Assembly (NCBI GenBank): GCA_964387675.1
Contig: CAYLWL010000004.1
Coordinates: 1 to 61,814, forward strand
Direction: 5' to 3'
DNA from: an uncultured Candidatus Saccharibacteria bacterium
Lineage (GTDB): Bacteria > Patescibacteriota > Minisyncoccia > UBA6257 > 2-01-FULL-56-20
DNA: 61,814 bases
Part shown: positions 1 to 61,814 of the stretch, piece after piece
Layout: every line of letters starts with the position of its first letter
Position numbering within the stretch: position 1 is the stretch's first letter
The notes under the pieces: generated by a model
Seen by the model: only the letters and a program-made list of their open reading frames with translations
Database searches by the model: none
Told to the model about the DNA's origin: nothing
Translations under genes and position numbers: made by a program

Positions 1-1125
1 GCGCTTCGGCGGTTCGACACGGCTCACCGCAGGCAGTCCGATGCGGCTCACTGCGAGTGGTTCGGCTGCTCGGTGCGCGGCATCGTTTCCCACGGCAAGC
101 AGAGACGCGGAAAGTTTGTCGGGAGAAACATCCTTTTCGTCGGTATGGCGAATCCCGCCGGTCAGTAGTTCTTTGGCGAGCGCGACGCCTGCCGCTATCA
201 TCTTCGCCGCCTCGCGCGCCGTGTCCACCGCCACCGCGACTCCGGCATAGACGCCAACTCCCGTTGCGGCGATGCTTCTGCCCGAAACCGCGACGCCGGT
301 CGCCGCGATACGGGAGAGCGGATCCGCGACAGCGAACATTGCTTTCTTGGAACGGTACGAGAAATCTTCGTCCGGCGGAGTGAAGCAACCGGCATCCGTA
401 CCATTGGGAACTTCCGTAGCGATAAGTTTTTTGAGCGCGCCATCGATGTCGGAAACGATGCGGATGGAATCGTGAGCAAGGTATACTCCGCTCAACGAAT
501 GCCCGCCCGTGGGCTTGGCTGATTCCTCCGGCGAAAGCGGAATCGCGCTATTTGCGGCGAGGGGTTGCTTGGCTCCCACTTTCGAAGCCGCCACGCGCAC
601 CGCGTTGATGACTTTATCGTTTGCGGAAGTAAGATACGCTCCTTGATTCGGAGTGTTTTCATAACCCGCAACGAAGCTTGCCGGCGTTGCAATGTTATAC
701 ACGCCGATTGCCTCCTTCTCTTCGCCGTGCGCGAGGAGATAATCGTACATTTCATTCGTGTAAAAGGTTCCTTGCGAGTGTCCCACGAGGAGCATTTTCC
801 GCGTGGTAACTCCCGTATGGATCTGCAGAAGAATCGTTTTGAGGTCTTGGTCGCTCAAAGGAGAACCGAGCAACTGCGATGCCGACTCGATAAGATCGCC
901 TGCGCCGGCAAGGTGGGATTCGTTGTAGCCGGTAGTAAATTTGAGAGAATAATCGCCAGTTTTCTTTATATATTCAATCTGCAACGCACTCAAATCTTTT
1001 TGTGCATCGGAATAAGTTGTAAGTATTCCATTAACGTAAATTACTGTCGTCCCTGACGAGCTGCAAGAAGCAAGAGTAATAAAAGGAAAAAGTATAATAA
1101 CAACTACCGGAATGAAAATCCGCAT
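1..1125 (-). CDS. Secreted/lipoprotein alpha/beta-hydrolase (lipase-like), runs off the left edge
   Basis: Not in the ORF track because it has no stop in the window. Manual translation from ATG 1125 is open to position 1: MRIFIPVVVIILFPFITLASC (lipobox-like LASC), VIYVNGILT, nucleophile elbow GHSQG at 769-783, candidate catalytic His in GGHSLSGVY. Confidence 0.8.
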   Translation of the reverse strand, partial: MRIFIPVVVIILFPFITLASCSSSGTTVIYVNGILTTYSDAQKDLSALQIEYIKKTGDYSLKFTTGYNESHLAGAGDLIESASQLLGSPLSDQDLKTILLQIHTGVTTRKMLLVGHSQGTFYTNEMYDYLLAHGEEKEAIGVYNIATPASFVAGYENTPNQGAYLTSANDKVINAVRVAASKVGAKQPLAANSAIPLSPEESAKPTGGHSLSGVYLAHDSIRIVSDIDGALKKLIATEVPNGTDAGCFTPPDEDFSYRSKKAMFAVADPLSRIAATGVAVSGRSIAATGVGVYAGVAVAVDTAREAAKMIAAGVALAKELLTGGIRHTDEKDVSPDKLSASLLAVGNDAAHRAAEPLAVSRIGLPAVSRVEPPKR

Positions 1126-1127
1126 GA

Positions 1128-1718
1128 TCAATTAGCAAACGTTTTAGGATCAATATCACAATAATCCGAACTCGGAAGAGTATATGATGTCATAAACTTC
1201 TTAAATAAATCCTCCTTAGTTTTTTTACGAATCTCCGTGTTAAACACAAGTTCTTCTACCTGCTCGGTTCTTTTCAAATCTAAAATACAAACATTACCCC
1301 TTCCCTCCTCCTGTATCGCCGCCACCAACGTTTCGCTATTAAACACATTTCCTAATTCATTCTGCAACGCCATCGCGTACTGCAACTCTGCCGCGCGAAT
1401 TCGAGCGGAATCAGGATACAACTTGAAAATCGCGAGTTCCACGTCGTCGCGGATGCCGTTCCCGTTGGCGTCAATGCCGGCAACGGTTGCGTCTTTGAGA
1501 ACCGGATCGGGTTCTGGCGGAAGATTTTCTCCCATAACGTCTTTAAGAGTCAATTTCTGTGCGTGGATCTTTGCCACGGCTTCTTCGGTTTTCTTTCGTT
1601 CAAACGCGGCGGGAATGCGATAGATCACCAGACCCGCATAGAGGAGAGCAATGACAATGACCGGAATGCGAGCGACGCGCCAGATGCGATGCGGCAAACT
1701 GCTTTTTTGAGGGTCCAT
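1128..1718 (-). CDS. Membrane-anchored protein with GIDANGNGIRDDVE (Ca-binding-like) motif
   Basis: ORF 1128..1754; ATG 1718 (MDPQK) preferred as start. One N-terminal TM helix. Stop lies 2 nt before the hydrolase ATG. Confidence 0.7.
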   Translation of the reverse strand: MDPQKSSLPHRIWRVARIPVIVIALLYAGLVIYRIPAAFERKKTEEAVAKIHAQKLTLKDVMGENLPPEPDPVLKDATVAGIDANGNGIRDDVELAIFKLYPDSARIRAAELQYAMALQNELGNVFNSETLVAAIQEEGRGNVCILDLKRTEQVEELVFNTEIRKKTKEDLFKKFMTSYTLPSSDYCDIDPKTFAN

Positions 1719-1839
1719 TAAGAATAATTTACAAAAACGCGCGCAGGGTGTCAATAATTCAGCCGTTCCCGTTGTAATTCCATTTTTTATTCTCTTGCCT
1801 CGCAGGCGCTATGACGCGTCATAGGCGGTTCTTTATTTC

Positions 1840-2289
1840 TCACCTCTCTTCAATCTCCGCAATCTGCGCCAACCTTCTTTTGTACCGCTCATCCCCGCCG
1901 AAGGGAGTCGCAAGAAAAACGCGGACGATATTTTTGACTTCTTCTTCGCCGGTAAAGTCCGCTGATATGCTCAAAACGTTGATGTTGTCGTCGTGACGGG
2001 CCGCGTGCGCCTGATCCGCGGAAAGAGCCAAGCCACACCTCACTCTTTTGAATTTATTGGCCGCGATGTCTGCTCCAATACCAGAACCGCATACCAAAAT
2101 CCCCCGGCTCGCGTCTGGATCGGCGGAAACCTTCTCTCCGACCGACCTGGCGAATACGGGATAATCGTCGTCCTTGTTATACATCGCGGCTCCCATATCG
2201 GCCACTTCGTAGCCCCGCTCTTTCAGGTCGGCCTTAATTTGCTCTTTAAAGTTGAATCCGCGATGGTCGGCGCCGATGTAAATGAGCAT
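1840..2289 (-). CDS. rpiB: Ribose-5-phosphate isomerase B (RpiB/LacA/LacB family)
   Basis: GADHRG, CGSGIG, ANK, AR.HDD.N motifs. Confidence 0.93.
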   Translation of the reverse strand: MLIYIGADHRGFNFKEQIKADLKERGYEVADMGAAMYNKDDDYPVFARSVGEKVSADPDASRGILVCGSGIGADIAANKFKRVRCGLALSADQAHAARHDDNINVLSISADFTGEEEVKNIVRVFLATPFGGDERYKRRLAQIAEIEER

Positions 2290-2298
2290 TGTTGAAAA

Positions 2299-3198
2299 TT
2301 ATTCGACGTTGAGCTCTCCGTCTATCGCCTCTTGCATCCTTCGCTCCCATTCTTTGTCATTCATGCCGATGACAGGATGATAAATCTGCATAGCCGCGCC
2401 CGTCGCTCTGGCCTCTTTTTTCCTTAAGCCGGAAATATCCTTCCACTCTCCATCAATAAACCCCTGCCGCTCTTCTTTGCTCATTCGCTTTGCCGGAGGC
2501 AGCTTGAATCTTCCCGGAAGAACCTGGAGCGGATTCTTCAACGCAAAAACATATACCGCATTCCTCACTTTTGGGCTTTCGCGAATAACCCTGTCAGGGA
2601 ATACAAAACTATAATAACCGTTAAAACTCTGGCTCTGGCCCGTAATCCCAAAAAGAACTTTTGGCTGGTTTTTCATGAAGGCGAGGCGGCGAGGATCAAT
2701 CACGGCCGGCTCTCCTCCGTCGCTTCCCTCGCCCCCGCCTCCTCCTCCCGGAACTTTCTTGGGCTCCGGCGATACCTCGTCATTTACGATCTCGAAAAAT
2801 TCCAGATCGATGGTCTCCACGGTATGCATAACATCCGCCAGAATATCTTCTTTTGTAACCTTAAGGCCGCTTGGAATTTCTCCGCTTATTTTGCCGCCGC
2901 CAAGAAGCGAGAGTGTTGCGTATCTCGCTTCCCCGTTGCTCCGATACGCCAAAACAATATTGATGCTTTCAACATGGCCGGTTTTCTGGCTGGGTTTGGG
3001 ACGAGCAAGGATAACATAGTCAACGCCGGCAAGTGTTGTCATAAAGTGCCCGCCGGGAAACTGATCAAACCCACCCCCAAGGAGCCGATCAAACTTTTCA
3101 TTGGGTGATTCTTTGCTTTTTTCTTTCACAACCGGACGCCCCATAGCCCTACCAAAATCTTCAAACCCACCCCAACTTTTTTTATCTTTTTGAGACAT
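2299..3198 (-). CDS. Hypothetical protein (two domains joined by a Gly-rich linker)
   Basis: 299-aa ORF packed between gap and rpiB on the same strand; no family recognised. Confidence 0.75.
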   Translation of the reverse strand: MSQKDKKSWGGFEDFGRAMGRPVVKEKSKESPNEKFDRLLGGGFDQFPGGHFMTTLAGVDYVILARPKPSQKTGHVESINIVLAYRSNGEARYATLSLLGGGKISGEIPSGLKVTKEDILADVMHTVETIDLEFFEIVNDEVSPEPKKVPGGGGGGEGSDGGEPAVIDPRRLAFMKNQPKVLFGITGQSQSFNGYYSFVFPDRVIRESPKVRNAVYVFALKNPLQVLPGRFKLPPAKRMSKEERQGFIDGEWKDISGLRKKEARATGAAMQIYHPVIGMNDKEWERRMQEAIDGELNVE

Positions 3199-3214
3199 AT
3201 GCCGTAGAGGAATT

Positions 3215-4255
3215 TTATTTTATGGCCTCCGCGACTTTGAGCACGTGGGCAACGAGAGAATTGGTGTACCCGAACTCATTGTCATACCATGAATAAACAG
3301 CGCACAGATCGCCGTCCACGACTTTTGTGAGCGAAAGATCGGCGATCGCGGCGTGAGGGTCTCCTACGACATCCGTTGAAACGAGGGGTTCGCTTGTCGC
3401 GCGGAAAATTCCCTGCCAGCGGGGCTCTGTTGCCGCATCGCTCAAAATTTTATTTATCTCCTCTGCTGTCGTAGGCCGCGCGGAAACAAAAATGATTGCT
3501 GAAAGCGAACCCGTTGCGACCGGCACGCGCATCGCCACTCCCTCAAACTTATTTTCGACGGCTTTGACCGCCCGCCCGACGGCAATCGCGGCGCCCGTGT
3601 ACGAGGGCACAATATTCACGCCCGCTGCACGGCCGCGGCGGAAATCGTGCCCCCGAACGGGACCGTCGACGAGGTTTTGAGTCGCCGTATAGCCGTGCGC
3701 GGTATTCAAAAACGCTTTTTTGACGCCGATCGTTTCTAACAAAATCTGCAGTACCGGCGAGGCAGAGTTCGTGGTGCACGAGCCGTTCGACGAAATCGAA
3801 CACGTTTTGAGATCGTCCTCATTAACTCCCATTAAAACCGTCCGCGCGTCTGCCGAATCCTCGTCTTTCGCCGGCGCGGTGATCACCACTCTCTTCGCTC
3901 CCGCCTGCTTATGCACCGCCGCTTTCTCAAAACTCTCAAAAACGCCCGTTGATTCCACCACGATATCAACGCCGAGCTTTTTCCACGGAAGTTTTGTGGC
4001 ATCTTTCTCTTGGATAAATAAGTACTCTTTTCCGTCGACTACCAGCTTTCCTTTTTCCTTGTCACTTGTCACTTGTCCCTTATATTGTCCGTAAACGGAA
4101 TCGTATTTCAAAAGGTATGCGAGGTTCGCCAAGTCGCCCAAGTCGTTGATCGCCACCACTTCGAGTTTATCCTGAGCTTGTCGAAGGACGAGTTTAAAAA
4201 ACGCCCTGCCGATGCGCCCGAAACCGTTGATTGCTATACGAGTTGTTTTCATCAT
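3215..4255 (-). CDS. gap: Type I glyceraldehyde-3-phosphate dehydrogenase
   Basis: INGFGRIGR, catalytic SCTTN, WYDNEFGY. Confidence 0.97.
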   Translation of the reverse strand: MMKTTRIAINGFGRIGRAFFKLVLRQAQDKLEVVAINDLGDLANLAYLLKYDSVYGQYKGQVTSDKEKGKLVVDGKEYLFIQEKDATKLPWKKLGVDIVVESTGVFESFEKAAVHKQAGAKRVVITAPAKDEDSADARTVLMGVNEDDLKTCSISSNGSCTTNSASPVLQILLETIGVKKAFLNTAHGYTATQNLVDGPVRGHDFRRGRAAGVNIVPSYTGAAIAVGRAVKAVENKFEGVAMRVPVATGSLSAIIFVSARPTTAEEINKILSDAATEPRWQGIFRATSEPLVSTDVVGDPHAAIADLSLTKVVDGDLCAVYSWYDNEFGYTNSLVAHVLKVAEAIK

Positions 4256-4282
4256 CCTCTATTGTATCAAATTGCTTCGAGA

Positions 4283-4314
4283 TAAAAAAGGCGCGCCGAC
4301 CAGTGCCGGCGCGC
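4283..4314 (-). terminator. Rho-independent terminator after adenosine deaminase gene
   Basis: GCGCGCCG-8nt-CGGCGCGC stem followed by CTTTTTT on the minus strand. Confidence 0.7.
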
Positions 4315-4331
4315 ATACAAAACCGTAATCG

Positions 4332-5429
4332 TTACATCAAGAGTGACCTGCTCAAGCCCCTCGCGACAAACGCCTCCTTCACCCTCTTCGCCTGGGCCTC
4401 ATCGCGATAGAACGCGTAGTTCACGCTGTTTGCGACAAGCCGCTGCATTTCTGCTTCGCCCCAACCGTAGTGATTGAGAAGCGCGAAGAAATTTTGGGAA
4501 AGGGATTTCCTCATCAGCGCCGGGTCGTCGGAGATAATGCAAAGCGGCACTTCTTCTGCGAGAAGCACATCCTCGCCCGCACCATCAACACTGGCCACAA
4601 GATTAAACGGATCTCGTTCAACGCGAATTCCCCCCGCCTTCACTTGCCGAATAATCCCTGGCGCCTTCCAAAGCGGAAGCGCATGGCCAAGGCCATCAGC
4701 GCAAAGATCATAAATGCAAGTTTCTATGTTTCTCAAACAACTTGCATCGTCCCCCATCTCTCCGGCATGCGGATTGCGCCGGATTTTTGACCCGATGGTG
4801 CTCTCGAAAACCGGGGCGTAGACGTCCGGTCGATACGTGAACTCATCGCAAGCGAGGTCGAGAGAGACAACGCCTCGATCTTGCCAGCGCATTGCAAGCC
4901 GAGCGATATCATACGCGCTCCGCAATCCGTACTGCTTTTTGCACTCTCGCGCGATGCTGAGCGTAGCGTTCACTTCGACGCCCGTTTCTTTATACCCTTG
5001 CTCGAAACCCATGAGCGCGTACTTCACGGCATCGTCCAGCGACATCGGCTCGAACGGCTCCACTTCAAAGTCCTCCGGCTTGTACCACGGCGGCGGATAA
5101 ATGCTTTGATACCCAGGGGCGTCTCTCAACTCTGCAAAAAGAATGTTTTCTTCCGCAAGGTCGCAAACCTGCCGGTAAGCCGCCCAACTTCGTCCCTCTG
5201 GCGTCCGCATAAGGGCGATAGCCCAACCAAACCGCTTCAGAAGCTCGTCAATCGACATCGGTTCAACAATCTGATACAACTTGGCGAATTCCGCCGGGTC
5301 ATCGGTCGGCAATTTTACGCCAAAACGCCTGGCGGCTTTGAAGAATCTGTCGTCTTTGTTGCTCACCGCGCCGTCAAGATGCCGATGAACGTCTGCCTTC
5401 GGAAACGCGAGCATGTCGTCCAGAGTCAT
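4332..5429 (-). CDS. add: Adenosine/adenine deaminase family protein
   Basis: HRHLDG, HAGE, GHA and SDDP metal-binding motifs. Confidence 0.88.
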   Translation of the reverse strand: MTLDDMLAFPKADVHRHLDGAVSNKDDRFFKAARRFGVKLPTDDPAEFAKLYQIVEPMSIDELLKRFGWAIALMRTPEGRSWAAYRQVCDLAEENILFAELRDAPGYQSIYPPPWYKPEDFEVEPFEPMSLDDAVKYALMGFEQGYKETGVEVNATLSIARECKKQYGLRSAYDIARLAMRWQDRGVVSLDLACDEFTYRPDVYAPVFESTIGSKIRRNPHAGEMGDDASCLRNIETCIYDLCADGLGHALPLWKAPGIIRQVKAGGIRVERDPFNLVASVDGAGEDVLLAEEVPLCIISDDPALMRKSLSQNFFALLNHYGWGEAEMQRLVANSVNYAFYRDEAQAKRVKEAFVARGLSRSLLM

Positions 5430-5502
5430 TATTCACTCCAAATTCAAAATATTGCTAAGAGTCATCCTAGTAGATTTACGGCATTATGCAATGCCATGCT
5501 AC

Positions 5503-5536
5503 AACATCCTTACAAACTCCAGTTTATAAGGATATT
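5503..5536. repeat. Palindrome family P1, copy 1 (AACATCCTTACAAAC-TCCA-GTTTATAAGGATATT)
   Basis: Matches copies at 21204, 59387 and 59729; overlaps the stop codon of the DUF192 gene. Confidence 0.9.
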
Positions 5537-6017
5537 ACTTTAGGAAAACCTCGTCGCCAGCCTTGATTCCGTTCTTCGCAACGAAACCGGCGTTCACTTC
5601 AAGCACGGAGTCGATAGCGTCGGGAGGGTAATATATTTTCAAACCCCAGACGTGCTTGCCCGGCTCGGGCACGGCATTCTCGGAAAATCCCGCGACCCTC
5701 CCGTCTCGGATCCAAATCATGTCAATGGGAAACTTCATATCTTTCATCCAAAATCCATAGTTGCCCTCTTTGTCGAAAATAAAAAACATCCCCTCCCGCT
5801 CTCCCAGGGAATCTCTGCCGGAGAGACCCCACATTTTCTCCGTCGCTCCCCGCGCGACTTCGATAGACAAGGTTTTTCCGCCGATTGAGAGTTCCGACTT
5901 GGGAAGAGATTTCGCCCCGCCGCGGAACACGAAAAAGGCGAAGGCAAAAATCAATGCCGCGGAAACAATCCCGATGAAAAGCAGAAAAATCAAAAATTCC
6001 ATCCTAAAAGAACCCAT
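5535..6017 (-). CDS. DUF192 family protein with N-terminal TM anchor
   Basis: GLSGR..L...GMFF.F, FWMKDMKFPIDMIWI, VLEVNAG pattern. Confidence 0.88.
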   Translation of the reverse strand: MGSFRMEFLIFLLFIGIVSAALIFAFAFFVFRGGAKSLPKSELSIGGKTLSIEVARGATEKMWGLSGRDSLGEREGMFFIFDKEGNYGFWMKDMKFPIDMIWIRDGRVAGFSENAVPEPGKHVWGLKIYYPPDAIDSVLEVNAGFVAKNGIKAGDEVFLK

Positions 6018-6040
6018 CCTGTTCGTATTATAACAAAGTT

Positions 6041-6090
6041 AAGATCGTTTCCGTTATAACATAATATTATGTTATAACGGAAACGATCTT
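6041..6090. repeat. Palindrome family P2, copy 1: perfect 50-bp palindrome
   Basis: AAGATCGTTTCCGTTATAACATAAT|ATTATGTTATAACGGAAACGATCTT with no mismatch and no loop; 36-bp core repeated at 48466. Confidence 0.95.
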
Positions 6091-6109
6091 TCTTTTCTTT
6101 AATCCGGAG

Positions 6110-6141
6110 AAAAAATCCCACACAGGCGCGCGCCTGTGTGG
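6110..6141 (-). terminator. Rho-independent terminator of the sigma54-activator gene
   Basis: Perfect CCACACAGGCGC/GCGCCTGTGTGG stem followed by GATTTTTT on the minus strand, 7 nt after the stop. Confidence 0.75.
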
Positions 6142-6147
6142 ACTTCA

Positions 6148-7410
6148 CTACGACTTTTTGAGACCCAATCTTTTGATGTCGTTCAGGAGGCTCTTATATG
6201 ATCTGCCCGCTCTTCGCGCCACCTGGCGCTTGTTCCACCGGCACTCCGCAAGAAGTTCGAGTAGATATTCTCTGGCCGCTTTGTCGGCTGCGGTCTGCAT
6301 AACTTCTTCGAGCGATCTCGTCGTATCAACGCCCGCCTCTTCCTCTTTCCGAACTGCGGTTCTCGTCCACTGCGCCACAAGGAACCTTCTTGATACGTCT
6401 TCCGCGGAAATCTCCGGCCCTACCGCGAAAATCGAGGCCGCCTCGATCACTTCGCGCAATTGACGGACATTTCCCGGCCAGCGGTACGAAAGAAGAACCT
6501 CCTCGGCTTCGGGAGAAAGAAAAAACGGTTTTCCTTTCTGCCTCGGCGTACAATGCTTGAGAAATTCCTTCGCCAGAAACAAGATGTCTGCCGGCCTCTC
6601 GCGAAGCGGCGGGACACAGATTTTCACGACACCAAGCCGCCAGAAGAGATCTTCGCGGAACTTCTTTTCTTCCACGAGACGGCAAAGATCCTGGTTGCTC
6701 GCCGCGATTACGCGAACATCCACGGTCTTGCTCGTCGGAGAGCCGACCACGGCGATCTCGCCGCTTTCGAGCACCCGGAGCAATCTTGTCTGCACACTCC
6801 AGCTCATATCGGCAATCTCGTCGAGGAAGAGGGTGCCTCCATCGGCCGCCGCGAATTTTCCGATTGTCTTTTTGTCGGAACCAGTAAAGGCGCCGCGCTC
6901 GTGTCCGAAAATCTCCGATTCGATGAGCGTCTCGGGGACCGCCGAGCAGTTGAATGCTATGAACGGGTTATGCCTGCGAGGGCTGTTCGCGTGAATAGTT
7001 TTCGCGACGATTTCTTTGCCCGAACCGCTTTCTCCGTCGATCACGACGGTGCAGTCGGCCGGAGAAACCAGAAGCAAAATCGGGGCGAGTTCTCGCCGCA
7101 AATCGTCTCCCACGCTCACTGCCCAATCGAGCCAGTTTGGTTCCGGCATCCGCTTTTCCCCTTCTCTTTCTCGCTTATCGCCTTCCGCACCCTGCCCCGT
7201 CGCAGGAGGAACGGTTTCGGTGGCATCCGCGCCTTCTTTTTGCGAAGCTCCCGGAGGGATTGTTTCGATTCCCTTGTCCCCTTCTTCTGTTCGGGGAAGA
7301 GGAGAAAACGGTTCGCCTAACGACCTCTGGAGATCAGCCAGGTCAGCTGCCGAGTTCACCGCAATAGCCATCTCTGCCTCACTTATCAAAATTGATTTGC
7401 TAGCAACCAT
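6148..7410 (-). CDS. Sigma54-dependent enhancer-binding protein (AAA+ and Fis-type HTH), no receiver domain
   Basis: GESGSGKE, ESEIFGHERGAFTGS, LFLDEI, FREDLFWRL, WPGNVRQL, C-terminal HTH. Start uncertain (7410, 7371 or 7149). The track's 7824 start overlaps infC and is rejected. Confidence 0.9.
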   Translation of the reverse strand: MVASKSILISEAEMAIAVNSAADLADLQRSLGEPFSPLPRTEEGDKGIETIPPGASQKEGADATETVPPATGQGAEGDKREREGEKRMPEPNWLDWAVSVGDDLRRELAPILLLVSPADCTVVIDGESGSGKEIVAKTIHANSPRRHNPFIAFNCSAVPETLIESEIFGHERGAFTGSDKKTIGKFAAADGGTLFLDEIADMSWSVQTRLLRVLESGEIAVVGSPTSKTVDVRVIAASNQDLCRLVEEKKFREDLFWRLGVVKICVPPLRERPADILFLAKEFLKHCTPRQKGKPFFLSPEAEEVLLSYRWPGNVRQLREVIEAASIFAVGPEISAEDVSRRFLVAQWTRTAVRKEEEAGVDTTRSLEEVMQTAADKAAREYLLELLAECRWNKRQVARRAGRSYKSLLNDIKRLGLKKS

Positions 7411-7497
7411 TATATGCCGCTGCCAGCGTAATGTCAATCTTTTTCCGGCTTTGACAATGAAAGTCGCGGAGTGTACACTGAATGCAATTATTAACCG

Positions 7498-7989
7498 GTG
7501 AAGATTAACACACAAATAACCGCTCTTGAACTGCGGGTCATCGATGAGCAAGGGAACAATCTCGGCGTTTTGAAGCGCGAGGAAGCCCTCGCCCTCGTGA
7601 AACCGGGGATCGACCTCATCGAGATCGTGCCGACGGCGAAACCCCCCGTCGCTCGGCTCATGAGTTTCGACAAGTACCGATACGAAAGAGCCAAGCAGGA
7701 AAAGAAGGAGCGGATGGCGCAGAAAAGCACTTCGCTCAAGCAGGTGCAAATCACGGCACGAGCCGCTACCAACGACCTGATGATCAAAGTCCGGCAATTG
7801 GAAAAATTTCTCGAAGAGGGTCATACGGTGGAAATCAATTTATTCCTCCGCGGCCGCGAGAAATATAACAAAGAATGGGCCCGGCAAAAGTTAGACGAAT
7901 TTTTAAAGATGATAACCGCGGAATATAAACGGCTCACCGAGCCGAGATTCGGCGGAAGAGGAATGACGATGCAAATTAGTAAAAAGTAA
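7498..7989 (+). CDS. infC: Translation initiation factor IF-3
   Basis: IN..I...ELRVID, DLIEI.PTAKPPVARLM, followed by rpmI-rplT. Confidence 0.95.
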   Translation: MKINTQITALELRVIDEQGNNLGVLKREEALALVKPGIDLIEIVPTAKPPVARLMSFDKYRYERAKQEKKERMAQKSTSLKQVQITARAATNDLMIKVRQLEKFLEEGHTVEINLFLRGREKYNKEWARQKLDEFLKMITAEYKRLTEPRFGGRGMTMQISKK

Positions 7990-7991
7990 GT

Positions 7992-8071
7992 AGACATGAG
8001 ATATGAGAAATGAGGAACGCCGAACTATTTCATTTCTCCCCCTCATCTCTCATTTCTAACTTCTCATATCT
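7992..8071. repeat. Mirrored heptamer-period tract (AGAYATG arm / CTCATYT arm)
   Basis: agacatg agatatg agaaatg ... ctcattt ctaactt ctcatat between infC and rpmI. Confidence 0.75.
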
Positions 8072-8077
8072 ATCATC

Positions 8078-8245
8078 ATGAAAAAAAGCTTATCAAAACG
8101 AATCCGAATAACGAGAACCGGAAAACTGATCCGACGCCCCATGGCGGTCGATCATTTCCGCACACGATCCACCGCAAAAAAGATCAGAGGAAAGAGAAAG
8201 TCGAGATCGATTGACTATTTGAGGAAAAAAATACTCAATTATTAG
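8078..8245 (+). CDS. rpmI: 50S ribosomal protein L35
   Basis: Below track cutoff. Manual translation MKKSLSKRIRITRTGKLIRRPMAVDHFRTRSTAKKIRGKRKSRSIDYLRKKILNY; position between infC and rplT. Confidence 0.88.
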   Translation: MKKSLSKRIRITRTGKLIRRPMAVDHFRTRSTAKKIRGKRKSRSIDYLRKKILNY

Positions 8246-8250
8246 CAAAA

Positions 8251-8318
8251 GGCCGAGGGCGAAGGGCAAAGAGATCGTTAGCGATATACCCTTAGCTCTC
8301 AGCTCTTTGCCCTTAGCC
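8251..8318. repeat. Mirrored heptamer-period tract (GGCRAAG arm / CYCTTWG arm)
   Basis: ggccgag ggcgaag ggcaaag ... cccttag ctctcag ctctttg cccttag between rpmI and rplT. Confidence 0.7.
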
Positions 8319-8326
8319 AATACACC

Positions 8327-8671
8327 ATGCCACGAGTCAAACGAGGAAAACACGCCCATAAACACCGGGAGAAACTCTTGAAACATACCAAGGGCTTCCG
8401 TTGGGGGCGCAAATCGAAAGAGCGGGCCGCGAAAGAGGCCTTACTGCACGCCTGGTCTCGCGCGTTCCGCGGCAGAAAAGAAAAGAAGAGGGTTTTCCGA
8501 CAACTTTGGAACGTCCAGATTAACGCGGCCTCCCGCGAGCACGGAACCAAATACAGCGCCCTCATATCCGCCCTCCAGAAAAAGAAAGTGAAAATAGATC
8601 GGAAGATGCTTGCCGAGCTCGCGAAAAACGAACCTGCCGTGTTCAAAAAGATTGTTGAATTTGTTCGTTAG
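8327..8671 (+). CDS. rplT: 50S ribosomal protein L20
   Basis: MPRVKRG, FRQLWNVQINAASR, IDRKMLAELA. Confidence 0.97.
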   Translation: MPRVKRGKHAHKHREKLLKHTKGFRWGRKSKERAAKEALLHAWSRAFRGRKEKKRVFRQLWNVQINAASREHGTKYSALISALQKKKVKIDRKMLAELAKNEPAVFKKIVEFVR

Positions 8672-9138
8672 CGCCGCCGCAGGATATAATCGTTCGCCTG
8701 TTTCAACACTTTCTTGGTAGATTCGTATTTGTTACCCAGGGCCTTGAGAGCGTCGGGATAGGTGAACCACGCGAAGCCGCTGTGCTCTCGGGGCAAGATG
8801 CGTATGTCGGCCCGCCTGGTTTCCGCAAGATACAAAATGACCGTATCATAAATCCCCTGCTTGCCTACCCGGAAATAAAACCGTTCATACGCCCTGAATC
8901 CGTGGATAATGCGCAGGTCGGATTTATGCAATCCCGTTTCCTCCCTCACTTCGCGGAGCGCGGTGTCGATGCTATTCTCGCCCGGTTCAAAATGGCCTTT
9001 CGGAAAATTCCAATATGTTCCCCGCCGGTACAAAAGAAGAAATTTAATGCCCTCGTGAGTGCGGCGATAGACCACAAAACCGGCGACGATCTGCTGTTTC
9101 ACATTTCTAACTCCGGACTTATATGGCGGTTTATCCAT
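8668..9138 (-). CDS. NUDIX hydrolase (Ap4A hydrolase-like)
   Basis: Nudix box WNFPKGHFEPGENSIDTALREVREETG. Confidence 0.9.
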   Translation of the reverse strand: MDKPPYKSGVRNVKQQIVAGFVVYRRTHEGIKFLLLYRRGTYWNFPKGHFEPGENSIDTALREVREETGLHKSDLRIIHGFRAYERFYFRVGKQGIYDTVILYLAETRRADIRILPREHSGFAWFTYPDALKALGNKYESTKKVLKQANDYILRRR

Positions 9139-9141
9139 GGC

Positions 9142-10893
9142 TTATTTCAAAGATTTTAACATTTTTAACATCTCCTCTAATGGCCAAGCATTGACAACAT
9201 CTCTCCGCTTTGCCCAGCCGCGCCTTGCTTGAGCGACACCGTACTCGAGATACGCAAAATGAGTCGGCGAATGGGCGTCGGAGTCGATGGACATTTTCAC
9301 GCCGGATGCAACGCACTTTCTCACATATTCGTCTTTCAAATCGAGCCGGTCGGGATAGGCGTCAATCTCCATAACGGTGCCCGTCTTTTTTGCCGCCGAA
9401 ATCAATTCGTCCATGTTGACCTCATAGGCCTCGCGCTTATTGATAATCCGGCCGGTCGGATGAAACAGTATATCGACGTGCGGATTTTCCATCGCTTTCC
9501 TAATTCTCTTAGTTTGCGCTTCGCGGGGCAAATTGAAATACGAATGCACCGAAGCCCCCACGATATCGAGCTTCGACAAAATCCTGTCGGGCAAATCGAG
9601 CGAGCCGTCTTTCAAAATATCGCATTCGCTTCCTTTCAAAATTTTTATTTTGCCGGCGAATTTTCTGTTCAGCCGATCGATTTCCGCCATTTGTTTCAAA
9701 AGCCGTTTTTCGTCCAATCCGTGTGTCATAGCAAGCCGCTTGGTGTGGTCAGTGATCGCAATATAGGCGAGGCCATGTCTGATTGCGGCTCGTGCCATAT
9801 GTTCAATCGAATCGGATCCGTCGGTCCAGTTCGTCTGCACCTGGAGATCTCCCCTTAAATCACCATACGCTATAAGTTTGGGGAGTTTGTGGTTTTTAGC
9901 GGCTTCGATTTCTCCGGTATTCTCCCGCATTTCCGGCTCAACATAATCCAGCCCCAACGCTTTATAAATTTCTTCTTCGGTTTCTCCGGCAACTATTTGC
10001 TCTTTGCCCTTTGCTATTCGCCATAATCCGTACTCGTTCAATTTATATCCTTTTTTCATCGCTATCTGCCGCAAAGCGACGTTATGGCTTTTGGAGCCGG
10101 TAAAATAGCTCAAGGCCGCGCCGTACGATTCCGGAGCAACCACGCGCACATCGACATCAAACCCGGATTTCATTTTCACGGCGGACTTGGTGGCTCCGTG
10201 CGCCAACACGCGAACAACTCCGGGCATCTTGGTAAAACGATCTATAGCTTCCAAGGCCGCTCTTTTTTCCTTTACCGTAACCAGGATGTCGACGTCGCCG
10301 ATCGTTTCTTTCATCCTCCGCGTGGAGCCGGCGACGACCAGTTTATCAACCCCATGAATCCGCCGAAGCCGATCCGCGATGGCTCTGATCTCGGGCATCA
10401 CAAACCCCAACACGAACCGCCCTTCGGATTTTTTCATAAAGCCGATCCCTTTCAAAATATTTTCTTCGCTCTTCTTGCCGAAGCCCTCGAGCTTGCCGAT
10501 ACGCCCGGCGAGCGCCGCCTTCTCCAAATCCTTCAAGTCCTTAATCCTCAGCTTTTCGTAAAGTTTCTTGATGGACTTCGGCCCCAAACCCTCAATCCCG
10601 CGAAGCTCGGCAAGATTGACCGGGGTTTCCTTTTTCAGTTTCTCGTAGTATTTGAGGCGGCCGGTTTTTATAAGCTCTTCGATTTTTTCTGCAATGGAGA
10701 CACCGACACCGGGAATGTCTTCGACTGCTCGTATGCCTCCTTTACGGTAGATTTCTCCGGCTTCTTCTTCTAATCCCTCAATCACGCCGGCAACCTTTTC
10801 GTACGCCCGTGGCTTGAAGGGCACGTCTTGCATCTCAAGATACGCCGCAATTTCGTAGAGTATTTCGGCTATCTGTTTATTAGAAATCGGCAT
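9142..10893 (-). CDS. polX: DNA polymerase X / PHP 3'-5' exonuclease
   Basis: HhH motifs, GSTRR, GDVDIL, YFTGSK.HN, C-terminal PHP domain (ITDH, HPTGR, DSDAH). Confidence 0.95.
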   Translation of the reverse strand: MPISNKQIAEILYEIAAYLEMQDVPFKPRAYEKVAGVIEGLEEEAGEIYRKGGIRAVEDIPGVGVSIAEKIEELIKTGRLKYYEKLKKETPVNLAELRGIEGLGPKSIKKLYEKLRIKDLKDLEKAALAGRIGKLEGFGKKSEENILKGIGFMKKSEGRFVLGFVMPEIRAIADRLRRIHGVDKLVVAGSTRRMKETIGDVDILVTVKEKRAALEAIDRFTKMPGVVRVLAHGATKSAVKMKSGFDVDVRVVAPESYGAALSYFTGSKSHNVALRQIAMKKGYKLNEYGLWRIAKGKEQIVAGETEEEIYKALGLDYVEPEMRENTGEIEAAKNHKLPKLIAYGDLRGDLQVQTNWTDGSDSIEHMARAAIRHGLAYIAITDHTKRLAMTHGLDEKRLLKQMAEIDRLNRKFAGKIKILKGSECDILKDGSLDLPDRILSKLDIVGASVHSYFNLPREAQTKRIRKAMENPHVDILFHPTGRIINKREAYEVNMDELISAAKKTGTVMEIDAYPDRLDLKDEYVRKCVASGVKMSIDSDAHSPTHFAYLEYGVAQARRGWAKRRDVVNAWPLEEMLKMLKSLK

Positions 10894-10896
10894 AGA

Positions 10897-10995
10897 TCCA
10901 AATCAAAGATCAAAAGTCAAAATGAAAGATTGAAAATGAAAAAATACTTTGAATTTTGCATTGTCATTTTAATATTTGATTTTTGATTTTTAATC
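10897..10995. repeat. Mirrored heptamer-period tract (CAAARAT arm / ATTTTTG arm)
   Basis: A-rich 7-nt-period arm and complementary T-rich arm upstream of polX. Confidence 0.7.
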
Positions 10996-11004
10996 TTCCC
11001 TAGT

Positions 11005-11649
11005 TCACAACGTCTTGTGATCTTGAATCACGGGTTTCGCGGCAGCTGCCTTCGGCAACACAATATCCGGCACCATAATAAGGATGAGGGCCGAAACAGC
11101 GGATAAAACTCCGACCGAAACAAAAACCGCCGAGAATCCAAGCCAGCTCGCGACTATGCCCCCCACAAGACCGCTCACTCCTGTCGCGATTCCGATTGCG
11201 GTGCTGTCCAGCGCCCAGTCAAAAGAGACCCGATCTTTATCAAGATGTCGCGAAAAAATTGACTGCCAAGAAACCGCGTACAACGCCAACCCCGCGGCGT
11301 GCAGGGCTTCCACGATATACACTCCGCCAGCCGTTTGCACCAGAACGAAAGCGAAGGCGCTTAGAGACGCGATAATCAAGCCAACGATGAGGGCGTAAAA
11401 ATCGTCTTTTTCTCCGTCCGTCCGATCCAAAAAACTTGCCAACGGCAACTGGATTACGGACCTCGTAATCCAATAGGTGGCCGCAGCGATACCTACCGTG
11501 ACCAATGTGGCGCCCGGAATCTGTTGAACTATAAAAACGGAAAAAACGGGGGACATCATGCCCCAGCCGCTCCAGAAAACAAGGTCACTGATGATAAAGT
11601 ACTTCACCAGGCGATTCACTTTTATGTCGATATTGATGTGGATGCGCAT
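11005..11649 (-). CDS. Half-size MFS transporter (about 6 TM)
   Basis: 214 aa, hydrophobic helices, MFS-like LASFLDRTDG loop. Confidence 0.75.
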   Translation of the reverse strand: MRIHINIDIKVNRLVKYFIISDLVFWSGWGMMSPVFSVFIVQQIPGATLVTVGIAAATYWITRSVIQLPLASFLDRTDGEKDDFYALIVGLIIASLSAFAFVLVQTAGGVYIVEALHAAGLALYAVSWQSIFSRHLDKDRVSFDWALDSTAIGIATGVSGLVGGIVASWLGFSAVFVSVGVLSAVSALILIMVPDIVLPKAAAAKPVIQDHKTL

Positions 11650-11655
11650 ACTGAG

Positions 11656-11717
11656 TAGATATTAGAAATTAGAGATGAGAAATTAGGTCGTTAAACGTTC
11701 CTAATGTCTCATGTCTA
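11656..11717. repeat. Mirrored heptamer-period tract (AGAAATT arm / CTAATGT arm)
   Basis: tagatat tagaaat tagagat gagaaat tagg ... cctaatg tctcatg tcta. Confidence 0.65.
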
Positions 11718-11726
11718 TTTTCTTTT

Positions 11727-14249
11727 TTATCCTTCGACAAACTCGACTTCCTCGCCCACCACCTTTAATGTTATGCTACTCCCTCTCGAAACCTTCTGTC
11801 TCAAGATTTCTTCGGCAAGCGGGGCCCGCAATTTCTCATCGATCACTCGCCGCAGGGGCCTTGCCCCGAACGCCGGTTCATAACCCCACTTGGCAAATTG
11901 TTTGATGACCGACTCGTCGAACTTGAGTTCGATACCCTGGTTTTTGGCGAGCGAAGCCACGTCCTTTAAGTTTAACACCACGATCTTTTCCAGATCGGCG
12001 GGTTCGAGGTCTTTGAAAACCACCACTTTCGTGAATCGGTTCAGCAATTCCGGCCTGAAAACGTCTATCAGTTTTTTCTTGAGGTATTCGGCGATGCCCT
12101 TCATCGACTCACCTTGGCTTAGGGCCTGGTTGATAATATCCGAATGGGCATTCGAAGTTGCGATAATAATCGAGTTTTCGAAACTGGCAACGCGCCCCAG
12201 GTTGTCGGTCAGCCGCCCGTCGTCGAAAACCTGCAAAAACAAATTCAAAATGTCCGGGTACGCTTTTTCAAACTCGTCCAAAAGAACCAAACTGTACGGC
12301 TTCTGCAGCATTGCGTCGGTGAGGGCCCCCGAAACCGTTCCGTCCGGAGAACCGATGAATCGATAAAAACTCTGCTTGTCCTGGTATTCCGTCATATCGA
12401 ACCGGATCATTTCCCGCTCCGAACCGAACTGTATCTTCGCGAGAATTTTCGCGAGCTCCGTCTTTCCCACGCCGGTCGGCCCGACAAACAAGAAACTCGC
12501 GATGGGGCCGCCGGAGCGCGTAAGGCCGCTTCGATATTCCCGCAAAGAATCCGAGACGACGCGCACGGCTTCCTCTTGGTCGATGAGCCGCTCGTGAATC
12601 AACGCTTCGAGATTCAGCAACTTTTGCGCCTCTTCTCCTCTCGCTTCGTGGATGGGAACGTGCACTTTCTGTTCGGCAACGCTCTCAACGATTGCCGGCC
12701 CCAGAAACTTTTCTTCCCGCCGCTTGGTTTCCGTCAAGGCGCTTTTCAAGAGCTCTTCGGCGCTCGACGGCAAGAATTTGTTCCTGAAGTACTTTTTGGC
12801 CAAAAATACGGCTTTCTTCACAGCCCCGAAGCTGATCGTCACTCCGAATTGATTTTCTAGGAGCAAACTTTCGTATATCAGCACCTTCTTGGCGTCAAGC
12901 TCGGAAATCTCCTGCACCCGTATCACTTCGAACGCTCCCGAAAAGTCGCTTCTCGGCTCTATCCACTGTTTGAACTCGCGCGGATACGTCGCCCCGATCA
13001 CGGGAAAACTGTTGCTCATGATAATGGGCATCAGGGCGTCCGCGGCGGACAGATACGCCGTTCCCGACGTGCGAACCAAATTATGAATATTCGGCATGTA
13101 AAGGATCACGTTGCCCGCCACCAAAATTTCCTCGACGATCGTCTTGAGGCGCGCGTTCAACTCTTCGGGCGGCGCCCCGGCAACCAAACTTTCGAGTTCC
13201 AGAGCGACGAGGCGCTTGTCAAAAAGCGGCGGCGGGACTTCGTCTTTGGATAATCGGAAAGCCAGATGCGCCACCATCGTCTCTTTGCCGATGCCCGCCT
13301 CGCCCACCAAAAGAGCATTGGGGCTTATCGGCCGAGCCAATGTGTTCATCAGCAGATCGAACTCTTCCGTATGGCCAACCAGAAATCCGACTTCGTTTTG
13401 CCTCGCGAGATCCGTGAGGTCTTCCGCGTACCTGTCGAGCGTCGGAGTAGGCCGGGCCGTCCACGCCCGGTTCATAATCCGATGCCTCACGTTCGTTTGC
13501 GAACCCGACACAAAACCGCCGAGCGCTCTCGGTAGCTTTTTCATGAAACCCTGGCGCTTTACGGAACTGAAAATCAAAGCGAGTTCCAAATCGCCGATTT
13601 CTATGGAGAACGTATTCAGAACCCTTTCGATGGCGGGATCGCCCGCGGCGGCTAATCCGGAAAAAAGATCGCCGAGCTCGATACACTGGTGCTTGGCCTT
13701 CACGGCTTCCGCGAATGATTTGAGAACCAGAAGTTCGACGCTTGCCATCCTTTCTTGTTTGGAGAACATCTTCGAGGCATCGTTCGGTTTCAACAACTCT
13801 TCGATCTTTTGTCTGAATTCTTCCGGGGACACGTCGAGCCGCTTCAGCCCTTCGCTTATCTGGCGAAACGCGAGAAGTCCGCGGGCTACCTCGAGAAAAA
13901 AGTTCTGCCGTGGAATAAAAACGCTCCGGTCGAACGCCCGTTCAATGACGGAAAAAGACCTCGGCTTCACATACGCCGCCGCGTTGATCTTGCCGAACAA
14001 GGGCATTTCGGAGATCTGGCGATCCGCTTCGCTCCAATGTCTCGCTCGCTGGATCAAAAAGAGAACCAAGAGAACTCCTGTGGCGCGAAGCCACTCTACA
14101 TCCGTCACAAGAAACGTCGCGGCCGCCACGATCGTGACAAGATATCCGATATAGGCGGAGATTCTCACCAAAAGCCGGCCGGGAACCGTCATCCGCAAAC
14201 GCGGCTCGTCGAAATAGAATTCGCGGTCAGAAGAGGTGGCTTGCGGCAT
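11727..14249 (-). CDS. ClpA/B-type AAA+ ATPase with N-terminal TM segments and degenerate first AAA domain
   Basis: D1 Walker A GEAGIGKET, Walker B replaced by LYMPNIH; D2 GPTGVGKT, LLDEFEK, FRPELLNR, GARPLRR. Confidence 0.9.
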   Translation of the reverse strand: MPQATSSDREFYFDEPRLRMTVPGRLLVRISAYIGYLVTIVAAATFLVTDVEWLRATGVLLVLFLIQRARHWSEADRQISEMPLFGKINAAAYVKPRSFSVIERAFDRSVFIPRQNFFLEVARGLLAFRQISEGLKRLDVSPEEFRQKIEELLKPNDASKMFSKQERMASVELLVLKSFAEAVKAKHQCIELGDLFSGLAAAGDPAIERVLNTFSIEIGDLELALIFSSVKRQGFMKKLPRALGGFVSGSQTNVRHRIMNRAWTARPTPTLDRYAEDLTDLARQNEVGFLVGHTEEFDLLMNTLARPISPNALLVGEAGIGKETMVAHLAFRLSKDEVPPPLFDKRLVALELESLVAGAPPEELNARLKTIVEEILVAGNVILYMPNIHNLVRTSGTAYLSAADALMPIIMSNSFPVIGATYPREFKQWIEPRSDFSGAFEVIRVQEISELDAKKVLIYESLLLENQFGVTISFGAVKKAVFLAKKYFRNKFLPSSAEELLKSALTETKRREEKFLGPAIVESVAEQKVHVPIHEARGEEAQKLLNLEALIHERLIDQEEAVRVVSDSLREYRSGLTRSGGPIASFLFVGPTGVGKTELAKILAKIQFGSEREMIRFDMTEYQDKQSFYRFIGSPDGTVSGALTDAMLQKPYSLVLLDEFEKAYPDILNLFLQVFDDGRLTDNLGRVASFENSIIIATSNAHSDIINQALSQGESMKGIAEYLKKKLIDVFRPELLNRFTKVVVFKDLEPADLEKIVVLNLKDVASLAKNQGIELKFDESVIKQFAKWGYEPAFGARPLRRVIDEKLRAPLAEEILRQKVSRGSSITLKVVGEEVEFVEG

Positions 14250-14577
14250 AGATGATTAAAACGAGCGGGACGAGAAGCCACATCACGTAGACGATGAAAA
14301 ACACGACGGCGATAAAAAGATACACGGCGCCGCCGATGAGAATTCTGCCCGACCTGAACACCATCCCCAAAATTCTGCCCAAGAATGTGTAGTCCTTATA
14401 GAGCGGTTCGAAGAAGTGCTGAAGGGTGATCTTGATGGCGAACGTCCGGTCGAGACGCTCAAGAAACGATATAAAGGCGCGGGCGAGAACCCGGGAAGCG
14501 TGGAAATACCAGTGATGAAAAAAATCCGCCACGCGGTACAAAAAACGATTGACTATGTAAACCAAGGCGAAGTCCAT
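14227..14577 (-). CDS. Small membrane protein overlapping the Clp ATPase start
   Basis: ATG 14577 (MDFALV) lies 6 nt after a TATAAT; C-terminal TM hairpin; overlaps the Clp ORF by 23 nt. Confidence 0.75.
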   Translation of the reverse strand: MDFALVYIVNRFLYRVADFFHHWYFHASRVLARAFISFLERLDRTFAIKITLQHFFEPLYKDYTFLGRILGMVFRSGRILIGGAVYLFIAVVFFIVYVMWLLVPLVLIIYAASHLF

Positions 14578-14642
14578 AGGTTCATTATAACTGACCCTTA
14601 TAAAAGAAAGAAACGGCCCGTAGGAATACGGGCCTTGTTCTA

Positions 14643-16421
14643 TCAGAAAAATCTCCATGAGCCGTCAAGATAGGAATCCGCGACAAAACGCGCGCGTCCA
14701 ATGCAGTCCTTTGATTCATACTTGGTAAGTCTTCGTATCACCGACTGATACACCCTCAATTCATCCCCCTCCGCAAGCCGCCCGGCTACGTCGCGCGCTT
14801 CAATCGCTATCTTCTTTACGGCATCGTCCACCGCGATTTCCGCAATCCCCACCTCAACCTCGGCCGGCGCGCCGCGCGCTAGTTTCTTTCTTGTTCTCAC
14901 AAGACCGCTCTCCAGAGCAAACACATACATCGCGCAATTCATGATTTTCGCGAGCACTTCCTGCTCGTCGGGAAGCTGTTTGTGCCACTTTTGGACGCTT
15001 GCGCCCAAAAGGAGAACGGTCAGCTTCTTAAGGCCGAGAAGGGCCTCCCATTCCGGAGCAAGCGGATTTTCTTTTCCGAGTTCCGCAAGCGCGGGACCGC
15101 CGGTCAGTTCTTCAAAATATTTTTGGGCAGAAGCGAAGATTGGCAGGGTTCCTTTTTGGGTTTGATCCGAACGAATCATTCTGTCCGCCGCAAACAAACG
15201 GTTGATTTCGTTTGTTCCCTCAAAAATCCTGTTCACTCGCGCGTCGCGATAGGCGCGCGCCGGCGGCGATCCGTGTTCAAAACCCATGCCGCCGTAGATC
15301 TGCAAACACTCATCGATCACTTCATCGAGCATCTCCGAAGCGAAAACTTTGTTGATCGAGCATTCGGCGGCGTATTCGGCGACCGCCGCCATCACCGCCT
15401 TCGTGTCTTCCGTGTCAACTCCTTTAAGCGCGTCTTCCAGGAGCCCCGCGGTGCGATACAAGGCTGATTCGGCAAGCCATAGTTTCGCGATCATTGTCCC
15501 GAACTTATTTTTGATGAGCCCGAACGACGCGATCGGCTTTCCAAAAGCGACGCGCATCCTTGCGCGAACCGAGGTTGGAACAAGAAGCGCCTTCGCTCCG
15601 CCGACACAGCCGGCGGCAAGCTTGAGGCGTCCGAGATTCAAGATGTTGAGCGCTATCTTAAAACCTTCACCGACTTCGCCCAGAACATTTTCTTTCGGAA
15701 CGGGAGTGTTATCGAAAGTCAGCGGACACGTTGACGATCCGTGAAGTCCGAGCTTGTGTTCTTCGGGACCAATAACGAAACCGGGGGAACCTCTCTCGAC
15801 AAGAAACGCGGTAATTTTCTTGGGGTCGCCGTCGACTTTCGCGAAAACCGTGAAGAGATCGGCAAAGCCGGCGTTGGAAATCCAGATTTTTTCTCCGTTC
15901 AAGATATAGTGAGTCCCCTCCGGAGACAAAATCGCGTTCGCCTTTATCGCGGCGGCATCGGATCCGGCAGATGACTCGGTAAGCGCGTAGGCGCCCACGA
16001 GATCCGCCTGCGTCAGACGTTTGAGATATCTCTTCTTTTGCTCGGCATTTCCAAAAAATCTCAAAGGGAGCGTGCCGATGCCGATGTGAGCCGCAAAGGC
16101 GACCAAAAAGTAAGAAGAGGCGCCCAATTTTTCGCTAATAATCGCGGAGGCAATCTTGTCAAAATCCAAACCTCCCCATTCTTCCGGGATATCAGCGCCG
16201 AGAAGCCCCAGTTCGGCAGACCGCTTCAATAATCCCCTCACTACGTCAAACCGCTTCTCTTCAAATTGAAGTTCCTGAGGCAGAATTTCTCTATCAAGAA
16301 ACTCCCTGGTTGTCTGCGCAATAAGCCGATGATCCTCGGTAAAATCTTCCGGAGTAAAAACGTCTTCCGGCGAAGCCGATGAAATCAAAAAGGAACAGCC
16401 GGGAACTTTTACGGCATCCAT
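14643..16421 (-). CDS. Acyl-CoA dehydrogenase (long FadE-type)
   Basis: AYALTESSAGSDA, GEKIWISN, LNLGR, IFEGTNEINR. Confidence 0.92.
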   Translation of the reverse strand: MDAVKVPGCSFLISSASPEDVFTPEDFTEDHRLIAQTTREFLDREILPQELQFEEKRFDVVRGLLKRSAELGLLGADIPEEWGGLDFDKIASAIISEKLGASSYFLVAFAAHIGIGTLPLRFFGNAEQKKRYLKRLTQADLVGAYALTESSAGSDAAAIKANAILSPEGTHYILNGEKIWISNAGFADLFTVFAKVDGDPKKITAFLVERGSPGFVIGPEEHKLGLHGSSTCPLTFDNTPVPKENVLGEVGEGFKIALNILNLGRLKLAAGCVGGAKALLVPTSVRARMRVAFGKPIASFGLIKNKFGTMIAKLWLAESALYRTAGLLEDALKGVDTEDTKAVMAAVAEYAAECSINKVFASEMLDEVIDECLQIYGGMGFEHGSPPARAYRDARVNRIFEGTNEINRLFAADRMIRSDQTQKGTLPIFASAQKYFEELTGGPALAELGKENPLAPEWEALLGLKKLTVLLLGASVQKWHKQLPDEQEVLAKIMNCAMYVFALESGLVRTRKKLARGAPAEVEVGIAEIAVDDAVKKIAIEARDVAGRLAEGDELRVYQSVIRRLTKYESKDCIGRARFVADSYLDGSWRFF

Positions 16422-16478
16422 GGAAACCTCCGTTTTTCAATCCTTCTGCGGTTAATGTACCGCTTGTCGGGGCGGAGG

Positions 16479-17108
16479 TCAATAGAACAGCGACTGGCCT
16501 TTCTTGGGTTTTTTTGCGGCTTCTACTCGCTGGGGCAATGCTTCTTCCGTGAGCGAACTTCCGGTTTTAATTATCTGCGGCAGTTTGCGAAAACTTTCCC
16601 GCAACTGGTTTGTGACTTCCGTTGAGCGAAGCGCGGCCGCGGGATGGAAGAGCGGCACAATCAATCGTCCGCCAATTTTAAAAACCTTCCCCTGATCGCG
16701 GCTGATTTTCGCTTCGGGCAAAAAATAGTTCATCGCGAAGCGGCCGAGAGGAACAATAACTTTCGGACTAATAATTTCTATTTGCCGCGTGAGGTACGGC
16801 TTATATGATTCTATTTCTTCGGGGAACGGGTCTCTGTTCTCCGGCGGGCGGCGCTTCACGATATTCGTAATGTACACATCCTCGCGCTTCCAGCCGACTT
16901 CTTTCATTAATTGGTCGAGGAGCTGCCCTCCGCGGCCCACGAACGGGCGCCGCAATTCATTTTCATGAAATCCCGGCGCCTCGCCCACGAACATCACCAC
17001 GCAATCGGGACTCCCTTCACCGAAAACCAAACTCGATTCTTGGAGAGGCAAAGATTTGTCGGAGGCGATTTCCGATTCTAACTTCTTAAGTTTTGCGAGC
17101 TTATCCAT
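16479..17108 (-). CDS. udg: Family 4 uracil-DNA glycosylase
   Basis: GEAPG, RPFVGRGG, YITNIVK.RPP.NRDP, HPAA.LR. Confidence 0.93.
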   Translation of the reverse strand: MDKLAKLKKLESEIASDKSLPLQESSLVFGEGSPDCVVMFVGEAPGFHENELRRPFVGRGGQLLDQLMKEVGWKREDVYITNIVKRRPPENRDPFPEEIESYKPYLTRQIEIISPKVIVPLGRFAMNYFLPEAKISRDQGKVFKIGGRLIVPLFHPAAALRSTEVTNQLRESFRKLPQIIKTGSSLTEEALPQRVEAAKKPKKGQSLFY

Positions 17109-17295
17109 TAATCAAGTTATATTATACGAAATTCGGCTTGTCTTCGAAACAATAGTGACGCCACTATGCTATAGCATAGTACTATGACAGAGAGCATCGG
17201 CGGTGCGTGATACATGATAGGGAGTATAGATTTGTAATCAAAAGGTTCTCGTGTTAAAAAGAAAGGTAGAAGAACTTGAAATTTGGGGGTGAAGC

Positions 17296-17514
17296 TTGGC
17301 TCACGAAGCAAAGGTAGAAAAAACCGGAAAAACGGTGATCGTGCATCAAAAGTTACAGTCAGAGCCAATCGTCCTTGAGGACGTATTTAACTCATATGAA
17401 AAGGGGTCGTTTTTCTGTGTGATGATGGACGCTGATGGAAGGGTTACCTACAAATTCCCGATAGCAGACATCTGGCGCGTTACCGAAATCGGAAATCGCG
17501 TTTACGAGAATTAA
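17296..17514 (+). CDS. Small phage-like hypothetical protein
   Basis: 72-aa ORF with TTG start, coupled to the next ORF (1-nt gap), opposite strand to its neighbours. Confidence 0.6.
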   Translation: MAHEAKVEKTGKTVIVHQKLQSEPIVLEDVFNSYEKGSFFCVMMDADGRVTYKFPIADIWRVTEIGNRVYEN

Positions 17515-17515
17515 T

Positions 17516-17830
17516 ATGGAGAATAAACCTGCCATGCCAAAACTAACCCGCGAACAAGTACGCACGATTGTTGATGAAGAAGCGCGTTTTTCCGAAAAGT
17601 GGGATCGAGAGCGTCCGCCGGGAACCATCGCCGATGCCGACAAGCCAGTTGAAGTCTGGCTCGCGTGGATGATGGTATATCTACAGGAAGCGATGAAAGC
17701 GACCGTACTTGGCTATGACAAGACAGCCGCCCTTCACAATCTTCGTTGCGTCCTCAATCTCGGAGAAGCTTGTGCCCAGCACCACGGGCTACCTCAACGC
17801 ACTGAAGACGACAAGAAAGATATCTACTGA
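17516..17830 (+). CDS. All-alpha MazG-like nucleotide pyrophosphohydrolase (phage-type), tentative
   Basis: Helical pattern EE..F.EKW...PVEVWL..M..YL.EA...ALHNLRCV..LGEACAQHHG resembles short phage MazG-like proteins; recognised by eye only. Confidence 0.5.
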   Translation: MENKPAMPKLTREQVRTIVDEEARFSEKWDRERPPGTIADADKPVEVWLAWMMVYLQEAMKATVLGYDKTAALHNLRCVLNLGEACAQHHGLPQRTEDDKKDIY

Positions 17831-17892
17831 TTGCCTGCGACGTCTCGTCGCACAACGCTATCTCGATCGGCTGCCGCGCGGCAGCCGGTTTT

Positions 17893-20517
17893 TTATCCGC
17901 TTGCTTCGCTCGCGGAGGAGGGTAAACGAAAAACTCTTTTCCCCAGCTCTACGGCAACAATATTCAGCAAACCGACCAGCACGACGCCCAGTAACCAAGA
18001 GGGCGGCAAGGCAACGGTGCCGAGCAAGGATTGCAGGAACGGGACGTAGATCGCCGCAAACATAAGCAAGGTCCCGGCGCCAACCCCCGCCAGCAAGTAA
18101 CGATTCGAGAATACGGGGTACTCCAAAATGCTTTTTTCCAAGCTCCTCACCGAAAAAGCCAGGAAGAGCGTGTAACTTCCGAAGCTTGCGAAAATAAACG
18201 TTTTTACCAAATCCGCGGGGAAGCCAAAGCGCAGCAACAGCCAATATAAGACGAATAACAGGGCGCTTGTTGAGATTCCCACGAATACGATTAAAAACCT
18301 CACCAAGGGGTCGAATAAGCCCTTTTTCATGCTCCTCGGACGACGGGAAAAACCGTCAACATCTTTTTCAAACGCAAACGCGATAGCCGGGAAGCTGTCC
18401 GAAAAAAAGTTTACCCAGAGGAGTTGAAGCGCGTTCAAGGGAAGCGCGAGACCGGTTACGAGGGCGCCTCCGATCAAAAAAAGTTCATCGGTCACGCCCG
18501 AGAGCAGATACACCATCACTTTGCGGATATTATTCAGGATTTTTCTGCCTTCTTCGACAGCGGCGGCGATCGTCTCGAAATTGTCGTCGAGAAGCACGAG
18601 GTCGGCAACATCTCGCGCCACCTCCGTCCCCGATCCCATCGCGATACCCACATCCGCGCGTTGGATGCTCGGCGCGTCGTTCACCCCGTCGCCGGTCATG
18701 GCAACCACCTCTCCCGTCTCCTGGAAAGCGTTCACAATTCTCATTTTGTCCGTAGGCGATACGCGCGAGATAACCCGGAGAAAAGGCAATTTCTCTTTAA
18801 GGTCATGATCCGATAATATCCGAAGCTCCTCGGCGTCAAGCACGCTCTTGCCGTCTATCCGCATGCCCACCTCCCGCGCGATCGATTCCGCGGTGCCGCG
18901 ATGGTCGCCCGTCATAATGACGGTTTTTATTCCCGCCAGCTCAACACGATGCAAGGCGTGCTCGACGCCCGGCCGGATCGGGTCGCGCAAGGTGATCAAT
19001 CCCCGGAAAGAGAGGTGATCAAACTTCAAGTCCTTCGAAAACAGAAAGTCCTTTTTCGCCTCTATTTCTTTGGTTGCCACTCCGAGCACAAGCTCGCCCG
19101 CGCCCGCCAGCGCGTTGATGCTTTCCAAAACCCCGGCTCTTCTTGCGGCATCAAGCGTCGAATGGTTGACGAAAATATCCGGCGCTCCAAAAAAGACCAG
19201 CCGATGCCTTCCGCGGTCGTGTATAAGCGAGGCGGAAAACTTGTTGACCGCGTTAAACGGCAGGAAATTGAGCGTGGAGACCTTCCTTCTGGCCGTTTCG
19301 AGCGTTATGCCCCGGAGCGCGGCGGATCGCACGAGCGCAGCTTCCAACGCCCGGCCATTGATTCGCCATTCGGGCGGAGGATCTTGCGGGTTCTCTACGA
19401 GAACGCTGGTATTCAAAAGCGCGGATTCAAGCACTTCCGCTTCTTTCCCTTCCTCCACCGGCAATATTTTGCCGAGTTCCATTTTCGCCATGGTGAGGGT
19501 TCCCGTTTTATCGGTCAGAATAACCGTGGTACTGCCCAAGGACTCCGCGGCAACCAATTTTCTCACCACGCCCTTGCGCCGCGCCATGCGCTGTACTCCT
19601 ATCGCGAGAATAATGGTCATCGCGACCGGAAGCCCCTCGGGAACCGCGGAGACAACGATCGCAACCGATGTAAGAAACATTTCCGCGACAGAGTGCCCCA
19701 CGGCAACGCCAATGCCGAAAATGACCAGCGTAAGAACGCCCAACAACGCTCCCGCTTGTATGCTAAAACGCTTAATCGCTTTCTGTAACGGCGTTTCTTC
19801 CCTGCTGGATTCGGCGACAAGGGACGCGATTTTCCCCAATTCCGTGGAAAGATCGGTGCGGCAAACTATGGCAGTGGCAACGCCCTGCACCACAAGCGTG
19901 CCCGCGAAAATCATGGAGTGCTGGTTGCCCAAAGCCGCGTCGGCCTTCACCGGCTCAACCGACTTGGAAACGGGCAAGGACTCGCCGGTAAGAATCGACT
20001 CGTCAACCTGCAAATCGTTCACGAAGAAGAGACGTCCATCCGCCGGAACGCGATCCCCTTGAGTGAGACGGATAATATCTCCCGGCACGAGCATTGCCGA
20101 GTCAATTTCGCGTTCGGCGTCGCCGCGAATAACCCGCGACCGCTGTTTCAGATACGTTTTGAGTTCCCCGAGGGCTTTCTCGGCTTTATACTCCTGATAA
20201 AAACCCAGAGCGGCGTTCACGACAACGGCGGCAAGAATAAAGAAGGCGTCGCGATGATGAGAAATAAAAAACATAACCACGCCCGCAAAAAGCAGGGTTG
20301 CGATCAGCGGACTCTTAAACTGGTTTAACAGAAGAAGCAGGCGGGCGGGCGCCTGCCGTTTTTCAATCACGTTCGGGCCGAAGGTTTTTAACCGCGTTTC
20401 GGCTTCATCTTCCGAGATGCCGCTTTGAAGGTCTGTTTGCGCTATCTCGGCAACCTCCTGCGCGGAGAGTGCCCAGAAAAAACGTTTTTGCGATTCACCG
20501 ATGGATTCTTCCCGCAT
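17893..20517 (-). CDS. Cation-transporting P-type ATPase (type II, Ca2+-like)
   Basis: TGES, PEGL, DKTGTLT, TGD, GDGVNDAP. Confidence 0.95.
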   Translation of the reverse strand: MREESIGESQKRFFWALSAQEVAEIAQTDLQSGISEDEAETRLKTFGPNVIEKRQAPARLLLLLNQFKSPLIATLLFAGVVMFFISHHRDAFFILAAVVVNAALGFYQEYKAEKALGELKTYLKQRSRVIRGDAEREIDSAMLVPGDIIRLTQGDRVPADGRLFFVNDLQVDESILTGESLPVSKSVEPVKADAALGNQHSMIFAGTLVVQGVATAIVCRTDLSTELGKIASLVAESSREETPLQKAIKRFSIQAGALLGVLTLVIFGIGVAVGHSVAEMFLTSVAIVVSAVPEGLPVAMTIILAIGVQRMARRKGVVRKLVAAESLGSTTVILTDKTGTLTMAKMELGKILPVEEGKEAEVLESALLNTSVLVENPQDPPPEWRINGRALEAALVRSAALRGITLETARRKVSTLNFLPFNAVNKFSASLIHDRGRHRLVFFGAPDIFVNHSTLDAARRAGVLESINALAGAGELVLGVATKEIEAKKDFLFSKDLKFDHLSFRGLITLRDPIRPGVEHALHRVELAGIKTVIMTGDHRGTAESIAREVGMRIDGKSVLDAEELRILSDHDLKEKLPFLRVISRVSPTDKMRIVNAFQETGEVVAMTGDGVNDAPSIQRADVGIAMGSGTEVARDVADLVLLDDNFETIAAAVEEGRKILNNIRKVMVYLLSGVTDELFLIGGALVTGLALPLNALQLLWVNFFSDSFPAIAFAFEKDVDGFSRRPRSMKKGLFDPLVRFLIVFVGISTSALLFVLYWLLLRFGFPADLVKTFIFASFGSYTLFLAFSVRSLEKSILEYPVFSNRYLLAGVGAGTLLMFAAIYVPFLQSLLGTVALPPSWLLGVVLVGLLNIVAVELGKRVFRLPSSASEASG

Positions 20518-21074
20518 TACAGTGTTTTCGCAATCAAACCGACCAAAAAGATGCCAACGAAGTTAGAAACCAGCGAAAGAGGGATGAACCAAAACGTCCC
20601 CATCTTCGAAAAACCCAAGAGCCCGATCCCCAGCTCGTCGGGGAGGGGAGAGGCGAGGATCAATCCTCCCGCGAAAAACGTCAGCCACCTCACCATTCTC
20701 AACCGCAACAACGCCTTGACTCTCTTGCTTGGTTTTTGGTGACTCAACAACTCCGCGAGGTGCTCGGAGGCCATGTCTCGGACAAAACGGAAGATGATTA
20801 AATCTCCAACCGTCGCCCCCAACGCCCCGACAAGAGCCGTCAGCGCCACGGAATTCGCTCTCGCAATTTCGCCAAGCGTAACGAGCGCCGGAGCAGTGGT
20901 GAAAACCGAGGTAAAAAACAAACCGGCGATAAAGGTCCCTATGAGTTTGGTCTCCCGCGTCGAGGTCAATATCTCCGCAAGAACCCCCGTCTTCACCAAC
21001 ATCAACGCGATAACAATACTAAGAGCAATTATCCCGACATCTCTCATGAAACCGTTTGTGTGATTTTTTTTCAT
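20517..21074 (-). CDS. Membrane protein (DedA/VTT-like), coupled to the ATPase by TAATG
   Basis: 185 aa, about 5 TM, SPLPDELG motif; stop overlaps the ATPase start. Confidence 0.7.
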   Translation of the reverse strand: MKKNHTNGFMRDVGIIALSIVIALMLVKTGVLAEILTSTRETKLIGTFIAGLFFTSVFTTAPALVTLGEIARANSVALTALVGALGATVGDLIIFRFVRDMASEHLAELLSHQKPSKRVKALLRLRMVRWLTFFAGGLILASPLPDELGIGLLGFSKMGTFWFIPLSLVSNFVGIFLVGLIAKTL

Positions 21075-21085
21075 GATCTTTTGTG

Positions 21086-21157
21086 TGCGCTCGCGGGGAA
21101 TTGAACCTCGATCTCATCCTTCGGAGGGATGCATTCTATCCGTTGAACTACGAGCGC
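21086..21157 (-). tRNA. tRNA-Arg(CCG)
   Basis: GCGCTCG/CGAGCGC acceptor stem, CATCC-CT CCG AA-GGATG anticodon arm, GGTTCAATTCC T arm. Confidence 0.95.
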
Positions 21158-21203
21158 TTTCCCGTTTATCCTAGAACCCAGCTCAAAAATAATCAATTCG
21201 CAC

Positions 21204-21237
21204 AACATCCTTACAAACTCCAGTTTGTAAGGATGTT
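21204..21237. repeat. Palindrome family P1, copy 2 (perfect 15-bp arms)
   Basis: AACATCCTTACAAAC-TCCA-GTTTGTAAGGATGTT between the permease stop and tRNA-Arg. Confidence 0.92.
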
Positions 21238-21249
21238 TTCGAGGTTGCT

Positions 21250-22371
21250 TCAAGTATTTATTTTTAAAATTGGTTCCACTACAAAATAGTAGATTTCATA
21301 AACCGCCCCGAGGATAAACACGAGCGCGGCGAGGTGCACCGCGAGACCCTGGAGGCGCGGCAATCGCAAGGCGCGGCGGGCGACGAAAATAATCAACAGA
21401 TATTCCAAGCTCGCGAAGAGCCCCCCGGCGAGCCCGATCACTTTCAAAAAGTTGTTCACGCCGGCAAAAACGAGGAGAAGCGGCAAAAAAATCACGGCGG
21501 GCACCACGAAACTTTTCGGCCAGCGCAGATCTTCCGTAAGGGCGTTTTTTATCTCAAGCATAATCAAGCCGTAGGACTTCCAAACGGCGACGGCGCCGAA
21601 AACGGCGAGGAGCAGTTTAATCCATAGAAAATCTCCCGCGAAGCTCGAGATCGTATCGGGCAAAACGCGGGGCGCAAGAGATAAAATCCCCAAGACGAAT
21701 ACAATATAAAGAATCGCCGCGATGATGGTGCCAAGCGGCAATGACACGTTCCACGAAGAACCGCCCCGCGTCTCTCGACGCATCCCATACAACGGCTCGA
21801 TCGCCGTCCATCCCGCCAAAGAAAAAAGCAAGGCGCCGAAAGGCAAAAACAAATCGTTAAAACGGGAAGCGGTCGGCGGCAATGTCCGCGGCAAACCGCC
21901 CAGTAAAAAAATAGATGCCATAAGAATCGCGGTGAGTATCGCCCCGATATTTTCCAGGAAGAGCGCTTTCTTTTCTTTGAAGAGAAGCGGCGCGGCGCAT
22001 ACGAACCAAAACACAAGCAATGCCGGCTGTTCGCTCCACGACGGCAACAACGCGACAATAAACCTGCTTCCCAAAATGAGGTAGACGACAAGAACCAAGA
22101 GGAGTCCGAGTACGATTGTGGCAAACCCAAGAACATACCCGATGCCGCCAAGATGCCTCTTCGCGAGTCCGAGCAATCGTTCGCGCTCGCCGACGGCATC
22201 GAGCATTTGCCAATATACCCTGTGCACGAAAATGACGATGACACTCAACACCGCAATATAGAGAACGCTTACCCAAAAACCCGCCGTCGAAAAAACATAC
22301 GGGAGGGCAAACACGCCCGCTCCGATCGTAGCGGCAACAACAACTCCCGCTTCGCGCAAAACCCTCATCAT
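21250..22371 (-). CDS. Amino acid permease (aromatic amino acid transporter-like)
   Basis: N-terminal TIGAGVFALPY, about 11 TM, FGALLFSLAG. Confidence 0.85.
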   Translation of the reverse strand: MMRVLREAGVVVAATIGAGVFALPYVFSTAGFWVSVLYIAVLSVIVIFVHRVYWQMLDAVGERERLLGLAKRHLGGIGYVLGFATIVLGLLLVLVVYLILGSRFIVALLPSWSEQPALLVFWFVCAAPLLFKEKKALFLENIGAILTAILMASIFLLGGLPRTLPPTASRFNDLFLPFGALLFSLAGWTAIEPLYGMRRETRGGSSWNVSLPLGTIIAAILYIVFVLGILSLAPRVLPDTISSFAGDFLWIKLLLAVFGAVAVWKSYGLIMLEIKNALTEDLRWPKSFVVPAVIFLPLLLVFAGVNNFLKVIGLAGGLFASLEYLLIIFVARRALRLPRLQGLAVHLAALVFILGAVYEIYYFVVEPILKINT

Positions 22372-22679
22372 TACTCAACGGCAAAAACCAAGTCCCCTTC
22401 CCGAACCCGCTTTTTTACTTTCACGCCCACCTGTTTGCCTTTGGGCGCGGCGGCAAGCGGCTTGTGGTCATACTGCATTGACTTTGCCGTATCGATAAAG
22501 TCCGTCGTCGCTCCGCGAAATTGCAATTTCGAGCCGGCGGGAACCTTTGTATTGAACTTCACGATGGCGACGCGGATGCCGGTATAAAAATGCGTTACTT
22601 TGCCGATCGGTTTCTGCTTGCGCGGTTTCCCTCGCGTCTTCGTTTCTTTTGCTTTCTGATTCCCTTTTGTTTTTGCCAT
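22371..22679 (-). CDS. Small beta-barrel protein (EF-Tu domain II / U32 peptidase C-terminal-like)
   Basis: IGKVTHFY..I.VAIV, F.G..TDF..T..SMQ..H, G..VGVKV..RVREGD.V; Lys-rich N-terminus. Confidence 0.75.
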   Translation of the reverse strand: MAKTKGNQKAKETKTRGKPRKQKPIGKVTHFYTGIRVAIVKFNTKVPAGSKLQFRGATTDFIDTAKSMQYDHKPLAAAPKGKQVGVKVKKRVREGDLVFAVE

Positions 22680-22699
22680 ATCACTTATTCCTTGTTGCT

Positions 22700-23290
22700 C
22701 TACGAAATTTCTTTTTCTTCTTGCTCCATCATAACAATAACCTTCTCAAGCAACTTTCGAGGATCGGCTTCGAATATCACTTTTCCTTGTCCGCGGTGAG
22801 CGGCTTCCAAAATTTGCGGGAGCAAGCTCGTCGTGCCTCCGGCCCCCGAAAGAACTCCTTGGGGCTTTCCGTCTTCGAACGCATCGGTAAATTCGTTAAG
22901 CGTCCCGATCCTTCCGGCAAGCGTGATGACGGCGTCCGACGCTCTCGTGAGCAGTAAGTTCCGGCCGGAATATCCGAAACCGGTGTAGATGATGAGATCA
23001 TGGTAATCGATGGGCAGTTTGTAAACGTTGACGTGCTCGCGTTTCGTGGCCGCCGGAGAAATTCCCACCACAAACCCGCCGGCTTCTTTGGCGCCCTTGG
23101 CGGCCCAGTACGGCGCGCCCGTCGTCGCGCCCGTTACCAACGTCAAGTTTTTCTCGGCGATCAATCTGCCTAAAAGCTCGGAGTTCGCAAGTGTTTCTCC
23201 GTTAAAATGAGAAGTGTCGGCGGCTCCCGAAACGCACACTTTGTAGCGAGGATAGAACGAGCCCTCCCGGTGAGTTGGGTCTTTATGCAT
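22700..23290 (-). CDS. LOG/SLOG family protein (TIGR00725-like)
   Basis: VSGAA, LVTGATTG, GGRIGTLNE-like segment. Start set at ATG 23290, 7 nt after TATAAT. Confidence 0.85.
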   Translation of the reverse strand: MHKDPTHREGSFYPRYKVCVSGAADTSHFNGETLANSELLGRLIAEKNLTLVTGATTGAPYWAAKGAKEAGGFVVGISPAATKREHVNVYKLPIDYHDLIIYTGFGYSGRNLLLTRASDAVITLAGRIGTLNEFTDAFEDGKPQGVLSGAGGTTSLLPQILEAAHRGQGKVIFEADPRKLLEKVIVMMEQEEKEIS

Positions 23291-23298
23291 ACCACTTA

Positions 23299-24690
23299 TT
23301 ATAACACGACTTCCCGGCCGATTTCCGGAATAACGGCGTCGACGGCGAGTTTGTCTCTGATTTTTGCGACCAATGCTTCGCTCGACCGCCCTTCTCCCTG
23401 CACCACAAACACCTTTTTCAGCGTCGTTCTCATCGGCGAAAGCCAAGCGAGAAGGCGCGGCTGGTCGGCATGCGCGGAATAGGCGGGAATGGATCTTTTC
23501 TTGCAAAGAATCTGGATATCTTCTCCAAAAATCCGCACCGTCTCCGCGCCGTCTAAAATAGCCCTCCCAAGAGACCCTTCGGCCTGATAACCAACAAACA
23601 AAATGGTGCTTTTCGGATCGGGAAGATAGCGAATTTCGTGGTGCAAAATTCTCCCTCCTTGGGACATACCGGAGCCGGCAATGATAATCTTCGGCGGCGG
23701 CACATCGTTGATCTCTTTCGACTGCTCCGTCGTGAGTGTCAAGCGAAGCCCGGGAAAATGCAAAATATCGTCGCCGGAGCGGGCGATGGCCCGCGTTTCT
23801 TTGTTAAAATAACGCTCGTATTTTTTATACACGGCGGTCAGTTTAATGGCCAAAGGGCTGTCGATAAAAACCGGCACGCGCGGCACTCGTCCTTCTTCGA
23901 AGAGTTGATGCATGTGGTACAAGAGTTCCTGGGTTCTCTCCATCGCGAATGTCGGAATGAGGAGCGTCCCTTTGGTCTTCACGGCATCTTCGATGACGTC
24001 TTCAAGGATTTCCCGCCTTGTATCGACATTTTCATGCACTTTGTCGCCGTAGGTCGATTCGATGAGCGCATAATCGGCGGCGTCAATCGTTTCTGTAGGA
24101 TGAATGATGGGCGCCGGAGAGTTGCCAAGATCGCCGGAAAAAATAATCGTCTTCCCCCCTGCGACAACCTTTATAAAAGCCGAGCCCAGAATATGCCCCG
24201 CGTCGAAAAATTCAACCGAAAAACCGCTCACGTCCACGGGCGCGTGATAGTCGACTCCCTCCCATGCTTTCATTACAACTAACACATCTTCTAATCCGTA
24301 AAGCGGCTTCTTGCCTTCCCGCTCCGCTTCTTTCGCAAGAATGTGTTCCGAATCCAAGAGTAGTAATTCAGAAAAATCCTTAGTGGCCGGGGTCGAGTAA
24401 ATCTTCCCCCGAAAACCGTTCTTCACGAGCGTGGGCAGGCGGCCAATATGGTCGAGGTGCGAGTGGGTAATAAAAACCGCCTCGATGGTTTTGGGATCGT
24501 ACGGGAACGGCTCGAAGTTCCGGCGTTCCGCGTAGTGGCTCCCTTGGTGCAGTCCGCAGTCGATCATAATCTTCCTTGACTCATGCCTGCCCGCCGAAGC
24601 CTCGGCGAAGGCGGGACCCTTGACTCCCGACTCTAAAACATAATTCGAGCCGGTCACCTCTCCCACGCCGCCGTAAAAAGTAATCTTCAT
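23299..24690 (-). CDS. MBL/beta-CASP ribonuclease (Ysh1/CPSF-like)
   Basis: MKITFYGGVGEVTGS, HSHLDHIG, DAGHILGS, ESTYG, YSAHADQ. Start at ATG 24690. Confidence 0.92.
   Translation of the reverse strand: MKITFYGGVGEVTGSNYVLESGVKGPAFAEASAGRHESRKIMIDCGLHQGSHYAERRNFEPFPYDPKTIEAVFITHSHLDHIGRLPTLVKNGFRGKIYSTPATKDFSELLLLDSEHILAKEAEREGKKPLYGLEDVLVVMKAWEGVDYHAPVDVSGFSVEFFDAGHILGSAFIKVVAGGKTIIFSGDLGNSPAPIIHPTETIDAADYALIESTYGDKVHENVDTRREILEDVIEDAVKTKGTLLIPTFAMERTQELLYHMHQLFEEGRVPRVPVFIDSPLAIKLTAVYKKYERYFNKETRAIARSGDDILHFPGLRLTLTTEQSKEINDVPPPKIIIAGSGMSQGGRILHHEIRYLPDPKSTILFVGYQAEGSLGRAILDGAETVRIFGEDIQILCKKRSIPAYSAHADQPRLLAWLSPMRTTLKKVFVVQGEGRSSEALVAKIRDKLAVDAVIPEIGREVVL
24586..24615. repeat. REP-like 30-bp palindrome inserted in frame in the MBL nuclease gene
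   Basis: CCTGCCCGCCGAAGCCTCGGCGAAGGCGGG; read on the minus strand as PAFAEASAGR inside a loop that is normally short. Confidence 0.65.
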
Positions 24691-24718
24691 CCCATTATTA
24701 TAATCTAACCGCGCGATA

Positions 24719-25000
24719 TTGACACTCGCGACTTGCGTCCTGAAATATCGGGGTACCATCGCGCAAAGGTGGAAATGGGCGTCGTGCGACGACGAATTCG
24801 ACTGCCAGGAAATATTGAGGCGTCCCGGCGTAAATGAAGTGGAGATACTCTGGAGGAGCAGGGAGTTCGAGGCAACTTGCCGAGAGAGAACCAAAAAAGA
24901 GATGTTTTTGAGAAACGCCCTCGAAAAGTCCGAGGCGGGCGAAACGCTCACCGAGAAGGAACAAGGAGCGATCGAGGAAGACGCTTTTGTGTGCTGGTAG
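24719..25000 (+). CDS. Possible small hypothetical protein
   Basis: Fills a 330-nt gap between minus-strand genes; start doubtful because TTG 24719 coincides with a TTGACA box. Confidence 0.35.
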   Translation: MTLATCVLKYRGTIAQRWKWASCDDEFDCQEILRRPGVNEVEILWRSREFEATCRERTKKEMFLRNALEKSEAGETLTEKEQGAIEEDAFVCW

Positions 25001-25025
25001 AATTCGCGAAGTGAGGACTCTGTCG

Positions 25026-26345
25026 TCAATCGGCGACCCGATCATCTCGGGCCGCTTTTTTTAGCGTCTCCTCCACAACTTTTCTGTCGTTCCAGGAAAT
25101 TTTTTTGCCGTGGGCAACGTGGATAAAATCTTCGCTACCCTTTCCCGTAATAACCACCGTGTCCCCTTCCTTAGCAAGCGAAATTGCCTTGGAGATGGCT
25201 TCTTTTCTGTCGACGATTTTAAAAAGCTGGGACGGCGGCTTCAACTCTTCAAAACCTCTTGCAAGCTCTTCGACAATATCTCCGGGCTTCTCGTCGTACG
25301 GATCTTCGCTCGTGAGAATGACTTCGTCGCAGTATCCCGCGGCAATCTTTCCCATCACGGAACGCTTCCATTTGTCCCGCCCGCCCCCGGCCGCGCCAAG
25401 CACGCAGATGAGCTTAGAGACAAGAGCCGAGGGCGAAGAGCCAATTTCACCTTGCCCTTTGCTCTTTGCGATTTGCTCTCTTAAAAAATCATACACCTTT
25501 TTAAGGGAATCCGGCGTGTGGGCGTAATCCACAACGACGGAAAACGGCTCACGCGCCACAAACTCCATCCGGCCCGGCACGCCGTCGAATCCGCGCAATG
25601 CCTCTTTGATCGACTCTTCATCAATGCCGAGATCGCGCGCCACGACGATCGCGGAAGCGGCGTTATCTTGGTTGAAGTCGCTCGACAAAAATGGATTGTG
25701 GCTGTCCGCCGAAGACAGCAAGTTCCTCGTATTCGGATCGTTTCGTGAATATGTTTCCGCTCCGGACCCGCGAAGCTTCTCGGTGAAAAACTCGGAGTTT
25801 TTGTCGTCGCGATTGATAAACACCTTGCCTTTTCTTCGAAGCACGTACTCCAAAAAAGAAAGTTTTGCGTTTCGATAATTCTCGAAGGAGCCGTGCGACT
25901 CGATGTGCTCGGGCGCCAGATTCGTGAGCACTCCGACATTCCAAGAAATAAATCTGTGCCTCGAGCACGCTACGCCCTGCGACGTAACTTCTAGAAGCGC
26001 GTATGTGCATCCTGCCTTCACCGCCCTCCGTAAAAAATGCCTGATGTACGCGCGGCCGGGCATTGTATTGCCAAGCCGATTCTTCTCGCTCGTCTCGCCG
26101 ATTTTCACGCGCAAAGAAGAAAGCAAGGCGGTTTTTTTGCCGGCTTGCTCCAATATCGAATTCAAGAGCTCGAGCGTGGTCGTCTTCCCTTTCGTTCCCG
26201 TGATGCCGATCACGAAAAGCTTTTTGTCCGGCCGGCCATAGAGGATAACCCCGAAGAAAGCCCACAGATAATGATACAGCCACACCAGACCGGGCAGTTT
26301 ATACGCTTGTTGAACGACCGTGCTGTTTTTTATCTCATCAAGCAT
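25026..26345 (-). CDS. murE: Mur ligase, MurE-like (UDP-MurNAc-tripeptide synthetase)
   Basis: GITGTKGKTTT, EVTSQG, TNL.PEHIESH, VVVDYAHTPDSL. EDPY replaces DNPR, so the added amino acid is uncertain. Start ATG 26345 abuts the MITE. Confidence 0.88.
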   Translation of the reverse strand: MLDEIKNSTVVQQAYKLPGLVWLYHYLWAFFGVILYGRPDKKLFVIGITGTKGKTTTLELLNSILEQAGKKTALLSSLRVKIGETSEKNRLGNTMPGRAYIRHFLRRAVKAGCTYALLEVTSQGVACSRHRFISWNVGVLTNLAPEHIESHGSFENYRNAKLSFLEYVLRRKGKVFINRDDKNSEFFTEKLRGSGAETYSRNDPNTRNLLSSADSHNPFLSSDFNQDNAASAIVVARDLGIDEESIKEALRGFDGVPGRMEFVAREPFSVVVDYAHTPDSLKKVYDFLREQIAKSKGQGEIGSSPSALVSKLICVLGAAGGGRDKWKRSVMGKIAAGYCDEVILTSEDPYDEKPGDIVEELARGFEELKPPSQLFKIVDRKEAISKAISLAKEGDTVVITGKGSEDFIHVAHGKKISWNDRKVVEETLKKAARDDRVAD

Positions 26346-26619
26346 AGAACCCATCTCGAAAGTATCTTCAGCCGCGATACGAGCCAATTTCGGCTGACGC
26401 AAGGAGCGAGGACGAAGGTGTATCCCTAGATACTCCGAGTCCGAAGCGACACAGCGACAGGTGAAATTGGCCGTATCCCTTCGGGTTTTCGCTATTTTCC
26501 CGCTCCGCTGCGTTGCACCTTCGTCGGAGTACCAATGGGTACACCTTCCTCGTCGCGCCTTGCGGAGCGGAGAAAATATCAGAAAACGCGGCTTGAAGCA
26601 TACTTTTGAGATGGGTTCT
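26346..26619. mobile_element. MITE-like element family A, copy 1 (274 bp)
   Basis: Terminal inverted repeats AGAACCCATCTCGAAAGTAT / ATACTTTTGAGATGGGTTCT (19/20); internal sequence homologous to 48584-48855 in reverse orientation; no transposase. Confidence 0.8.
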
Positions 26620-26625
26620 GGTCAT

Positions 26626-26892
26626 TTATCGCGAACGAAACCTTTTTAACCAGACCTTCTTCATAACTCCGAGCGACAACGTGGAAAGCGCGAAAGCCGC
26701 GGTCGGGACTATTGCGGCAAGCCATGGCACTTCAACACCCAGCACCAGAAACGAAGCCACCGCCACCGCGTAGGTCAAAATCGCGACGGATACCTTCCTG
26801 ATCCAGCTCACCTCCCACGCCTTGTCGGCTTCAACGCGCAGGTTCCGTTCTTTGATTCTCTGTATCTCGTTTTCTAGTTGTTGTACGTCCAT
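26626..26892 (-). CDS. Small 2-TM membrane protein
   Basis: I..IKERN.RVEADKAWE.S..RK followed by two TM helices. Confidence 0.75.
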   Translation of the reverse strand: MDVQQLENEIQRIKERNLRVEADKAWEVSWIRKVSVAILTYAVAVASFLVLGVEVPWLAAIVPTAAFALSTLSLGVMKKVWLKRFRSR

Positions 26893-26936
26893 GAAAACCG
26901 GTCAATTTATTATACTCTCACCAACCCCGGGAGCGA

Positions 26937-27069
26937 AAACTTTCGTGTCGGAAGGAGCTCTTGGACCCAGCCGCAGCTTGGTCTCCGCGAAGCGGAGTGC
27001 GGCCGGGGAGAGGCAGCGATGGAATTCCGCAGGAGAATTCCAATCGCGGTCCTTCCGACACGAAAGTTT
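26937..27069. repeat. Nested-hairpin element B (133 bp) with perfect 20-bp terminal inverted repeats
   Basis: AAACTTTCGTGTCGGAAGGA ... TCCTTCCGACACGAAAGTTT; inner stem capped by TTCCGCAGGAGAA. Confidence 0.75.
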
Positions 27070-27076
27070 GAGCAAC

Positions 27077-27655
27077 CTACCTGCCACTCAAGACCTTGAG
27101 CGCCGCCTTCAGGCGCGCCTCCGTTCCGACAACCGTTTCCTCAACCTTCGAGAGCGCGGCTCGTACCTCGTCTCTCCGATACCCCAAACCCACCAGCGTT
27201 TCCACTAAATCCGCGTCGGATTCCATTTTTCTCACAACCACGTCGGACTGTTCCGCCTCGACTTTGCTTTTTAATTCGAGAATAATCCGCTCCGCGGTTT
27301 TTCTGCCGATGCCGGAGGCCTTCGTCAAAAGATCCGGTCTGCCCTCTTTGATGGCGGCGGCCAGATTTTTGAGTTCCGCGATATCCAAAATGGTAAGCGC
27401 GGATTTTGGCCCGACGCCGGAAACGGAGATGAGCATCTCGAAAAATCGGAGTTCTCTTTCGGAAACAAAACCATAGAGCTCAACGCCGTCTTCTCGAAGA
27501 TAAAAATATGAAAAAAGTTTCACGTCGGTTCCGGCGCTTGGCAATTTTCCAAGAGTGCGCTTGTTTACAAAAACCTTAAGGCCGAGGCCGGCGGCCTCGA
27601 CAACCACAAAGTGTTGGCATTTTGAAACCAGTTTGCCGGAAATGCTGTAGATCAC
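27077..27655 (-). CDS. ruvA: Holliday junction branch migration protein RuvA
   Basis: MIYSISG, LYGF, LISVSGVGPKSAL, GIGRKTAERIILELK. GTG 27655 lies 6 nt after TATAAT. Confidence 0.95.
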   Translation of the reverse strand: MIYSISGKLVSKCQHFVVVEAAGLGLKVFVNKRTLGKLPSAGTDVKLFSYFYLREDGVELYGFVSERELRFFEMLISVSGVGPKSALTILDIAELKNLAAAIKEGRPDLLTKASGIGRKTAERIILELKSKVEAEQSDVVVRKMESDADLVETLVGLGYRRDEVRAALSKVEETVVGTEARLKAALKVLSGR

Positions 27656-27727
27656 CTTTTCATTATACCCGATAATCACCTCAAGAAGCATGCTGCGGGA
27701 TAAAAATTAGCAAAAAGCTTCGGAACT

Positions 27728-27756
27728 TTGACAAAGCTTTTGTTTTCATATACAAT
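27728..27756 (+). promoter_or_regulatory. Consensus sigma70 promoter
   Basis: TTGACA-17nt-TACAAT, 38 nt upstream of ATG 27795. Confidence 0.8.
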
Positions 27757-27794
27757 CTGGGCAGCATTGAGTTCCAAGAAAGGGGGGCGTCCGG

Positions 27795-28439
27795 ATGGAC
27801 CCGCAACTGAAAACGTTCTGCGCAGTTCTGTCGGTCTTTTTTTCTACGCTCGCGTTCATTCCGTATGTGATCGGGACCTGGAAGATTAGAGGTAGCGGCG
27901 ACGTTCGTCCGGCCATATCCGGTTGGACTTCTTGGATGTTGTCGGATGCGGCAATTCTTGCGGCCATGATCGCGGCCGGCACTATCTCGTGGCAGATGGT
28001 ACCATACGTTCTCGGCTCGCTCGGCGTGATTATGCTCAGCTTACGGAAAGGCCTCAAAATCGCGCATATGCGAGGGGGGGCAGTTTCGTGGCGGGACGCG
28101 TTCATGGACTGGGGTCGAAAAGACACCTTTTGCGTTTCGATCGTAGCGATAGCAGTAGTGGCGTGGGGAATCAAACATAACCCCGACTACGCCATCTACC
28201 TGACTATACTTTCAACTTTCGTCGGCACCTGGGCTGTCGCAAAACCACTCGGCCATGACCCATACCGAGAATCGTTTGCCGCTTGGGGACTCTCCCTAAT
28301 CGGAGGACTCTTCGGCGTCCCTGCGATCCCGGCATGGAACATTACAGGAGCCCTGCCGCCGATAATGTTCGTCGGTGTCCAAGGCACGATATTCGGACTC
28401 ACGGCGCGGCGCTTCTTGCCGCGTTACACCAAAGGTTAA
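27795..28439 (+). CDS. Polytopic membrane protein of unknown function
   Basis: 214 aa, about 6-7 TM, own promoter and terminator. Confidence 0.75.
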   Translation: MDPQLKTFCAVLSVFFSTLAFIPYVIGTWKIRGSGDVRPAISGWTSWMLSDAAILAAMIAAGTISWQMVPYVLGSLGVIMLSLRKGLKIAHMRGGAVSWRDAFMDWGRKDTFCVSIVAIAVVAWGIKHNPDYAIYLTILSTFVGTWAVAKPLGHDPYRESFAAWGLSLIGGLFGVPAIPAWNITGALPPIMFVGVQGTIFGLTARRFLPRYTKG

Positions 28440-28476
28440 AATGGCCGTTCTAGCGATAGAGCGGCCATTTCTTTTT
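28439..28476 (+). terminator. Rho-independent terminator
   Basis: AATGGCCGTTCTA-GCGA-TAGAGCGGCCATT stem followed by TCTTTTT. Confidence 0.75.
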
Positions 28477-28553
28477 GTCGCAGAACTTGTAAAGATAGTT
28501 GACGGGTGGTATTTTTATTTCAGCCCATCCATCAACTCAATACGGAGGCGAAA

Positions 28554-31821
<3,268 letters not shown>

Positions 31822-31826
31822 CTGAC

Positions 31827-32963
31827 CTACGGCGCCACTTCTTTCAGTTTGCCTCCTGTCCACTCAAAGGCGCGGATGGTTGTGTTGTAGGAGTTTGACC
31901 CGCCACTGCCGGAACAGCTCAAGGTATAAGTCGTGTCTCTGTCCGCGGAAACGTTGGCGCTTCCGCTACTGCCCACAGAACCGACGCCGGATATACTGCA
32001 GCCGAAATTGGCGTTCACACAAGACCACGACAAAGTAATGTTTCGAGGCGGAGGGATAAGAATCCTGTCCGGTGACGCCGAGAAACTGCTACAGGAAGCG
32101 GGGGGCGGACAAGGAGGACCAGTCCGACTGCAACCATTGTCGCAACTATCCCTGCCATAGGTAGTTTCTCCGCAGGCCGGTGTTGACGCGTCGCAACCGC
32201 CAGCGCTACAGAAATTGTCGCCGCCACCGCCACCGCCACCGCACAAGGCAGAGATCATGCGACCCTCGTCTCCAGGATTGTCTGCCAGGAAGCGATCTTT
32301 CTCTTCTTGCGACGGGTTGCAGCCACCACTATTGCCGCCGTTGTTATTGTTATTATTATTATTGTTGTTGTTGCTACCACCGCAGTTTCCGGGTCCCGCG
32401 CTACTCCAAGTGCGGTCGGAACCGCAAACGTAATCGTAGCCATTCACACAGTTCCTTCTGTCTCCGGGAGTGCAGCCGGACACTGGACCTGGACAACGAG
32501 GTTGGCCCGGGTCACCGCATTGCGGCGGCCTTGGACAATCACCGCGCTCTTCGCAGGTGGTAGTTGGACAATCACCGCGCTCTTCGCAGGTGCTAGAACG
32601 GGGGCAATCACCACGCTCTTCGCAGGTAAGCTGGGTGGGAGAGGGCGTGGGCGTGGAGCCGCCGCCGCAAAATCCATTTAAACGTACCACGCAGGCGGTA
32701 ACCACCCCTGCGACCATATCTAGTGCCATAATAGCTCCTACAACCCCGCTCGCCGGTATTGTTGCCGGAATGAGAGTAGCTAAGGCCGGCGCCGCAAATA
32801 CAGCCACCACCACCACGACAGCTACTACCGCAACAACTTTAGCCAAGCCCTTGAAAAACCCTCCAAAAGAGAAAGCGTAAGCCGGTTGAGGGAAAACAAC
32901 CAAAACCACCAGCATAAATATAAGGGAGGCCACAAACGCGCTACGAAAATGCTTCATTTGCAT
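31827..32963 (-). CDS. Secreted Cys-rich surface protein with TCEERGDCP repeats, poly-Asn tract and C-terminal Ig-like domain
   Basis: Signal peptide ending AYA, hydrophobic segment, 3x TCEERGDCP, N10 run, F.ASP...TL.WS...C...TTYTL.C tail. Start 32963 or 32957. Confidence 0.75.
   Translation of the reverse strand: MQMKHFRSAFVASLIFMLVVLVVFPQPAYAFSFGGFFKGLAKVVAVVAVVVVVAVFAAPALATLIPATIPASGVVGAIMALDMVAGVVTACVVRLNGFCGGGSTPTPSPTQLTCEERGDCPRSSTCEERGDCPTTTCEERGDCPRPPQCGDPGQPRCPGPVSGCTPGDRRNCVNGYDYVCGSDRTWSSAGPGNCGGSNNNNNNNNNNNGGNSGGCNPSQEEKDRFLADNPGDEGRMISALCGGGGGGGDNFCSAGGCDASTPACGETTYGRDSCDNGCSRTGPPCPPPASCSSFSASPDRILIPPPRNITLSWSCVNANFGCSISGVGSVGSSGSANVSADRDTTYTLSCSGSGGSNSYNTTIRAFEWTGGKLKEVAP
32531..32627. 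repeat. Intragenic tandem repeat, 3 units of 33-36 nt
   Basis: CAATCACC(G/A)CGCTCTTCGCAGGT x3, encoding TCEERGDCP. Confidence 0.85.
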
Positions 32964-33059
32964 ATGGAATAATTGTAACAAAACAAATCTATCATTGAAA
33001 TAGACCGTGCCTGTGGATATCTTCGCGGGATATCTTGGCTTAATATGGGAAGAAAGACG

Positions 33060-33092
33060 TAAAAAAACGCCCCGGACGAACTTCGTCCGGGG
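33060..33092 (-). terminator. Rho-independent terminator inside the pilin region
   Basis: CCCCGGACGAA-G-TTCGTCCGGGG followed by CGTTTTTTT on the minus strand. Confidence 0.75.
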
Positions 33093-33114
33093 ACTGTGCC
33101 TAACTCGGCGGCCC

Positions 33115-33606
33115 TCACCATCGCAGGTGGTACGCCGCGGCCGCGCTGTTCTTGCCGACCGCGAATCCAACCTGACGATTCGCCTCCCTGCTTCCCCGCC
33201 GCCACTCCACGATACCGAAGCCAGCCAGAGTTCCTCCGCCAACGGCAAGCCCGTTAGCGATCAGGCCTTTCGTCCGATCGGCGCTGGAGCACTCTTGCCG
33301 CTCCAGACAACCTGCCGATTCAGTTGCGCCAACGACAGCCCCGCCGACGCCGATTGCGAGGCCCCAGAAGACCATCTTCTTGCCTCTCGCCTTCCTGGCG
33401 AGCGCCTTCTCGCGCGCCGACGCCCTATCCTGCGCCGACGTCGCTTGCGCCGTTGCGGACGCAAGCGCTTCCGACGGAACAACGAGCGACAACAGCGGCT
33501 GCGCCGTTGCGGTCGCCGCAGGCGCACTCCCATCATCCGCCGCGCTCACCGTGCCCGCACAGAGCAACGCGGCGAGCATAGACCCGACGAGAATCTTCAT
33601 TCTCAT
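33115..33606 (-). CDS. Hypothetical exported/membrane protein (GC-rich)
   Basis: ATG 33606 or 33600 after a purine-rich RBS; signal peptide; two Gly-rich hydrophobic helices. Confidence 0.65.
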   Translation of the reverse strand: MRMKILVGSMLAALLCAGTVSAADDGSAPAATATAQPLLSLVVPSEALASATAQATSAQDRASAREKALARKARGKKMVFWGLAIGVGGAVVGATESAGCLERQECSSADRTKGLIANGLAVGGGTLAGFGIVEWRRGSREANRQVGFAVGKNSAAAAYHLRW

Positions 33607-33679
33607 TTCCCTTCTCCTTTCAGTAAGAGGCCCGGACGCGAATGCGTCCGGGCACGTGAGAGTAGCGGTCGGCGATCCG

Positions 33680-34135
33680 CTACTTTGTAAGCGCGAACGT
33701 GCCGGTGACACGGTCGCGCTCGGGGTTCGGGAAAACCCCGACGAACGACCCGACGAGATTCGCGCCGTCGAACGCCGCCTTTCCCGACACGGAAAGACCG
33801 CTCGCGGAGTTCGTAAGGGAAAACGTCATGGTCGTGCCACGAATGGTCCCGACCAGCGTTCCCGACTGGAACTCTCCGTAGTCGTTGACCGACGACCACA
33901 CCCCGCGAACGTCGCCGCTGTCGTTGACGAGTGTCAGCGTCATCGTTCCGGAGCCGAACGGATCGGCGTCCTTGCCGATGGTCTCATTCACGGAACCCTT
34001 CCAGGTTCCGCCGAAGCTCGCCGACGCCTGCGCCGATACCGCCGAACCCTCCTGCCGCGCCGCCGCGGTCACGGAGTTGCCAGGGTTCACGACCGTGGCG
34101 AGCGCCACGATCGCGACGAGAAATGCACTCTTCAT
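33680..34135 (-). CDS. Hypothetical secreted beta-rich protein (GC-rich)
   Basis: ATG 34135 after AAGGAGG; signal peptide; GTWKG..GTMTLTL..G.W..G.L.G pattern. Confidence 0.7.
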   Translation of the reverse strand: MKSAFLVAIVALATVVNPGNSVTAAARQEGSAVSAQASASFGGTWKGSVNETIGKDADPFGSGTMTLTLVNDSGDVRGVWSSVNDYGEFQSGTLVGTIRGTTMTFSLTNSASGLSVSGKAAFDGANLVGSFVGVFPNPERDRVTGTFALTK

Positions 34136-34185
34136 GATATCCTCCTTGTCGAAGACGGGTTGCGTCCCATCTTCGTGCTGATTAC

Positions 34186-34215
34186 ATTGTAGCACGAAAT
34201 GGATGAAAAAGTCAA
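34186..34215 (-). promoter_or_regulatory. Internal sigma70 promoter for the two-gene insert
   Basis: TTGACT-18nt-TACAAT with extended TG; TTCGTGCT/AGCACGAA inverted repeat (34172-34198) overlaps the -10. Confidence 0.6.
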
Positions 34216-34243
34216 TAGGTCGTTTTGGCTTGAAAAACAAGGA

Positions 34244-34789
34244 TTAACCGTCGAGCGTCCGCGCGCTCACGGTCGTTTCTATGCGCAGAACGGTCGCGGA
34301 GGCGCCCCGCTCTTTCGAAGAAACGCCTAAAGATACGGTAATTCTCGGGGGCCAGCCGTCACCGCTTTGGTTGCCTCGCAAAAGAAAGCTCATGTCTTTG
34401 ACTACGACGTTCCCGCCCGTAATTTGCTGGAATGTCCCCGCTACGCCCCGCTCGATGGAGACATCGCTCAACCGATACGCTATCGTTTCGCCCGCGGCGT
34501 TCGTGAATATAAACTCGTTTGAGCCGGAACAAAGAGGATTGCCGTTCGCGTCGTGGCAAAAGTTGTAACCGGTTCTTATTTCTCTTGCCATCTGTTCCAA
34601 CGCCAAACTAATGCCGTTCTCGGCCGCGATCAAGCCGGCGATCTGCCGTTGGGCCCCCAATGACTGGATAAAACCGCCGACGGCAATACTCACAATCGCG
34701 AGAAAAAGCCCGACAGCGACGATGAGCTCGACGAGGGTGAACCCTTTACGAGTATCTAGTATCTGGTATCTGGTATCTAGGAACTTCAT
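34244..34789 (-). CDS. Minor type IV pilin (PilW-like)
   Basis: KG|FTLVELIVAVGLF N-methylation motif. Confidence 0.88.
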   Translation of the reverse strand: MKFLDTRYQILDTRKGFTLVELIVAVGLFLAIVSIAVGGFIQSLGAQRQIAGLIAAENGISLALEQMAREIRTGYNFCHDANGNPLCSGSNEFIFTNAAGETIAYRLSDVSIERGVAGTFQQITGGNVVVKDMSFLLRGNQSGDGWPPRITVSLGVSSKERGASATVLRIETTVSARTLDG

Positions 34790-34802
34790 ATATTAAGTAT
34801 CC
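34743..34802. repeat. 60-bp direct repeat, copy A (pilin leader and upstream region)
   Basis: Identical to 35303-35362; a second 34-bp block 34808-34841 is identical to 35399-35432. Confidence 0.92.
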
Positions 34803-34839
34803 AGTATCTAGATTCTAGTTTCTAGATACTAAATTCTCA

Positions 34840-35349
34840 TTACGGTCTAAAGTTCAAAAAGTGGTCTTCCAGGTTCACGCTCGACTTGGCAAGCCCGCTC
34901 GTCCAAGAAACAACGGAGTTCACCGCGATTTCGTCGGAATCAACAAGCGTGATCCTAACCCTCCTTTGAAATGGCGTCGGAGCGCCGCTCTCTTCATAAC
35001 CATAGAGGTTGGTTATGGGGTTGAAATACAAACTTCTGCCGGCATACGCGGAAAGGGCGATGCTTGACCAGTCAACTTCAAAGTCCCCGGTCGAAAAACC
35101 GCTCGACCACGAAGCCCCGGCAATCGCGTTGTGATCCAGTATGTTTTTTACGACCTCAATGCCTTCTGCCGCAAGATACGTGGCAAGAACATTGTCGGCA
35201 ATAATGCGGTTCGCGCGCAGTGAACTCGCAAGGAGAGTAAAAATTCCCAGAAACCCGGCAATAAGCACGCTGATCGCGACGATTGCCTCGACAATGGTCT
35301 GGCCTTTACGAGTATCTAGTATCTGGTATCTGGTATCTAGGAACTTCAT
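34840..35349 (-). CDS. Minor type IV pilin (PilV-like)
   Basis: KG|QTIVEAIVAISVL; A..LA.EGIE.V motif. Confidence 0.85.
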   Translation of the reverse strand: MKFLDTRYQILDTRKGQTIVEAIVAISVLIAGFLGIFTLLASSLRANRIIADNVLATYLAAEGIEVVKNILDHNAIAGASWSSGFSTGDFEVDWSSIALSAYAGRSLYFNPITNLYGYEESGAPTPFQRRVRITLVDSDEIAVNSVVSWTSGLAKSSVNLEDHFLNFRP

Positions 35350-35362
35350 ATATTAAGTATCC
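35303..35362. repeat. 60-bp direct repeat, copy B
   Basis: Identical to 34743-34802. Confidence 0.92.
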
Positions 35363-35431
35363 GATATCTAGAATCTGGCAACCAATAAACGGCGAATACT
35401 AGATTCTAGTTTCTAGATACTAAATTCTCAT

Positions 35432-36010
35432 TCAAAAGTCCACTTGGCCCGAAGAGTTGATGGTTATCGTTCTTTTGGCCTGGCCATCGTTCGTTTCGAG
35501 ATACACCTTGACCGGCGAACCGGTGAGCGACGCTCCCCCGTCGACGCTCAAGAGGGTCTTGGGATTCGGCGGCACGAACAACAGCACGCTCAAGCTATCC
35601 GCGTCCGCGTTCCTCAAAACCAAACCGGGGGCAACCGTATATGAGGAAATGGTCTTCCGGAAACCGGAGGGAATAGCGGCGAGAGAGGCGCAGTTCGGAG
35701 GATTCGGTTCTTCGTAGGTATACAGCGAGTATGTTTTTTGTGAATAATCGATTTCCATCCCGAAACCGCAGGTGTTGGGATTTCCGTCTTTCAACGCGCC
35801 GAGCGCGGAGGACTTCGCCCGAAAAATCACGTTGGCCATTTTTTGGGTTTCGACATACAAAGAAACCTGCCGCTCGCCGGTTTTGCTGTACGTTATCGCA
35901 AGCGCCGAAAGAAGCGCGGTAATGGATATGGCGACTAAAATTTCTATGACCGTAAAACCCTTGCGGGAACAAAGAAACTTCGTATGAAAATCCTGTCTTC
36001 CTGTTGCCAC
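35432..36010 (-). CDS. Minor type IV pilin (FimT/GspH-like)
   Basis: KG|FTVIEILVAISIT; C-terminal I.INSSGQV; start uncertain. Confidence 0.83.
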   Translation of the reverse strand: MATGRQDFHTKFLCSRKGFTVIEILVAISITALLSALAITYSKTGERQVSLYVETQKMANVIFRAKSSALGALKDGNPNTCGFGMEIDYSQKTYSLYTYEEPNPPNCASLAAIPSGFRKTISSYTVAPGLVLRNADADSLSVLLFVPPNPKTLLSVDGGASLTGSPVKVYLETNDGQAKRTITINSSGQVDF

Positions 36011-36036
36011 ATTCTCTATTCTACTACATTTACGTT

Positions 36037-36885
36037 CTATAATCCGAACAATCCGAAATATGCCCTCATCAGCTGGTGCCCGAAGAAAAATACGATAACC
36101 GATGACCCCGCGAGAAACGGGCCGAAAGGAAGATGGCTCTTGAGTGTTTTTTCTTTCGAAAATATTTTATAGATTCCGAAAAACGCGCCGATCACAAATG
36201 CCAACCCGACGACGAAGATCGTATCCGGCCAGCCGAAGATCAAGCCCAAAGGAACGGCCAACTTCAAATCCCCCGCCCCCATACCCCTGCCACGAGTTAT
36301 AAAAATCAGCGCCAGAAAAAAGAGGCCGGCGAGCAATACTCCTAAGGCGTGATTCAGCCAGACATTATCGCGGAACCCGAACAGGGGCGCGTAGGGTTCG
36401 AAAAAGGATTCGTACGTCAGTCCGAACGCCGGTCCGCTTACAAAAATCAAGAGCGCTCCCAAAACAAAAAGAGCGATATTCAATTCGTCGGGAATGATCG
36501 AGAGCCGGAGATCAATCAAGGCAATAAGAAGAAGAACGATAAAAATCAGAATCCAAACCGTAGAGAGAATAGAGAATAGAGAATAGAGAATAAAGGGGGT
36601 GTAGACGCGAAACGGAACGAAAACGAACGTTAGGCCGCTTAAGATTTCGACGATCGGATATTGCATATTTAACGCTCCCCGGCAACTCCGGCAACGCCCG
36701 AGCTGGAGCATAAAACTCACAATCGGTATGAGTTCGAACCACCGGAGAGTTTTCCGGCACCGAGGACAATGCGATCTGCCCAAAAGAGAGGAGCCGAACA
36801 CAAATCGTTCGGGATGGTAACGCAAGGAGACTACGTTCAAGAAACTTCCCATCGAAGCGCCGAAGACGAAAAGCAGAAAAGACAT
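36037..36885 (-). CDS. pilD: Prepilin peptidase
   Basis: GSFLNVV..R, RSHCPRC, GRCRSC, MGAGDLKL, LPFGPFL. Confidence 0.95.
   Translation of the reverse strand: MSFLLFVFGASMGSFLNVVSLRYHPERFVFGSSLLGRSHCPRCRKTLRWFELIPIVSFMLQLGRCRSCRGALNMQYPIVEILSGLTFVFVPFRVYTPFILYSLFSILSTVWILIFIVLLLIALIDLRLSIIPDELNIALFVLGALLIFVSGPAFGLTYESFFEPYAPLFGFRDNVWLNHALGVLLAGLFFLALIFITRGRGMGAGDLKLAVPLGLIFGWPDTIFVVGLAFVIGAFFGIYKIFSKEKTLKSHLPFGPFLAGSSVIVFFFGHQLMRAYFGLFGL
36564..36591. repeat. Perfect (AGAGAAT)4 heptamer tract inside pilD
   Basis: Four identical 7-nt units; read as ILYSLFSILS on the minus strand. Confidence 0.9.
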
Positions 36886-36892
36886 TTTTAGT

Positions 36893-37038
36893 TGAATAAA
36901 GAATTAAGAATTAAGAATAAGGAATGATGGACGGGGAATGAGGAATAAAGAATAGAGAATAACGTAACGGCAATTTATTCTTAATTCGTTATTCATTATT
37001 CTATAACCTTTATTCTTTATTCATTATTCGTTATTCTA
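36893..37038. repeat. Large mirrored heptamer-period tract (AGAATAA arm / TTATTCT arm)
   Basis: About 70-nt purine arm and about 65-nt complementary arm between pilA and pilD. Confidence 0.8.
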
Positions 37039-37108
37039 GTTTTGATTTTAACCAAAAAACCGCCCCGATGTAAATCAAAGCGGCTTTCTGAATCGGGGCA
37101 ATAAGTCC

Positions 37109-37609
37109 CTACAGTTGCGCGCAATAGACCGGATCGTTGCATTCCACGCCGTTCACCGTGCCGTCCACATCTTGCGCCAACCCGGAATTGCCGGCGTCTT
37201 CAAGCCGCGCGCCAAGAACATAGCTCGCGCCGCCAGCCGTGGCGCCGTAAAAGTAATGCGAACCGGCCGTGGGATCATCGGGAACGTTCGATATCCCCAA
37301 GTTACTGCCGACCAAAGAACTGGCAAGATTTTCCCAGGTCGAGATCGCGCTAAACGAACCGCAGGGACTCGACGCTTGCGCCGTACCCGGGTAATAACCG
37401 CACTTGTTAAAGTAAAGCTCAAGCCCGTTCTGCACCTGCCGCAAATCGCTGATACGCCTCGAGTCCCTCCCCAAACGCCTCGTGGGACCCAAGCCGACCA
37501 AAACCACCGAAGAAAGAATCGCCACAATCGCGACCACGATGAGCATTTCGATCAACGTAAAGCCCTTGCGGGAACGAAGCGTGGAAAATCGTGAATAAAA
37601 AAATTTCAT
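37109..37609 (-). CDS. Major type IV pilin candidate (PilA/GspG-like)
   Basis: KG|FTLIEMLIVVAIVAILSSVVL, RD.RRISDL..VQ.GLELY..YP, C-terminal Cys pair. Confidence 0.88.
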   Translation of the reverse strand: MKFFYSRFSTLRSRKGFTLIEMLIVVAIVAILSSVVLVGLGPTRRLGRDSRRISDLRQVQNGLELYFNKCGYYPGTAQASSPCGSFSAISTWENLASSLVGSNLGISNVPDDPTAGSHYFYGATAGGASYVLGARLEDAGNSGLAQDVDGTVNGVECNDPVYCAQL

Positions 37610-37656
37610 GTGTATGTTTGTTAAAAGTATTACTTCAACAGTATACCATATCGCGG

Positions 37657-38880
37657 CTAGCCGCCGCTACCCCCGATGGTGGAGGTGAGATTATAGAGCG
37701 GCACGAGAATCGAGGCAAAAAGAAGCGCGACCATGATGCCGATCAATATCATCAAAACCGGCTGGATCAGATCCACGAGGTTGCTGATCAACGTATCCGA
37801 TTCGTGGCTGTAAAAATTGGCGATGCGAACGAAAATCTGCTCCACCTTGCCCGTCGTTTCTCCCACCGCGACCATCTGTGACACGAGCGGAGGAAAATAT
37901 TCCGGGTACTGGGCAATACTTTGGCTCAACAGCTCGCCTTGGCGAACCTTCTCCGCCACCTCGTGCATGATATCCCGATAAAGAACATTCCCCACCATAT
38001 GGCCGATAATTTCCAGGGATTGGGCAATCGGTATGCCGCCGTGGATAAGGAGGGCTGTGGCATTCGAGAACCTGGTAATCACGATGGGCAAATACACTTT
38101 GTTTACTATCGGCAATCTGATCTTGGCGTCATCGAGGAGAGCCCTGCCTTCGGGAGTGTGAAGATAATCCAGGAGCATCAAGAATAATGCCACGACGACC
38201 AAAAGAAGCGCGGGCCACCACTTACCCAAAAAAGCGCCCGTATGCAAAAGGATGCTGGTGTACAGCGGCAACTCCACGCCCGACTGCGCGAACACCGGCC
38301 CGATTTGAGGAAACACGAACGCTATCATAATGAACCCGACGACCGCGAAGAGTCCCAAGACCAAGCCGGGGTAAATAAGAGCGGAAGAGACCTTACTCGC
38401 GAGCAAGCCCTCTTTCTCGGCATAGTCGGCCAGAAACCCGGCGGTCTCATTCAGATTGCCGGTGATTTCCGCCGCGCGCACCATCTCGATATAAAATTGC
38501 GGGAAGATGTTTTCTTGCCTCTCCATTGCCTGCGAGAGAGACAAACCGGCGTCGATATCTTCGCTTATCCGAAGAACCGCCTCTTTGAGCGTAGGTTGCT
38601 TGGTTTGTTCGTATAACGTTTTCAAAGCATTATTGAGCGGCAAATGGGCCTCAAGCAGAGTCGCGAGCTGTCTCGTGAAAATGATCAAATCCTTCCGCCT
38701 CACTCGGCCGAAGTAACTTGCGATGGTGTCGGAAAATCCTGGTTTTTCCGCGGACTCCAAGCTCAAGATAAACAGATCGTGGCCTCCCAAAATGCTTAAC
38801 GCCGAGTCGCGGTTGCCGGCATCGACGAAACCCATCTGTAATTCTCCTTCTTTGGTTTTTGCTTTGTATTTAAACTTCAT
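37657..38880 (-). CDS. pilC: Type IV pilus platform protein PilC (GspF family)
   Basis: Two GspF domains, F.RQLATLL, VAVGETTG; start MKFKYKA at 38880. Confidence 0.93.
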   Translation of the reverse strand: MKFKYKAKTKEGELQMGFVDAGNRDSALSILGGHDLFILSLESAEKPGFSDTIASYFGRVRRKDLIIFTRQLATLLEAHLPLNNALKTLYEQTKQPTLKEAVLRISEDIDAGLSLSQAMERQENIFPQFYIEMVRAAEITGNLNETAGFLADYAEKEGLLASKVSSALIYPGLVLGLFAVVGFIMIAFVFPQIGPVFAQSGVELPLYTSILLHTGAFLGKWWPALLLVVVALFLMLLDYLHTPEGRALLDDAKIRLPIVNKVYLPIVITRFSNATALLIHGGIPIAQSLEIIGHMVGNVLYRDIMHEVAEKVRQGELLSQSIAQYPEYFPPLVSQMVAVGETTGKVEQIFVRIANFYSHESDTLISNLVDLIQPVLMILIGIMVALLFASILVPLYNLTSTIGGSGG

Positions 38881-38971
38881 GTAGTATTCGCGAATAATGC
38901 TAATTGTTAGGTAATAACGCGAATGTATTAGCATTATTTGCTGGTATTCGCGTTATTAGCGATTACTCCGC

Positions 38972-40045
38972 TCACATTCTCTCCATCAATATGCGAAGCT
39001 CCGCCGGGTTTAAAGAATAGAGCTCCGCGTTCTCAAGGGAGATTTCTTTGTTTTTTACGAGATGCGCGAGAGAACGGTTCAGCGTCATCATGCCTTCCTG
39101 CAAACTCGTTTCTATCACTAAATCGATCTGATAAATCTTCCTTTCTCGAATGAGGTTTCTGATCGCGGGGTTCACGATCATAATTTCCGTGGCCGGCACG
39201 CGCCCGCCCGCGACTCTCGGCATCAATCGTTCGGAAACAATCGCAACGAGCGTTGCCGCAAGCTGCGAGATAACCTGTCCCTGCTGGGCAGGCGGAAAGG
39301 AATCGATGATCCGATCGATGGTTTGCGAAGCGGAATTGGTGTGCAAAGTCGAAAAAACCACGTGGCCGGTTTCTGCCGCGGTCATTGCGGTGGCGATGGA
39401 GGTGGCGTCGCGCATCTCGCCGATCATAATCACGTCCGGATCCTGCCGCAAAACGGTCCGCAAAGCAGAATGAAAAGTGAGCGTGTCGCCCCCCACTTCT
39501 CTTTGTGAAACGATGCATTTGTCTTGGGTGAATAAATACTCGATGGGGTCTTCGACGGTGATGATGTGGTCGGAACGGGTATGGTTGATTTCGTCGAGGA
39601 TGGCCGCGAGCGTCGAAGACTTTCCGTGGCCGGCGGGACCAACCACGATAATGAATCCCTGGGACAGCCGGGCAAAATCATGAAGAAGGGGCGGTAAATT
39701 CAATTCGTCGATGGTCTTGATCCGCGCGGGAATGAGCCGCAGGGCGGCGGCAAGATATCCTCTTTGAAAATACACGTTCACCCTGAACCTGGCCTTGTCT
39801 TCGAAGCTGTAGGCGAAATCAACCTGCTTATCCCTTTGCAATCTTTCTTTCTGTTCGGGAGTCAAAAATCCGAGAATCAACTCTTCGGCCACTTCGGGAG
39901 TCAGGAGCGGTTCTTTTTGGAGCGGAACAAGAACACCGTCGACTCTCAAGGTTGGTCGGCGACCGACAGCGAGGTGCAAATCAGAGGCGTTTTGCCGAGC
40001 GGTTGCGATAAGAAGTTCGTTGAGTTTTTCGTTTGGTTCGGGCAT
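38972..40045 (-). CDS. pilT: Retraction ATPase PilT
   Basis: GPAGHGKSST, TVEDPIE, LRQDPDVIMIGEMRD, STLHTNSA, AIRNLIRE. Confidence 0.95.
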   Translation of the reverse strand: MPEPNEKLNELLIATARQNASDLHLAVGRRPTLRVDGVLVPLQKEPLLTPEVAEELILGFLTPEQKERLQRDKQVDFAYSFEDKARFRVNVYFQRGYLAAALRLIPARIKTIDELNLPPLLHDFARLSQGFIIVVGPAGHGKSSTLAAILDEINHTRSDHIITVEDPIEYLFTQDKCIVSQREVGGDTLTFHSALRTVLRQDPDVIMIGEMRDATSIATAMTAAETGHVVFSTLHTNSASQTIDRIIDSFPPAQQGQVISQLAATLVAIVSERLMPRVAGGRVPATEIMIVNPAIRNLIRERKIYQIDLVIETSLQEGMMTLNRSLAHLVKNKEISLENAELYSLNPAELRILMERM

Positions 40046-40050
40046 AAGTT

Positions 40051-40172
40051 AATTCAAAATTCAAAAATCAAAGTTCAAAATGACAATGCAAAGTGTAAAA
40101 AAAGTGGTAAATTATAAAGTCGTGTCCGCAGGACTCCTAAACTTTGCATTTTGATCTTTGCATTTTGCATTA
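40051..40172. repeat. Mirrored heptamer-period tract between pilB and pilT
   Basis: aattcaa aattcaa aaatcaa agttcaa ... tttgcat tttgatc tttgcat tttgcat. Confidence 0.75.
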
Positions 40173-40180
40173 TGAATTAA

Positions 40181-41902
40181 TTATACATCTTCCGTCTCCC
40201 GTATCACCTCTTCCATCGAGACCTTTCCATCAAGGGCCTTGAGCACGCCGTCTTGGCGCAACGTTGACATTCCCTGGTTCTTGGCCTCTTTCAATATCTT
40301 TTGGATGGTAACTCCGCCGTTGATCGCTTCCTCGAGGACGGGCGTCATCATAAACACCTCGAAAAGCGCTTCGCGGCCGATCGTTCCCCGCCCCTTGCAC
40401 TTGCCGCAGCCCGCGCTTCGATATATCTTATATGGCTCCTTGTATTTGGAACGAACCTCTTCCGGCAAATCACCCAGCGCTTTTCTGATTAATTTATCAA
40501 CCGGGGGCGGCGCGTCGTCGGAACGCTTGCAGTCGGGGCATAGCATCCCGACCAATCGCTGGGAAACCATGAGATTCAAAGAAACCGGCAACAAGAACGG
40601 TTCCACCTTCATGTCGATAAGACGCGGGATAACGCCCGCGGCGTTATTCGTGTGCAAGGTCGAAAGGACGATGTGTCCCGTAAGCGCCGCTTGCACGGCG
40701 AGCGATGCGGTCTCGTTGTCGCGAATCTCGCCCACCATGATCGTATCGGGATCTTGCCGCAATATCTGCCGCAAGCCGGAGGCAAAATCATAACCGATCT
40801 CCGGCCGCACCTGCGACTGATTGACGCCAGAAATGAAATATTCCACCGGATCCTCCAAGCTCACGATATTCACGCTTTCCTTGTTCAACTCTTGGAGCAT
40901 GGCGTAGAGCGTGGTGGTCTTCCCCGATCCGGTGGGACCGGTTACCAGAATCATCCCGAATGGCTTTTCGAGGCCCTCCTTCACGATCTCCGCATTCTTG
41001 CCCACAATATCCAAGTCTTTGAAGTTCTTGATGCCTGTCGTCGGATCCAAAACTCTGATAGCTACTTTTTCTCCCAGCGGAGTCGGGAACGTAGAAACGC
41101 GGAAGTCGATGTCCTTATCGAACACCCTGGTCCGAAAACGGCCGTCTTGAGGAATCCTGGTTTCGTCTATTTTTAAGCTGGAAATAACTTTAACCCTCGA
41201 TATGACCGGCTGTGAAAGTTCCGTGGGGAGCGCGGCCACCTCTCGCAGATCCCCGTCAACCCGGAATCGTATCCGCAAATAATTTTCCTGCGGCTCGATG
41301 TGAATGTCGGATGCCCGTTCCAACACGGCCTCCCGCAAGGTGTTCGCGACGATTTTAATGATGGGGGCCTCTTCTGCCGCGCCTCCTTCTTCAAGGCGCA
41401 CGATTTTCTGCCCGCCCTCTCCTCGTTTCAAACTTAACGACCGAACCGCCGCCTCGACTTCCGTGCGATACGGAGAATATTTCCGAAGCGCCCCTTGCCA
41501 ATCGCCATATGAGATAAGGTACACCCCAAGATTCAATCTGCCTCGGCGGGCGATAAACTTCACCGCCTCCTGGGCTTTCGTGTCATCGGGATTTACCATT
41601 CCCACGACAAGCAAATTCTCTTTTTTTTCGAGAGGGGCGACTTCGTAGGTTCTTGCCGTTTCTTCCGGAATCAATTCCAACGTTTCGCTCGCGAGCGATT
41701 CCGCGTCGACTTTCTTGTACGGTATCTTGAGAGCCGCGCTTTTCACCTCGGCAACCTTGCGATCATCAACCAACCGCTGGTTCGCGATCAGCTGCTCGAC
41801 CGACTTGCCCGAAAGCAGCGACTCGCGCTTCAGCTTCGTCACAACGTCTTCGTCCAGGAGGCCTGCTTTCTGGATTTCTTTTAAAAGATCTTCGGAGGAC
41901 AT
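40181..41902 (-). CDS. pilB: Extension ATPase PilB (GspE family)
   Basis: ASDIHIEP, PQDGR, GPTGSGKTTT, LRQDPD, CPDC/CGKC zinc motif. Confidence 0.95.
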   Translation of the reverse strand: MSSEDLLKEIQKAGLLDEDVVTKLKRESLLSGKSVEQLIANQRLVDDRKVAEVKSAALKIPYKKVDAESLASETLELIPEETARTYEVAPLEKKENLLVVGMVNPDDTKAQEAVKFIARRGRLNLGVYLISYGDWQGALRKYSPYRTEVEAAVRSLSLKRGEGGQKIVRLEEGGAAEEAPIIKIVANTLREAVLERASDIHIEPQENYLRIRFRVDGDLREVAALPTELSQPVISRVKVISSLKIDETRIPQDGRFRTRVFDKDIDFRVSTFPTPLGEKVAIRVLDPTTGIKNFKDLDIVGKNAEIVKEGLEKPFGMILVTGPTGSGKTTTLYAMLQELNKESVNIVSLEDPVEYFISGVNQSQVRPEIGYDFASGLRQILRQDPDTIMVGEIRDNETASLAVQAALTGHIVLSTLHTNNAAGVIPRLIDMKVEPFLLPVSLNLMVSQRLVGMLCPDCKRSDDAPPPVDKLIRKALGDLPEEVRSKYKEPYKIYRSAGCGKCKGRGTIGREALFEVFMMTPVLEEAINGGVTIQKILKEAKNQGMSTLRQDGVLKALDGKVSMEEVIRETEDV

Positions 41903-41906
41903 AGGG

Positions 41907-41967
41907 TGTCACGCGTCATACATCAGGCATCAGGATTTCTTGACGCTTGATACTTGACGCTTGATGC
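41907..41967. repeat. Mirrored heptamer-period tract (CATCAGG arm / CTTGAYG arm)
   Basis: catcagg catcagg ... cttgacg cttgata cttgacg cttgatg. Confidence 0.7.
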
Positions 41968-42264
41968 TTAAGGACTGAACGGATTCGACTTTCCCGCGTT
42001 GCCCGGCCTGGGCGGAGTTACATATTGTTTGAGCGCTTGAAATTCCTCGCCGCTTATCACCTCTCCCGGATTCAGGTTGATACCGGCCAGAGGATCGATA
42101 CTTTTACCCTGAAGATTGGAAGGCACCACCACTTCTATGAGCTGGGGTTGCGCGAAGAAAATATAATAACCGGCAACCGCTATGATAAGAAGAATCAAAA
42201 ACCACATAATGATTCTCACCACCTTACTCGTCCCGTTTCCTCCTTCCTCAACGATAATAGCCAT
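41968..42264 (-). CDS. Small TM-anchored protein of the pil operon (PilP position)
   Basis: One TM, C-terminal GKSNPF; located between pilO and pilB. Confidence 0.7.
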   Translation of the reverse strand: MAIIVEEGGNGTSKVVRIIMWFLILLIIAVAGYYIFFAQPQLIEVVVPSNLQGKSIDPLAGINLNPGEVISGEEFQALKQYVTPPRPGNAGKSNPFSP

Positions 42265-42266
42265 AG

Positions 42267-42866
42267 TTATTGTTCCTGATGGTACGTTGCGACCGACACA
42301 TCGTACGCGTAAGGGGTTTGGACAAACTTGCCCCCCGATATCGCGCCCGGTTGAATAGACAAAGACCGGAGGTCGAAAACTCTCATATTCGTTTCTAGTC
42401 GGGCAAGAAACGTTTTCAGGTCTCCGTATGATCCCGCGAGCTTCATTTGGAAAACGGACGTGCCTATCGGCCGCGTGACAAGGCCGCCTCTTGTTTCTTC
42501 CGCGCTTTTGATTCTTTGCGCGCCGGCGCCGCCCGCGAGAGATACCGACTGCAAGCTCAATCCGCTGTTTTGAACCAATCCGTACAGTTGGGCGAGCGCT
42601 CCAACCGCGTCCTCTCCTTCGGGAAGAGCCAACGAAACTGCCTGTCTCAAGTCGCCCTGGCCGCGATAGTCGCTAATCAAACTCTGCACTTTTGTTATCG
42701 CTTGTTTTTCGCTATTCAACAAATTCTCCAAACTCAAACCTTCCGCTTTTAATTTTTGGGCATCCTCATATACCGGTTCAATAAAATCGAAATAGACGAT
42801 AATGGCCCCCACCAGGAATATCAAGCCCAAAATCATGCTAAGAAATCTTTTGGTTGTTTGCCTCAT
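42267..42866 (-). CDS. pilO: PilO-like alignment protein
   Basis: N-terminal TM, coiled coil, GSY..LK.FL..LE...R.FD motif. Confidence 0.8.
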   Translation of the reverse strand: MRQTTKRFLSMILGLIFLVGAIIVYFDFIEPVYEDAQKLKAEGLSLENLLNSEKQAITKVQSLISDYRGQGDLRQAVSLALPEGEDAVGALAQLYGLVQNSGLSLQSVSLAGGAGAQRIKSAEETRGGLVTRPIGTSVFQMKLAGSYGDLKTFLARLETNMRVFDLRSLSIQPGAISGGKFVQTPYAYDVSVATYHQEQ

Positions 42867-43441
42867 GGTTGTGTTGTCGTGGCGGCCGCAAGGCCGGAAC
42901 GGCTGAAATACCCTTCCTGAAACAGCAAGGTGGCCTCGAAACGCCAGACGCCCTCGGAAAAAGAAATATTGCCGGGAGCAACTCGCGCGACCTCCGGTTG
43001 CGATTGAAAAAGAACGAACTGCTGATTGATGTCGTCCATTGTCTTCGCAACGCCGCCCAGCGCGAGTTGGTTCGTTTGGGTGTTGAGGTTAAATTTATTA
43101 AAGTAAATATTCACCTGGGTATTCCTCTCGAGCGAGGAAAATAGCTGCGAAGAAAAAATATGTTTCGCGAGCGCCGTCTTCAAGTTATAGATTTGGGAAT
43201 AAAAGTTCACTATCCTTTTTTGATCCTCCGCCGGTATCTGCTGGCTGAAAACCGCGGCTTGACCCCGTAATTTCTGCAAATTGGAATTGAGATACACCGT
43301 ATAACCGAACGCAAGGCCGAAATAAATCACCAAACTGATAAAAAATATTGTTCCGGAGAACATCAAAACCTGACCGGCCCAACCGGGAGTTTTTGCCGGC
43401 TCGCGGCCAAGTTGTTCGATTACTTTTGGAGGTAGTGCCAT
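42863..43441 (-). CDS. PilN-like alignment protein
   Basis: N-terminal TM, ferredoxin-like tail; located between pilM and pilO. Confidence 0.7.
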   Translation of the reverse strand: MALPPKVIEQLGREPAKTPGWAGQVLMFSGTIFFISLVIYFGLAFGYTVYLNSNLQKLRGQAAVFSQQIPAEDQKRIVNFYSQIYNLKTALAKHIFSSQLFSSLERNTQVNIYFNKFNLNTQTNQLALGGVAKTMDDINQQFVLFQSQPEVARVAPGNISFSEGVWRFEATLLFQEGYFSRSGLAAATTTQP

Positions 43442-43445
43442 TTTG

Positions 43446-43515
43446 TGTCAGGTGTCAGGCGTCAGGTGTCAGGTATTTATATTTACTCTTGATACATGAC
43501 ACTTGATACTTGGCA
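43446..43515. repeat. Mirrored heptamer-period tract (TGTCAGG x4 / CTTGAYA x4)
   Basis: tgtcagg tgtcagg cgtcagg tgtcagg ... cttgata catgaca cttgata cttggca. Confidence 0.8.
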
Positions 43516-43519
43516 CTAA

Positions 43520-44608
43520 TTAAACGAATTCCCGAAGCGTAAGCCCCAACGCCACGCTCATAATCGGATTTAGTTCCGGGACGAACGGCTCTATCTCCGG
43601 GTTGTGCTCAAATTTAAGAAACGGGGAGGCCTTCACCGTCGTGATGCCAAGCTCGCGCTCGACGTACTTCGCAATACCAAGAAGGTTCGCGCCCCCTCCC
43701 GTAAGCATCGCTCTTTCCATTTTCCTCGCGGAGGGAAACTGCGCCTCATATTTATAGACCGCCTTTTTCACCTCATTAATTATAGCATCTAAAAACGGCA
43801 GCATTATTGTGGATAACTCATAGTTCGGACCAGTTCCCAACACGCCCCGTTCCCGCTTCAACTCCTCCGCCCGCAAAGGATTGATGCCCAAGCTTGAAGA
43901 CAGGGCTTGCGTCAACGAGAATCCCGCAAAATCACTCTGGACATCGAACTTTAGATCGCCGCCGTCCAGGAAGGCAATGTTGGTGGAGCGGCTGCCAATA
44001 TCAATGACAACTGTCGGCGTGGGGTCGGAACTGCCGAAGATTCTCGCCAAGCTCAAGCTTTCGATTTCGAGCGCCTTGAGGCGCAAGCCGGCTTCTTTGA
44101 AGATCGTTTGATACTTTTGAATGATTTCTTGAGGAACTGAAATCAAAAGTATTTGCTGCCGCTTAAACCCTTTCTCGTCTTGCGCCTCGCCCACTTTCAT
44201 CCAATCGAGAGCGACTTCCGAGAGGGGCTGCGGCACGTATTGCCGCGCTTGAAAAACAATCGCCTTCGAGAGATCGGATGGCGTCATTTCGGGGAAATCT
44301 ATAATGGTCGTGAAAGCGGAAAACGCGGGAATTGACGCGAAGGCGTCCGTTGTCTGCGGCTTCATTTCACGGAGAAGCGTTTTTAAGAACTCCTTTGCCT
44401 CCTTTTCGAACAGCTTTAAGTCGCTTGCCTGAAGGGCCTGATTGGCCCGCGCCAGATAACTCGACGATTCCAAAAAACCATAGTTCACCACTTCGGGGAG
44501 TTGCTTTCCTTGTTTCACTTCGACGACCTTGATCGAGGTCGTGCCGATATCAACTCCCAAGTACGACGGGAAAACGCTTTGCTTGAAAAGATTGAAGATA
44601 TTTGGCAT
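43520..44608 (-). CDS. pilM: Type IV pilus assembly protein PilM
   Basis: LGVDIGTTSIK, VIDIG...T, TGGGANL actin-like ATPase motifs. Confidence 0.93.
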   Translation of the reverse strand: MPNIFNLFKQSVFPSYLGVDIGTTSIKVVEVKQGKQLPEVVNYGFLESSSYLARANQALQASDLKLFEKEAKEFLKTLLREMKPQTTDAFASIPAFSAFTTIIDFPEMTPSDLSKAIVFQARQYVPQPLSEVALDWMKVGEAQDEKGFKRQQILLISVPQEIIQKYQTIFKEAGLRLKALEIESLSLARIFGSSDPTPTVVIDIGSRSTNIAFLDGGDLKFDVQSDFAGFSLTQALSSSLGINPLRAEELKRERGVLGTGPNYELSTIMLPFLDAIINEVKKAVYKYEAQFPSARKMERAMLTGGGANLLGIAKYVERELGITTVKASPFLKFEHNPEIEPFVPELNPIMSVALGLTLREFV

Positions 44609-44637
44609 CCTTGATAATTATAGCAGTAATGACATTT

Positions 44638-44907
44638 AGGCGCTCCGACCTCGTACGAAAACACGCTATCAATTTCCCCGGCGAGGAAATTGCGCTCTCT
44701 CTCGGCCTCGCTCGTCCTCCTGGCCTCTTTGAGGAAGCTCTCGCAGGCAACAAAAGCTTGGTATCTTTCGTAAGAAAGATTTTTGTTGCCGAGTGGCAAC
44801 GGGCAGTTTCCGCAGGAGAAACTGAACCGTGGTTCCGAAAAGAGGCCAGGAGGACACCATGCCCGCGAGGCCTCCGAGAAGGTTTTCTTAACGAGGTCGG
44901 AGCGCCT
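44638..44907. repeat. Nested-hairpin element C (270 bp) in the pilM/comF divergent region
   Basis: 17-bp perfect terminal inverted repeats AGGCGCTCCGACCTCGT/ACGAGGTCGGAGCGCCT; inner pairs CCTCCTGGCCTCTTT/AAAGAGGCCAGGAGG and GGCAACAAAA/TTTTGTTGCC; TTCCGCAGGAGAA loop. Confidence 0.78.
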
Positions 44908-44921
44908 CATCAAAAACGCGG

Positions 44922-45605
44922 ATGAATTCAATTCTCGACCTCATCTTCCCCTCTCTTTGCCTCAACTGCCGCAAAGGCGTGAAAGGCGGCGACGTTATCT
45001 GCGCGAGCTGTTTCTCCGCGATACCGCTCAACCAAACGCTCTTTTGCGGAACGTGCCGGGCGCGCCTCGCGGACAATAAAAAGATATGCCACAAGGACTC
45101 AAAGTTTATTCTCGGCAGTGCGGCGAATTACGATAACGATGCCGTAAAAAACCTGGTTCACGGATTGAAGTTTCGGTATTTGAGGTCAGCGGCTTCGCCC
45201 CTCGCCGAACTGCTTATCCGATACTTTATGGACCTCGGATTTTCGACGTTCAACTTTGTTGTGGTTCCCGTTCCCCTTTCGCGCGAACGGTTCCGCAAAC
45301 GGGGTTTCAACCAGTCCCTGCTCGTCGCCGAAATATTTTCCAAACATTTCGACTTGCCGATCGCCGCGGATGCCATTCTGCGAATCAAAAACACCAAGCC
45401 GCAGAGCGATACGAAAAATCTAGCGGAGCGAAGAGAAAACGTGAATGGCTGCTTCTCCGTAAAAAATCCCGAGGCGGCTTATGGCAAAAACATAATTTTA
45501 ATAGACGACGTCATCACCTCCGGCGCGACTGTATCGGAAGCGGTGTCGGCCTTAAAATCCGCCGGCGCAAAAAGAATAATAGTCCTTACGGTAACAAAGG
45601 CATAA
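44922..45605 (+). CDS. comF: Competence protein ComF
   Basis: FP..C..C zinc motifs, VPL...R...RGFNQS, LIDDV.TSGAT PRTase motif. Confidence 0.92.
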   Translation: MNSILDLIFPSLCLNCRKGVKGGDVICASCFSAIPLNQTLFCGTCRARLADNKKICHKDSKFILGSAANYDNDAVKNLVHGLKFRYLRSAASPLAELLIRYFMDLGFSTFNFVVVPVPLSRERFRKRGFNQSLLVAEIFSKHFDLPIAADAILRIKNTKPQSDTKNLAERRENVNGCFSVKNPEAAYGKNIILIDDVITSGATVSEAVSALKSAGAKRIIVLTVTKA

Positions 45606-45620
45606 ACATATAAACAAAGA

Positions 45621-45670
45621 AAAAATGTTCACATTATAAATGATTAGTCATTTATAATGTAAACATTTTT
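45621..45670. repeat. AT-rich hairpin P3 (23-bp arms, 1 mismatch)
   Basis: AAAAATGTTCACATTATAAATGA-TTAG-TCATTTATAATGTAAACATTTTT just after the comF stop. Confidence 0.85.
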
Positions 45671-45694
45671 GGGTAGGCGGAAAAAGCCGTGAAC

Positions 45695-45724
45695 TTGACT
45701 TTTTGTCGGGCACTATGCTACAAT
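45695..45724 (+). promoter_or_regulatory. Sigma70 promoter upstream of the tRNA-Leu region
   Basis: TTGACT-18nt-TACAAT with extended TG. Confidence 0.6.
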
Positions 45725-45842
45725 GATCATATATTCGAAAAACTCCTTTTCTGATTTACTCGTGAATACTTTTTCTGCCGAATAACTTTAATATTAGATT
45801 AGAAGGCCTTTCTGGTGGTAAGTTTGGTTTTACGCAACAACT

Positions 45843-45878
45843 GCCTCCGTGGCGAAACTGGAATACGCGCAGCGTTCA
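45843..45878 (+). pseudogene. tRNA-Leu 5' half (truncated in the anticodon after TTCA)
   Basis: GCCTCCG-TG-GCG-AAACTGGAATA-CGC-G-CAGCG-TTCA aligns position by position with the 5' half of the intact tRNA-Leu; no matching 3' half follows. Confidence 0.72.
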
Positions 45879-45929
45879 CCCTGTCACTAAAATTTGCGCC
45901 ATATCAATCTATACAAAGATAAAGGCTAT

Positions 45930-45984
45930 GCTGGGGTGGCGAAATTGGCAGACCTGCCTGCCGGTAGGCAGGCGCACTGGTTCA
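45930..45984 (+). pseudogene. tRNA-Leu 5' half interrupted by a 20-bp REP-like palindrome
   Basis: GCTGGGG-TG-GCG-AAATTGGCAGA-[CCTGCCTGCCGGTAGGCAGG]-CGC-A-CTGGT-TCA, then TCCCCAC. Confidence 0.7.
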
Positions 45985-46021
45985 TCCCCCACTTTTGGAA
46001 TAATATAATCAAGATATTAGG

Positions 46022-46103
46022 GGGCAGGTGGTGAAACTGGCAAACACGTACGCTTCAGGAGCGTATGCCGCGAGGCTTGAGGGTTCAAGTCCCTCCCTGC
46101 CCA
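46022..46103 (+). tRNA. tRNA-Leu(CAG)
   Basis: GGGCAGG/CCTGCCC acceptor stem, TACGC-TT CAG GA-GCGTA anticodon arm, long variable arm, GGTTCAAGTCC. Confidence 0.95.
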
Positions 46104-46136
46104 CCGAAGGAAGATCTCCCGCGGCACAAGTTAGAT

Positions 46137-46520
46137 ATGAAAACAATTTTAGTTGATGCAGTATACACATTTGTATCCGATACGGGAGTAATTTTCCAAG
46201 ATATGCTTGATTTACTGGAGAAATATCCAAACAAGAAGATAATCCTCACGAATGCAGATTACGATAAATATGAGCAATATGGTTTAAATAAGGTGCCGTA
46301 CGAAGTTTTTACTCTAAAGCATAACCCCGAAAAGACCGACCCAAAATATTACGAGAAAATGCTTGAACACTTTGGTTTAAAGAAAGATGATGTCATCTAT
46401 TTTGAACACGACGAGAACGCGGTGAAAAGTGCGCGGTCTTTGGGCATAAAAACCTATCACTACGACCCAGACAAAAAAGATATTGAGGCGCTGAAAACTT
46501 TTTTAATCGAAAACTTATAA
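46137..46520 (+). CDS. HAD-like hydrolase (short, degenerate motifs)
   Basis: ILVDAVYT, ILTNA, K.DP.YY, IYFEHD...V..A...GI; AT-rich relative to its flanks. Confidence 0.7.
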   Translation: MKTILVDAVYTFVSDTGVIFQDMLDLLEKYPNKKIILTNADYDKYEQYGLNKVPYEVFTLKHNPEKTDPKYYEKMLEHFGLKKDDVIYFEHDENAVKSARSLGIKTYHYDPDKKDIEALKTFLIENL

Positions 46521-46525
46521 ATAAT

Positions 46526-48358
46526 ATGGTCAATAAATCAGAACCTGGCCAACGGACGCAGATACGGCCGCCTTCAATTCCAAAACGCATGCCGCAAGCG
46601 CGGCCGCACCGTCCGCCTGCCGGGCGAAGAGGCCAGCAAGGCGGGCATTTTGCGCGCCCGATGGCAAGCGCGAGCCCCGCGGAAGAGTACAACGGCGTCG
46701 CGCCAGTTCGCTTTGTGCCGCTCGGCGGCCTCGAAGAAATCGGCCGCAACTGCATGTTCCTCGAATATAAAAATGAGATCGTCGTCATCGACGCCGGACT
46801 GCAATTCCCGGAAGAAGGCACGCCGGGGATAGACTTCATCATCCCGAACACAGCGTACCTCGAGCAAAAAAAACAGAACATCCACGCCCTGATCGTCACG
46901 CACGCCCACTATGACCACATCGGCGCGATCCCCTATATTATGGCGAAGCTCGGCAATCCTCCGATTTACACTTCGGCCCTCTCCGCCGCGATTATCAGAA
47001 AACGGCAGGAGGACTTTCCGAACGCGCCGAAGCTCGACATCCAAATCGTAAAGCCGCGGGATATTGTGAAGATTTCCAACAATTTCGAAGCGGAGTTCTT
47101 TATGATCGAACACACCATCCCCGACTCGCTCGGCGTGCTCATTAAAAATCCCGCCGGGAACTTTGTGAGTCTTGGCGACTTCAAAATAGAGTACGACGAA
47201 CACGGCAAGGCATATAATCTCGCCGAACTCGAGCGGATCGGCAAGATGGGCGTGCACGTGTTCGCGACGGACAGCACGAACGCGGACATCCTTGAACGGT
47301 CGCCATCGGAGAGGATCGTCGAAAAAAACCTCGAGGAGCTCTTTACGAAAGCGCAGGGGCGCATCATCGTCGCGATGTTCGCCTCCGTGATCACCCGCAT
47401 TGCCGAGGCCATTAAAATCGCGGAAAAACTCGGCAGGAAAGTTTCTCTTGCCGGCTATTCGATGAAAGCGAACGTGGAAATCGCCCGCAACCTTGGCTTC
47501 ATCAAGGCGAAGGAGGGAACGATCATTCCCAACGAAGAGGTCCATAAATACCGCGACGACAAAGTGCTTATCATTTCGACCGGAGCCCAGGGAGAATCGA
47601 ACGCGAACTTGATGAAGATTTTGACCGGCGAGCATCGGTTCCTCAAAATCAAGCAGGGTGATACGGTGGTGTTGTCGTCTTCTGTCATTCCGGGCAACGA
47701 ACGGAGCGTGCAGGCGATCAAAGACGACCTCGCGCGGCAAGGCGCCGTCATCTTCCATTCGAACATCGTGGACATCCACTCTTCCGGCCACGCGGCAAAA
47801 GACGACCTCCAGCTCGCGATGCGCCTCTTGAACCCAAAATACCTCGTGCCGGTGCACGGCTACTACTACAAGCGGTTCATCAACGCGCAAAACGGCATCG
47901 AGATCGGCATCCCGAAACAAAATATCTTTTTGATGGACAACGGCCAAGTCGCGGAATTCACCGGGGATTCTTTCCGCGTTACGAACGAAAACGTGCCCGC
48001 GTCGTATGTGATGGTGGACGGACTCGGCGTCGGCGACGTCGAAGAAGTCGTGATCCGCGACCGCCGCACGCTTGCCGCGGAAGGCATGATCGTAATCATC
48101 GTCACCGTGGATCGCGACAAGGGGAAACTGCTCAAGAGTCCCGATATCATTTCCCGCGGATTCATTTATCTCAAAGAAAGCCAGGAGATGCTCGACGAAA
48201 TCAGAAAGCGCTTGCGCGCTTTGATTTCCCGCTTGCCGACCTATCAGCCGGTGGAAGCGGATTACCTAAAAACTCTTATTCGGGATCAGATCGGCCAGTT
48301 TGTGTATACCAAAACAAAGCGCCGGCCGATGATTCTTCCTGTTATTATAGAAATATGA
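46526..48358 (+). CDS. rnj: Ribonuclease J
   Basis: PLGGLEEIGRN, THAHYDHIG, GAQGE, HSSGHA; Pro/Arg-rich N-terminal extension of about 55 aa. Confidence 0.96.
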   Translation: MVNKSEPGQRTQIRPPSIPKRMPQARPHRPPAGRRGQQGGHFARPMASASPAEEYNGVAPVRFVPLGGLEEIGRNCMFLEYKNEIVVIDAGLQFPEEGTPGIDFIIPNTAYLEQKKQNIHALIVTHAHYDHIGAIPYIMAKLGNPPIYTSALSAAIIRKRQEDFPNAPKLDIQIVKPRDIVKISNNFEAEFFMIEHTIPDSLGVLIKNPAGNFVSLGDFKIEYDEHGKAYNLAELERIGKMGVHVFATDSTNADILERSPSERIVEKNLEELFTKAQGRIIVAMFASVITRIAEAIKIAEKLGRKVSLAGYSMKANVEIARNLGFIKAKEGTIIPNEEVHKYRDDKVLIISTGAQGESNANLMKILTGEHRFLKIKQGDTVVLSSSVIPGNERSVQAIKDDLARQGAVIFHSNIVDIHSSGHAAKDDLQLAMRLLNPKYLVPVHGYYYKRFINAQNGIEIGIPKQNIFLMDNGQVAEFTGDSFRVTNENVPASYVMVDGLGVGDVEEVVIRDRRTLAAEGMIVIIVTVDRDKGKLLKSPDIISRGFIYLKESQEMLDEIRKRLRALISRLPTYQPVEADYLKTLIRDQIGQFVYTKTKRRPMILPVIIEI

Positions 48359-48465
48359 AGCAGAATCACTCCGCATAGTCGCAACAAGCGACTCATCGGA
48401 GCGATTCTTGCTGTGATTATCGAAATCTAAGAATATTCCGGAGTATTCTCTCGTGTCTCAAATTG

Positions 48466-48501
48466 TTTCCGTTATAACATAATATTATGTTATAACGGAA
48501 A
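48466..48501. repeat. Palindrome family P2, copy 2 (perfect 36 bp)
   Basis: TTTCCGTTATAACATAAT|ATTATGTTATAACGGAAA, identical to 6048-6083. Confidence 0.95.
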
Positions 48502-48545
48502 TGTTTCGCGGGAAGCAAGAGGTGGCAGGAGATAGAAAGAAAATG

Positions 48546-48579
48546 GAAAGAAAAACGGCGGCTGCGGGGAGCCGCCGTT
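48546..48579 (-). terminator. Rho-independent terminator (ClpP-like gene side)
   Basis: AACGGCGGCT/AGCCGCCGTT stem followed by TTTCTTTCC on the minus strand. Confidence 0.65.
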
Positions 48580-48583
48580 CTGA

Positions 48584-48855
48584 AGAACCCATCTCGAAAA
48601 TACCTCCAGCTCGCGTTGCGAGAGATTTTCTTGTATCCGCAAGGCGCGGCGAGGAAGCCGTAGCAGTAGCTACGGCGAGGAAGCCGCAACGCGGCGAGAC
48701 AAGAAAATCGCCGCAACCCGAATGGGATATGGCCAATTTCAGCAATGCCTGTGTCGCTTCGGACTCGGAGCGCACTAAGCGCGCCTTCGTCCTTGCTCCT
48801 TGGCCTTGCGGAAATTGGCTCATATCGCGAGCGGAGGTATTTTGAGACGGGTTCT
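48584..48855. mobile_element. MITE-like element family A, copy 2 (272 bp, inverted)
   Basis: AGAACCCATCTCGAAAATACCTCC ... GGAGGTATTTTGAGACGGGTTCT; shares GAGCCAATTTC, CTCCGAGTCCGAAGCGACACAG and GAAATTGGCC.TATCCC blocks with 26346-26619. Confidence 0.8.
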
Positions 48856-49347
48856 AGGTCTTTCGACAATTTCATCTATGAATCCGAGCTCAAGGGCTTC
48901 TTGGGCGGTGAATACTCTGTCTTCTCTGCCCCATGCGGCAAGAACCTCTACGGATTCGCCGCTGCACCTGGCAAGTTTCGTCAGGAGTTGTTGGTAGCTC
49001 TCGTCATCTTCAAGGATATCGTCTTCGTGGCAGTTCCAATCCTCGTTGGCGGGAATCCTCGGCGGATGAAACATAAACTCGGAATCCGGGTACGACGACC
49101 TACGAGCGCATGCATGCAACAGAAAGAAAGCGGCGGAGTTGGCACAACCGTCTGCAAGGCCATAGATCGGCGAGCGAGAGGAATTGATGACTTCCAACAA
49201 TGAGAACAACCACACCATAAACCCGCCTTCCGAGTGAATGATCAACTTTATCGGCAAGGCGCTTTCACGATCCAAATCCGCAATCGTCTCACAGACCTGC
49301 GGCACAAGAGGGAAATCAATGGCTCCCTCCAACCGAACTTCTCGCAT
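48820..49347 (-). CDS. ClpP-like serine protease (short, divergent)
   Basis: IHSEGG, ANSAA (Ser), FMFHPP (His), RED..FTAQEALELGFIDEI (Asp); ATG 49347 after GGAGG; last codons and stop lie in the MITE. Confidence 0.8.
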   Translation of the reverse strand: MREVRLEGAIDFPLVPQVCETIADLDRESALPIKLIIHSEGGFMVWLFSLLEVINSSRSPIYGLADGCANSAAFFLLHACARRSSYPDSEFMFHPPRIPANEDWNCHEDDILEDDESYQQLLTKLARCSGESVEVLAAWGREDRVFTAQEALELGFIDEIVERPRTRLKIPPLAI

Positions 49348-49440
49348 CTCTCCTCCATCCGCCTTCTTGAAAATGCTCCAGAAATTATATGCGAAAAAGG
49401 AGGATTTGTAAAGCAGGCGCGAAAAAAGTAAACTTATGAA

Positions 49441-50451
49441 ATGGCATCGACAAAATCGGCTATTGTTCTCACGGGCGACCGGCCAACCGGCAAGCTGCAT
49501 CTCGGCCACTATGTGGGCTCGCTGCAAACAAGGGTCAAACTGCAAAATCAATATGACCGCTGTTTCTATATGATCGCGGACATCCAAGCGTTGACCGACA
49601 ATGCCGAAAATCCGGAGAGGGTAAGAAATAACGTTCTTGAGGTGGCCCTTGATAACTTGGCGGTTGGAGTCGAACCCGAAAAAACAACTTTTTTTATCCA
49701 GTCCCAAATTCAGGAAATCGCGGAGCTCACCGTGCTTTTTTTGAATCTCGTTACCTTGGCGCGACTAAGAAGAAATCCAACAGTAAAAGACGAAATGAAA
49801 CAAAAAGGATTCGGCGAAAACGTCCCGGCCGGTTTTTTGGCATACCCGATAAGCCAGGCCGCGGACATTCTTTTCTGCGGAGGTAATATCGTCCCTGTTG
49901 GCGAGGACCAACTGCCCGTTATCGAACAGGCAAATGAAATTGTCGCGAAATTTAACTCCCTTTACGGAGAAACGTTCCAAAAAATCCAACCCGTTCTTTC
50001 CGACACGCCGCGTCTCGTCGGTATCGATGGAACCGCGAAAGCGAGTAAATCCCTGGGAAACGCCATCTATCTCGATGACTCGGCCGAAGAAATCGAAAAG
50101 AAGGTGATGGCAATGTATACAGACCCCGGCCACATTCACGCCAACGACAAGGGTAAAGTAAAAGGGAATGTTGTGTTCACTTACCTGGATATTTTTGATC
50201 CAAATAAATCAGAAATTAAAAAATTGAAACAACAGTACGAACGCGGCGGGTTAGGAGACGTTGCGATTAAAAAAAGATTGGCGGGTGTACTGGAAAACTT
50301 CATTTCGCCCATCAGAACAAAGCGCAGAGCGCTTGCGAAGAATCCCGAGCGAGTGATGGAAATATTGCGCGTTGGTACGGAGCGAGCGAGAGAGGTAGCC
50401 AAGGAAACGATGGCAAAAGTGAGGAAGGTTGTTAAAATCGATTACTTTTAA
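49441..50451 (+). CDS. trpS: Tryptophanyl-tRNA synthetase
   Basis: GDRPTGKLHLGH, YPISQAADIL, VPVGEDQ, KASKS. Confidence 0.96.
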   Translation: MASTKSAIVLTGDRPTGKLHLGHYVGSLQTRVKLQNQYDRCFYMIADIQALTDNAENPERVRNNVLEVALDNLAVGVEPEKTTFFIQSQIQEIAELTVLFLNLVTLARLRRNPTVKDEMKQKGFGENVPAGFLAYPISQAADILFCGGNIVPVGEDQLPVIEQANEIVAKFNSLYGETFQKIQPVLSDTPRLVGIDGTAKASKSLGNAIYLDDSAEEIEKKVMAMYTDPGHIHANDKGKVKGNVVFTYLDIFDPNKSEIKKLKQQYERGGLGDVAIKKRLAGVLENFISPIRTKRRALAKNPERVMEILRVGTERAREVAKETMAKVRKVVKIDYF

Positions 50452-50489
50452 ATAAAATCGCCCCGATACGCATCGGGGCGTTAGTGTTG

Positions 50490-51592
50490 CTACTCTATCC
50501 TGACTCTTCGCGACCTACTCCCTCCCTGCTGGGCCAGTGGCGGTCCCTTGTCCTCTTCCGGCTCCAAAATCTCAAGAGGGGCCGGCAAATACTTCCTGCC
50601 ACCACCATTGTCGACGCTGAAGATGGTCGCGGGTTCTCCGTCTTCGTGTTCCACATCAATATATAATGTTTCGTTGCCTTGAGAAAGCTGACCAGAATTG
50701 ATGAGCGATGCAAGCGGTTCATCAAGATACTTGCGCACTTTATCCTCCAGCAGCCGGGCTCCGTTTTCCGGATGATCCAAAGATTCGCGCAAAACCAACT
50801 GCTTTACCGCCGGGTCGATAATCACTTCGAAATCAAACCCCTGTTCATGCAGACGACAGAACAAGTCGTTCAGAAAAGTATCAAAAATCTTTGCCAACTG
50901 CTCCGGCGCGAGCAAGTGATAGACAACCTTGGAATGTCGGTTAAGATACTCTGTGCTAAAAAACCTTTTAGCTTCCTTCATGACCGATTTATGGATTTCA
51001 TCGTCGGTTTTCTCCTTCTTCCGGGAAACCATAAGGCCAATCTCGCCCTTTCCCTTGGCGATATTCGTGATCTGCTTTGATCCAACGTTCGAGGTCTCAA
51101 CGATCATCGAGTGCGAGAAATCCACCTCTCCGCCATTACCGAGCCGCGTTCTTCCTTTGGAAGTCACCTCGAGGAGAAAGTTGTGAAGCGCAGGATGCGC
51201 CTTCTCTATCTCATCGAATAAAACGATGCTGTGAACCGTTTTTCGTTGCACACTCCGTTCCACGTGCGCCTTCACATACGCGCGGAATTTGCTAAGTGCG
51301 CCGGCATATTTCTTCTCCAAAGTTTTTTTCTCCTCGGGATCGGTGGCCTCCTCTATCTCCTGGTACAATGCGACGATTTCCTCGTGGAGACGCTGGTACT
51401 TTTCTTCGGCGTGCATATCATTCTGCATTTTTTCGATCAAGAATCTATCGAGTTTGTCTTGAGCGATGATTGTCGGGTCTTTGTGACCAAGATATCCCGG
51501 CGGCGCGCCGATTAATTTTGAGATCTCGTGCCGTTCCACGAAGTTTTCGCATTCAACTTTGGTCATCGCCCGCGTTGAACCGAAAAAGTACA
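50490..51592 (-). pseudogene. C-terminal part of a single-domain ClpB-D2-like AAA+ ATPase disrupted by IS1595
   Basis: KLIGAPPGYLG, LFDEIEKAH, ETSNVG, EYLNR, NGARLL; joins in frame to 52345-52578 when the IS and one target copy are removed. Confidence 0.88.
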
Positions 51593-52344
51593 GGTTCAAG
51601 ACTAGGTAAAAAGGCTATTTCCTCGGCGATTTTTTCTTGAATAACGATAACAGTATAGCATATAAATCATCGCCGCGATAGTTGAATCTGAATTCGCACT
51701 CCTTGAGATGAAGCAAGAATGTCTGCGGATGCATGCCTCTGTATTTTGCGAGCCGGACTTTGGCCAGGCCCCAGAAATTCTCGATGCCGTTGATGTGCGA
51801 TTTCCCGCGGACAAATTCATCTTGTCCATGATGAACTCGGTAGTGTTTGCGATATCCCATATCCACCAGGCCATCATAAGCCGTCCAGCCATCAGAATGG
51901 ATTGTGCTTCCTGAACGCACTTTTTGCTTGATAATACGGAGTAAAACGGCTTTTTCCGCATTTGGTACAATGCGAGTGTAAACCTTGCCGTTGCGCTTCA
52001 AGATGCCGAAGACGATCGTTTTCCTGCCCGCGCCTCTGCCGCGCTTCCCACGAACTCGCCTCGGCCCGAAATACGATTCGTCAACTTCGACTGTGCCGCG
52101 AAACGGAGATTGCGATTCGCAATGTTCCGCGATTCTCTCGCGCACAATACGGCATAACCTATTGACAGTATTGCGGTTCAGTCCGGTGGCGCTCGCAAGC
52201 TGCACAGCCGTCATATCCAGGGAAAACAACTTCAAAAATTCACGAAATTTCTTGTTCGAAATTCGGGCGTGGGTCAGATAGCTGTTTTGCCTTGTCATTG
52301 TTGACTAGAATAGCATTTCACCGATGCTTATCTAGTCTTGAACC
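51593..52344 (-). mobile_element. IS1595-family insertion sequence, 752 bp
   Basis: TIR GGTTCAAGACTAG(G/A)TAA (16/17); 8-bp direct target repeat AAAGTACA at 51585-51592 and 52345-52352. Confidence 0.95.
51615..52298 (-). CDS. IS1595 (ISXO2-like) DDE transposase
   Basis: N-terminal HTH, VEVDESYFG, IHSDGW..Y, HINGIENFW, EC.FRFN. Confidence 0.95.
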   Translation of the reverse strand: MTRQNSYLTHARISNKKFREFLKLFSLDMTAVQLASATGLNRNTVNRLCRIVRERIAEHCESQSPFRGTVEVDESYFGPRRVRGKRGRGAGRKTIVFGILKRNGKVYTRIVPNAEKAVLLRIIKQKVRSGSTIHSDGWTAYDGLVDMGYRKHYRVHHGQDEFVRGKSHINGIENFWGLAKVRLAKYRGMHPQTFLLHLKECEFRFNYRGDDLYAILLSLFKKKSPRK

Positions 52345-52578
52345 AAAGTACAAAGCCAAAAGTTCCGCAAGATACGTCTTGCCGCTGCCGGACGGCCCCA
52401 TGGCTATCAGGCACAAGATCGGCTTTTCCGGCCGCCAAAGAGGCGACAGAAAGTAGTTATAGGATCTTACTGCTTGGTCGATAGCCCGATGCTGGCCGAT
52501 CAGCCGGGCTTCAAGAAACTCTTTCAGTTTTTGGGCTTCGGGGTGAAGCACTGTCGGGTCAAGCCGCCTTCTCGCCAC
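52345..52578 (-). pseudogene. N-terminal part of the IS-disrupted AAA+ ATPase
   Basis: LIGQHRAI, Walker A GPSGSGKT; GTG 52578 lies 7 nt after AGGAGGT. Confidence 0.88.
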
Positions 52579-52639
52579 AGGAATCACCTCCTTTTCTTAT
52601 GACGTACTGTTCAAAACTGCTGATTCAATTATACACCCC

Positions 52640-55600
52640 TTACGATTTTCGCACCGAGAGCCAAATATCCTGACCTTCCAAACGGGAACTCTCTTCGGCG
52701 TCGAATTTTTCCGACCGCTTCTCTTCGACGGCTTCGGCGCCAACCTCGCGCTTAATGAACCCTTCATTCCTTGCGATGATGCCGCGGACTGGTTCTTGCG
52801 CCTCAACCGAGAGAGCAATGGTGTCTTTCGGCTTAAGTCCGGCTTTTTGCCGCAATTCTTGAATCATCCTCACGAGATCGCGCACGACTCCTTCTTCTTT
52901 CAGTTCGGGAGTGATAACAGTATCAAGTTCCACCTCGTTCGCGATAGTGTTGTCGAGAACAATTTTTTTAACATTTATTTCGTCTTGTAATATCACAACA
53001 AACTCGTCGTCAATTTTGATTTTTGATTTTTTATTTTTTATTTTGAGCGAAGCGATTGGCTGCCTCACCCTTATTTTCGCTTTTGCCCTCTCCGCGAGCG
53101 CCAAACTCGCAAGACGCCGCACCTCCGCCATCGCCCCCAAAAGCTCTTTGCTCTTTGCTCTTTGCTCTTTGCTATATGTTGGCCACTCCGTAAGATGCGC
53201 CGATTCGGGCATATCGCCGGTTGCAAGTCCGCGATACAACTCCTCCGCGAGGAAAGGCATAAACGGCGCGATCACTTTGCTTGTCGTCAAAAGACACTCG
53301 CGGAGCGTATCGAAAAACGCCCCGTCTCTGCGTTTGCGGCTACGACGCAGGTACCACGTCGAGAGATCATCTATATATTCCTGAATCGATCGAGTAGCAT
53401 GCACCGTATCGTACGCGTCGAGGTATCCCGTTACTTTTTTCACGAGTTCCGCGGTTCTCTCTTTGATCCACAGATCGAGAACGCTCGGCGCAGATTCATC
53501 ATTCTTCTTTTCTCCGACATACGTCGTGAAGTAGTTATACACATTCCATAACAGAAGATTTACTTTTCGATATATGGTTGCGGCATCTTTTTCTGTCCAA
53601 AACAGATCGTCCGATTGCATGACCACGGAATTCATCAGCTGGAATCTCAACGCATCGGCGCCATATTTGTCGAGGGTGATCCATGGATCGGTGTAATTTT
53701 GTTTCGATTTTGAAAGTTTTTCTCCTTTCTCGTTGAGTACATTGCCGGTGGTGACGACATTTTCGAACGGCGCCTTGCCGAACAAAACCAGCGACACGAC
53801 ATGCATCACATAAAACCATGCCCGCGTCTGCGCGATGTACTCGGCAACAAACTGCGCGGGGAATCTGCCGTCGAATATCTTTTTATTCTCGAAAGGATAG
53901 TGATATTCGGCAAAGGGCATCGAGCCCGCTTCCATCCAGGAATCGAAAATTTCCGGTGTCCGGCGCATCCCGCCGCCGCACGCGCAAGCGAGTGTGATGT
54001 CGTCGATGTACGGCCTGTGGAGATCAACCAGGCCCGTGTCGTCCCTCGGGACGACTTTGAAATCCAGCTTATGCGCTTCTGCGGTTTCCACGAAATCGCC
54101 GTTTTTCTTCGTTTCTTTCCGCAGCACTTTTTCCGCAATCGCCCTTTTTTCGCTCCACGCGGAGGCGGTATGCAACAACATCCAAATCGGGTACTCGTGG
54201 CTCACAAGTAATATGTTTTTACCTGAATACTTTTTCTCGCATCCCTCGAGAAAACCCCATACTCTCGCCCGCAAATCCCGAAGCGATTCGCCGTCCTCGG
54301 GTCTTTGCTCGAATTTCGATTCGTACGTCGGAAAAAGCTCGTGGTACTTTTTGGAATGACACCCCTGCAGTGCGCCCAGGTGTATTTCTTCGAGGTTCGG
54401 GTCGAAGACGATTTCTTTAATCCCCAAGATTTCCGCGGCAAGTTCGGCGGTTTCCTTGGTTCGCGTAATCGGGGAAGCCACGATTGTGTCTATCCGCACT
54501 CCGCTCTTTGTAAGCTTCTTGACGGACGAGATCGCGGACGTTATGCCGCTCGGAGTCAGTTTGAAGTTCGCCTTGCCCGAGTCGATAATATGGAACACGT
54601 TGTTTTCCCCTTCGCCGTGCCGCATCACCCAATAATTATTTTTCGGTTTTCCCGCGCGCGCGGCGAGCTCCTCGATGCTCCCCATCACTTCTTCGCGCTT
54701 GCACTTCGGGCATTTCCACACCGGAATGGGATTCCCCCAATAGCGGTTCCGCGAAATGTTCCAGTCCGGCGCTTGCTCAACGCTTTTTTCGTAGCGGCCG
54801 TGTTTCAAATGTTCCGGGAACCAGTTGATTTCTTTCGTATTCGATTTCAGCAATCTCGGCTTGATCTTTTGGATATTCACAAACCATGCCGGGATCGCGT
54901 TGTAAAAAAGAACGTTGCCGCACCGCCAGCAGTGAGGATAGGAATGGATGTATTTTTCTTTTTTGAAAAGTAATCCGCGTCTTTCGAGATCGGCAACAAC
55001 CATCGGATCCGCTTTTTTGAAATATTCTCCGCGCAGAAACTCCGGCGCCTGCTCCTCGTTGAACTTTCCTTTTTCATCGAGAAGCGGCACGACGGGCAGG
55101 CCGATTTTTACGCCAAGATTGTAGTCGTCTTCGCCATAGACGACCGCCGTGTGTACAATTCCTGTTCCCTCTTCGGTGTTTACGAAGTCGGCGGCGTACA
55201 CCTTATACGATTTATCGGATTTGACGGCAGGCACGTCAAAAAGCGGTTCGTACTCGAGGTCAACGAGATCTTCTCCTTTTATATCATCATGCACGATTTC
55301 TATTTCCTGATTCTTAAAAACAGCTTTCACGAGGTCGCTCGCAACGATATATAATTCTTTCACGCCGCTTACGCGAAGAGCCGTGTAGGCAATATCTTCT
55401 CCGACAGCAAGTGCCACATTGCCAGGCAAGGTCCACGGCGTCGTTGTCCATGCAAGAATATAAGCCGTATCTTTGGTCTCATAATTATTGCCCCATCTCT
55501 GCCCCGGTTTCAGATGAAACTTCACCGTCACCGCCTCCTCTGTCACGTCTTTATAACTCTGATCCATCGCCACCTCAAAGTTTGAAACGGGTGTCTCGCA

Positions 55601-56143
55601 TCGCGGGCAATACATCAAGACCTTCCTGCCCTCGTAGACCAATCCTTTTTTGTAGATTTCTTTGAACGCCCACCAAACGGACTCCATATAATCGGCGTCC
55701 ATCGTCTTATACGAATCGTCGAACTCCACCCACCGCGCGATGCGTTCGATCATCCTCTTCCACTCGTTCGCGTATTCAAGCACCATATTCCGGCACGTCT
55801 CGTTGAACTTCTTGATGCCTATTTCTTCGATCTGTTTTTTGCCGGAGATGCCGAGCTTCCGCTCGACGACCTCTTCGATGGGAAGTCCATGGCAATCCCA
55901 GCCCCACCTTCGGCGCACGAATCTGCCCCGCATCGTTTGATAGCGGGGTATCACGTCTTTAATGGTAGAAGCCAAAATATGGCCGTAGTGAGGAAGCCCG
56001 GTCGCAAAGGGCGGGCCATCATAAAACGTGAATGGCTTTCCCTTGGCCGTTTTCTTCAGAGTTTTTTCGAAAATTCTATTATGCTTCCAAAACTCCAACG
56101 TCTTCTCTTCCGCTTTTGGCAAATTAAATCCTTCCTCTAGCAT
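52640..56143 (-). CDS. ileS: Isoleucyl-tRNA synthetase (type 2-like) with inserted histidine phosphatase domain
   Basis: DGPPFATGLPHYGH, GWDCHGLP, WTTTPWTLP, KLSKS; insert MRHGE...SHEY at about 54070-54645; start ATG 56143. Confidence 0.96.
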   Translation of the reverse strand: MLEEGFNLPKAEEKTLEFWKHNRIFEKTLKKTAKGKPFTFYDGPPFATGLPHYGHILASTIKDVIPRYQTMRGRFVRRRWGWDCHGLPIEEVVERKLGISGKKQIEEIGIKKFNETCRNMVLEYANEWKRMIERIARWVEFDDSYKTMDADYMESVWWAFKEIYKKGLVYEGRKVLMYCPRCETPVSNFEVAMDQSYKDVTEEAVTVKFHLKPGQRWGNNYETKDTAYILAWTTTPWTLPGNVALAVGEDIAYTALRVSGVKELYIVASDLVKAVFKNQEIEIVHDDIKGEDLVDLEYEPLFDVPAVKSDKSYKVYAADFVNTEEGTGIVHTAVVYGEDDYNLGVKIGLPVVPLLDEKGKFNEEQAPEFLRGEYFKKADPMVVADLERRGLLFKKEKYIHSYPHCWRCGNVLFYNAIPAWFVNIQKIKPRLLKSNTKEINWFPEHLKHGRYEKSVEQAPDWNISRNRYWGNPIPVWKCPKCKREEVMGSIEELAARAGKPKNNYWVMRHGEGENNVFHIIDSGKANFKLTPSGITSAISSVKKLTKSGVRIDTIVASPITRTKETAELAAEILGIKEIVFDPNLEEIHLGALQGCHSKKYHELFPTYESKFEQRPEDGESLRDLRARVWGFLEGCEKKYSGKNILLVSHEYPIWMLLHTASAWSEKRAIAEKVLRKETKKNGDFVETAEAHKLDFKVVPRDDTGLVDLHRPYIDDITLACACGGGMRRTPEIFDSWMEAGSMPFAEYHYPFENKKIFDGRFPAQFVAEYIAQTRAWFYVMHVVSLVLFGKAPFENVVTTGNVLNEKGEKLSKSKQNYTDPWITLDKYGADALRFQLMNSVVMQSDDLFWTEKDAATIYRKVNLLLWNVYNYFTTYVGEKKNDESAPSVLDLWIKERTAELVKKVTGYLDAYDTVHATRSIQEYIDDLSTWYLRRSRKRRDGAFFDTLRECLLTTSKVIAPFMPFLAEELYRGLATGDMPESAHLTEWPTYSKEQRAKSKELLGAMAEVRRLASLALAERAKAKIRVRQPIASLKIKNKKSKIKIDDEFVVILQDEINVKKIVLDNTIANEVELDTVITPELKEEGVVRDLVRMIQELRQKAGLKPKDTIALSVEAQEPVRGIIARNEGFIKREVGAEAVEEKRSEKFDAEESSRLEGQDIWLSVRKS

Positions 56144-56286
56144 ACTACAAATTAAAACAGATAAAGCGCTTAATTTCAAAAAAATCGGACTCTTGAGTTG
56201 TGAATTCAAGAGCCCTAAAAAAAGTTGCCGCCCGGGTCCTTGGACCGGGCGGGGAAAGAGAAAGAAACGCGTCGCGCCGCGTGTGG

Positions 56287-56910
56287 CTACGGGTAAACCG
56301 TGAAAGTCGCCAGACCATCGCCGCGCGGCGTGACCACGATACGGTGGCTGCCGTACGAGTCGATCGTGTAGGGGCCGCTGGGTCCCGCCACGTCGATCGT
56401 CACGTGGCTACGATACGGCCACACCCACCACGGCTGGTTGAGCCAGTTCCAGAACCGGCGAATGTAGCCGGGTCCTGGCACGGGCTTCTGCGTCGCGGCG
56501 CAGACCGGGCACGGCCGCTCGTCAATCCACTTCAGCCGGTTCCAGCAGTCGGGCAAATAGATCTGGTCACCTGCTGCATTCACGAGCACGATCGTCCCCG
56601 GAGGGAGACACTCGTACACGAACCGGCCGCCCTCCACCTCGCGGTGCTCGTTCAATCCGCACCAACGGTACCGAAGTGGCACCGGTCGCAGACCGAGCTC
56701 TGCCATCTTCGCGATGGCCTCGGCGCCCGTGAGTGCCTTCGGCGCGAGCGGGTACTTCACGAGATCCACACCTGCCGGAGTCGCCGCCGTTGTCGAACGG
56801 TGGTTTGCGGCTTCAGTCGCCGGTGTCGCACCGACTACCGCCGCCACAAAAAACAGGAACGCGATGAACCACAAAAACGGATTGACGAACAAGCTACGGA
56901 AATTTCTCAT
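56287..56910 (-). CDS. Hypothetical secreted protein (GC-rich, Cys-containing)
   Basis: GAGGAGG RBS, signal peptide; promoter TTGACA-17-TAATAT at 56986-57014; hairpin plus T-run at 56217-56252. Confidence 0.7.
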   Translation of the reverse strand: MRNFRSLFVNPFLWFIAFLFFVAAVVGATPATEAANHRSTTAATPAGVDLVKYPLAPKALTGAEAIAKMAELGLRPVPLRYRWCGLNEHREVEGGRFVYECLPPGTIVLVNAAGDQIYLPDCWNRLKWIDERPCPVCAATQKPVPGPGYIRRFWNWLNQPWWVWPYRSHVTIDVAGPSGPYTIDSYGSHRIVVTPRGDGLATFTVYP

Positions 56911-57045
56911 GTCTGCCTCCTCCTCGAAAATACCTTGAAAATCAAGCTCCGCGCACCCTCACGCATGAGCCATTTTGCTAGTGAGATATTAGCATATAAT
57001 AAACGGTTTGTCAACCCCCGAGGCGGAGCGGGTTGACGGGTCGAC

Positions 57046-57081
57046 TTGACAAGCCCAGTTCAATATGTTATCCTTTACAAT
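57046..57081 (+). promoter_or_regulatory. Sigma70 promoter of the divergent pair
   Basis: TTGACA-17-TATCCT, with TACAAT nearby; back to back with the minus-strand TTGACA at 57009-57014 across a GTCAACCC/GGGTTGAC hairpin. Confidence 0.55.
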
Positions 57082-57109
57082 AGTACACTGGTTTCGCGAG
57101 GAGGATGCA

Positions 57110-57508
57110 ATGAGAGAGACGAGGCGCAGAAGCAATGGTTGGGCCCCGGTCGTATTCGTGATGTTCTTCGGCTCCATCGTTGGAGACGCGATTCGGACGG
57201 CGGCAGTCACTATGCAGGCGCGGTGCGAGAACAACGCGTGCATCGGCGAAGTGACGATGCCGCGAGGCACGGAGACCATTGACGCGGCATCGGCGACGCG
57301 CGCCGGTGATCCCGCCAAGGTGATCCTGTTGATCCGGTACACGAACGACCGGGGGCAGGCACGCGACACGGTCTTCGATTACGACCGCATCAAAAGAGGA
57401 GGCATGCTCTCCGCTCGATCCACCGCCGACATCGCGAAGGTGGCGACGGTCGAACTCCGGAGCGTTGACGGGCGCGTCGTGCGGACCGTAGACGTCGTCT
57501 CCAACTAG
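57110..57508 (+). CDS. Hypothetical exported protein (GC-rich)
   Basis: ATG 57110 after GAGGAGG; hydrophobic N-terminus; long hairpin 57516-57556 after the stop. Confidence 0.65.
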   Translation: MRETRRRSNGWAPVVFVMFFGSIVGDAIRTAAVTMQARCENNACIGEVTMPRGTETIDAASATRAGDPAKVILLIRYTNDRGQARDTVFDYDRIKRGGMLSARSTADIAKVATVELRSVDGRVVRTVDVVSN

Positions 57509-57666
57509 TCCAGTCCCGGTAGACACCGCGCGCGCGACGCGCGGAAGGTCTACCGGGGCTCGCAATTTTAAATTGTCGAAATAGTAACCTGGGCCGCTCT
57601 CAATAGTCGGACTTTTTTTAATATCTCCCTCCATCTTAAAATGGCGTAGCAAAACTATGTGTAGGG

Positions 57667-59373
57667 TCAAATCTGCTCGAGAACCCTGATGCCAAGAAGT
57701 CCAAGCCCGGTTTTGAGAACTCGGGACGCCGCTTCTACTAAAGAAAGCAGAGCGGCGCGCCGCTCATCACCCTCCTCTTTTAAGATCGGCGTCGTTTCGT
57801 AAAGCTGATTAGAAAGGACTGCCAACTTGTAAAGAAAGTTCGCTATGTTGCTGGTCGAAAGATGCTCGCCGCTTCTTTTTACTTCGTCCGGGAACTCCAA
57901 AAGCTTGCGGATTATTCTCATCTCGATGTCTTGATTCAAGCCCGCATAGCTCTTCGCTCTTTGCTCTTTGCCATTTGCCTTTCGCAAGATGCTTCGCATT
58001 CTTGCGAAAGTGTACTGCAAGTACGGCGCGCTGTCGCCCGTTAGGTCAAGCATTTTCTCCCAATCGAACACGATATCGGAGGTGCGGTTTTCTTTGAGAT
58101 CGTTGTATTTCAAAGCGCCGACTCCAACCGCCTCGGCGATTTTCTCTCTTTCCGCCTCAGGAGTATCTGTTGCTTTTTTGTCAACAACCTCGCGGGCAAG
58201 CCGAATCACTTTTCCTAAAACCTCCTCCAAAAGAATCGCCCGGCCTTCGCGCGTGGCCAGTTTTTTTGAACCCTCGCCCAAGACCAAGCCATACTTGACG
58301 TGCTTGAGTTCCGCTCCTTTTAATCCAAGTATCTCCGCTATCGCAAAAAGTTGTTCAAAATGCAAAGATTGCTCGTTTCCCACAACATACAAAATCTTCT
58401 CGGGCTTGTATTTCGAGAGGCGGTATTCCAGATTGGCGATGTCGCGAGTGAGATACAAGCTCGCGCCGTCCGATTTTCGTATCAACGCCGGCGGCAAGCT
58501 GATTCCCCGCTTATCAAGCGCCACGATGACGGACCCTTCGCTCGTTTCGGCAACGCCTTGTTCGAGCAAACGCTCCACAAGCGGCTTCAAATCTTTTTCG
58601 TAGAAGCTTTCGCCTATCCAGGAATCGAATTTCACCCCCAGCGCCGCGTACATCTTCTCGAATTCTTTGAGCGACTCCTTTTTGAACCAGTGCCACAATG
58701 CCGCGTTTTCCTCGTCTCCTTCTTCCAATTTCTTGAATTCTTCTTGTCCGCGCTTTTCAAGCGCCGGGTCGCTTCTCATTTCGTCGTGAAATCTTACGTA
58801 CAGTTTTTGCAGTTCATCGATCGGATTTTGCTCAACTTTTTTTTTATCCCCCCACAACTTATAGGCGGCTATGAGCTTTCCGAACTGCGTCCCCCAGTCG
58901 CCCAGATAATTCCAGCGGATTACGTCGTAGCCCAAAAACTCGGAGATGTTCGCCAAAGCATCGCCAATGATCGTGGTGCGCAAATGGCCCACGTGCATTT
59001 TTTTGGCAATGTTCGGCTGGGAGTATTCGACGATAATAATTTTTTTCTTCCCGATATCGCTCCGTCCATAATCCTCGATGTTGTCGCGGATCGCGCCGAA
59101 CGCTTTTTGCAAAGCTTCGTTCGAAATCCAAAAATTTATAAACCCTGGCGCCGCGACTTCGATCTTCTCAAAAAAATCCTTTGGGGCCGCTTTCTCCAGT
59201 TTTTTTTTCAACTCCTCGGCCAGCGCCATGGGCGTTTTGCCCTCCTGCTTCGCGAGCCGCAAGGCAATGTTCGTGGCATAGTGGCCTTGGTTTTCGTGCT
59301 CGGGGACGAAAACTTCCGCACCACGCAGGCCAACCCCTTCTAATTCTAATATTTTTTCTATCGTTTTTTTCAT
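57667..59373 (-). CDS. argS: Arginyl-tRNA synthetase
   Basis: GHYATN.A, GFINF, EYSQPNIAK.MHVGHLR, GDWGTQFG, GDSAPYLQY. Confidence 0.97.
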   Translation of the reverse strand: MKKTIEKILELEGVGLRGAEVFVPEHENQGHYATNIALRLAKQEGKTPMALAEELKKKLEKAAPKDFFEKIEVAAPGFINFWISNEALQKAFGAIRDNIEDYGRSDIGKKKIIIVEYSQPNIAKKMHVGHLRTTIIGDALANISEFLGYDVIRWNYLGDWGTQFGKLIAAYKLWGDKKKVEQNPIDELQKLYVRFHDEMRSDPALEKRGQEEFKKLEEGDEENAALWHWFKKESLKEFEKMYAALGVKFDSWIGESFYEKDLKPLVERLLEQGVAETSEGSVIVALDKRGISLPPALIRKSDGASLYLTRDIANLEYRLSKYKPEKILYVVGNEQSLHFEQLFAIAEILGLKGAELKHVKYGLVLGEGSKKLATREGRAILLEEVLGKVIRLAREVVDKKATDTPEAEREKIAEAVGVGALKYNDLKENRTSDIVFDWEKMLDLTGDSAPYLQYTFARMRSILRKANGKEQRAKSYAGLNQDIEMRIIRKLLEFPDEVKRSGEHLSTSNIANFLYKLAVLSNQLYETTPILKEEGDERRAALLSLVEAASRVLKTGLGLLGIRVLEQI

Positions 59374-59383
59374 AACCTACCGC

Positions 59384-59423
59384 AACAACATCCTTACAAA
59401 CTCCAGTTTGTAAGGATGTTGTT
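59384..59423. repeat. Palindrome family P1, copy 3 (perfect 18-bp arms)
   Basis: AACAACATCCTTACAAAC-TCCA-GTTTGTAAGGATGTTGTT between the HTH stop and the argS start. Confidence 0.95.
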
Positions 59424-59429
59424 ATGCGC

Positions 59430-59705
59430 TTATATACGTTGAAAGGATTCCAGAAAACGGACGAAGACTTTCCCGTATGGAGAAAGAGAGTGTTCGACAA
59501 ACTTGCCGCGATATTTCTTGTTGATTAATCCTGCTTGGTGAAGCCGCCGCGCGTGCTCGCCTATCGTTTTTTCGTTCGCCCCAAGCTCCCCAATGATGTC
59601 ATCAAGGGTTATCCCTTCTCGCTCGGAAACAAGAAGCAGTATCGCAATTCGATAATGATTCGCCATTCCCTTGAGATGCCGCTCCATCTGTTTTGTTGTC
59701 TTCAT
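59430..59705 (-). CDS. Small ArsR-like winged helix-turn-helix protein
   Basis: KGMANHYRIAIL, ITLDDI...L....TIGEHARRL..AGLI.K...G..V.H.L; ATG 59705 lies 7 nt after TATAAT. Confidence 0.85.
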   Translation of the reverse strand: MKTTKQMERHLKGMANHYRIAILLLVSEREGITLDDIIGELGANEKTIGEHARRLHQAGLINKKYRGKFVEHSLSPYGKVFVRFLESFQRI

Positions 59706-59712
59706 TTTTTTA

Positions 59713-59753
59713 ATTATATACAACACAGAACATCCTTACAAACTCCAGTTTGT
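59713..59753 (-). promoter_or_regulatory. HTH gene promoter overlapping P1 copy 4 (59729-59753)
   Basis: TTGTAA (59736-59741, inside the palindrome) -17nt- TATAAT (59713-59718); the first 25 nt of P1 are exact and the distal arm is degenerate. Confidence 0.75.
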
Positions 59754-59809
59754 GGGTGTATTATATAAAACGGGTGGCAAAGAAAAAACTGTGTGTATAA
59801 TCTCATGAT

Positions 59810-59844
59810 AAAAAGAGAGCTCCGCCAAATATGGCGAAGCTTTT
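59810..59844 (-). terminator. Terminator-like hairpin after the DUF4159 gene
   Basis: AGCT.CGCCA/TGGCG.AGCT stem with T-runs on both strands. Confidence 0.55.
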
Positions 59845-59888
59845 AAGAACCGCTCTTCTTGGCTCGTGGAAAAGTCACGTTCATTTTC

Positions 59889-60746
59889 TCAATGTGTAAG
59901 GGCGTAGAGAAAGATGTTGATGCCCAGCTCGTATCCAATCGGCGAAAATTTGAAAAAATATTCTTTTGTGGTATCGAAACCCTCCCTCTCCCACGCGTCT
60001 CCAATGTCGGTGTTGTGAGTCATAACGGCCATGAGCCGTCCCCTCTTGTCCTCAATCCCCCTAAAATGGACATCCTTGCTGTCCTCGCCCCGCTCGGATG
60101 TTTGCCCTTTATTCCTGTACCAAAAACCGATGTTCGGTATCTGCGGCACGCGCGGTATTGAAAATAACTGATTCATGATCGGGTGCGTCGCGGGGATGTC
60201 AATCATCGAATACGATTCGGAGGGCAACACTCGCCGAATCTGTTGCTCCCAATGATTCCAACTCTGCGACCCCCAAAAGTCGTCCGCCCACAGAAATCCG
60301 CCTTTCTCGAAGTAAAGACGGAGATTGGCAACTTCGCTCTCGGTAAGTCCGATTGTTCCCGGGTCGGAAAGAAAAAGCACCGGGCAGTGAAAGAGCAGTG
60401 GGCTGTCCAAGCGCACGACCACGTAAACAGGGTCACGGTTAACGTCCCGCCGTATCCGCGCCTTCGTCAACTCGGAAAATCGCACCAAAAAATTGTAATC
60501 CGCTCCGGGATAGTCGGTGTACCAACCCCAAACTCCCTTCTCTTCGCGGTTCTGATTGTAATACCCCCTACAAAAAACAAGGGGACCCTCAAAATCAGAC
60601 AAGGTTGCCCAACGGGGAGGAACCATTATACTGCCATCGACTGGATTAACATCCGTCGGACCGACCCAAATCTGCCCCCATACCGGCTCAAACCCAAACA
60701 GGAGCAGCGAGAGCAAAGCGCATAGTACCGGCTTCCGCATATTCAT
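59889..60746 (-). CDS. DUF4159 domain secreted protein
   Basis: W.TDYP.AD.N, P.LFLSDPG, Y.EKGGFL.ADDFWG, HNTDIGDAWE; ATG 60746 after AAGGAG; signal peptide. Confidence 0.85.
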   Translation of the reverse strand: MNMRKPVLCALLSLLLFGFEPVWGQIWVGPTDVNPVDGSIMVPPRWATLSDFEGPLVFCRGYYNQNREEKGVWGWYTDYPGADYNFLVRFSELTKARIRRDVNRDPVYVVVRLDSPLLFHCPVLFLSDPGTIGLTESEVANLRLYFEKGGFLWADDFWGSQSWNHWEQQIRRVLPSESYSMIDIPATHPIMNQLFSIPRVPQIPNIGFWYRNKGQTSERGEDSKDVHFRGIEDKRGRLMAVMTHNTDIGDAWEREGFDTTKEYFFKFSPIGYELGINIFLYALTH

Positions 60747-60847
60747 CGCGAACTCCTTATGAACTGTGAAGATTCTTCTTGAAGGATAGCTCCTCTGCGG
60801 CCAAGATGGCAAATCCCCGCGGCAACAACCGCTATAATGATTACTAT

Positions 60848-61312
60848 ATGACAAAAACGCCCTCGGAAAATCGTCGGGCTTGCCTCGCCGAGAATAGGCG
60901 GGCTAGATTCGATTATGAAATTCGCGAGTCGATCGAGGCCGGAATCGAGCTTTTTGGTTTTGAAGTGAAAAGCGCCAAGCTCGGCAGAATGGGAATCGCG
61001 GGGAGCTATGTAATCATCCGCGGCAACGAAGGATGGCTTTTGAATTCCCGAATTCCGCCGTACCAAGAGAAGAATACGCCGAAAGATTATAACCCAAGCC
61101 GGACACGCCGGCTTCTTTTGCATAAGCATGAAATATCGAAGCTCGTGGGCCTGCTGAAAGAAAAATCTCTCTCGATTGTTCCTCTCCGGGCGTATCTCAA
61201 AAACGGTTTTATCAAAATAGAACTCGGCATCGGAAAATCGCGCAAGGCCGGCGACAAAAGAGAACTCTTAAAAAAACGGGCGGCGCGAAGAGAAATGCGG
61301 ATGGGCGGTTGA
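60848..61312 (+). CDS. smpB: SsrA-binding protein
   Basis: NRRARFDYEI, EAGIEL.G.EVKS, R.RRLLLHK.EI, GK..GDKRE. Confidence 0.95.
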   Translation: MTKTPSENRRACLAENRRARFDYEIRESIEAGIELFGFEVKSAKLGRMGIAGSYVIIRGNEGWLLNSRIPPYQEKNTPKDYNPSRTRRLLLHKHEISKLVGLLKEKSLSIVPLRAYLKNGFIKIELGIGKSRKAGDKRELLKKRAARREMRMGG

Positions 61313-61371
61313 CAATGAAAGATGGTAAGCAGAAAATAACTACAGCTTAAACTCTTGAAAAGGAGGTGGGC

Positions 61372-61779
61372 GTGAAAAGGCCCCTGGTCAAGATTTATGT
61401 TTTTCCGGGCGGGAAAAGGCCGAGGCGGCAAACCAAAAATGCCGTCGGTTACGATATTCATTTGCGAGCGCTCGTTTCACCGATTGAAATGGATCTCGAC
61501 AATCCCGCCGTTCGAAAAACGGTCTTCGATTTTGAAACGATGCCTCTTGATCCCGAAGTCGCGCGGCATATACGCAAAGAAGAAGTCGTACCCGGGCGCG
61601 GCGAGGAATGGGTGTATGTTCTGAAGCCGGGAGAATCGGTAGTCGGGGGGGTCGGGTTTGCGACTGAAATGCCGTTCCCCACCTACTATCTCGTGGGACA
61701 AAGAAGCGGAGTTTCATCCAAGCCCGGCGGAGTGAAGATTACAAATCTTCTGACACCGATAGCCCGCCCGACCCCCTGA
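61372..61779 (+). pseudogene. dUTPase-like protein lacking motifs 3-5 (truncated)
   Basis: AVGYDI (motif 1) and QRSG (motif 2) present; TGA at 61777 comes before any GxIDxDY; strong AAGGAGG RBS. Confidence 0.55.
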
Positions 61780-61814
61780 ATCCGAAAACCCTCACACGAG
61801 GCGTTTTTTGTTTC

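Follow-up and report, generated by a model that had tools for sequence, protein, structure and literature searches.

Dispersed 34-nt palindromes and a small winged-helix gene in a Candidatus Saccharibacteria genome: candidate spreading DNA sites

The window analysed here is a 61,814-nt stretch (positions 1 to 61,814) of contig CAYLWL010000004.1 from an uncultured Candidatus Saccharibacteria bacterium (assembly GCA_964387675.1). It contains four copies of a 34-nt palindrome, AACATCCTTACAAAC-TCCA-GTTTGTAAGGATGTT: two bracket a small helix-turn-helix (HTH) gene and two are orphans located elsewhere. The copies and their surroundings are as follows.

4256..5534, minus strand: genome-specific insert between the DUF192 gene and gap
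5503..5536, no strand: orphan copy 1, its right arm altered by two G>A mismatches
5535..6017, minus strand: DUF192 gene, domain match
21085..21157, minus strand: tRNA-Arg(CCG), found as a tRNA
21204..21237, no strand: orphan copy 2, perfect
21250..22371, minus strand: amino-acid permease gene (Aa_trans), domain match
57667..59373, minus strand: argS (ArgRS), domain match
59387..59420, no strand: downstream bracket copy of the HTH gene, perfect
59430..59705, minus strand: ArsR-family winged-helix gene, 91 aa, no cysteines
59713..59741, minus strand: HTH promoter, TTGTAA-17-TATAAT (10/12), with the -35 hexamer inside the palindrome
59729..59762, no strand: upstream bracket copy, half-degenerate, over the HTH promoter
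59818..59841, minus strand: intrinsic terminator after the DUF4159 gene, canonical, with a U-tract

The gene identities that the original prediction had read from the letters alone were borne out by domain matches (A_deaminase, DUF192, Aa_trans permease, ArgRS and HTH_5), and tRNA-Arg(CCG) was located. The HTH protein matches Pfam HTH_5 (E value 4.8×10−6, 26.8 bits, cut-off 22), and its closest relatives of solved structure in the PDB are ArsR, CadC and HlyU (E about 1×10−3). It thus has the winged helix-turn-helix of an ArsR-type regulator, and a palindromic site overlaps its own promoter. The right arm of that upstream copy is degenerate, with five mismatches, and the intact arm contains the TTGTAA -35 hexamer. 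Judging from the 7 nt between TATAAT and the ATG, the HTH mRNA is probably leaderless. The downstream copy lies 9 nt past the HTH stop codon (59430-59432) and 13 nt ahead of the argS ATG. This gap is too short for any promoter, and argS and the HTH gene probably share one transcript that runs across the palindrome.

Both orphans were confirmed where they had been reported, at the claimed distances from stop codons. Orphan copy 1 overlaps the DUF192 stop codon (5535-5537), whose last two bases are the first two of the palindrome, and the add ATG follows 73 nt downstream. It lies at the left edge of the 1.28-kb genome-specific insert, in which the palindrome is accompanied by add (4332-5429) with an intrinsic terminator of its own (about 4283-4315). 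Orphan copy 2 lies 12 nt past the permease stop codon (21250-21252), and 46 nt separate it from tRNA-Arg(CCG) downstream. A whole-genome scan for the 34-mer, which the original prediction had proposed, covered the entire assembly (15 contigs, 781 kb, 95.7% complete) and found the palindrome at these four places and nowhere else, so that every copy is in this contig; 100 dinucleotide-preserving shuffles gave zero matches.

As had been noted, three of the copies lie within 12 nt of a stop codon and lack a U-tract, and a terminator scan made no call there. The canonical terminator at 59818..59841 indicates that the organism uses ordinary terminators. Also upheld was the remark that the TTGTAA hexamer of these copies lacks a good -10 behind it. 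Only the HTH gene has one: elsewhere the best pairings are TTGTAA-16-GATTAT (8/12) at tRNA-Arg and TTGTAA-21-CATAAT at add, and argS has no -10 pairing after the hexamer. The promoter scan likewise gave no call at the orphan copies, their -10 candidates being weak and under the scan threshold. An Rfam scan of the whole window reported two tRNAs and no family matching the palindromes. GC skew is negative throughout the contig with no switch, giving no origin or terminus.

Comparison with relatives showed that the orphans are peculiar to this genome. In the family, tRNA-Arg(CCG) has the permease gene as its conserved neighbour upstream. All 13 related genera compared are empty at this junction, which has a palindrome only here. 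In 20 of 29 relatives gap comes immediately after the DUF192 gene, and add is absent from all 40 related genera; a search of the genome contigs for relatives of add that might form a palindrome-add cassette found nothing. Upstream of argS, a palindrome or HTH gene occurs in none of 29 related genera. Nor was an HTH-occupied allele, for which the original prediction had suggested looking, present at either orphan position (13 relatives at the permease/tRNA-Arg junction and 29 after DUF192); the sites are empty. Both orphans lie in DNA confined to this lineage, at junctions conserved in other respects, and are therefore recent acquisitions, not members of a conserved regulon.

The palindrome belongs to a family that extends across the order. 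A degenerate pattern matched 142 of 301 genomes with 1-17 copies each, compared with 0-3 matches per genome for a reversed-pattern control. The element is 34-38 bp long with the consensus ACA-ACAT[TC]C..A....C-N4-G....T..G[AG]ATGT-TGT; other types in the family are ACATTCCAAC, ACATACCAAC and CTATTCT. All family palindromes are singlets, and they are far less numerous than the repeats of classical REP or MITE families.

Presence of the palindromes follows the HTH gene. At least two palindromes were found in 12 of 13 HTH-bearing genomes and in 5 of 22 without the gene (Fisher p=8×10−5), and some genomes, such as G038, hold palindromes with no detectable HTH gene. In about 20 genera, orthologues or paralogues of the HTH gene are bracketed by palindromes, always two, in gene contexts that differ between genomes (in G018 and G030 the cassette stands in front of mnmA). 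The upstream bracket abuts a TATAAT 6-8 nt ahead of the ATG in all of them. The sites vary in step with the protein, and the sequence types of the palindromes in a genome track its co-resident HTH paralogues.

Orphans outnumber cassette copies by about 2:1. Their preferred location, recurrent across genomes, is a short spacer 0-12 nt after a stop codon. Convergent spacers held 13 of the orphans in a set of nine genomes and 13 of those in 80 metagenome contigs; another 7 and 10, respectively, were inside genes. In-frame copies occur in miaA, mnmA, alaS, ychF, prmC, ddl and tatD and are translated (for example as HSNILKNVGM, YSHILKNMRI or TSLQTGVCKDV). The copy in the miaA loop is present in five genera and absent in about 20, and mnmA carries one at the same spot. 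Genes adjoining orphans in the nine genomes and the 80 metagenome contigs are heterogeneous and unrelated in function, and the distance from an orphan to the downstream start or -10 is variable.

All four copies in the window have the TCCA loop in the same orientation, as the original prediction stated: TCCA is on the plus strand, so the minus-strand genes have TGGA in their sense direction. This orientation is not a rule of the family. A sense-strand GG at the centre, seen at 11:0 in the nine genomes, was lost in the metagenome contigs (16:12, the count of GG versus CC in orphans, and 4:5), and we rejected the bias.

We consider it probable that the orphans are recent, lineage-specific extra copies of a double-stranded DNA site, predicted from sequence comparison to be that of the HTH protein (59430-59705), within this order-wide family. 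The cognate site would be the 34-38-bp inverted repeat. New copies would arise by insertion into short spacers, mostly right after a stop codon and at times in frame within genes, either through direct copying or through insertion of the whole cassette and later loss of its HTH gene. That the copies behave as orientation-free double-stranded sites is apparent from the absence of a G.U bias and from A:A or T:T mismatches fixed in the arms. An inserted copy would probably recruit the HTH protein in trans. The palindrome centre lies about 40 nt upstream at the HTH gene's own promoter, and about 38 nt (tRNA-Arg) and 43 nt (add) upstream of the starts expected from the weak -10-like hexamers; given this similar spacing, some repression of tRNA-Arg and add is possible.

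We searched the flanks of the copies for target-site duplications and observed only a weak excess of 2-nt direct repeats two bases outside the core (12 versus 3.9 expected). No transposase associated with the family was found. Flank position -2 covaries between the arms (53 of 83 versus 25 expected), and palindromy reaches into the copy-specific flanks in 11% of orphans compared with 4% in the null. Both features hint at a hairpin-dependent step and are left unexplained by a pure protein-site model.

The palindromes might instead be landing and exchange sites of a cassette system with no known recombinase in ultra-small bacteria, which we think rather unlikely. Small genes (HTH, perhaps add) would enter and leave at the palindromes and solo copies would remain; the winged-helix protein, as their site-specific partner, would mark or control the palindromes. 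On this view, the perfect palindromes retained within miaA and mnmA in different genera would be maintained sites, not debris.

The original prediction raised the possibility of scars from an HTH cassette that inserted and excised. In this reading, palindrome-HTH-palindrome would once have occupied both orphan positions, and recombination between the brackets would have deleted the gene, leaving one palindrome. As a general process this is plausible, and it has a precedent: at the orthologous junction upstream of mnmA, one metagenome contig (L149) has palindrome-HTH-palindrome and another (L122) a solo palindrome, the proteins encoded on either side sharing 79% and 61% identity. The invariable bracketing of the HTH gene in differing contexts, including the cassettes before mnmA in G018 and G030, fits as well. 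For the window itself, no occupied allele was found at either position among the relatives compared, whose sites are empty. Moreover, the 5503 copy flanks the add insert and not an HTH footprint, orphans exceed cassette copies, and in-frame copies in essential genes (alaS, ddl) are incompatible with a 400-bp cassette stage. We therefore regard excision scars as an improbable origin of these two copies.

The other proposal was a regulon, in which the HTH protein represses or activates add, tRNA-Arg(CCG) and argS through operators, as a lineage-specific circuit related to arginine or translation. In keeping with it, the HTH gene, tRNA-Arg and add each have a -10-like hexamer at a similar distance from the palindrome centre, and both argS and tRNA-Arg adjoin a copy; by our own estimate, an aminoacyl-tRNA synthetase and its cognate tRNA would be among three neighbours by chance with a probability of roughly 4×10−4. 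Genes related to tRNA also recur beside family members (mnmA, miaA, tgt, alaS, trmD). Against this, the three associations are absent from every related genus examined (argS 0/29, tRNA-Arg 0/13, add itself missing in 40/40), and no further sites conserved in relatives were found in promoters of functionally linked genes. The neighbours of orphans are functionally heterogeneous, many orphans sit where an operator makes no sense (convergent spacers, in frame within genes), and their distance to a start or -10 is not fixed. At the orphans, the -10 candidates are weak and sub-threshold, and a promoter would not fit between the palindrome and argS. We thus find the regulon quite unlikely, and the proximity of aminoacyl-tRNA synthetase and tRNA genes to these sites in one genome should not be annotated as one.

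It is very improbable that the copies act as transcribed hairpins, be it as terminators without a U-tract, 3'-end stabilizers or processing sites for the upstream genes. Folding predictions do give stable hairpins (-17.3, -23.1 and -29.8 kcal/mol, with z from -4.6 to -8.3), and the position 0-12 nt past stop codons recurs across genomes. However, canonical terminators serve nearby genes, orientation is random relative to transcription, some genomes have A:A or T:T mismatches fixed in every copy, sense-strand G.U pairs show no excess (9 versus 11 A.C), there is no Rfam match, and across genera it is the sequence that is conserved rather than the pairing. Intrinsic (Rho-independent) terminators were rejected for lack of a U-tract and of a scan call despite strong stems, and uptake-sequence, parS-like or Ter-like elements for their few copies, no shared orientation, intragenic copies and a contig with no origin or terminus.

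To our knowledge, Patescibacteria have very few regulators, and their gene control and genome dynamics are almost entirely uncharted. Here, a minimal DNA-binding protein is paired with a dispersed palindrome in about half of the order's genomes, and some members of the family are translated as part of genes for tRNA modification or aminoacyl-tRNA synthetases. At least one occupied/solo allele pair exists.

Returning to the reading we prefer, spreading sites of the HTH protein, several known systems offer parallels. Autorepressors of the ArsR/SmtB family (SmtB, CadC, ArsR, HlyU) are likewise small HTH_5 winged-helix proteins with a palindrome over their own promoter. In contrast to them, the protein described here lacks cysteines and any obvious metal site, each arm of its candidate 34-38-bp site contains two hexamer sub-repeats, a second copy lies at the stop codon, and extra copies occur in non-promoter positions and inside genes. 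Systems with solo-LTR-type deletion or integron-like exchange resemble the family in that a bracketed gene coexists with solo sites, including one occupied/solo pair; they differ in that no recombinase was identified here and that the sites are perfect palindromes, not directional att sites.

Rickettsia palindromic elements and other MITEs, about 100-150 bp long, insert in frame in genes (review PMC10969869). Members of the present family also lie in frame within unrelated housekeeping genes and are translated, and like MITEs they show presence or absence at orthologous sites (miaA, the tRNA-Arg junction). Unlike those elements, they measure 34-38 bp, showed no clear target-site duplication in our search and possess a dedicated DNA-binding partner gene, and both orphans of the window are intergenic.

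REP/REPIN-RAYT systems consist of short palindromes dispersed in gene-end spacers and a single-copy associated gene flanked by them; repeat type co-varies with the associated protein, and inheritance is mainly vertical (PMC3116915, PMC3337134). The palindromes share these traits. They differ in number (1-17 copies per genome versus hundreds), in occurring as singlets and not as REPIN doublets, and in the flanked gene, which encodes a DNA-binding HTH protein in place of an HUH/Y1 transposase. There is no co-occurrence of Y1_Tnp and the palindromes: 7 of 31 genomes have PF01797, the palindrome-rich G018, G015, G017 and G003 lack it, and its single copy in this genome has unrelated flanks. We thus rejected a RAYT/IS200 association. 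If the HTH protein binds the sites, the family would be either a REP-like repeat system with a repressor partner in place of a transposase, or a regulator whose sites are spreading and rewiring their neighbours.

The 34-mer palindrome AACATCCTTACAAAC-TCCA-GTTTGTAAGGATGTT was found at three positions of the window, and a fourth copy is partly preserved:

Copies of the 34-mer palindrome
5503-5536: orphan (away from any HTH gene), two G>A changes in the right arm
21204-21237: orphan, perfect
59387-59420: perfect
59729-59762: fourth copy; left arm, loop and six right-arm bases kept

Shuffled sequence gave no match (0/100 shuffles), and a scan of the 781-kb, 15-contig, 95.7%-complete assembly, of which the window is one entire contig, found these four copies and none on another contig. 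The adjoining genes encode adenosine deaminase (add), DUF192, an amino-acid permease, tRNA-Arg(CCG), ArgRS and a 91-aa ArsR-type winged-helix protein (HTH; 59430-59705, minus strand). As originally observed, the loop orientation is identical in all copies, three copies lie near minus-strand stop codons (0-12 nt after the stop) and none has a U-tract. The TTGTAA hexamer lacks a good -10 at the orphans, also as observed; a convincing one occurs only at the HTH gene (TTGTAA-17-TATAAT, with TATAAT 7 nt 5' of ATG).

Homologues of the HTH protein (56-81% identical) were present in about 17/60 related genomes, and further genomes carry paralogues of 39-44% identity. In nearly all those examined a palindrome lies 14-57 nt 5' of the start codon, and in most closer relatives a second one overlaps or nearly touches the stop codon, within a few bases. 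Across related genomes the palindrome sequence varies along with that of the protein:

Palindrome types and the genomes (G000, own genome; others, relatives) or HTH proteins they accompany
ACATCCTTACAAAC: G000, G015, G018, G030
ACATACCAAC: G009, G017, G023
ACATTC(C/T)NAC: HTH orthologues at greater distance
CTATTCT: distant HTH paralogues, including the second bracketed paralogue of the own genome (contig C1:157726-158031)

The own-genome paralogue is 39% identical and is flanked on both sides by its own CTATTCTAGTATTC-type palindromes. A degenerate family pattern matched in 142 of the order's 301 genomes, which have 1-17 sites each; the same pattern reversed, as a control, gave 0-3 per genome. 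Among the genomes searched for both HTH and palindromes, at least two palindromes occurred in 12/13 with a close HTH versus 5/22 without (p = 8e-5). Position, co-variation and co-occurrence thus tie the repeat family to the HTH family.

The upstream copy of HTH genes always directly adjoins a TATAAT 6-8 nt before ATG, suggesting that these genes are autoregulated and leaderless. TATAAT-like boxes 5-8 nt before ATG without a Shine-Dalgarno sequence occur at both the HTH gene (59703-59718) and gap (4253-4275), and in many relatives, which suggests that leaderless mRNAs are common in the clade. Three ACATTCTCAC-type palindromes of the own genome stand 5' of mreB, a 469-aa membrane protein gene and a MutY-like gene (C2:43008-43039, C8:4636-4667 and C11:9017-9048); a CTATTCT-type palindrome follows 24 nt beyond that on C8. 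A third HTH paralogue matching the ACATTCTCAC type was not found in the own assembly.

The orphans had been proposed to mark either a regulon (add, tRNA-Arg, argS) or scars of HTH cassette (palindrome-HTH-palindrome) insertion and excision. Judged against relatives, both orphans are lineage-specific. The permease-tRNA-Arg(CCG) junction is kept across the family, the permease ending only 5-50 nt from the tRNA gene in about 8/13 relatives; upstream of tRNA-Arg, neither palindrome nor HTH was found (0/13 each; G018, one of the 13, shares the palindrome type). In 20/29 relatives gap is the next gene after DUF192. In the own genome the 1,279 nt between them consist of add, a canonical terminator and the palindrome, which overlaps the DUF192 stop by two bases:

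4256-5534: insert between DUF192 and gap; adenosine deaminase with its own terminator

Since add is unique in the family (0/40 other genera sampled) and sits between genes adjacent in 20/29 related genera, it was probably acquired horizontally. The 1.4 kb upstream of argS contained neither palindrome nor HTH in relatives (0/29 each). There the conserved neighbour of argS is a divergent homologue of 60779-61312(+), so DUF4159, a terminator and the HTH cassette are extra DNA in the own genome. Because the relatives compared are at genus level or more distant, the insertion borders are not base-exact. With no counterparts at any of the three genes in relatives, the arginine theme is limited to one genome and the regulon was not borne out. 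That three neighbours would include both an aminoacyl-tRNA synthetase and the tRNA it charges has, by our estimate, a chance of about 4e-4, which makes the coincidence notable, yet selection gained no further support.

The scar proposal fared better elsewhere than in the window. When the flanks of every HTH cassette were compared with those of every orphan, one clean occupied/solo pair emerged. On contig L149 a 250-aa gene ends in a palindrome, after which come HTH, another palindrome and mnmA; on L122 its orthologue (79% identical) ends likewise in a palindrome, the only one there, 10 nt ahead of the mnmA start. This orthologous junction indicates that cassettes and solo sites interconvert at least sometimes; neither window orphan has such a precedent. 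The HTH cassette precedes mnmA in G018 and G030 too.

Family members also lie in frame within genes and are translated:

C7:12754-12785 (own genome, outside the window): in-frame palindrome in a MiaA surface loop, encoding YSHILKNMRI

This copy, CTATTCTCATATTC-TTAA-GAATATGAGAATAG, belongs to the same superfamily as the 34-mer. The same loop holds a family palindrome in G030, G006, G015 and G009 and one from another family in G028; in about 20 genera it is empty and 4-19 residues shorter, mostly about 10. One spot in MnmA likewise holds a family palindrome in G003, G009, G030 and G018, and in the own genome bears a degenerate palindrome of a different family. Metagenome contigs carry copies within genes for AlaRS (two copies), YchF, PrmC, Ddl, TatD and a type I restriction S subunit.

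Other palindromes were seen in the own genome. One type, TTATTC..AATTCGCGCGAAT.., encodes LIRANRRI in mnmA (C13:14082-14099, at the spot of the relatives' HTH-type palindrome) and trmD (C8:4952-4969). A separate and far more abundant family is the 36-bp perfect palindrome TTTCCGTTATAACATAATATTATGTTATAACGGAAA, with 21 copies genome-wide, many with flanks that are themselves inverted repeats:

6048-6083 and 48466-48501: TTTCCGTTATAACATAATATTATGTTATAACGGAAA
45624-45663: related copy

By ORF and codon-bias gene calling, under which some context classes may be wrong, 75 sites in 9 family genomes comprised 45 co-directional, 13 convergent, 8 divergent, 7 intragenic and 2 contig-end sites. With genes called in the same way, orphans in the 80 metagenome contigs with the window's own palindrome type comprised 40 co-directional, 13 convergent, 6 divergent and 10 intragenic sites. 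Many orphans occupy an entire short spacer, 1-5 nt past a stop and 8-16 nt ahead of the next start, leaving no room for a promoter. Downstream functions share no theme (TspO, MnmA, Tgt, NYN, RpiB, methyltransferases, Ddl, PLD, a beta-lactamase-fold protein, OTCase, FtsK, NERD, alanine racemase, NUDIX, a restriction enzyme, FKBP, GNAT and a multi-copy Cys-rich protein of about 590 aa without a Pfam match). tRNA-related genes recur, but such tiny genomes are rich in them. The Cys-rich family forms tandem arrays with a palindrome 2-3 nt past every stop (loci L054, L055, L070, L071, L078, L079 and L068, in G023, G030, G009 and G015).

If transcribed, the palindromes are predicted to form strong RNA hairpins (-17 to -30 kcal/mol). 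However, sense-strand mismatches show no excess of G.U-compatible over A.C pairs (9 vs 11), and A:A and T:T transversion mismatches near the centre are fixed in every copy of some genomes. Orphan orientation relative to transcription is free (GG 16 vs CC 12; inside genes 4 vs 5), and ordinary U-tract terminators lie close by. A sense-strand bias of 11:0 in a 9-genome sample vanished in a larger one. The conservation pattern is that expected of a symmetric double-stranded DNA site.

On such a DNA site, the HTH protein would bind the two-hexamer arms as a dimer or pair of dimers and repress its own leaderless promoter, and it may repress or roadblock at orphan sites. Comparison with relatives demonstrates lineage-specific gain of copies, which could arise through direct copying or through cassette insertion and later loss. 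The arms covary at flank position -2, which is otherwise variable, and the palindrome runs 3-7 nt into copy-specific flanks in about 11% of orphans (metagenome loci L135, L154, L137, L179 and others) against 4% in a shuffled-partner null; both features hint at a hairpin-dependent step.

Like ArsR/SmtB autorepressors, the system combines an HTH protein with a promoter palindrome; it differs in that its palindromes do not delineate a regulon. In REP/RAYT systems the associated gene is flanked by a dispersed palindrome with which it co-varies (PMC3116915, PMC3337134), as is the HTH gene. The latter is set apart because it is not a Y1 transposase, no Y1_Tnp co-occurrence with the palindromes was found and copy numbers are low. 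The own genome has a single IS200-type Y1 transposase gene (C1:132199-132561; PF01797, 85.7 bits), flanked by hairpins unrelated to the 34-nt palindrome. In-frame insertion within genes recalls Rickettsia palindromic elements (RPE; PMC10969869) and MITEs, whereas the HTH-type palindrome measures just 34-38 bp and lacks a clear target duplication. A member of none of these (ArsR/SmtB, REP/RAYT, RPE/MITE), the palindrome/HTH family is a variation on known kinds.

Follow-up and report, generated by a model that had tools for sequence, protein, structure and literature searches.

In this study we show that a CPR bacterium of the Paceibacteria type carries tandem arrays of heptanucleotide units, many of them arranged as inverted arm pairs between genes and others placed singly and in frame within genes. 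The chances seem to us about even that these arrays, which are similar to the STRR repeats of cyanobacteria, originate and turn over in the DNA itself and are mostly neutral, and are not designed RNA elements. Heptanucleotides are the commonest class of long simple sequence repeats (SSRs) in prokaryotes, and polymerase slippage has been proposed to explain them (PMC4692102, PMC4679880).

The stretch of DNA that we analysed as a whole (61,814 nt) is called the window. A sliding 21-nt test found 18 tracts at lag 7, one at lag 6 and none at lags 4, 5 and 8-13, and 20 Markov shuffles of the window gave no tract at all. When segments of 28 nt were used, 110 passed at lag 7 compared to 8 at lag 6 and none at lag 8. 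In 1.32 Mb of DNA from related CPR genomes, lag 7 accounted for 105 tracts, whereas lag 6 gave 16 and lag 8 gave 21; the dominance of lag 7 is uneven among the genomes. The lag-7 excess, which the initial annotation of this DNA had named as its own test, is present both in the window and in the relatives, and we count it in favor of a DNA-level origin. Nine intergenic tracts had been listed at that time. TRF reports period-7 arrays at or beside eight of them; the tract at 38881-38968 has a period of about 9 with no elevated lag-7 signal, and two relatives (L003 and L029) use 8-nt units in octamer-armed hairpins of similar architecture, so that the period is not always 7 as had been supposed. 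The list was real but incomplete: two hairpins (34743-34846 and 35303-35432), one array without partner arm (31800-31829) and about ten arrays within ORFs had been overlooked, some of the latter (4058-4081, 53014-53173 and 57949-57982) outside the range given. The intergenic features of the window are:

H1, 7991-8072: heptamer-armed hairpin of the AGAYATG family directly 5' of rpmI (+ strand), arms 7991-8014 and 8049-8072; TRF period 7, inverted pair 83% complementary, z of -4.0 on one strand and -4.7 on the other.
H2, 8251-8318: hairpin in the rpmI-rplT gap with about three imperfect GGCRAAG units per arm; MFE -34.3 kcal/mol, z -4.8 (+ strand).
H3, 10894-10991: hairpin of the WTCAAAR family in the PolX-MFS gap, arms 10894-10942 and 10948-10991; TRF 5.6 and 6.4 copies plus inverted pair.
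H4, 11656-11723: hairpin of the AGAAATK family in the MFS-ClpB gap; TRF 4.4 copies, z -5.5 and -6.4.
Partner-less array, 31800-31829, - strand: about 4.5 copies of RTCARRY directly past the stop codon of ORF 31827-33248 (pattern search, sequence).
H5, 34743-34846: AGTATCT/AGATWCT hairpin (TRF, inverted pairs), the 3' arm of which (mRNA sense) codes for the prepilin leader MKFLDTRYQILDTRKG according to translation.
H6, 35303-35432: paralogue of H5 that precedes the adjacent pilin-like paralogue (ORF 34840-35349); TRF, 74 nt of near-identity with H5, translation.
H7, 36893-37037: largest hairpin, about 10 AGAATAA and about 9 TTATTCT units in the gap that separates pilD from the major pilin gene; TRF 9.9 and 9.1 copies, inverted pairs, z -5.2 and -6.6 on the two strands. 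It is preceded by a canonical terminator-like stem.
H8, 38881-38968: inverted repeat in the pilT-pilC gap with a period of about 9, not 7; TRF period 9 at 38926-38961, lag-7 fraction 0.30, predicted fold.
H9, 40049-40180: hairpin with WTCAAAR/GCAAAAT units in the pilB-pilT gap; TRF, inverted pair of 34 nt at 85%, z about -4.9.
H10, 41907-41969: hairpin with RYRTCAG and CTTGAYR units occupying the spacer upstream of pilB; TRF, z -5.2 and -6.0.
H11, 43445-43517: hairpin occupying the pilM-pilN spacer, with arms of the (GTGTCAG)4 and (CTTGATAC) types; TRF, arm comparison.

Seven of the 11 hairpins lie within 34.2-44.6 kb, in agreement with the earlier statement that the tracts are densest in the pil operon. 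The genes rpmI and rplT (8078-8671) are on the + strand, hence the first two tracts (7992-8071 and 8251-8318) are outside any minus-strand operon.

The mirrored arms described earlier were found again in our analysis. Every intergenic tract tested is accompanied by a reverse-complement partner no more than 160 nt away (the partner-less array came from a pattern search), with partner-arm scores of 20-41 compared to a null mean of 14.4 and a 95th percentile of 20. Compared with dinucleotide shuffles, every hairpin folds much more stably on both strands (z -2.1 to -8.7). Their arms are A/T-rich, include -10-like hexamers such as TAGAAT and TATAAT and enclose loops varying from 20 to 60 nt. The arms have been homogenised separately, which leaves one fixed mismatch per unit; in H11, for example, CAAG stands opposite CAGG four times. 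On the - strand, which is the mRNA sense for 9 of the 11 hairpins, we counted 33 G.U pairs and 50 A.C mismatches.

It has been suggested for this DNA that the hairpins act as intercistronic mRNA stems. Selection would retain them for making polycistronic mRNA more stable or guiding its processing, for attenuating transcription or for placing the upstream stop codon close to the downstream start codon in translational coupling, and in this way they would tune the stoichiometry of pil and ribosomal proteins. The folds are indeed very stable and cover nearly the whole spacer from stop to start codon, and in both H5 and H6 the start codon and leader-peptide codons are inside the 3' arm (translation). 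Stems of 28-60 bp would be plausible RNase III substrates. Related unit families are found at orthologous spacers of the window, L002 and L083 (PilB identity about 74% between the window and each), which could reflect constraint, and similar roles were proposed for cyanobacterial STRR hairpins, which include 7-bp STRR hairpins between hupS and hupL (PMC2670836). However, 16 heptamer hairpins fold better in sense and 18 in antisense, whereas ordinary structured spacers of the same operons are biased to the mRNA strand (71 versus 33), and this lack of bias argues against selected mRNA stems. For some hairpins the antisense strand folds much better (H11: -38.6 on the + strand versus -20.1 kcal/mol on the - strand; H7: -44.8 versus -30.0 kcal/mol). 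Also against this explanation, identical array types occur within coding regions, operon-spacer arrays of the array-rich relative L023 are without partner arm, spacers at the corresponding sites of most relatives are close to zero, and a terminator signature is absent. The proposed stem function thus receives no support from our data, and we rate it as rather unlikely. Rho-independent terminators were rejected as a class as well: a consensus scan gave 16 sites with 16.2 expected, none of them a heptamer hairpin, and the arms are A/T-rich. No Rfam family matched the hairpins, and only two tRNAs reached the gathering score in the window.

Of about 35 syntenic relatives, most have orthologous pil-operon spacers of just -4 to 20 nt; expanded spacers occur only in array-rich genomes (the window, L002, L023, L028, L029, L031 and L083). 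Hence the hairpins are lineage-specific gains. No array indels were found in the few near-identical strain pairs (L058/L140: 99.8% identity, 0 gaps), so that the arrays are not hypermutable on that time scale, and an independent second assembly of the window sequence is identical. On these two grounds, the few pairs showing no unit-number polymorphism, we rejected phase-variable contingency SSRs.

The initial annotation had assigned a different unit to each tract. This is true in part, but there are only about six unit families in the window (AGAAATG, RGCAAAG, WTCAAAR, RTCARG, AGAATAA/AGAGAAT and AGTATCT), and several hairpins are paralogous copies of each other (H1 and H4, H3 and H9, H10 and H11, H5 and H6; two copies per family). 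With such recurrent families the period is not strictly independent of sequence, contrary to what had been proposed. H3 and H9 share a 32-nt segment, and this pair as well as H1/H4 and H10/H11 keep the order of variant units, a similarity that goes beyond the unit alone. Unit sharing between loci is weakly above the null in the window, which covers 62 kb of the genome (10 versus 6.1; 21/300 shuffles), and clearly above a composition-matched null in L023, L028, L031 and L037. One family occupies at least six spacers of a single operon in L083, and L162 has an identical unit at two separate sites of one gene; taken together, local seeding alone is insufficient.

Could the arrays be non-autonomous mobile elements? 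In this case REPIN- or MITE-like palindromes, with iterated 7-nt motifs as arms, would be moved by a transposase in trans, and intragenic arrays would be decayed half-sites. The conserved order of variant units, the L083 family, the unit sharing in four relatives and the patchy distribution among related genomes would all fit. REP/REPIN sequences and Rickettsia palindromic elements (RPEs) are likewise small dispersed intergenic palindromes, and RPEs also occur in frame within protein genes, at surface loops. REPINs, however, are conserved in sequence and accompanied by a RAYT transposase, and RPE insertions are whole palindromes. Among the window ORFs we found no Y1 (Y1_Tnp)/RAYT, IS200/IS605 or reverse-transcriptase gene; the sole transposase is that of an IS1595, which interrupts an AAA+ gene. 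Members of one family have arms in common, but their loops are unrelated in sequence, and 100 distinct units occur among 170 arrays. Intragenic arrays are in frame, single-armed and in some cases 100% matches, unlike decayed insertions or the whole palindromes of RPEs; in the relatives, a partner arm accompanies 49% of intergenic but 2% of intragenic arrays. Target-site duplications and defined termini are not recognisable, the short 'empty' spacers of relatives with PilB identities of at most 76% being too diverged to define ends or duplications. We consider mobile elements unlikely.

Within genes, the following arrays were found in the window, all of them in frame and on the - strand:

4058-4081: GAPDH, CTTGTCA x3.4, in frame and without partner arm (TRF, Pfam).
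9996-10014: PolX, TTTGCCC x2.7, short, in frame (TRF, Pfam).
25452-25479: Mur ligase, TTGCTCT x4, in frame (TRF, Pfam).
29574-29607: LigA linker ahead of the BRCT domain, CCTTGAC x4.9, codes KVKGQGLS (TRF, ortholog alignment).
29767-29797: LigA HhH linker, CTGATGT x3.3, codes LDIRHQTS (TRF, alignments).
30876-30905: LigA adenylation-domain loop, GGTAGTA x4.3, codes PTTYNLQPT, in a segment that E. coli LigA lacks (TRF, alignment to 2owo).
36564-36592: PilD, hypervariable loop of the prepilin peptidase, AGAGAAT x4.1 (TRF 100% match, ortholog alignment).
53014-53044: IleRS C-terminal array, TTTTGAT x4.4, codes KIKNKKSKIK (TRF, alignment).
53143-53173: second IleRS array, GCTCTTT x4.4, codes SKEQRAKSKE (TRF 100% match, alignment).
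57949-57982: ArgRS, GCTCTTT x5, codes KANGKEQRAKS (TRF, alignment).

These ORF arrays are of the same kind as the intergenic ones, the density of which is about 10 times higher. In-frame stops are absent from all 53 intragenic arrays, 11 of which are perfect; the mean match of the arrays is 83-86%. The hypervariable sites of PilD and LigA have independent arrays with differing units in different genomes, and ortholog alignments show that LigA linkers have not been lengthened by the recent perfect arrays which they contain. Tandem repeats of Borgs (PMC9879509) are comparable in being locally unique, A/T-rich and located in intergenic regions and ORFs, where they give peptide segments of low complexity. 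Partial repeats at the flanks point to seeds, and slippage or other mechanisms are debated. However, Borg units in ORFs are divisible by 3 and perfect, whereas here 7-nt units are read in three frames, most arrays are imperfect (mean match about 84%), and inverted arm pairs are common. An assignment to aaTR-forming repeats of the Borg type was rejected, given the unit length and the degree of match.

In the explanation that we favor, at about even odds, DNA replication or repair would involve slipped-strand misalignment or template switching with a preferred register of 7 nt (in some relatives 8 nt). A short A/T-rich seed would be amplified to an array of typically about four units, concerted evolution would homogenise each array, and copying between loci would leave each genome with a handful of unit families. 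Where operon spacers are very compact, arrays would take the form of inverted pairs, imperfect palindromes with arms of 30-70 nt. Intrastrand template switching has probably made or maintained these pairs, which would have inflated spacers that are short in relatives. Within genes, single arrays would survive only if in frame and free of stops, in tolerant loops, linkers and leader peptides, and a 7-nt unit read in all three frames would give a 7-residue repeat. Effects on mRNA such as an intercistronic stem or start-codon occlusion would be a by-product and not the cause of the arrays. The separate homogenisation of the arms, the independent PilD and LigA arrays and the octamers of L003 and L029 count for such a DNA-level reading. 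On the other hand, stepwise slippage by 7 nt in either direction would put essential genes out of frame before four copies are reached, the lack of array indels between near-identical strains and the related unit families at orthologous spacers of the window, L002 and L083 also count against it, and the strong polarity of the hairpins, with the purine arm first in 29 cases and second in 4, is left unexplained by slippage and template switching.

Copy numbers have a mode of 4-4.5 in all three classes (hairpin arms, arrays without partner, coding arrays), with no geometric decay; for imperfect arrays this mode is partly a detection effect. Together with the one unit at two sites of a gene and the length-neutral coding arrays, it hints at more than stepwise slippage. 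Dedicated templated addition or repair, an idea of the initial annotation, would let PolX or another enzyme reiteratively copy a 7-nt template at gaps or hairpin breaks and write about three extra units per event, in direct or snap-back (inverted) orientation. A step of three units alone preserves the reading frame, perfect arrays more often have 4-4.9 copies (12) than 3-3.9 (5), period-8 arrays also peak near four copies, the perfect LigA-linker arrays are length-neutral, and the PolX gene adjoins H3 and has an array of its own. However, this adjacency is a single anecdote, H7 has arrays of 9-10 units, homogenisation within arms implies ongoing turnover of units, and heptamer excess extends over many phyla that differ in their repair repertoires (PMC4692102). 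We judge a dedicated enzyme of this type quite unlikely.

Iterated 7-bp sites could also be bound cooperatively as duplex DNA, in direct and inverted orientation, by a small dimeric protein. A model for this is the omega repressor of plasmid pSM19035, a ribbon-helix-helix protein with heptad operators. The 7-bp register, the two arrangements, the few unit families per genome and the -10-like hexamers in the arms would be expected, but the number of different units is too large, arrays are present inside essential coding regions, loops between the arms vary in length, tandem omega heptads are absent from the window and we identified no candidate binding protein. Binding arrays therefore appear highly improbable.

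The canonical STRR units of cyanobacteria are CCCCAGT, TTGGTCA and CAACAGT, and tandem dimers of these three were not found in the window. The likeness to STRR repeats noted earlier is nevertheless apt. Iteration of 7-nt units in tandem is above chance in the window, mainly intergenic and often capable of forming hairpins; short arrays, many intergenic sites, frequent inverted sets and intercistronic hairpins as between hupS and hupL are common to both (PMC2670836), and so, probably, is the occurrence of several unit families per genome. STRR repeats belong to filamentous cyanobacteria, whereas our host is a member of the Patescibacteria with many more unit types, in-frame arrays in essential enzymes and octamer versions in relatives. 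Without canonical units and in this host, the arrays are STRR-like but outside the named cyanobacterial families, and the heptamer repeats of this CPR bacterium are a new phylum-level variant of a phenomenon known from cyanobacteria. The earlier word 'unknown' fits the mechanism and not the phenomenon, since heptanucleotide excess in prokaryotes and intercistronic 7-bp STRR hairpins have been described before (PMC4692102, PMC4679880, PMC2670836). PMC4692102 and PMC4679880 summarise the work of Mrazek et al. 2007, according to which long heptanucleotide SSRs are over-represented in prokaryotes; examples are GGGAATC repeats in Xanthomonas, GGGGAYT in Nostoc and TAACTGA in Beggiatoaceae. Such SSRs also prefer period 7 over 6 and 8 and are mostly intergenic with some inverted pairs, and polymerase slippage has been proposed for them. 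There, however, genomes are large and one or few units dominate, while here a small compact genome and its relatives have about 100 unit types, about half of the intergenic arrays have a partner arm and the copy mode is near 4.

One further possibility, which we think improbable, is that Patescibacteria have an active process, possibly enzyme- or template-driven, that writes about four units of 7 (sometimes 8) nt in one step. It would draw on a genome-specific unit pool and act in direct or snap-back orientation in operon spacers and tolerant linkers, overwriting sequence without change in length. If this were true, single-step array writing would be a previously unrecognised mutational mechanism, by which linkers of essential enzymes and related sites (LigA, IleRS, ArgRS, PilD and pilin leaders) would be continually remodelled and palindromes created. 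As such it would give a tractable means of asking why repeats in prokaryotes favor a length of 7 nt, a question of long standing.

The heptamer-tract feature is real and statistically overwhelming. Tandem Repeats Finder gave 53 rows for the window, about half of them with period 7 or 14, and the arms listed in the initial annotation are among them. We counted 21-nt stretches that matched themselves at 17 or more positions when shifted by a given lag, with mono- to trinucleotide runs left out, and found 18 tracts for lag 7, 1 for lag 6 and 6 for lag 14. Lags 4, 5, 8-13 and 15 yielded zero tracts in the window, and 20 first-order Markov shuffles yielded zero lag-7 tracts by the same test. With 28-nt windows the numbers that passed were 110 (lag 7), 8 (lag 6) and 0 (lag 8), so that the proposed lag-7 excess holds over shuffles and over periods 6 and 8 alike. 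Each intergenic tract has a reverse-complement partner at most 160 nt away with a score of 20-41 (null mean 14.4, 95th percentile 20), which bears out the mirrored arm pairs that had been described. Every hairpin folds more stably than dinucleotide-shuffled sequence, whichever strand is taken (z -2.1 to -8.7). An independent Logan assembly is 100% identical to the window over 5.3 kb of the pil operon; hence the feature is not an assembly artefact.

The interpretation offered in the initial annotation was partly right. Most of its nine sites do have period 7, the exception being 38881-38968, an inverted repeat with a period of about 9. At 8251-8318 each arm holds only about three imperfect units. 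This tract and 7991-8072, the first two of the list, lie beside rpmI and rplT (+ strand). Further sites had been missed:

34743-34846, heptamer hairpin H5, whose 3' arm encodes the leader MKFLDTRYQILDTRKG of a prepilin
35303-35432, heptamer hairpin H6, whose 3' arm encodes the leader MKFLDTRYQILDTRKG of a neighbouring pilin-like paralogue
31800-31829, an array (tandem run of 7-nt units) without a partner arm

The most important omission is the intragenic arrays. Period-7 arrays occur within the long ORFs of GAPDH, PolX (9142-10893), a Mur ligase, LigA (three), PilD, IleRS (two) and ArgRS. They are without a partner arm (partner scores 10-14) and in frame, the 7-nt unit being read in all three frames to give 7-residue repeats such as KEQRAKS and TSDIRHQ.

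It had also been claimed that each tract uses a different unit. Instead, the units fall into about six recurring families, and whole hairpins are paralogous. Members of the families lie at these positions:

AGAAATG: 7992, 11656
RGCAAAG: 8251, 9996, 25452, 53143, 57949
WTCAAAR: 10897, 40051, 53014
RTCARG: 29574, 29767, 31800, 41907, 43446
AGAATAA/AGAGAAT: 36893, 36564
AGTATCT: 34751, 35311

The paralogous hairpins are H1 and H4 (7991-8072, 11656-11723), H3 and H9 (10894-10991, 40049-40180), H10 and H11 (41907-41969, 43445-43517), and H5 and H6. H3 and H9 have a 32-nt stretch in common, with 28 fixed bases identical and 4 ambiguity positions, in which variant units follow in the same order. Unit sharing between loci is modestly above a composition-matched null in the window (10 vs 6.1) and clearly above it in four pilB loci from related genomes (L023, L028, L031, L037). 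Spread of the hairpins by REPIN- or MITE-like mobility seems to us rather improbable. Arms are homogenised one by one: all units of H11 read CAAG in one arm and CAGG in the complement of the other, and the outcome is one mismatch per 7 bp. In 42 heptamer hairpins from the window and the related loci the polarity is strand-symmetric, with the purine/A-rich arm 5' of the pyrimidine/T-rich arm in 29 and 3' of it in 4. It is hardly probable that the tracts are heptad arrays for protein binding.

Several other elements of the window were noted. A perfect 36-bp palindrome (halves TTTCCGTTATAACATAAT and ATTATGTTATAACGGAAA) without heptamer periodicity is present in two identical copies 42 kb apart (6048-6083 and 48466-48501; 0 expected); it may be the operator of a regulator common to both sites, or a dispersed element of another kind. 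The longest inverted repeat (26398-26564; 74-nt arms, 70% complementary, 19 nt apart) overlaps a small ORF at 26368-26625. A 33-nt tandem repeat at 32531-32627 (2.8 copies, 87% match) encodes an 11-residue peptide repeat within a 473-aa ORF (31827-33248) that has no Pfam match. The IleRS ORF (52640-56209, - strand, 1189 aa) is unusual in holding, by domain fusion or insertion, a complete His_Phos_1 (histidine-phosphatase) domain (residues 527-687) inside its catalytic tRNA-synt_1 region. At 50490-52587 (- strand), what looks like an AAA+ gene interrupted by an insertion sequence comprises an IS1595-family DDE transposase gene (51615-52298) flanked by an 89-aa fragment with a Torsin/AAA N-terminal match (52318-52587) and a fragment with Clp-type AAA_2 and D2-small domains (50490-51599).

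The best PilB matches come from Paceibacteria/Patescibacteria MAGs at 73-78% identity. The only other contig with the PilB of the window is 100% identical to it, and in a metagenome scan the closest further matches reached 76-78%. We withdrew a reading of PilB matches of about 2.5 kb in relatives as an insertion in pilB, since these matches are PilB/PilT cross-hits and nothing more. The 1.32 Mb of DNA around pilB homologues of 80 GTDB species holds 105 lag-7, 16 lag-6 and 21 lag-8 tracts, which extends the lag-7 excess to related CPR DNA. The tracts are very patchy, dense in seven loci (L023, L028, L029, L031, L037, L054, L070) and zero in many others. Together with the window, this DNA gave 258 arrays of period 7, 75 of period 6 and 104 of period 8 in Tandem Repeats Finder, with a roughly ten times higher density in intergenic DNA. 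There are 100 distinct units in 170 arrays, and the arrays are A/T-rich (27% G+C vs 45% for the genomes). TAGAATN-type units are also common among relatives.

The period is not always 7, as had been stated. Two loci (L003, L029) build the same arm-loop-arm architecture from the octamers GCTTACGA and GCTAACGA, located in the pilM-pilN and orf98-pilB spacers of each. One octamer family is common to two genomes and is similar to the heptamer CAGCTAA of L028. Pil-operon spacers of L082, L008, L010 and L083 repeatedly contain other dispersed palindromes, which are G+C-rich, with motifs like ATCCCGTTAGAAG and GGGAATGAC...GTCATTCCC. Small palindromic elements of several kinds seem to reside in CPR operon spacers.

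About 35 relatives share the gene order of the pil operon (pilM-N-O-orf98-B-T-C-pilA-D and three minor pilins). Most of these have orthologous spacers of -4 to 20 nt, whereas in the window and six loci (L002, L023, L028, L029, L031, L083) the spacers measure 60-240 nt and are filled by repeat-armed hairpins. Since the spacers are tiny in most relatives, the hairpins are lineage-specific gains rather than a conserved feature of the operon. A single family, (AGGTKTT)~4-loop-(AAMACCT)~4, occupies six or more spacers of L083 with unrelated loops; it also occurs in the pilM-pilN spacer of L002, and the 3' arms of H10 and H11 (CCTGACA) are one base away from it. These related units point to a family that has either persisted for long under concerted evolution or spread time and again in related forms. 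Seeding of the family by an amplified Shine-Dalgarno sequence was rejected because the SD-like arm is the one distant from the start codon. The few near-identical pairs among the related loci show no array indels, their differences being none in arrays or at contig ends only. The arrays are therefore not hypermutable contingency loci.

Could the hairpins be selected as mRNA stems, tuned between cistrons as the initial annotation had considered? In favour of this, the stems extend from stop codon to start codon and cover the start codon in H5 and H6, and a related unit family is kept at orthologous spacers. We compared sense and antisense folding energies on pil-operon spacers, whose sense strand is known. 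Among structured spacers of the ordinary kind, without periodicity, 71 fold better in sense and 33 in antisense, as one would expect of a functional RNA that tolerates G.U pairs. In contrast, 36 heptamer hairpins show no strand bias (16 sense vs 18 antisense, Wilcoxon p = 0.31), and several window hairpins are far more stable on the antisense strand (H11, -38.6 vs -20.1 kcal/mol; H7, at 36893-37037, -44.8 vs -30.0). The heptamer hairpins are not terminator-like in a terminator scan of the window and match no Rfam family. The hairpins lack a strand bias and are missing from most relatives, and arrays of the same kind occur within genes; together this argues that the mirrored tracts are DNA-level palindromes with incidental RNA consequences. 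Selected mRNA stems are unlikely in our view.

Two indicators were abandoned. A rule that the antisense strand folds better (7 of 8 window hairpins) fell in relatives (18 vs 16), and G.U enrichment on the mRNA strand, taken as a sign of RNA selection, was opposite in the window (33 G.U vs 50 A.C) and balanced across relatives. The major pilin gene is followed directly by a terminator-like stem of canonical type with a U run (37045-37095, - strand), which in turn adjoins H7 on its upstream side. The A/T-rich arms of H5, H6, H7 and H9 contain -10-like hexamers (TAGAAT, TATAAT, TAAAAT; 34812-34840, 35403-35431, 37023-37074, 40180-40207), and scoring of such hexamers gave 16 promoter-like sites against 9.3 expected.

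The arrays within genes limit what the mechanism can be. Among relatives, none of the 53 intragenic arrays with 3.3 or more copies has a stop codon in frame. One hypervariable PilD loop carries independent arrays with different units in five genomes (window, L029, L023, L028, L026). A search for LigA homologues with a 174-aa C-terminal query revealed many Patescibacteria orthologues with peptides from three-frame heptamer reading (FNFQFSI, EIRNSKF, NGKWQMA) in two flexible linkers. At the DNA level one orthologue has perfect (GGCAAAT)x4.7 and (AAATGGC)x5.0 arrays, in both linkers, and another has (GAAATTC)x4.9. Being perfect, the linker arrays are young, and the linker is no longer than in orthologues whose linker peptides are not heptamer-like. 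The IleRS arrays are nearly length-neutral too, relative to a solved homologue. Single-unit slippage would frameshift essential genes, so coding arrays must arise or turn over by three-unit steps or by length-neutral conversion, without frameshifted intermediates. A one-step process that writes arrays and so remodels spacers and protein linkers is conceivable at low probability.

Hairpin arms, intergenic arrays without a partner and coding arrays share a copy-number mode at 4-4.5 units, and period-8 arrays peak near 4 copies as well. Among perfect arrays the mode persists weakly (12 with 4-4.9 copies vs 5 with 3-3.9); it is suggestive and, for imperfect arrays, in part a detection effect. We favour, at about an even chance, an origin in which arrays would be generated by slippage and template switching at the DNA level, would then be subject to concerted evolution and copying between loci, and would be largely neutral. 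A dedicated templated-addition activity is very unlikely in our judgement.

According to Mrazek et al. 2007, as cited in PMC4692102 and PMC4679880, heptanucleotides are the most abundant long simple-repeat class in most prokaryotic genomes, and 7 nt has been proposed to match the stretch held by a polymerase. GGGAATC repeats in Xanthomonas and GGGGAYT repeats in Nostoc are intergenic and sometimes inverted (PMC4692102), and TAACTGA repeats of Beggiatoaceae and cyanobacteria are occasionally translated (PMC4679880). In cyanobacteria, 7-bp short tandemly repeated repetitive (STRR) sequences between hupS and hupL fold into hairpins, for which a role in transcript stability or in translational coupling has been proposed (PMC2670836). 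The arrays of the window work alike, yet they stand outside the named families: no tandem copies of STRR1-3, TAACTGA, GGGAATC or GGGGAYT occur in the window. They also go beyond these systems in their many unit families, octamer equivalents, hot-spot in-frame arrays in essential enzymes and complementary arms at about half of intergenic arrays (all in the window). As repeat-made protein segments they parallel the tandem repeats of Borgs (PMC9879509). Our literature searches returned no paper on heptamer arrays in CPR/Patescibacteria.

The findings bear on the excess of heptanucleotides over other short repeats in prokaryotes, a question since 2007, and on the cyanobacterial STRRs, a puzzle since 1990. 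The phenomenon is now seen in ultra-small, compact CPR genomes, where each extra base is conspicuous. Its mechanism is strongly constrained by the in-frame requirement, the four-copy mode, arm-specific homogenisation and the use of the same protein hot-spots with different units. The loci offer natural 'before and after' material for slippage versus templated synthesis, and those who annotate CPR genomes or predict their structures should expect array-inflated intergenic regions and low-complexity peptide segments.

Follow-up and report, generated by a model that had tools for sequence, protein, structure and literature searches.

How did two neighbouring minor-pilin genes of an uncultured Candidatus Saccharibacteria bacterium come to start with the same DNA, and does this repeat switch the pilins? 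The question arises in a stretch of 61,814 nucleotides (contig CAYLWL010000004.1 of assembly GCA_964387675.1, hereafter the window), in which the first-pass annotation had reported two pairs of identical blocks. Both equalities were exact in a string comparison and in a repeat search of the window: positions 34743-34802 equal 35303-35362 (60/60 nt), and 34808-34841 equal 35399-35432 (34/34 nt). The two genes, both on the minus strand, do begin with MKFLDTRYQILDTRKG, a leader encoded by a heptamer tract.

The minor-pilin locus and its shared blocks

The minor pilins are encoded in a type IV minor-pilin operon, in the order pilin3, pilin2, pilin1. In the list of open reading frames, minor prepilin 3 (192 aa, 35432-36010, minus strand) has a leader without array that ends in KFLCSRKG before FTVIE. 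Minor prepilin 2 (169 aa, 34840-35349, minus strand) is weakly PilV-like and carries MKFLDTRYQILDTRKG followed by QTIVE, i.e., Gln at position +1, and minor prepilin 1 (181 aa, 34244-34789, minus strand) carries MKFLDTRYQILDTRKG followed, after the cleavage site, by FTLVE. The prepilin peptidase PilD (36037-36885, minus strand; PF06750, E 1.4e-25, and PF01478, E 1.4e-12) would cleave both of these leaders off. The major pilin (37109-37609, minus strand) starts with MKFFYSRFSTLRSRKG before FTLIE; its leader is as long as MKFLDTRYQILDTRKG and similar in peptide pattern, and the DNA periodicity is gone. The PilC-, PilT- and PilB-like reading frames upstream in the locus were named by reading the sequence rather than from family models.

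Peptidase and assembly genes thus lie in one locus with proteins that have the hallmarks of type IV prepilins (class III signal peptides), i.e., Gly at -1, a hydrophobic N-terminal helix and Glu at +5. Pilin1 matched TIGR02532 over residues 14-37 with 21.6 bits (cut-off 16.3), and PF07963 with 20.6, slightly below the cut-off of 21.2. Pilin2 matched no model above its cut-off and gave a weak match to the PilV model TIGR02523 (E 0.0085); it has a Gly before QTIVE, a hydrophobic helix, and orthologues with Gln at +1 at the same operon position. The mature regions of the two proteins had been described as unrelated. This holds for the globular parts, which are dissimilar, but not for the N-terminal helices: residues 17-56 are homologous here as they are throughout the pilins.

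In the 60-nt block, 13 nt 5' of the ATG are followed by 47 nt that encode MKFLDTRYQILDTRKG. It is the longest exact heptamer-periodic repeat of the 780-kb genome, which places the identity far beyond chance. The 34-nt block has the upstream gene's stop codon at its start. In the interval that separates the blocks, the copy before pilin2 differs in the alignment by 31 additional nt (35368-35398) and two mismatches. Identity is 100% within the blocks, synonymous and non-coding sites included, ends abruptly at both edges, and is only around 52-56% in the immediate flanks. The two copies form direct repeats spaced by 560 bp that enclose pilin2.

The identity is not found in the relatives. Pilin1 has orthologues in 40 of 41 of them, with alignments that begin around residues 10-14. 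Each of the three minor pilins has 1:1 orthologues elsewhere, in conserved order, with 62-67% identity and with leaders that differ from the MKFLDTRYQILDTRKG type; the 1:1 orthologues of pilin2 in L022 and L023, for example, occupy the same place in the operon (67% identity), and the order pilin3-pilin2-pilin1 is kept in L022, L023 and L025. By these comparisons the three minor pilins are evidently old paralogues, and the identity of two of their leaders is evidently derived. The most common leader among 120 homologues is MKKG, and around 17% have leaders with a period of seven amino acids that come from other units. L022 has CTAYTTT units in both minor-pilin leaders and L025 has CTGGATT in both junctions, where the source genome has CTAGATA in both. 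Related leaders of other species hold around four units. In other genomes (P0009 and P0022) a PF05635 gene directly precedes the pilin1 orthologue and was called in frame with it.

Junction hairpins and heptamer arrays

The shared start region is made of two copies of one heptamer hairpin element of the CTAGAWW ("TAG") family; the start regions are identical because both gene junctions hold the same 7-base-repeat hairpin. Copy A (99 nt, 34743-34841, minus strand) begins at the pilin2 stop codon and ends with the Gly codon at the pilin1 cleavage site; copy B (130 nt, 35303-35432, minus strand) begins at the pilin3 stop codon and ends with the equivalent Gly codon of pilin2. Each element has a non-coding 5' arm, an AU-rich middle with the ATG, and a 3' arm translated as LDTRYQILDT. 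In copy A, the 5' arm array (34807-34837, minus strand; TAGTATC TAGAAAC TAGAATC TAG in the sense direction) pairs with the leader array (34751-34780, minus strand; CTAGATA CCAGATA CCAGATA CTAGATA), which is the pyrimidine-richer arm. Tandem Repeats Finder (TRF) gave the leader array a period of 7, 4.3 copies and 91% matches, and its longest perfect run is below three units. Copy B has the same leader array at 35311-35340 (minus strand; TRF and string comparison) and its 5' arm array at 35399-35428 (minus strand; inverted repeat, TRF and fold). The predicted RNA folds reach -30.1 kcal/mol (z -3.65) for copy A and -41.8 kcal/mol (z -4.5) for copy B. The 31-nt segment private to B (35368-35398, minus strand) holds the inner hairpin loop and arm CAGATTCTAG, has TCTAG direct repeats on both sides, and occupies the position of the four-helix-bundle gene in cargo cassettes of the same class. 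Copy A is probably a deletion derivative of B.

Both start codons lie inside the elements. No start codon other than the ATG of pilin1 (34787-34789, minus strand) lies between the cleavage site and an in-frame TAA located 6 nt 5' of this ATG; the ATG of pilin2 (35347-35349, minus strand) is also the only possible one. In both copies the AUG and the 8-10 AU-rich nucleotides before it are predicted to be unpaired between strong stems. In the third leader unit, CCAGATA stands in place of the family unit CTAGATA, so that the in-frame codon is CAG and the stop TAG is avoided; in-frame TAG has been eliminated in three separate leader arrays. With inverted hairpin arms and several dispersed related copies, the element resembles a palindromic dispersed element, but we recognised no target-site duplication or fixed terminus in A and B, which end at a stop codon on one side and at a Gly codon on the other. 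Neither junction contains an open reading frame: the nine PF05635 matches of the genome all lie elsewhere, and the loop of B has just 21 nt. An Rfam search of 33500-38000 at a permissive threshold yielded no more than two matches, both at chance level (P15, and a miRNA model on the AT-rich hairpin).

These elements belong to a class spread over the whole genome. We counted 292 period-7 arrays in 780 kb, against 15 in a shuffled sequence, with a copy number peaking sharply at four and a usual length of around 30 nt; by the crude longest-ORF gene calls on which our genome-wide statistics rest, 46% of the arrays are intergenic, compared with around 9% of the genome. Of the array pairs with a spacing below 150 nt, 43.5% are inverted partners of the same family (background 4.4%, p 1.6e-22), and of those 150-1500 nt apart, 20.3% share the unit family (8.8%, p 7e-9). 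Two ribosomal-protein operons have near-identical successive junction elements: the junctions upstream of rplF, rplR and rplO have 36-39 nt exactly in common, and those upstream of rpsK and rpsD have 64+26 nt. The class also occurs in frame within housekeeping genes, e.g., ligA. All nine PF05635 genes are flanked by inverted heptamer arrays, and in two cases the right arm encodes a pilin leader. The genome lacks a Shine-Dalgarno signal, the core motif being found upstream of 14.2% of the genes against a background of 12.3%.

Pilin starts are over-represented among the array sites. Seven of the 12 prepilins have heptamer-coded leaders, whereas an array lies in the first 90 nt of 21 of 862 other genes (p 1e-8). 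Arrays of the TAG family adjoin pilins at 6-7 of around 16 loci, pilins being 1.4% of the genes; this enrichment concerns the junctions of three separate pilin clusters, and TAGAA-like arms recur at pilin junctions in other genera. It exceeds what insertion at any permissive site would predict, and may reflect targeting or function. In 19 of 24 hairpins the purine-rich arm is the one transcribed first (p 0.007), a polarity that hints at RNA-level or strand-specific selection.

Origin of the shared leaders

We think it rather probable that the identity arose when a tolerated repeat element was copied locally, in recent times, and that it is not a pilin-switching device. The sharp-edged tract of identity in diverged old paralogues, whose orthologues lack it, is what gene conversion or local copying would leave, and the proposal of the first-pass annotation that the leader was copied recently agrees with it. 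Since PilD would remove the leader, repeat DNA is probably tolerated there, and array DNA may have replaced or expanded an ancestral short leader. One junction would then recently have overwritten the other, through gene conversion or some other local copying process, as in the pattern between other neighbouring junctions of the genome; both mechanism and timing are deduced from one consensus sequence. A single simple conversion tract does not suffice as a full account, because the region between the blocks differs by the 31-nt indel and the two mismatches. Copy A may later have lost the 31 nt between the TCTAG repeats. Pilin1 and pilin2 would by now have the same RNA context at their 5' ends, namely a hairpin with the AUG in its loop, and the identity would have created the 560-bp direct repeat; neither of these need be adaptive. 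Duplication of ancestral Ser-Arg codons (TCT CGN) in situ was rejected as the sole origin of the leader array, whose units match the dispersed CTAGATT/CTAGATA family and not GATTCTC. Selection on the leader peptide was rejected as the cause of the identity because this extends to synonymous positions and to 47 non-coding nt.

A mis-join or a collapsed repeat that created the second block artificially is largely refuted and now hardly credible. The source is a short-read assembly whose contig ends overlap by 55 nt, a k that the 60-nt exact repeat exceeds, but three independent Logan run assemblies that carry the population as contigs (SRR12113383, SRR12113385 and SRR12113418) match the window with 100% identity and reproduce each flank with its block. 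Their contigs end 30 nt into the 34-nt block, and such a break inside the repeat is the expected signature of a true branching repeat. An exact-product look-up of pilin2 returned no record, which is what unitig breaks in the repeats on both sides would produce. The private segment of copy B and the conserved pilin order also speak against an artefact. It is, in turn, very unlikely that the locus is a contingency locus, as had been suggested, in which slippage of the heptamers switches each minor pilin and recombination between the direct repeats removes pilin2, multiplies it or exchanges pilin heads, thereby varying the pili. The unit is not a multiple of three and, as we read the sequence, one unit more or less would lead to an immediate in-frame stop (TAG or TAA). 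The 60- and 34-nt repeats do lie on both sides of pilin2, so that deletion or amplification between them is physically possible, and Neisseria opa and Haemophilus influenzae hmw offer precedents. Yet, the tract is short and imperfect where a long, near-perfect one would be expected. The genome-wide peak at four copies, together with equally long perfect tracts inside essential genes, makes high slippage rates unlikely, and the leaders of related species keep to the same number of units. The three run assemblies have the same lengths at the leader array, at the (AGAGAAT)4 tract of pilD and at the long hairpin at 36894-37037, although contigs hide minor variants; a gapped-pattern scan of metagenome contigs for copy-number variants of the leader gave 0 matches, the source population being seemingly not covered. 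The same direct-repeat geometry surrounds ribosomal-protein genes, which cannot be dispensable, and membership in a genome-wide class speaks against a device specific to pilins.

A shared cis-regulatory module, in which the AUG-in-loop hairpin sets the translation, processing or stability of the minor-pilin mRNA, is rather unlikely. It might include a promoter-like ATGAGA-N17-TAGAAT in the 34-nt block, the identity being kept for a fixed proportion of pilin1 to pilin2. The predicted unpaired AUG in both copies, the near-background frequency of Shine-Dalgarno cores, the non-random hairpin polarity and the enrichment of TAG-family elements at the pilin junctions of three clusters and of other genera all fit such a role, and TAACTGA repeats next to start codons are an analogous case proposed to regulate translation (PMC4679880). 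However, many orthologous junctions are array-free (leaders MKKG, MTSRKG and VMKRG), so the element is dispensable, and elements of the same class stand in frame in housekeeping genes such as ligA. The promoter-like match is present in both 34-nt blocks, but it agrees at 9 of 12 positions and TAGAAT-like units alone generate such matches; the scan for promoters and terminators found no terminator in the junctions, and its weak promoter-like matches were not counted as evidence. Quite unlikely, too, is that TAGAA/CTAGAWW hairpins, with or without a PF05635 gene, form an active, transcription-oriented element system of Parcubacteria that prefers prepilin starts, rewrites leaders and 5' RNA structure, spreads from junction to junction and perhaps provides a start-site signal without Shine-Dalgarno. 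If so, the identical leaders of neighbouring pilins would be a fresh footprint of its spread.

Implications and comparison with known repeat systems

If tolerated repeats are copied locally in this way, signal or leader peptides that are cleaved off can act as a sink for repeat DNA, and a dispersed repeat can harmlessly give genes of surface structures their start codon and entire N-terminal peptide. Periodic pilin leaders of CPR bacteria such as LDSRFQILDSR, LLSTFYFLLSR and LNSQFSILNSR should be annotated with caution, as repeat-derived and not as conserved motifs. Should recombination between the copies spaced by 560 bp occur, one core minor pilin would be lost. These tiny genomes seem to undergo a mutational process that copies heptamer arrays from one gene junction to a neighbouring one, and we found no description of it in the searchable literature.

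Phase-variable genes provide one parallel. Neisseria opa genes have CTCTT repeats in their leader-coding part, and H. influenzae hmw1A and hmw2A have 7-bp repeats upstream. The pilin leaders likewise have a tandem repeat that is not a multiple of three in the leader-coding part of a gene for a surface structure, but with around four imperfect units, with no length polymorphism seen among the three run assemblies, and in a repeat class that also occurs in housekeeping genes. Small palindromic dispersed elements include the Rickettsia palindromic elements, the enterobacterial REP/BIME and the Correia elements of Neisseria. The junction hairpins are similarly dispersed, tolerated in frame and may contribute expression signals; unlike those elements, their arms are 7-nt periodic and highly diverse, and we saw no terminal inverted repeats or target-site duplications. 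The PF05635 genes of the genome, between inverted heptamer arrays, resemble cassettes of the 23S rRNA intervening-sequence type with a four-helix-bundle reading frame, whereas junctions A and B are free of such frames and B has its short loop at the gene position.

TAACTGA heptamer direct repeats are known from marine Beggiatoaceae, cyanobacteria and Bacteroidetes, and those adjoining start codons in the Shine-Dalgarno-poor Beggiatoaceae were proposed to be translational regulators (MacGregor 2015, PMC4679880); the cyanobacterial STRR heptamers and other heptameric simple sequence repeats have been reviewed (PMC4692102). The arrays described here share with them 7-nt units in sets of two to six copies, a chiefly intergenic location ending a few nucleotides from start codons, overlap with upstream stop codons and stops in all frames, presence in ribosomal-protein operons in a Shine-Dalgarno-poor context, and occasional translation at protein ends. 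They differ in having dozens of unit families instead of one and in being usually arranged as inverted pairs that form hairpins. Furthermore, an array here provides the start codon together with an entire leader peptide that is cleaved off, and does so in identical copies in two neighbouring junctions.

An exact duplication at two pilin junctions

The pilus genes run in the order major pilin (37109-37609), prepilin peptidase PilD (36037-36885) and three minor prepilins, pilin3 (35432-36010), pilin2 (34840-35349, minus strand; 169 aa, MKFLDTRYQILDTRKG/QTIVE, the slash marking the cleavage site) and pilin1 (34244-34789, minus strand; 181 aa, MKFLDTRYQILDTRKG/FTLVE), the latter two closing the run. 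Upstream of it lie ORFs reading as PilB, PilT, and PilC. Repeat search and string comparison confirmed two identities claimed in the first-pass annotation: 34743-34802 equals 35303-35362 (60 nt), and 34808-34841 equals 35399-35432 (34 nt). Together they delimit a junction element present between pilin2 and pilin1 (copy A, 34743-34841, 99 nt) and between pilin3 and pilin2 (copy B, 35303-35432, 130 nt). The 60-nt block comprises 47 nt of leader-coding sequence, through the cleavage-site Gly, and the 13 nt preceding the ATG; the 34-nt block opens with the stop codon of the gene upstream. In the interval separating the blocks, copy B differs from copy A by two mismatches and 31 additional nucleotides (35368-35398), and outside the blocks the flanks are only 52-56% identical. 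No other exact repeat with heptamer periodicity in the genome is as long as the pilin block.

Logan assemblies of three separate runs match the window at 100% across 1101, 2108, and 1190 nt, and their contigs end 30 nt inside the 34-nt block or begin at its edge. Since a k=31 graph is expected to break in this way where a repeat is genuine, an assembly artefact as the source of the second copy, which the first-pass annotation had entertained, is very unlikely, to the point of being negligible.

Other repeats lie in the same gene run. The junction between the major pilin and pilD (36894-37037) is filled by a long hairpin, with about 10 GAATAAA units in one arm and about nine TTTATTC units in the other; its sequence is the same in an independent run assembly (contig L035). 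A perfect (AGAGAAT)4 tract at 36564-36592, within pilD, contributes coding sequence to a membrane segment (..ILYSLFSILS..). L035 spans this tract and has it at the same length, and another run contig (L036) begins at the array edge (36592).

Anatomy of the junction element

On the sense strand each junction consists almost entirely of 7-nt units in a single register. It reads TTTAGTAT CTAGAAA CTAGAAT CTAGATA CTGGATA CTTAATA TATGAAG TTC, followed by CTAGATA CCAGATA CCAGATA CTAGATA CTCGTAA AGG. The initial units complement the final ones, and as RNA or single-stranded DNA the element has a predicted folding energy of -30.1 kcal/mol (z -3.65) for copy A and -41.8 kcal/mol (z -4.5) for copy B, a predicted loop leaving the AUG and the AU-rich stretch 5' of it unpaired. 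The inner hairpin of copy B is made of an arm, a 21-nt loop, and an arm. TCTAG direct repeats bound the 31 nt absent from copy A, whose sequence suggests that it arose by deletion.

An in-frame TAA lies 6 nt before the ATG, and from there to the cleavage site no other start codon occurs, which means that the initiation codon comes from the element. Arrays of pure CTAGATA carry TAG in all frames, and in the leader frame the stop falls at unit 3 only. Here unit 3 reads CAG, not TAG, and the stop is likewise replaced at unit 3 (CAG or TAT) in two other pilin leaders of the genome (contig positions C2:28138 and C9:16737).

Heptamer arrays across the genome

The genome (780 kb, 15 contigs, around 50% G+C) includes the window as contig C4, and homologues carry the label Candidatus Liptonbacteria (Parcubacteria/CPR lineage). 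Tandem Repeats Finder detects 292 period-7 arrays in the genome, versus 15 after shuffling. Their units are many and different, with a sharp mode at about four copies (roughly 30 nt). According to crude, longest-ORF gene calls, 46% of the arrays are intergenic, versus about 9% of the DNA, and a further 28 fall in the opening 90 nt of ORFs. At spacings under 150 nt, arrays were inverted partners of the same family in 43.5% of the pairs, against a background of 4.4% (p 1.6e-22), and at 150-1500 nt a family was shared by 20.3% versus 8.8% (p 7e-9), although pairs inside one cluster are non-independent. At co-directional gene junctions the purine-rich arm came first in 19 of 24 hairpins (p 0.007); the five exceptions include two in which arms of different junctions were mis-paired. 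Arrays also occur inside housekeeping ORFs; that of ligA (NAD-dependent DNA ligase) has three, at 29574-29607 (CCTTGAC), 29767-29789 (CTGATGT), and 30876-30905 (GGTAGTA). A perfect 36-nt palindrome, TTTCCGTTATAACATAATATTATGTTATAACGGAAA, found at 6048-6083, 48466-48501, and at least 10 other loci, constitutes a separate dispersed family with no relation to the heptamer arrays.

Seven of the 12 prepilin-like genes have leaders encoded by heptamer arrays, versus 21 of 862 other ORFs (p 1e-8): pilin1, pilin2, and five others (MNKILDSRFQILDSRRG/F, ..SIFYFLDSRFSNKG/F, MKKSDSTYYLLLTTYSSRRG/F, ..LLLSIFYFLPSRKRG/Q, and ..LLDSRFYVLDSNCTG/Q). The leader of one prepilin (C2:25795-26256, MTFARNIEISKYRDG/FTLTE) derives from an 8-nt repeat (TCGAAATW, about four copies). 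Arrays of the TAG family (CTAGAWW-type units) occupy about 16 loci, six or seven of them adjoining pilins. The leader array at C2:29207 (TTCTATT TTCTATT TTCTAGA TTCTAGA TTCTCGA) combines two unit families in one tract, a hybrid suggesting that units drift inside arrays.

All nine genes of the PF05635 family (23S-IVS-type four-helix bundle) sit between inverted heptamer arrays (C3:9208, C10:15080, C1:102023, C2:26318, C3:67467, C2:50803, C2:35182, C11:15674, and C1:19016), and in two of these cassettes a pilin leader is encoded by the right arm. The sequence flanking the C11 gene appears to resemble a 16S rRNA gene in its 5' portion. Gene calls in other genomes put a PF05635 gene in frame with the pilin1 orthologue (proteins P0009 and P0022).

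Comparable cases exist beyond the pilin pair. Near-identical hairpins precede rplF, rplR, and rplO (C3:33588-33625, 34222-34262, and 35217-35255), with 36-39 nt exactly in common, and also rpsK and rpsD (C1:225014-225104 and 225564-225654, 550 nt apart), with 64+26 nt exactly in common. Each of these elements finishes at the start codon, and the pattern is that of the pilin pair.

Origin of the duplicated element

Comparison with relatives, as the first-pass annotation had proposed, revealed the same gene order and mostly different leaders. Of 41 related genomes, all of other genera, 40 have a pilin1 orthologue; the alignments begin near residue 10-14, hence the leader is not conserved. Most orthologue leaders are short (MKKG, MKRG, MTSRKG, MERRRG), and among 120 homologues about 17% carry 7-aa-periodic leaders made from other units (e.g., LLSTFYFLLSR, LIHNSKFIIQNS, LYPIRYWLY, LLDSGFWILDSR). 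The series pilin3-pilin2-pilin1 has 1:1 orthologues in conserved order in three relatives' loci, L022 and L023 (62-67% identity) and L025 (36-43%). The mature regions of pilin1 and pilin2, initially described as unrelated, show no similarity beyond residue 56; the two proteins are alike over residues 1-56 only. Given the 1:1 orthology and this restricted similarity, the two genes are old paralogues and their identical 5' region is derived. Both junctions carry CTAGATA here and CTGGATT in L025, both minor-pilin leaders carry CTAYTTT in L022, and L023 has differing units at its two junctions. This pattern fits recurrent homogenisation or copying on a local scale, each lineage having fixed a different family.

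The best-supported explanation is that a heptamer hairpin filling a junction came to supply the ATG and leader, and that recent copying transferred the sequence of one junction to the next. The prepilin leader would tolerate repeat DNA because PilD removes it, much as the ORFs of housekeeping genes accommodate arrays. Identity, sharp borders, and derived state support the recent copying of the leader claimed at first; the mechanism may have been gene conversion or some other local mode of copying, the fuller copy B may indicate the direction, and the copied element is probably neutral.

The hairpin might instead be regulatory. The exposure of the AUG in the predicted fold, the non-random polarity, the enrichment at pilins, and a likeness to the role proposed for TAACTGA repeats (PMC4679880) would agree with this, as would a genome without Shine-Dalgarno sites: the core (GGAG/GAGG/AGGA) precedes 14.2% of ORFs versus 12.3% of random sites, giving no genome-wide signal. 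A simple pattern search of the genome did not find the usual 16S 3'-end motifs. Against a regulatory role, numerous orthologous junctions lack any array, and we regard a regulatory hairpin as unlikely, albeit with an appreciable chance. A device for phase variation or recombination, as in the slippage and pilin switching initially envisaged, is physically possible, since gain or loss of one unit leads to an immediate stop. It is less probable still: the tract is short and imperfect, four units are the fixed mode across the genome, no difference in its length appears among the three run assemblies, and ribosomal-protein genes are flanked by the same geometry.

Heptamer arrays adjoining start codons have been described in Beggiatoaceae, cyanobacteria, and Bacteroidetes (PMC4679880), and heptamers are over-represented simple sequence repeats in Xanthomonas and Nostoc (PMC4692102). 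Our literature search returned no paper in which both heptanucleotide repeats and the Candidate Phyla Radiation are mentioned, and no title or abstract on type IV pili of Patescibacteria linked repeats with pilin leaders. The novelty lies in the exact duplication spanning two successive pilin junctions, the evidence for homogenisation of neighbouring junctions, the removal of the in-frame TAG from leader arrays, and the polarisation of the hairpins relative to transcription.

Follow-up and report, generated by a model that had tools for sequence, protein, structure and literature searches.

Several ways in which genes come to be split, invaded or replaced have been described. In Archaea, tRNA genes may be split, as in Nanoarchaeum, or interrupted by BHB introns. 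Integrase events at tRNA att sites displace or duplicate the 3' parts of the gene and are not known to do so with the promoter-proximal 5' parts. Mobile GIY-YIG ORFs of fungal mitochondria (e.g., at Allomyces atp6) carry a partial copy of the target gene, and the displaced part of the resident gene is left as a pseudogene. Phage T4 SegB is a free-standing GIY-YIG homing endonuclease whose gene lies in a tRNA gene cluster (PMC2330249). The rRNA genes of CPR bacteria contain insertions, some of which encode LAGLIDADG or GIY-YIG proteins, and the term tRNA does not occur in the paper that describes them (PMC11270868). Our search of the literature returned no description of GIY-YIG genes or of nested genes at Patescibacteria tRNA loci.

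Here we analyse a tRNA-Leu(CAG) locus of an uncultured Candidatus Saccharibacteria bacterium; the window, as used below, is the whole 61,814-nt stretch of DNA that was analysed. Our reading, to which we give a probability of about 0.6, is that the locus is a palimpsest, in which relics of repeated tRNA-Leu invasion and replacement by tRNA-carrying, GIY-YIG-associated cassettes lie stacked behind one promoter.

Structure of the tRNA-Leu(CAG) locus

The region has three tRNA-Leu-like starts in a common register (45843, 45930 and 46022), marked by GTGGCGAAACTGGAATAC (45849), GTGGCGAAATTGGCAGAC (45936) and GTGGTGAAACTGGCAAAC (46028) at spacings of 87 and 92 nt; only the third is intact. Register and homology agree with the initial annotation on these starts and on the cut of the first two after TTCA. 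The sole tRNA called in the region was tRNA-Leu(CAG) at 46022-46105 (ARAGORN; 55.8 bits with Rfam). Units 1 and 2 yielded no ARAGORN call and no Rfam covariance-model match even at E<=10, as expected for halves that cannot pair; the initial annotation would have counted such a failure against its reading, and the failure, formally obtained, is uninformative for half molecules. Both units have significant partial homology to tRNA genes and can form no cloverleaf, as is characteristic of tRNA fragments and pseudogenes.

A single promoter upstream of the units had been noted before, and a sigma-70-type promoter was recovered on the forward strand at 45695-45724 (TTGACT, an 18-nt spacer and TG-TACAAT; a TG-extended 10/12 match). 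It is conserved in the two closest relatives, L085 and L087 (TTGACTTT...GCTACACT), and has the look of a real promoter, probably that of the ancestral tRNA-Leu(CAG) gene, retained and now reading into unit 1. The probable ancestral 5' leader (45725-45842, forward strand) is partly conserved with these relatives (AATAACTTTRATATTAGA). A second promoter-like element, a lone TATAAT at 46004-46009, stands ahead of the intact gene. Independent Logan contigs from two studies spanned the whole arrangement with 0 differences, and Logan contigs of a variant strain retained units 1 and 2 with 3 differences. The arrangement is real, an assembly artefact being excluded by these independent contigs. The locus is flanked by comF, a HAD-like gene and RNase J, in synteny with L087. 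Import of the HAD-like gene together with unit 3 was considered and rejected: across the phylum its homologues share 70-76% identity and lie in unrelated contexts that lack tRNA-Leu.

Unit 1 (45843-45878, forward strand) corresponds to nt 1-36 (Sprinzl 1-35) of the native tRNA-Leu(CAG), with the acceptor strand GCCTCCG, the D arm, the 5' strand of the anticodon stem and TTCA, and has no D-loop palindrome. It matched the orthologous intact tRNA-Leu(CAG) of L085 and L087 at 34/36 positions (E 6e-11). The homology stops directly past TTCA, at the A35/G36 step, beyond which the sequences diverge completely. Both relatives have the same comF gene (ComF is 73% identical to that of the window in L085 and 69% in L087), promoter and leader, followed by the full-length gene that the initial annotation had proposed to look for. 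This direct homology to the relatives' orthologue is decisive for the identity of unit 1, which is the lineage's own ancestral tRNA-Leu(CAG), truncated, with L085 and L087 keeping the ancestral state. The earlier suggestion of decayed isoacceptors thus holds insofar as unit 1 is a decayed native gene and fails insofar as it has the same anticodon as the live gene and is not another isoacceptor. The exact 36-mer of unit 1 found no match in our metagenome scan. In more distant ComF relatives the synteny is gone, and tRNA-Arg or tRNA-Ser is present instead. L085 also has an insert of 165 nt bracketed by a 16-nt direct repeat of the tRNA 3' end, and in L088-L090 a large serine recombinase lies near a tRNA.

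The sequence joined to unit 1 (tail 1; 45879-45929, forward strand) appears to be foreign. Over its first ~15 nt (CCCTGTCACTAAA) it is similar to the L146 insert, at the left, C-rich arm of that insert's inverted repeat (CCCCGACACCAA; 12/15, p 0.012), and to a community contig (CACCCTGTTAGAAATTT; p 0.03), and it has no residual similarity to the 3' half of the relatives' tRNA (p~1). Neither a motif search nor BLAST with the relatives' tRNA located a 3' half of unit 1 or unit 2 within the 61.8-kb window. CGGAGGC and CCCCAGC, by which orphan 3' halves were to be recognised according to the initial annotation, occur in the window at chance level, and two downstream sites are coding sequence without T arms.

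Unit 2 (45930-45984, forward strand) is a 5' fragment of a different tRNA-Leu and belongs to a family of hairpin-bearing fragments. It consists of the acceptor strand GCTGGGG, a D arm split by a palindrome, and CGC-A-CTGG-TTCA, in which the anticodon-stem strand is 4 nt, not 5. The palindrome, CCTGCCTGCCGGTAGGCAGG (45953-45972), is 20 nt long, near-perfect, and sits in the D loop between GGCAGA and CGC; the initial annotation had not noted it, and it also occurs elsewhere as a generic intergenic repeat. Matches of unit 2 to family members had E values of 1e-16 to 3e-17. The 5' fragment of L190 was 94% identical over 52 nt, the GGTTCATCCC junction included (E 1e-16), and those of L169, L209, L112 and L110 were 98% identical over 43-45 nt; many community contigs with other acceptor strands matched as well. 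The DNA that separates unit 2 from the live gene (tail 2; 45985-46021, forward strand) opens with the C-rich junction TCCCCCAC and has its TATAAT 13 nt before the tRNA. The TTCA/YCCC junction is common to unit 1, unit 2, L146, L190 and one community contig, and the CCCCA that follows the TTCA of unit 2 probably marks where inserted DNA begins, at its C-rich left end, rather than the acceptor 3' remnant for which it had been taken.

Unit 3 (46022-46105, forward strand) is the intact tRNA-Leu(CAG), with the acceptor stem GGGCAGG/CCTGCCC. It is unlike the relatives' orthologous tRNA-Leu(CAG) and shares 89% identity, over 84 nt, with the nested inner tRNA of L120. It is a foreign gene, the replacement, and presumably functional. 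The acceptor strands of all three units differ, which upholds the earlier statement that they are not simple duplications. Downstream, 13 nt at 46115-46127 (forward strand; TCTCCCGCGGCAC) read as the 3' strand of a T stem, the acceptor 3' strand CCGCGGC and A73. They matched tRNA-Leu 3' ends in L138, L184, L171 and L125 at 14-15/15 positions, each match being individually weak (E 0.03-0.13), and the GCCGCGG acceptor is present in L138 and L184. This stretch does not pair with unit 1 or with unit 2, and its position after the inner tRNA agrees with that of the 3' fragments in nested loci (see below). It is probably the orphaned end of a third tRNA-Leu, one with a GCCGCGG acceptor. Inverted repeats around the inner tRNA were not convincing in the window.

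A cassette family at Patescibacteria tRNA genes

A scan for the D loop together with the palindrome, which thus chose loci by requiring the palindrome, found it at the same D-loop position in at least 120 metagenome stretches; the matches listed comprise 113 unique loci. The cassettes have a common order: a tRNA-Leu 5' fragment with the D-loop palindrome, a GIY-YIG ORF, and a complete tRNA-Leu. In ~63 of the 113 loci listed (~60%), an intact ORF starts 11-35 nt past the hairpin and is followed by the complete tRNA-Leu, which in most ORF-bearing loci listed begins 0-20 nt past the ORF stop. Some 20 of the loci listed (~20%) have no ORF, and the full tRNA begins 45-120 nt after the start of the match; the corresponding distance in the window is +78. 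All five Leu anticodons are represented.

The ORFs encode 77-92 aa (median 80 aa), match Pfam GIY-YIG (PF01541) at E 1e-16 to 1e-18 and conserve the catalytic Y, Y-G, R, H and E residues at pairwise identities of 33-90%. Their closest solved relatives are UPF0213 and SLX1, and not the I-TevI or Seg homing enzymes. They consist of the catalytic domain, with no separate DNA-binding domain found, and site-specific homing by these proteins is therefore putative. An AGGA(G) ahead of some ORF starts is supplied by the CAG or TAG anticodon loop. A protein word search also placed a homologue of the nuclease between protein genes, the one non-tRNA context among the 9 matches listed.

Breakpoints of the 5' fragments range over positions 22-45 across the family. 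Nonetheless, the break after TTCA in the CAG anticodon loop recurs in units 1 and 2, in L146 and L190, and in the ORF-bearing L198 and L205. Given the range of breakpoints, the TTCA cut is a subfamily junction and no universal rule. The initial annotation held variable breakpoints in relatives to count against it, and across the family they do vary. What is sustained of that annotation is that the units are real pieces of tRNA-Leu 5' ends, remaining from insertions that struck a tRNA-Leu gene repeatedly.

Some loci are true nested genes, in which an outer 5' fragment, an inner complete tRNA and an outer 3' fragment follow one another. A complementary outer 3' fragment lies just past the inner tRNA in seven loci (L112, L120, L146, L148, L160, L190 and L201); in L112 the ORF is present within the nest, and its orthologue L209 has lost the 3' fragment. 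Inverted repeats flanking the inner tRNA were significant only in L146, L190, L201 and L123 and are not general. ORF-bearing units are tandem in L152 and L158, and copy number differs between close relatives (one unit in L121, two in L152). The acceptor strand is identical in the 5' fragment and the full tRNA in 43/86 loci listed. Without recourse to the palindrome query, the same design was also recovered at tRNA-Arg (L093), tRNA-Ser (L037) and tRNA-Lys (L175), where the fragments have different GC-rich hairpins in the D or T loop, and as a mirror image at tRNA-Gly (L205). The family is widespread and apparently undescribed.

The window shares the family layout in that unit 2, a 5' fragment with the D-loop hairpin, lies directly upstream of unit 3, a complete tRNA for the same amino acid. 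It departs from it in having no GIY-YIG ORF between the two: a six-frame translation of the whole window contained no GIY-YIG match, and tails 1 and 2 held no significant remnant of such an ORF. By its sequence the window is thus at best a degenerate member of the GIY-YIG cassette family.

Proposed serial invasion and its rivals

Under serial invasion, the ancestral locus would have consisted of comF, the promoter, the leader and a single native tRNA-Leu(CAG) with the acceptor strand GCCTCCG. Foreign DNA bringing its own complete tRNA-Leu would have broken into the anticodon loop past A35, leaving the 5' part of the native gene on the promoter as unit 1; its 3' part would have been lost, and the incoming tRNA, unit 3, would have taken over decoding. 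The fragments would be stacked because the incoming DNA, or an earlier round, already held relics of previous hosts, namely unit 2 with its palindrome and the 3' end at 46115-46127. To judge from the family membership of unit 2, the vehicle may have been a Patescibacteria cassette with a hairpin-bearing 5' fragment, a small SLX1/YhbQ-like GIY-YIG gene and a complete tRNA. In such a cassette the nuclease gene would be transcribed from the captured tRNA promoter, and the complete tRNA would restore the function destroyed by insertion. Spread could occur by nuclease-stimulated, homing-like gene conversion with conserved tRNA sequence as the homology arm, and the copy in the window would have lost its nuclease gene, or never had one, and be an inert relic.

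The sequences show the homology and truncation of unit 1, the family membership of unit 2, the ORF-tRNA architecture and nested genes elsewhere, and the foreign character of unit 3; the order of events, mobility driven by the nuclease, a former ORF in the window's ancestor and any role of the hairpin are inferred. The pairing of an empty with a relic site, the intact gene in L085 and L087 against the truncated unit 1, counts in favour of this reading, as do the size of the family, the junctions shared with L190 and resembled in L146, the tandem units with their copy-number difference between L121 and L152, and the same design at other tRNAs. Against it count the bare catalytic domain of the nucleases, the lack of a GIY-YIG gene in the window, where the link to a nuclease runs through the family membership of unit 2 only, and a self-immunity problem, in that the complete inner tRNA retains any target site borne by the tRNA. 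The variable breakpoints, the nuclease homologue between protein genes, the palindrome-based choice of loci and the identical acceptor strands in half of the loci listed for that comparison, which local partial duplication would give as well, also weigh on that side.

The palindrome is sequence-identical and holds the same D-loop position beside ORFs of quite divergent sequence, as if the transcript needed the 5' fragments as a leader RNA, whether to process or stabilise the downstream tRNA or ORF, to regulate, or to act as a decoy for proteins that bind or cleave tRNA. The use of different GC-rich hairpins at the tRNA-Arg, tRNA-Ser and tRNA-Lys fragments, the close placement of the ORF start behind the hairpin, with AGGA(G) from the anticodon loop before some starts, and the lower divergence of the relic region between strains than of the neighbouring gene (~4/233 vs 11/253, small numbers) point the same way. 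We nevertheless consider a functional leader unlikely. The fold energies of units 1 and 2 are unremarkable (z -0.7 to -1.5), the ancestral 5' leader is not unusually stable either, no hairpin is present in unit 1, and the ORF that such a functional leader would serve is absent from the window; moreover, the palindrome, as a generic intergenic repeat, could simply insert between GGCAGA and C in dead copies, and part of its identity stems from ascertainment by the search pattern. Local tandem duplication of tRNA-Leu genes, with 3' halves lost by ordinary deletions and no mobile element, would account for a spacing close to the length of a tRNA-Leu gene, for the identical acceptor strands of half the listed loci and for the tandem units of L152 and L158. 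It is harder to reconcile with three different acceptor strands and a live gene unlike the relatives' orthologue, with a unit 1 tail that resembles insert ends elsewhere and not its own 3' half, with a unit 2 junction shared with an unrelated contig, and with outer 3' fragments in seven nested loci, which bespeak insertion and not duplication. No sampled relative has an intact three-gene array with these acceptor stems, and we regard duplication as decidedly improbable.

The initial annotation had also raised scars of tyrosine-integrase crossover, and breaks within the anticodon loop, the direct repeat in L085 and the serine recombinase of L088-L090 would suit a model in which tyrosine or serine recombinases repeatedly integrated and excised genomic islands or prophages. 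This is very hard to sustain here. The flanking genes include no recombinase; 5' and not 3' parts were left behind; the window has no direct repeat of the 3' part of unit 1 or 2, and the relic at 46115 is of a third acceptor type. In addition, neither unit 2 nor unit 3 nor the D-loop-palindrome pattern was matched in viral contigs, and the fragments of the 113 listed loci flank only the 77-92 aa ORF or nothing. Split or intron-containing tRNAs, whose halves would be completed by trans-splicing or pairing with 3' halves elsewhere, or whose fragments would be exons, are scarcely credible: inverted repeats of 13-17 nt that bracket the insert in L146, L190 and L148 would join the outer halves in RNA, but neither most loci nor the window has them. 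The palindrome breaks up the outer D loops, the window also contains a complete gene with this anticodon, and no 3' halves turned up in its 61.8 kb. Nor did a group I intron or any other Rfam family match the inserts, which are 51 and 37 nt long and have no 3' exon. Our best reading is that the relics are not integrase scars, split tRNAs or introns, and we retain serial invasion and replacement.

As a tentative extension of serial invasion to the whole family, the pairing of a mini GIY-YIG protein of the SLX1/YhbQ type with a complete tRNA might define a very widespread class of selfish cassette that homes into Patescibacteria tRNA genes, hijacks the promoter and replaces the host tRNA, the D- or T-loop hairpin being a working part. 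If so, horizontal replacement of tRNA genes would be driven, leaving stacks and nests of dead fragments, and the hairpin could be, for example, a substrate of a structure-specific nuclease, an immunity mark or an anti-recombination spacer.

Significance and comparison with known systems

For annotation, tRNA-like half genes in Patescibacteria would be invasion fossils, and not split tRNAs, introns or integrase sites. In the window, a single-copy tRNA gene of a reduced genome appears to have been replaced by a foreign one with synteny kept; such replacement bears on tRNA-based phylogeny and on the evolution of tRNA identity elements in Patescibacteria. The family is a candidate selfish element, with at least 120 loci, five Leu anticodons and analogues at Arg, Ser, Lys and Gly, in which a spare tRNA would restore the destroyed function. 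Its pairing of a minimal 80-aa nuclease with a conserved hairpin, in loci selected by the palindrome, poses a tractable biochemical question, and it includes nested tRNA-in-tRNA genes.

The break in or near the anticodon loop, and the complementary flanks of a few nested loci, recall the split and intron-containing tRNAs of Archaea; here the host is a bacterium, the intact gene is present and the outer genes look dead. As at the att sites of integrative elements, with their anticodon-loop or T-loop crossovers, tRNA genes are the targets and partial copies are left, and L085 has one 3'-end repeat; unlike these elements, the cassettes have no recombinase, leave 5' and not 3' fragments and carry 0.1-0.4 kb of cargo. 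The likeness to mobile ORFs of the Allomyces atp6 type lies in an invader that brings a segment keeping the target functional while the resident segment is left as a fossil. Those ORFs, however, target protein genes and displace the 3' end, whereas the Patescibacteria cassettes target tRNA genes, mostly displace the promoter-proximal 5' part and nest whole genes.

With SegB (PMC2330249), the cassettes share a GIY-YIG gene among or next to tRNA genes and a selfish ORF without an intron, and break-induced gene conversion would likewise carry the gene with flanking tRNA sequence. SegB-type enzymes have DNA-binding domains and lie between intact genes, whereas the Patescibacteria ORF is a bare catalytic domain of the UPF0213/SLX1 type (77-92 aa), for which cleavage is putative. 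It also lies inside a tRNA gene whose promoter it would use, leaves behind a 5' fragment marked by a hairpin and has a complete replacement tRNA downstream. The CPR rRNA insertions are found in the same phylum-level group, likewise in stable-RNA genes, and those that encode GIY-YIG proteins are not recognisable introns (PMC11270868). These insertions are removed from the transcript, whereas the tRNA cassettes would keep function through a second, complete copy of the gene.

Three tRNA-Leu units downstream of comF

The tRNA region is flanked on one side by a ComF-family gene (44922-45605) and on the other by a gene for a 127-aa HAD-like protein (46137-46520) followed by RNase J, in a genome that carries pilM/N/O, comF and trpS and whose nearest relatives are uncultured Patescibacteria/Parcubacteria. 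ARAGORN and Rfam called a single tRNA at the locus, tRNA-Leu(CAG) at 46022-46105 (unit 3; 55.8 bits). The three tRNA-like starts described in the initial annotation are real: a repeat finder aligned three D-arm segments, at 45849, 45936 and 46028, in one register, with spacings of 87 and 92 nt. The two upstream units, 45843-45878 (unit 1) and 45930-45984 (unit 2), gave no covariance-model match in a 651-nt search, even with the threshold relaxed to E<=10; because a half tRNA offers no pairs to score, they were judged by sequence homology instead. Independent contigs agree that the three-unit arrangement is genuine and not an assembly artefact: a 2857-nt Logan contig from one groundwater run spanned 45636-46900 and a Logan contig from a separate study spanned 45797-46102, both with 0 differences, and a variant strain contig spanned 45819-45975 with 3 differences.

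An AT-rich palindrome with 23-nt arms lies 3' of comF (45621-45670) and has a terminator-like score on the minus strand; all Logan unitigs of the window genome break within it. Conservation of the HAD-like protein is unusual (70-76% identity across very distant Patescibacteria, 3856 matches, unrelated gene contexts); identity of its neighbour ComF goes down to about 48% in distant relatives. An imperfect inverted repeat (45886-45910/46129-46153; 18/25, outer 9/9 ACTAAAATT/AATTTTAGT) encloses unit 2, unit 3 and a short 3' relic, with its right arm inside the start of the HAD-like gene; at p about 0.01, it may be due to chance.

The closest ComF relatives, P0002 (73% identity, locus L085) and P0003 (69%, locus L087), share with the window the gene order pilM, then comF. 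At both loci comF is followed by a conserved promoter (TTGACTTT...GCTACACT) and leader, and then by a full-length gene of the kind that the initial annotation had raised for relatives, an intact tRNA-Leu(CAG) reading GCCTCCGTGGCGGAACTGGAATACGCGCGGCGTTCA|GAACGCCG...CGGAGGCA. Unit 1 matches nucleotides 1-36 of this gene at 34/36 positions (E 6e-11), and the match stops exactly after TTCA; the site is empty in the relatives, whereas in the window it is a relic. The 51 nt 3' of unit 1 (45879-45929) showed no residual similarity to the 3' half of the relatives' tRNA (p about 1), and the 61.8-kb window held neither the native 3' half nor any of the orphan 3' halves that had been proposed. Unit 3 is foreign to the locus: its acceptor stem, GGGCAGG, is unlike that of unit 1, and it shares 89% identity over 84 nt with an inner tRNA-Leu of L120, an unrelated metagenome contig in which one tRNA gene lies within another. 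Unit 1 is therefore the ancestral tRNA-Leu(CAG) gene, cut after A35, whose function a foreign tRNA-Leu(CAG) has taken over. The D loop of unit 1 is GGAATAC, not GGCAGAC, and holds no palindrome.

The tRNA is separated from RNase J by a different gene in each case, HAD-like in the window, tRNA_bind in L087 and Rce1-like in L085. In L085, the 3' end of tRNA-Leu(CAG) recurs as a 16-nt direct repeat (TCCTCTCGGAGGCACA; 5044-5059 and 5221-5236) on either side of an insert of ~165 nt; this looks like an att-type scar left at the same gene by another type of event. Three loci with ComF relatives at 62% identity (L088 6427-7962, L089 and L090) have no tRNA-Leu in the slot after comF, which holds a small zinc-ribbon-like ORF, a 156-aa ORF, tRNA-Arg(GCG) and a large serine recombinase.

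A family of hairpin-bearing fragments and GIY-YIG ORFs

Unit 2 consists of GCTGGGG-TG-GCG-AAATTGGCAGA, a 20-nt palindrome CCTGCCTGCCGGTAGGCAGG (45953-45972) and CGC-A-CTGG-TTCA; with the palindrome taken out, what is left is an ordinary 5' part of a tRNA-Leu, short of one stem base. Many other contigs of the same groundwater communities match 45929-45975, with different acceptor strands and flanks, and a metagenome scan with the D loop plus palindrome (AAYTGGCAGACCTGCCYGCCGGYAGGCRGG) shows that unit 2 belongs to a large fragment family of at least 120 stretches. Among the matches listed, for which the palindrome was required for entry, we examined 113 unique loci. An intact ORF begins 11-35 nt past the palindrome in ~63 of the 113, and in most of these a complete, palindrome-free tRNA-Leu lies 0-20 nt past the stop codon; a few ORFs overlap the downstream tRNA and stop in its anticodon. 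The stop codon is itself the TAG anticodon of the downstream tRNA-Leu(TAG) in L129, L182 and L185; in L037, at tRNA-Ser(GCT), the ORF ends at a TAA within the anticodon loop. All five Leu anticodons are represented among the listed loci. Another ~20 listed loci are ORF-less, with the complete tRNA 45-120 nt past the match start (+78 in the window); one of these, L190, aligns with unit 2 over 52 nt (94% identity, E 1e-16), junction GGTTCA|TCCC included.

The ORFs (median 80 aa, pairwise identity 33-90%) match Pfam GIY-YIG with E-values of 1e-16 to 1e-18, conserve the catalytic residues and match no NCBIfam model; among solved structures, UPF0213 proteins (1zg2, 1ywl) and the SLX1 nuclease domain are closest to them. 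A close homologue at L227 701-961 is flanked by protein genes, one for a 2-hydroxyacid dehydrogenase and one of the MOFRL family, the second of which it overlaps by 4 nt; the protein family is not wholly tRNA-associated.

Nested and tandem loci, and other tRNAs

In L112, L120, L146, L148, L160, L190 and L201, an acceptor 3' strand complementary to the 5' fragment lies, with a T arm, directly past the complete tRNA; each is an outer tRNA-Leu gene interrupted by an insert that holds a whole inner tRNA-Leu. The L112 insert holds a GIY-YIG ORF as well. In L146 and L190 the outer gene runs ...TTCA | C-rich arm, inner tRNA, complementary arm, CAAG | GGA, anticodon-stem 3' strand and the rest, with arms of 13 and 15 nt (p<0.005); the arms of L148 are an imperfect pair of 16-17 nt. 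L209 is orthologous to L112 but is without the outer 3' fragment, which shows the path of decay. Two tandem fragment-ORF units stand ahead of a single tRNA in L152 and L158, the ORF-bearing equivalent of the window's stack, and there is one such unit in L121, to which L152 is closely related. In the window, the tail of unit 1 (CCCTGTCACTAA) resembles the L146 arm CCCCGACACCAA (12/15, p 0.012) and a community contig (p 0.03). The 3' relic, TCTCCCGCGGCAC (46115-46127, 3' of unit 3), matches tRNA-Leu 3' ends in L138, L184 (both with a GCCGCGG acceptor), L171 and L125 at 14-15/15; the matches are weak singly (E 0.03-0.13 each), and the position accords with the nested loci. As it is complementary to neither of the two 5' fragments, it is the relic of a third gene.

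Searching with an HMM of the family ORFs, independent of the palindrome, revealed that the cassette design recurs at other tRNAs. At tRNA-Arg(GCG) (L093 4494-4939), fragment 1-26 has two different GC-rich hairpins in the D loop; the tRNA-Ser(GCT) 5' fragment (L037 7773-8155) has a different GC-rich hairpin there; at tRNA-Lys(CTT) (L175 ~1280-1990), a nearly whole 5' copy has two TCCCG...CGGGA hairpins in the T loop; and tRNA-Gly (L205 ~1500-2100) is mirrored, with a full tRNA, GIY-YIG ORF, then hairpin and 3' fragment. Patescibacteria contigs also carry the perfect 20-nt palindrome CCTGCCTGCCGGCAGGCAGG between genes, as a generic repeat that looks REP-like or terminator-like (L006 ~4599-4615; L023 4760-4777; L073 7097-7116; L209 7227-7249; L123, a tandem double copy; L191); it stands 3' of comF, 3' of the gene for a ZIP transporter and at other points within dead tRNA copies. 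The hairpin may be a mobile or templated palindrome surviving in dead copies only, a spacer blocking recombination between fragment and live gene, or a substrate or mark for a structure-specific-type nuclease.

Origin of the stack and comparison with known systems

We favor a reading, at a probability of roughly 0.6, in which tRNA-carrying, GIY-YIG-associated cassettes invade tRNA genes and the window's stack results from repeated rounds and deletions. A cassette with its own tRNA would enter a resident tRNA gene, probably by nuclease-driven gene conversion; the resident promoter and 5' fragment would be retained as the cassette's leader, and the complete tRNA would come from the cassette. Repeated rounds and later deletions could then leave stacks like units 1 and 2 together with the 3' relic, and an ORF would formerly have stood at the window locus. 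Against this reading, the window has no GIY-YIG gene and no ORF remnant was found in the tails of unit 1 (45879-45929) and unit 2 (45985-46021); the nucleases have no DNA-binding domain; and the inner tRNA would stay a target, leaving self-immunity unexplained. Breakpoints vary across the family (positions 22-45), fragment and full gene share an acceptor strand in 43/86 listed loci, one homologue lies between protein genes, and the palindrome was the entry criterion for loci.

Integrase scars, group I introns and split tRNAs each fell short on at least one of the defining features tested. The stacked 5' fragments seen in the initial annotation are confirmed with corrections, and its scars of repeated insertion stand; an integrase origin falls away, and the decoy role found no supporting evidence. 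The feature in the window is an inert relic.

CPR rRNA-gene insertions encoding GIY-YIG proteins have been described in a paper that never mentions tRNA (PMC11270868). Full-text searches turned up no account of GIY-YIG genes at tRNA loci of Patescibacteria, nor of hairpin-marked fragments or nested genes there, and the relic's value is that it exposes a widespread route of tRNA gene invasion and replacement in Patescibacteria, apparently new to the literature. Fungal mitochondrial GIY-YIG ORFs, which supply a segment of the gene they target while the resident segment persists as a pseudogene, are one of the nearest described systems to the family cassettes. The other is the free-standing GIY-YIG homing genes in tRNA clusters, of the T4 SegB type (PMC2330249).
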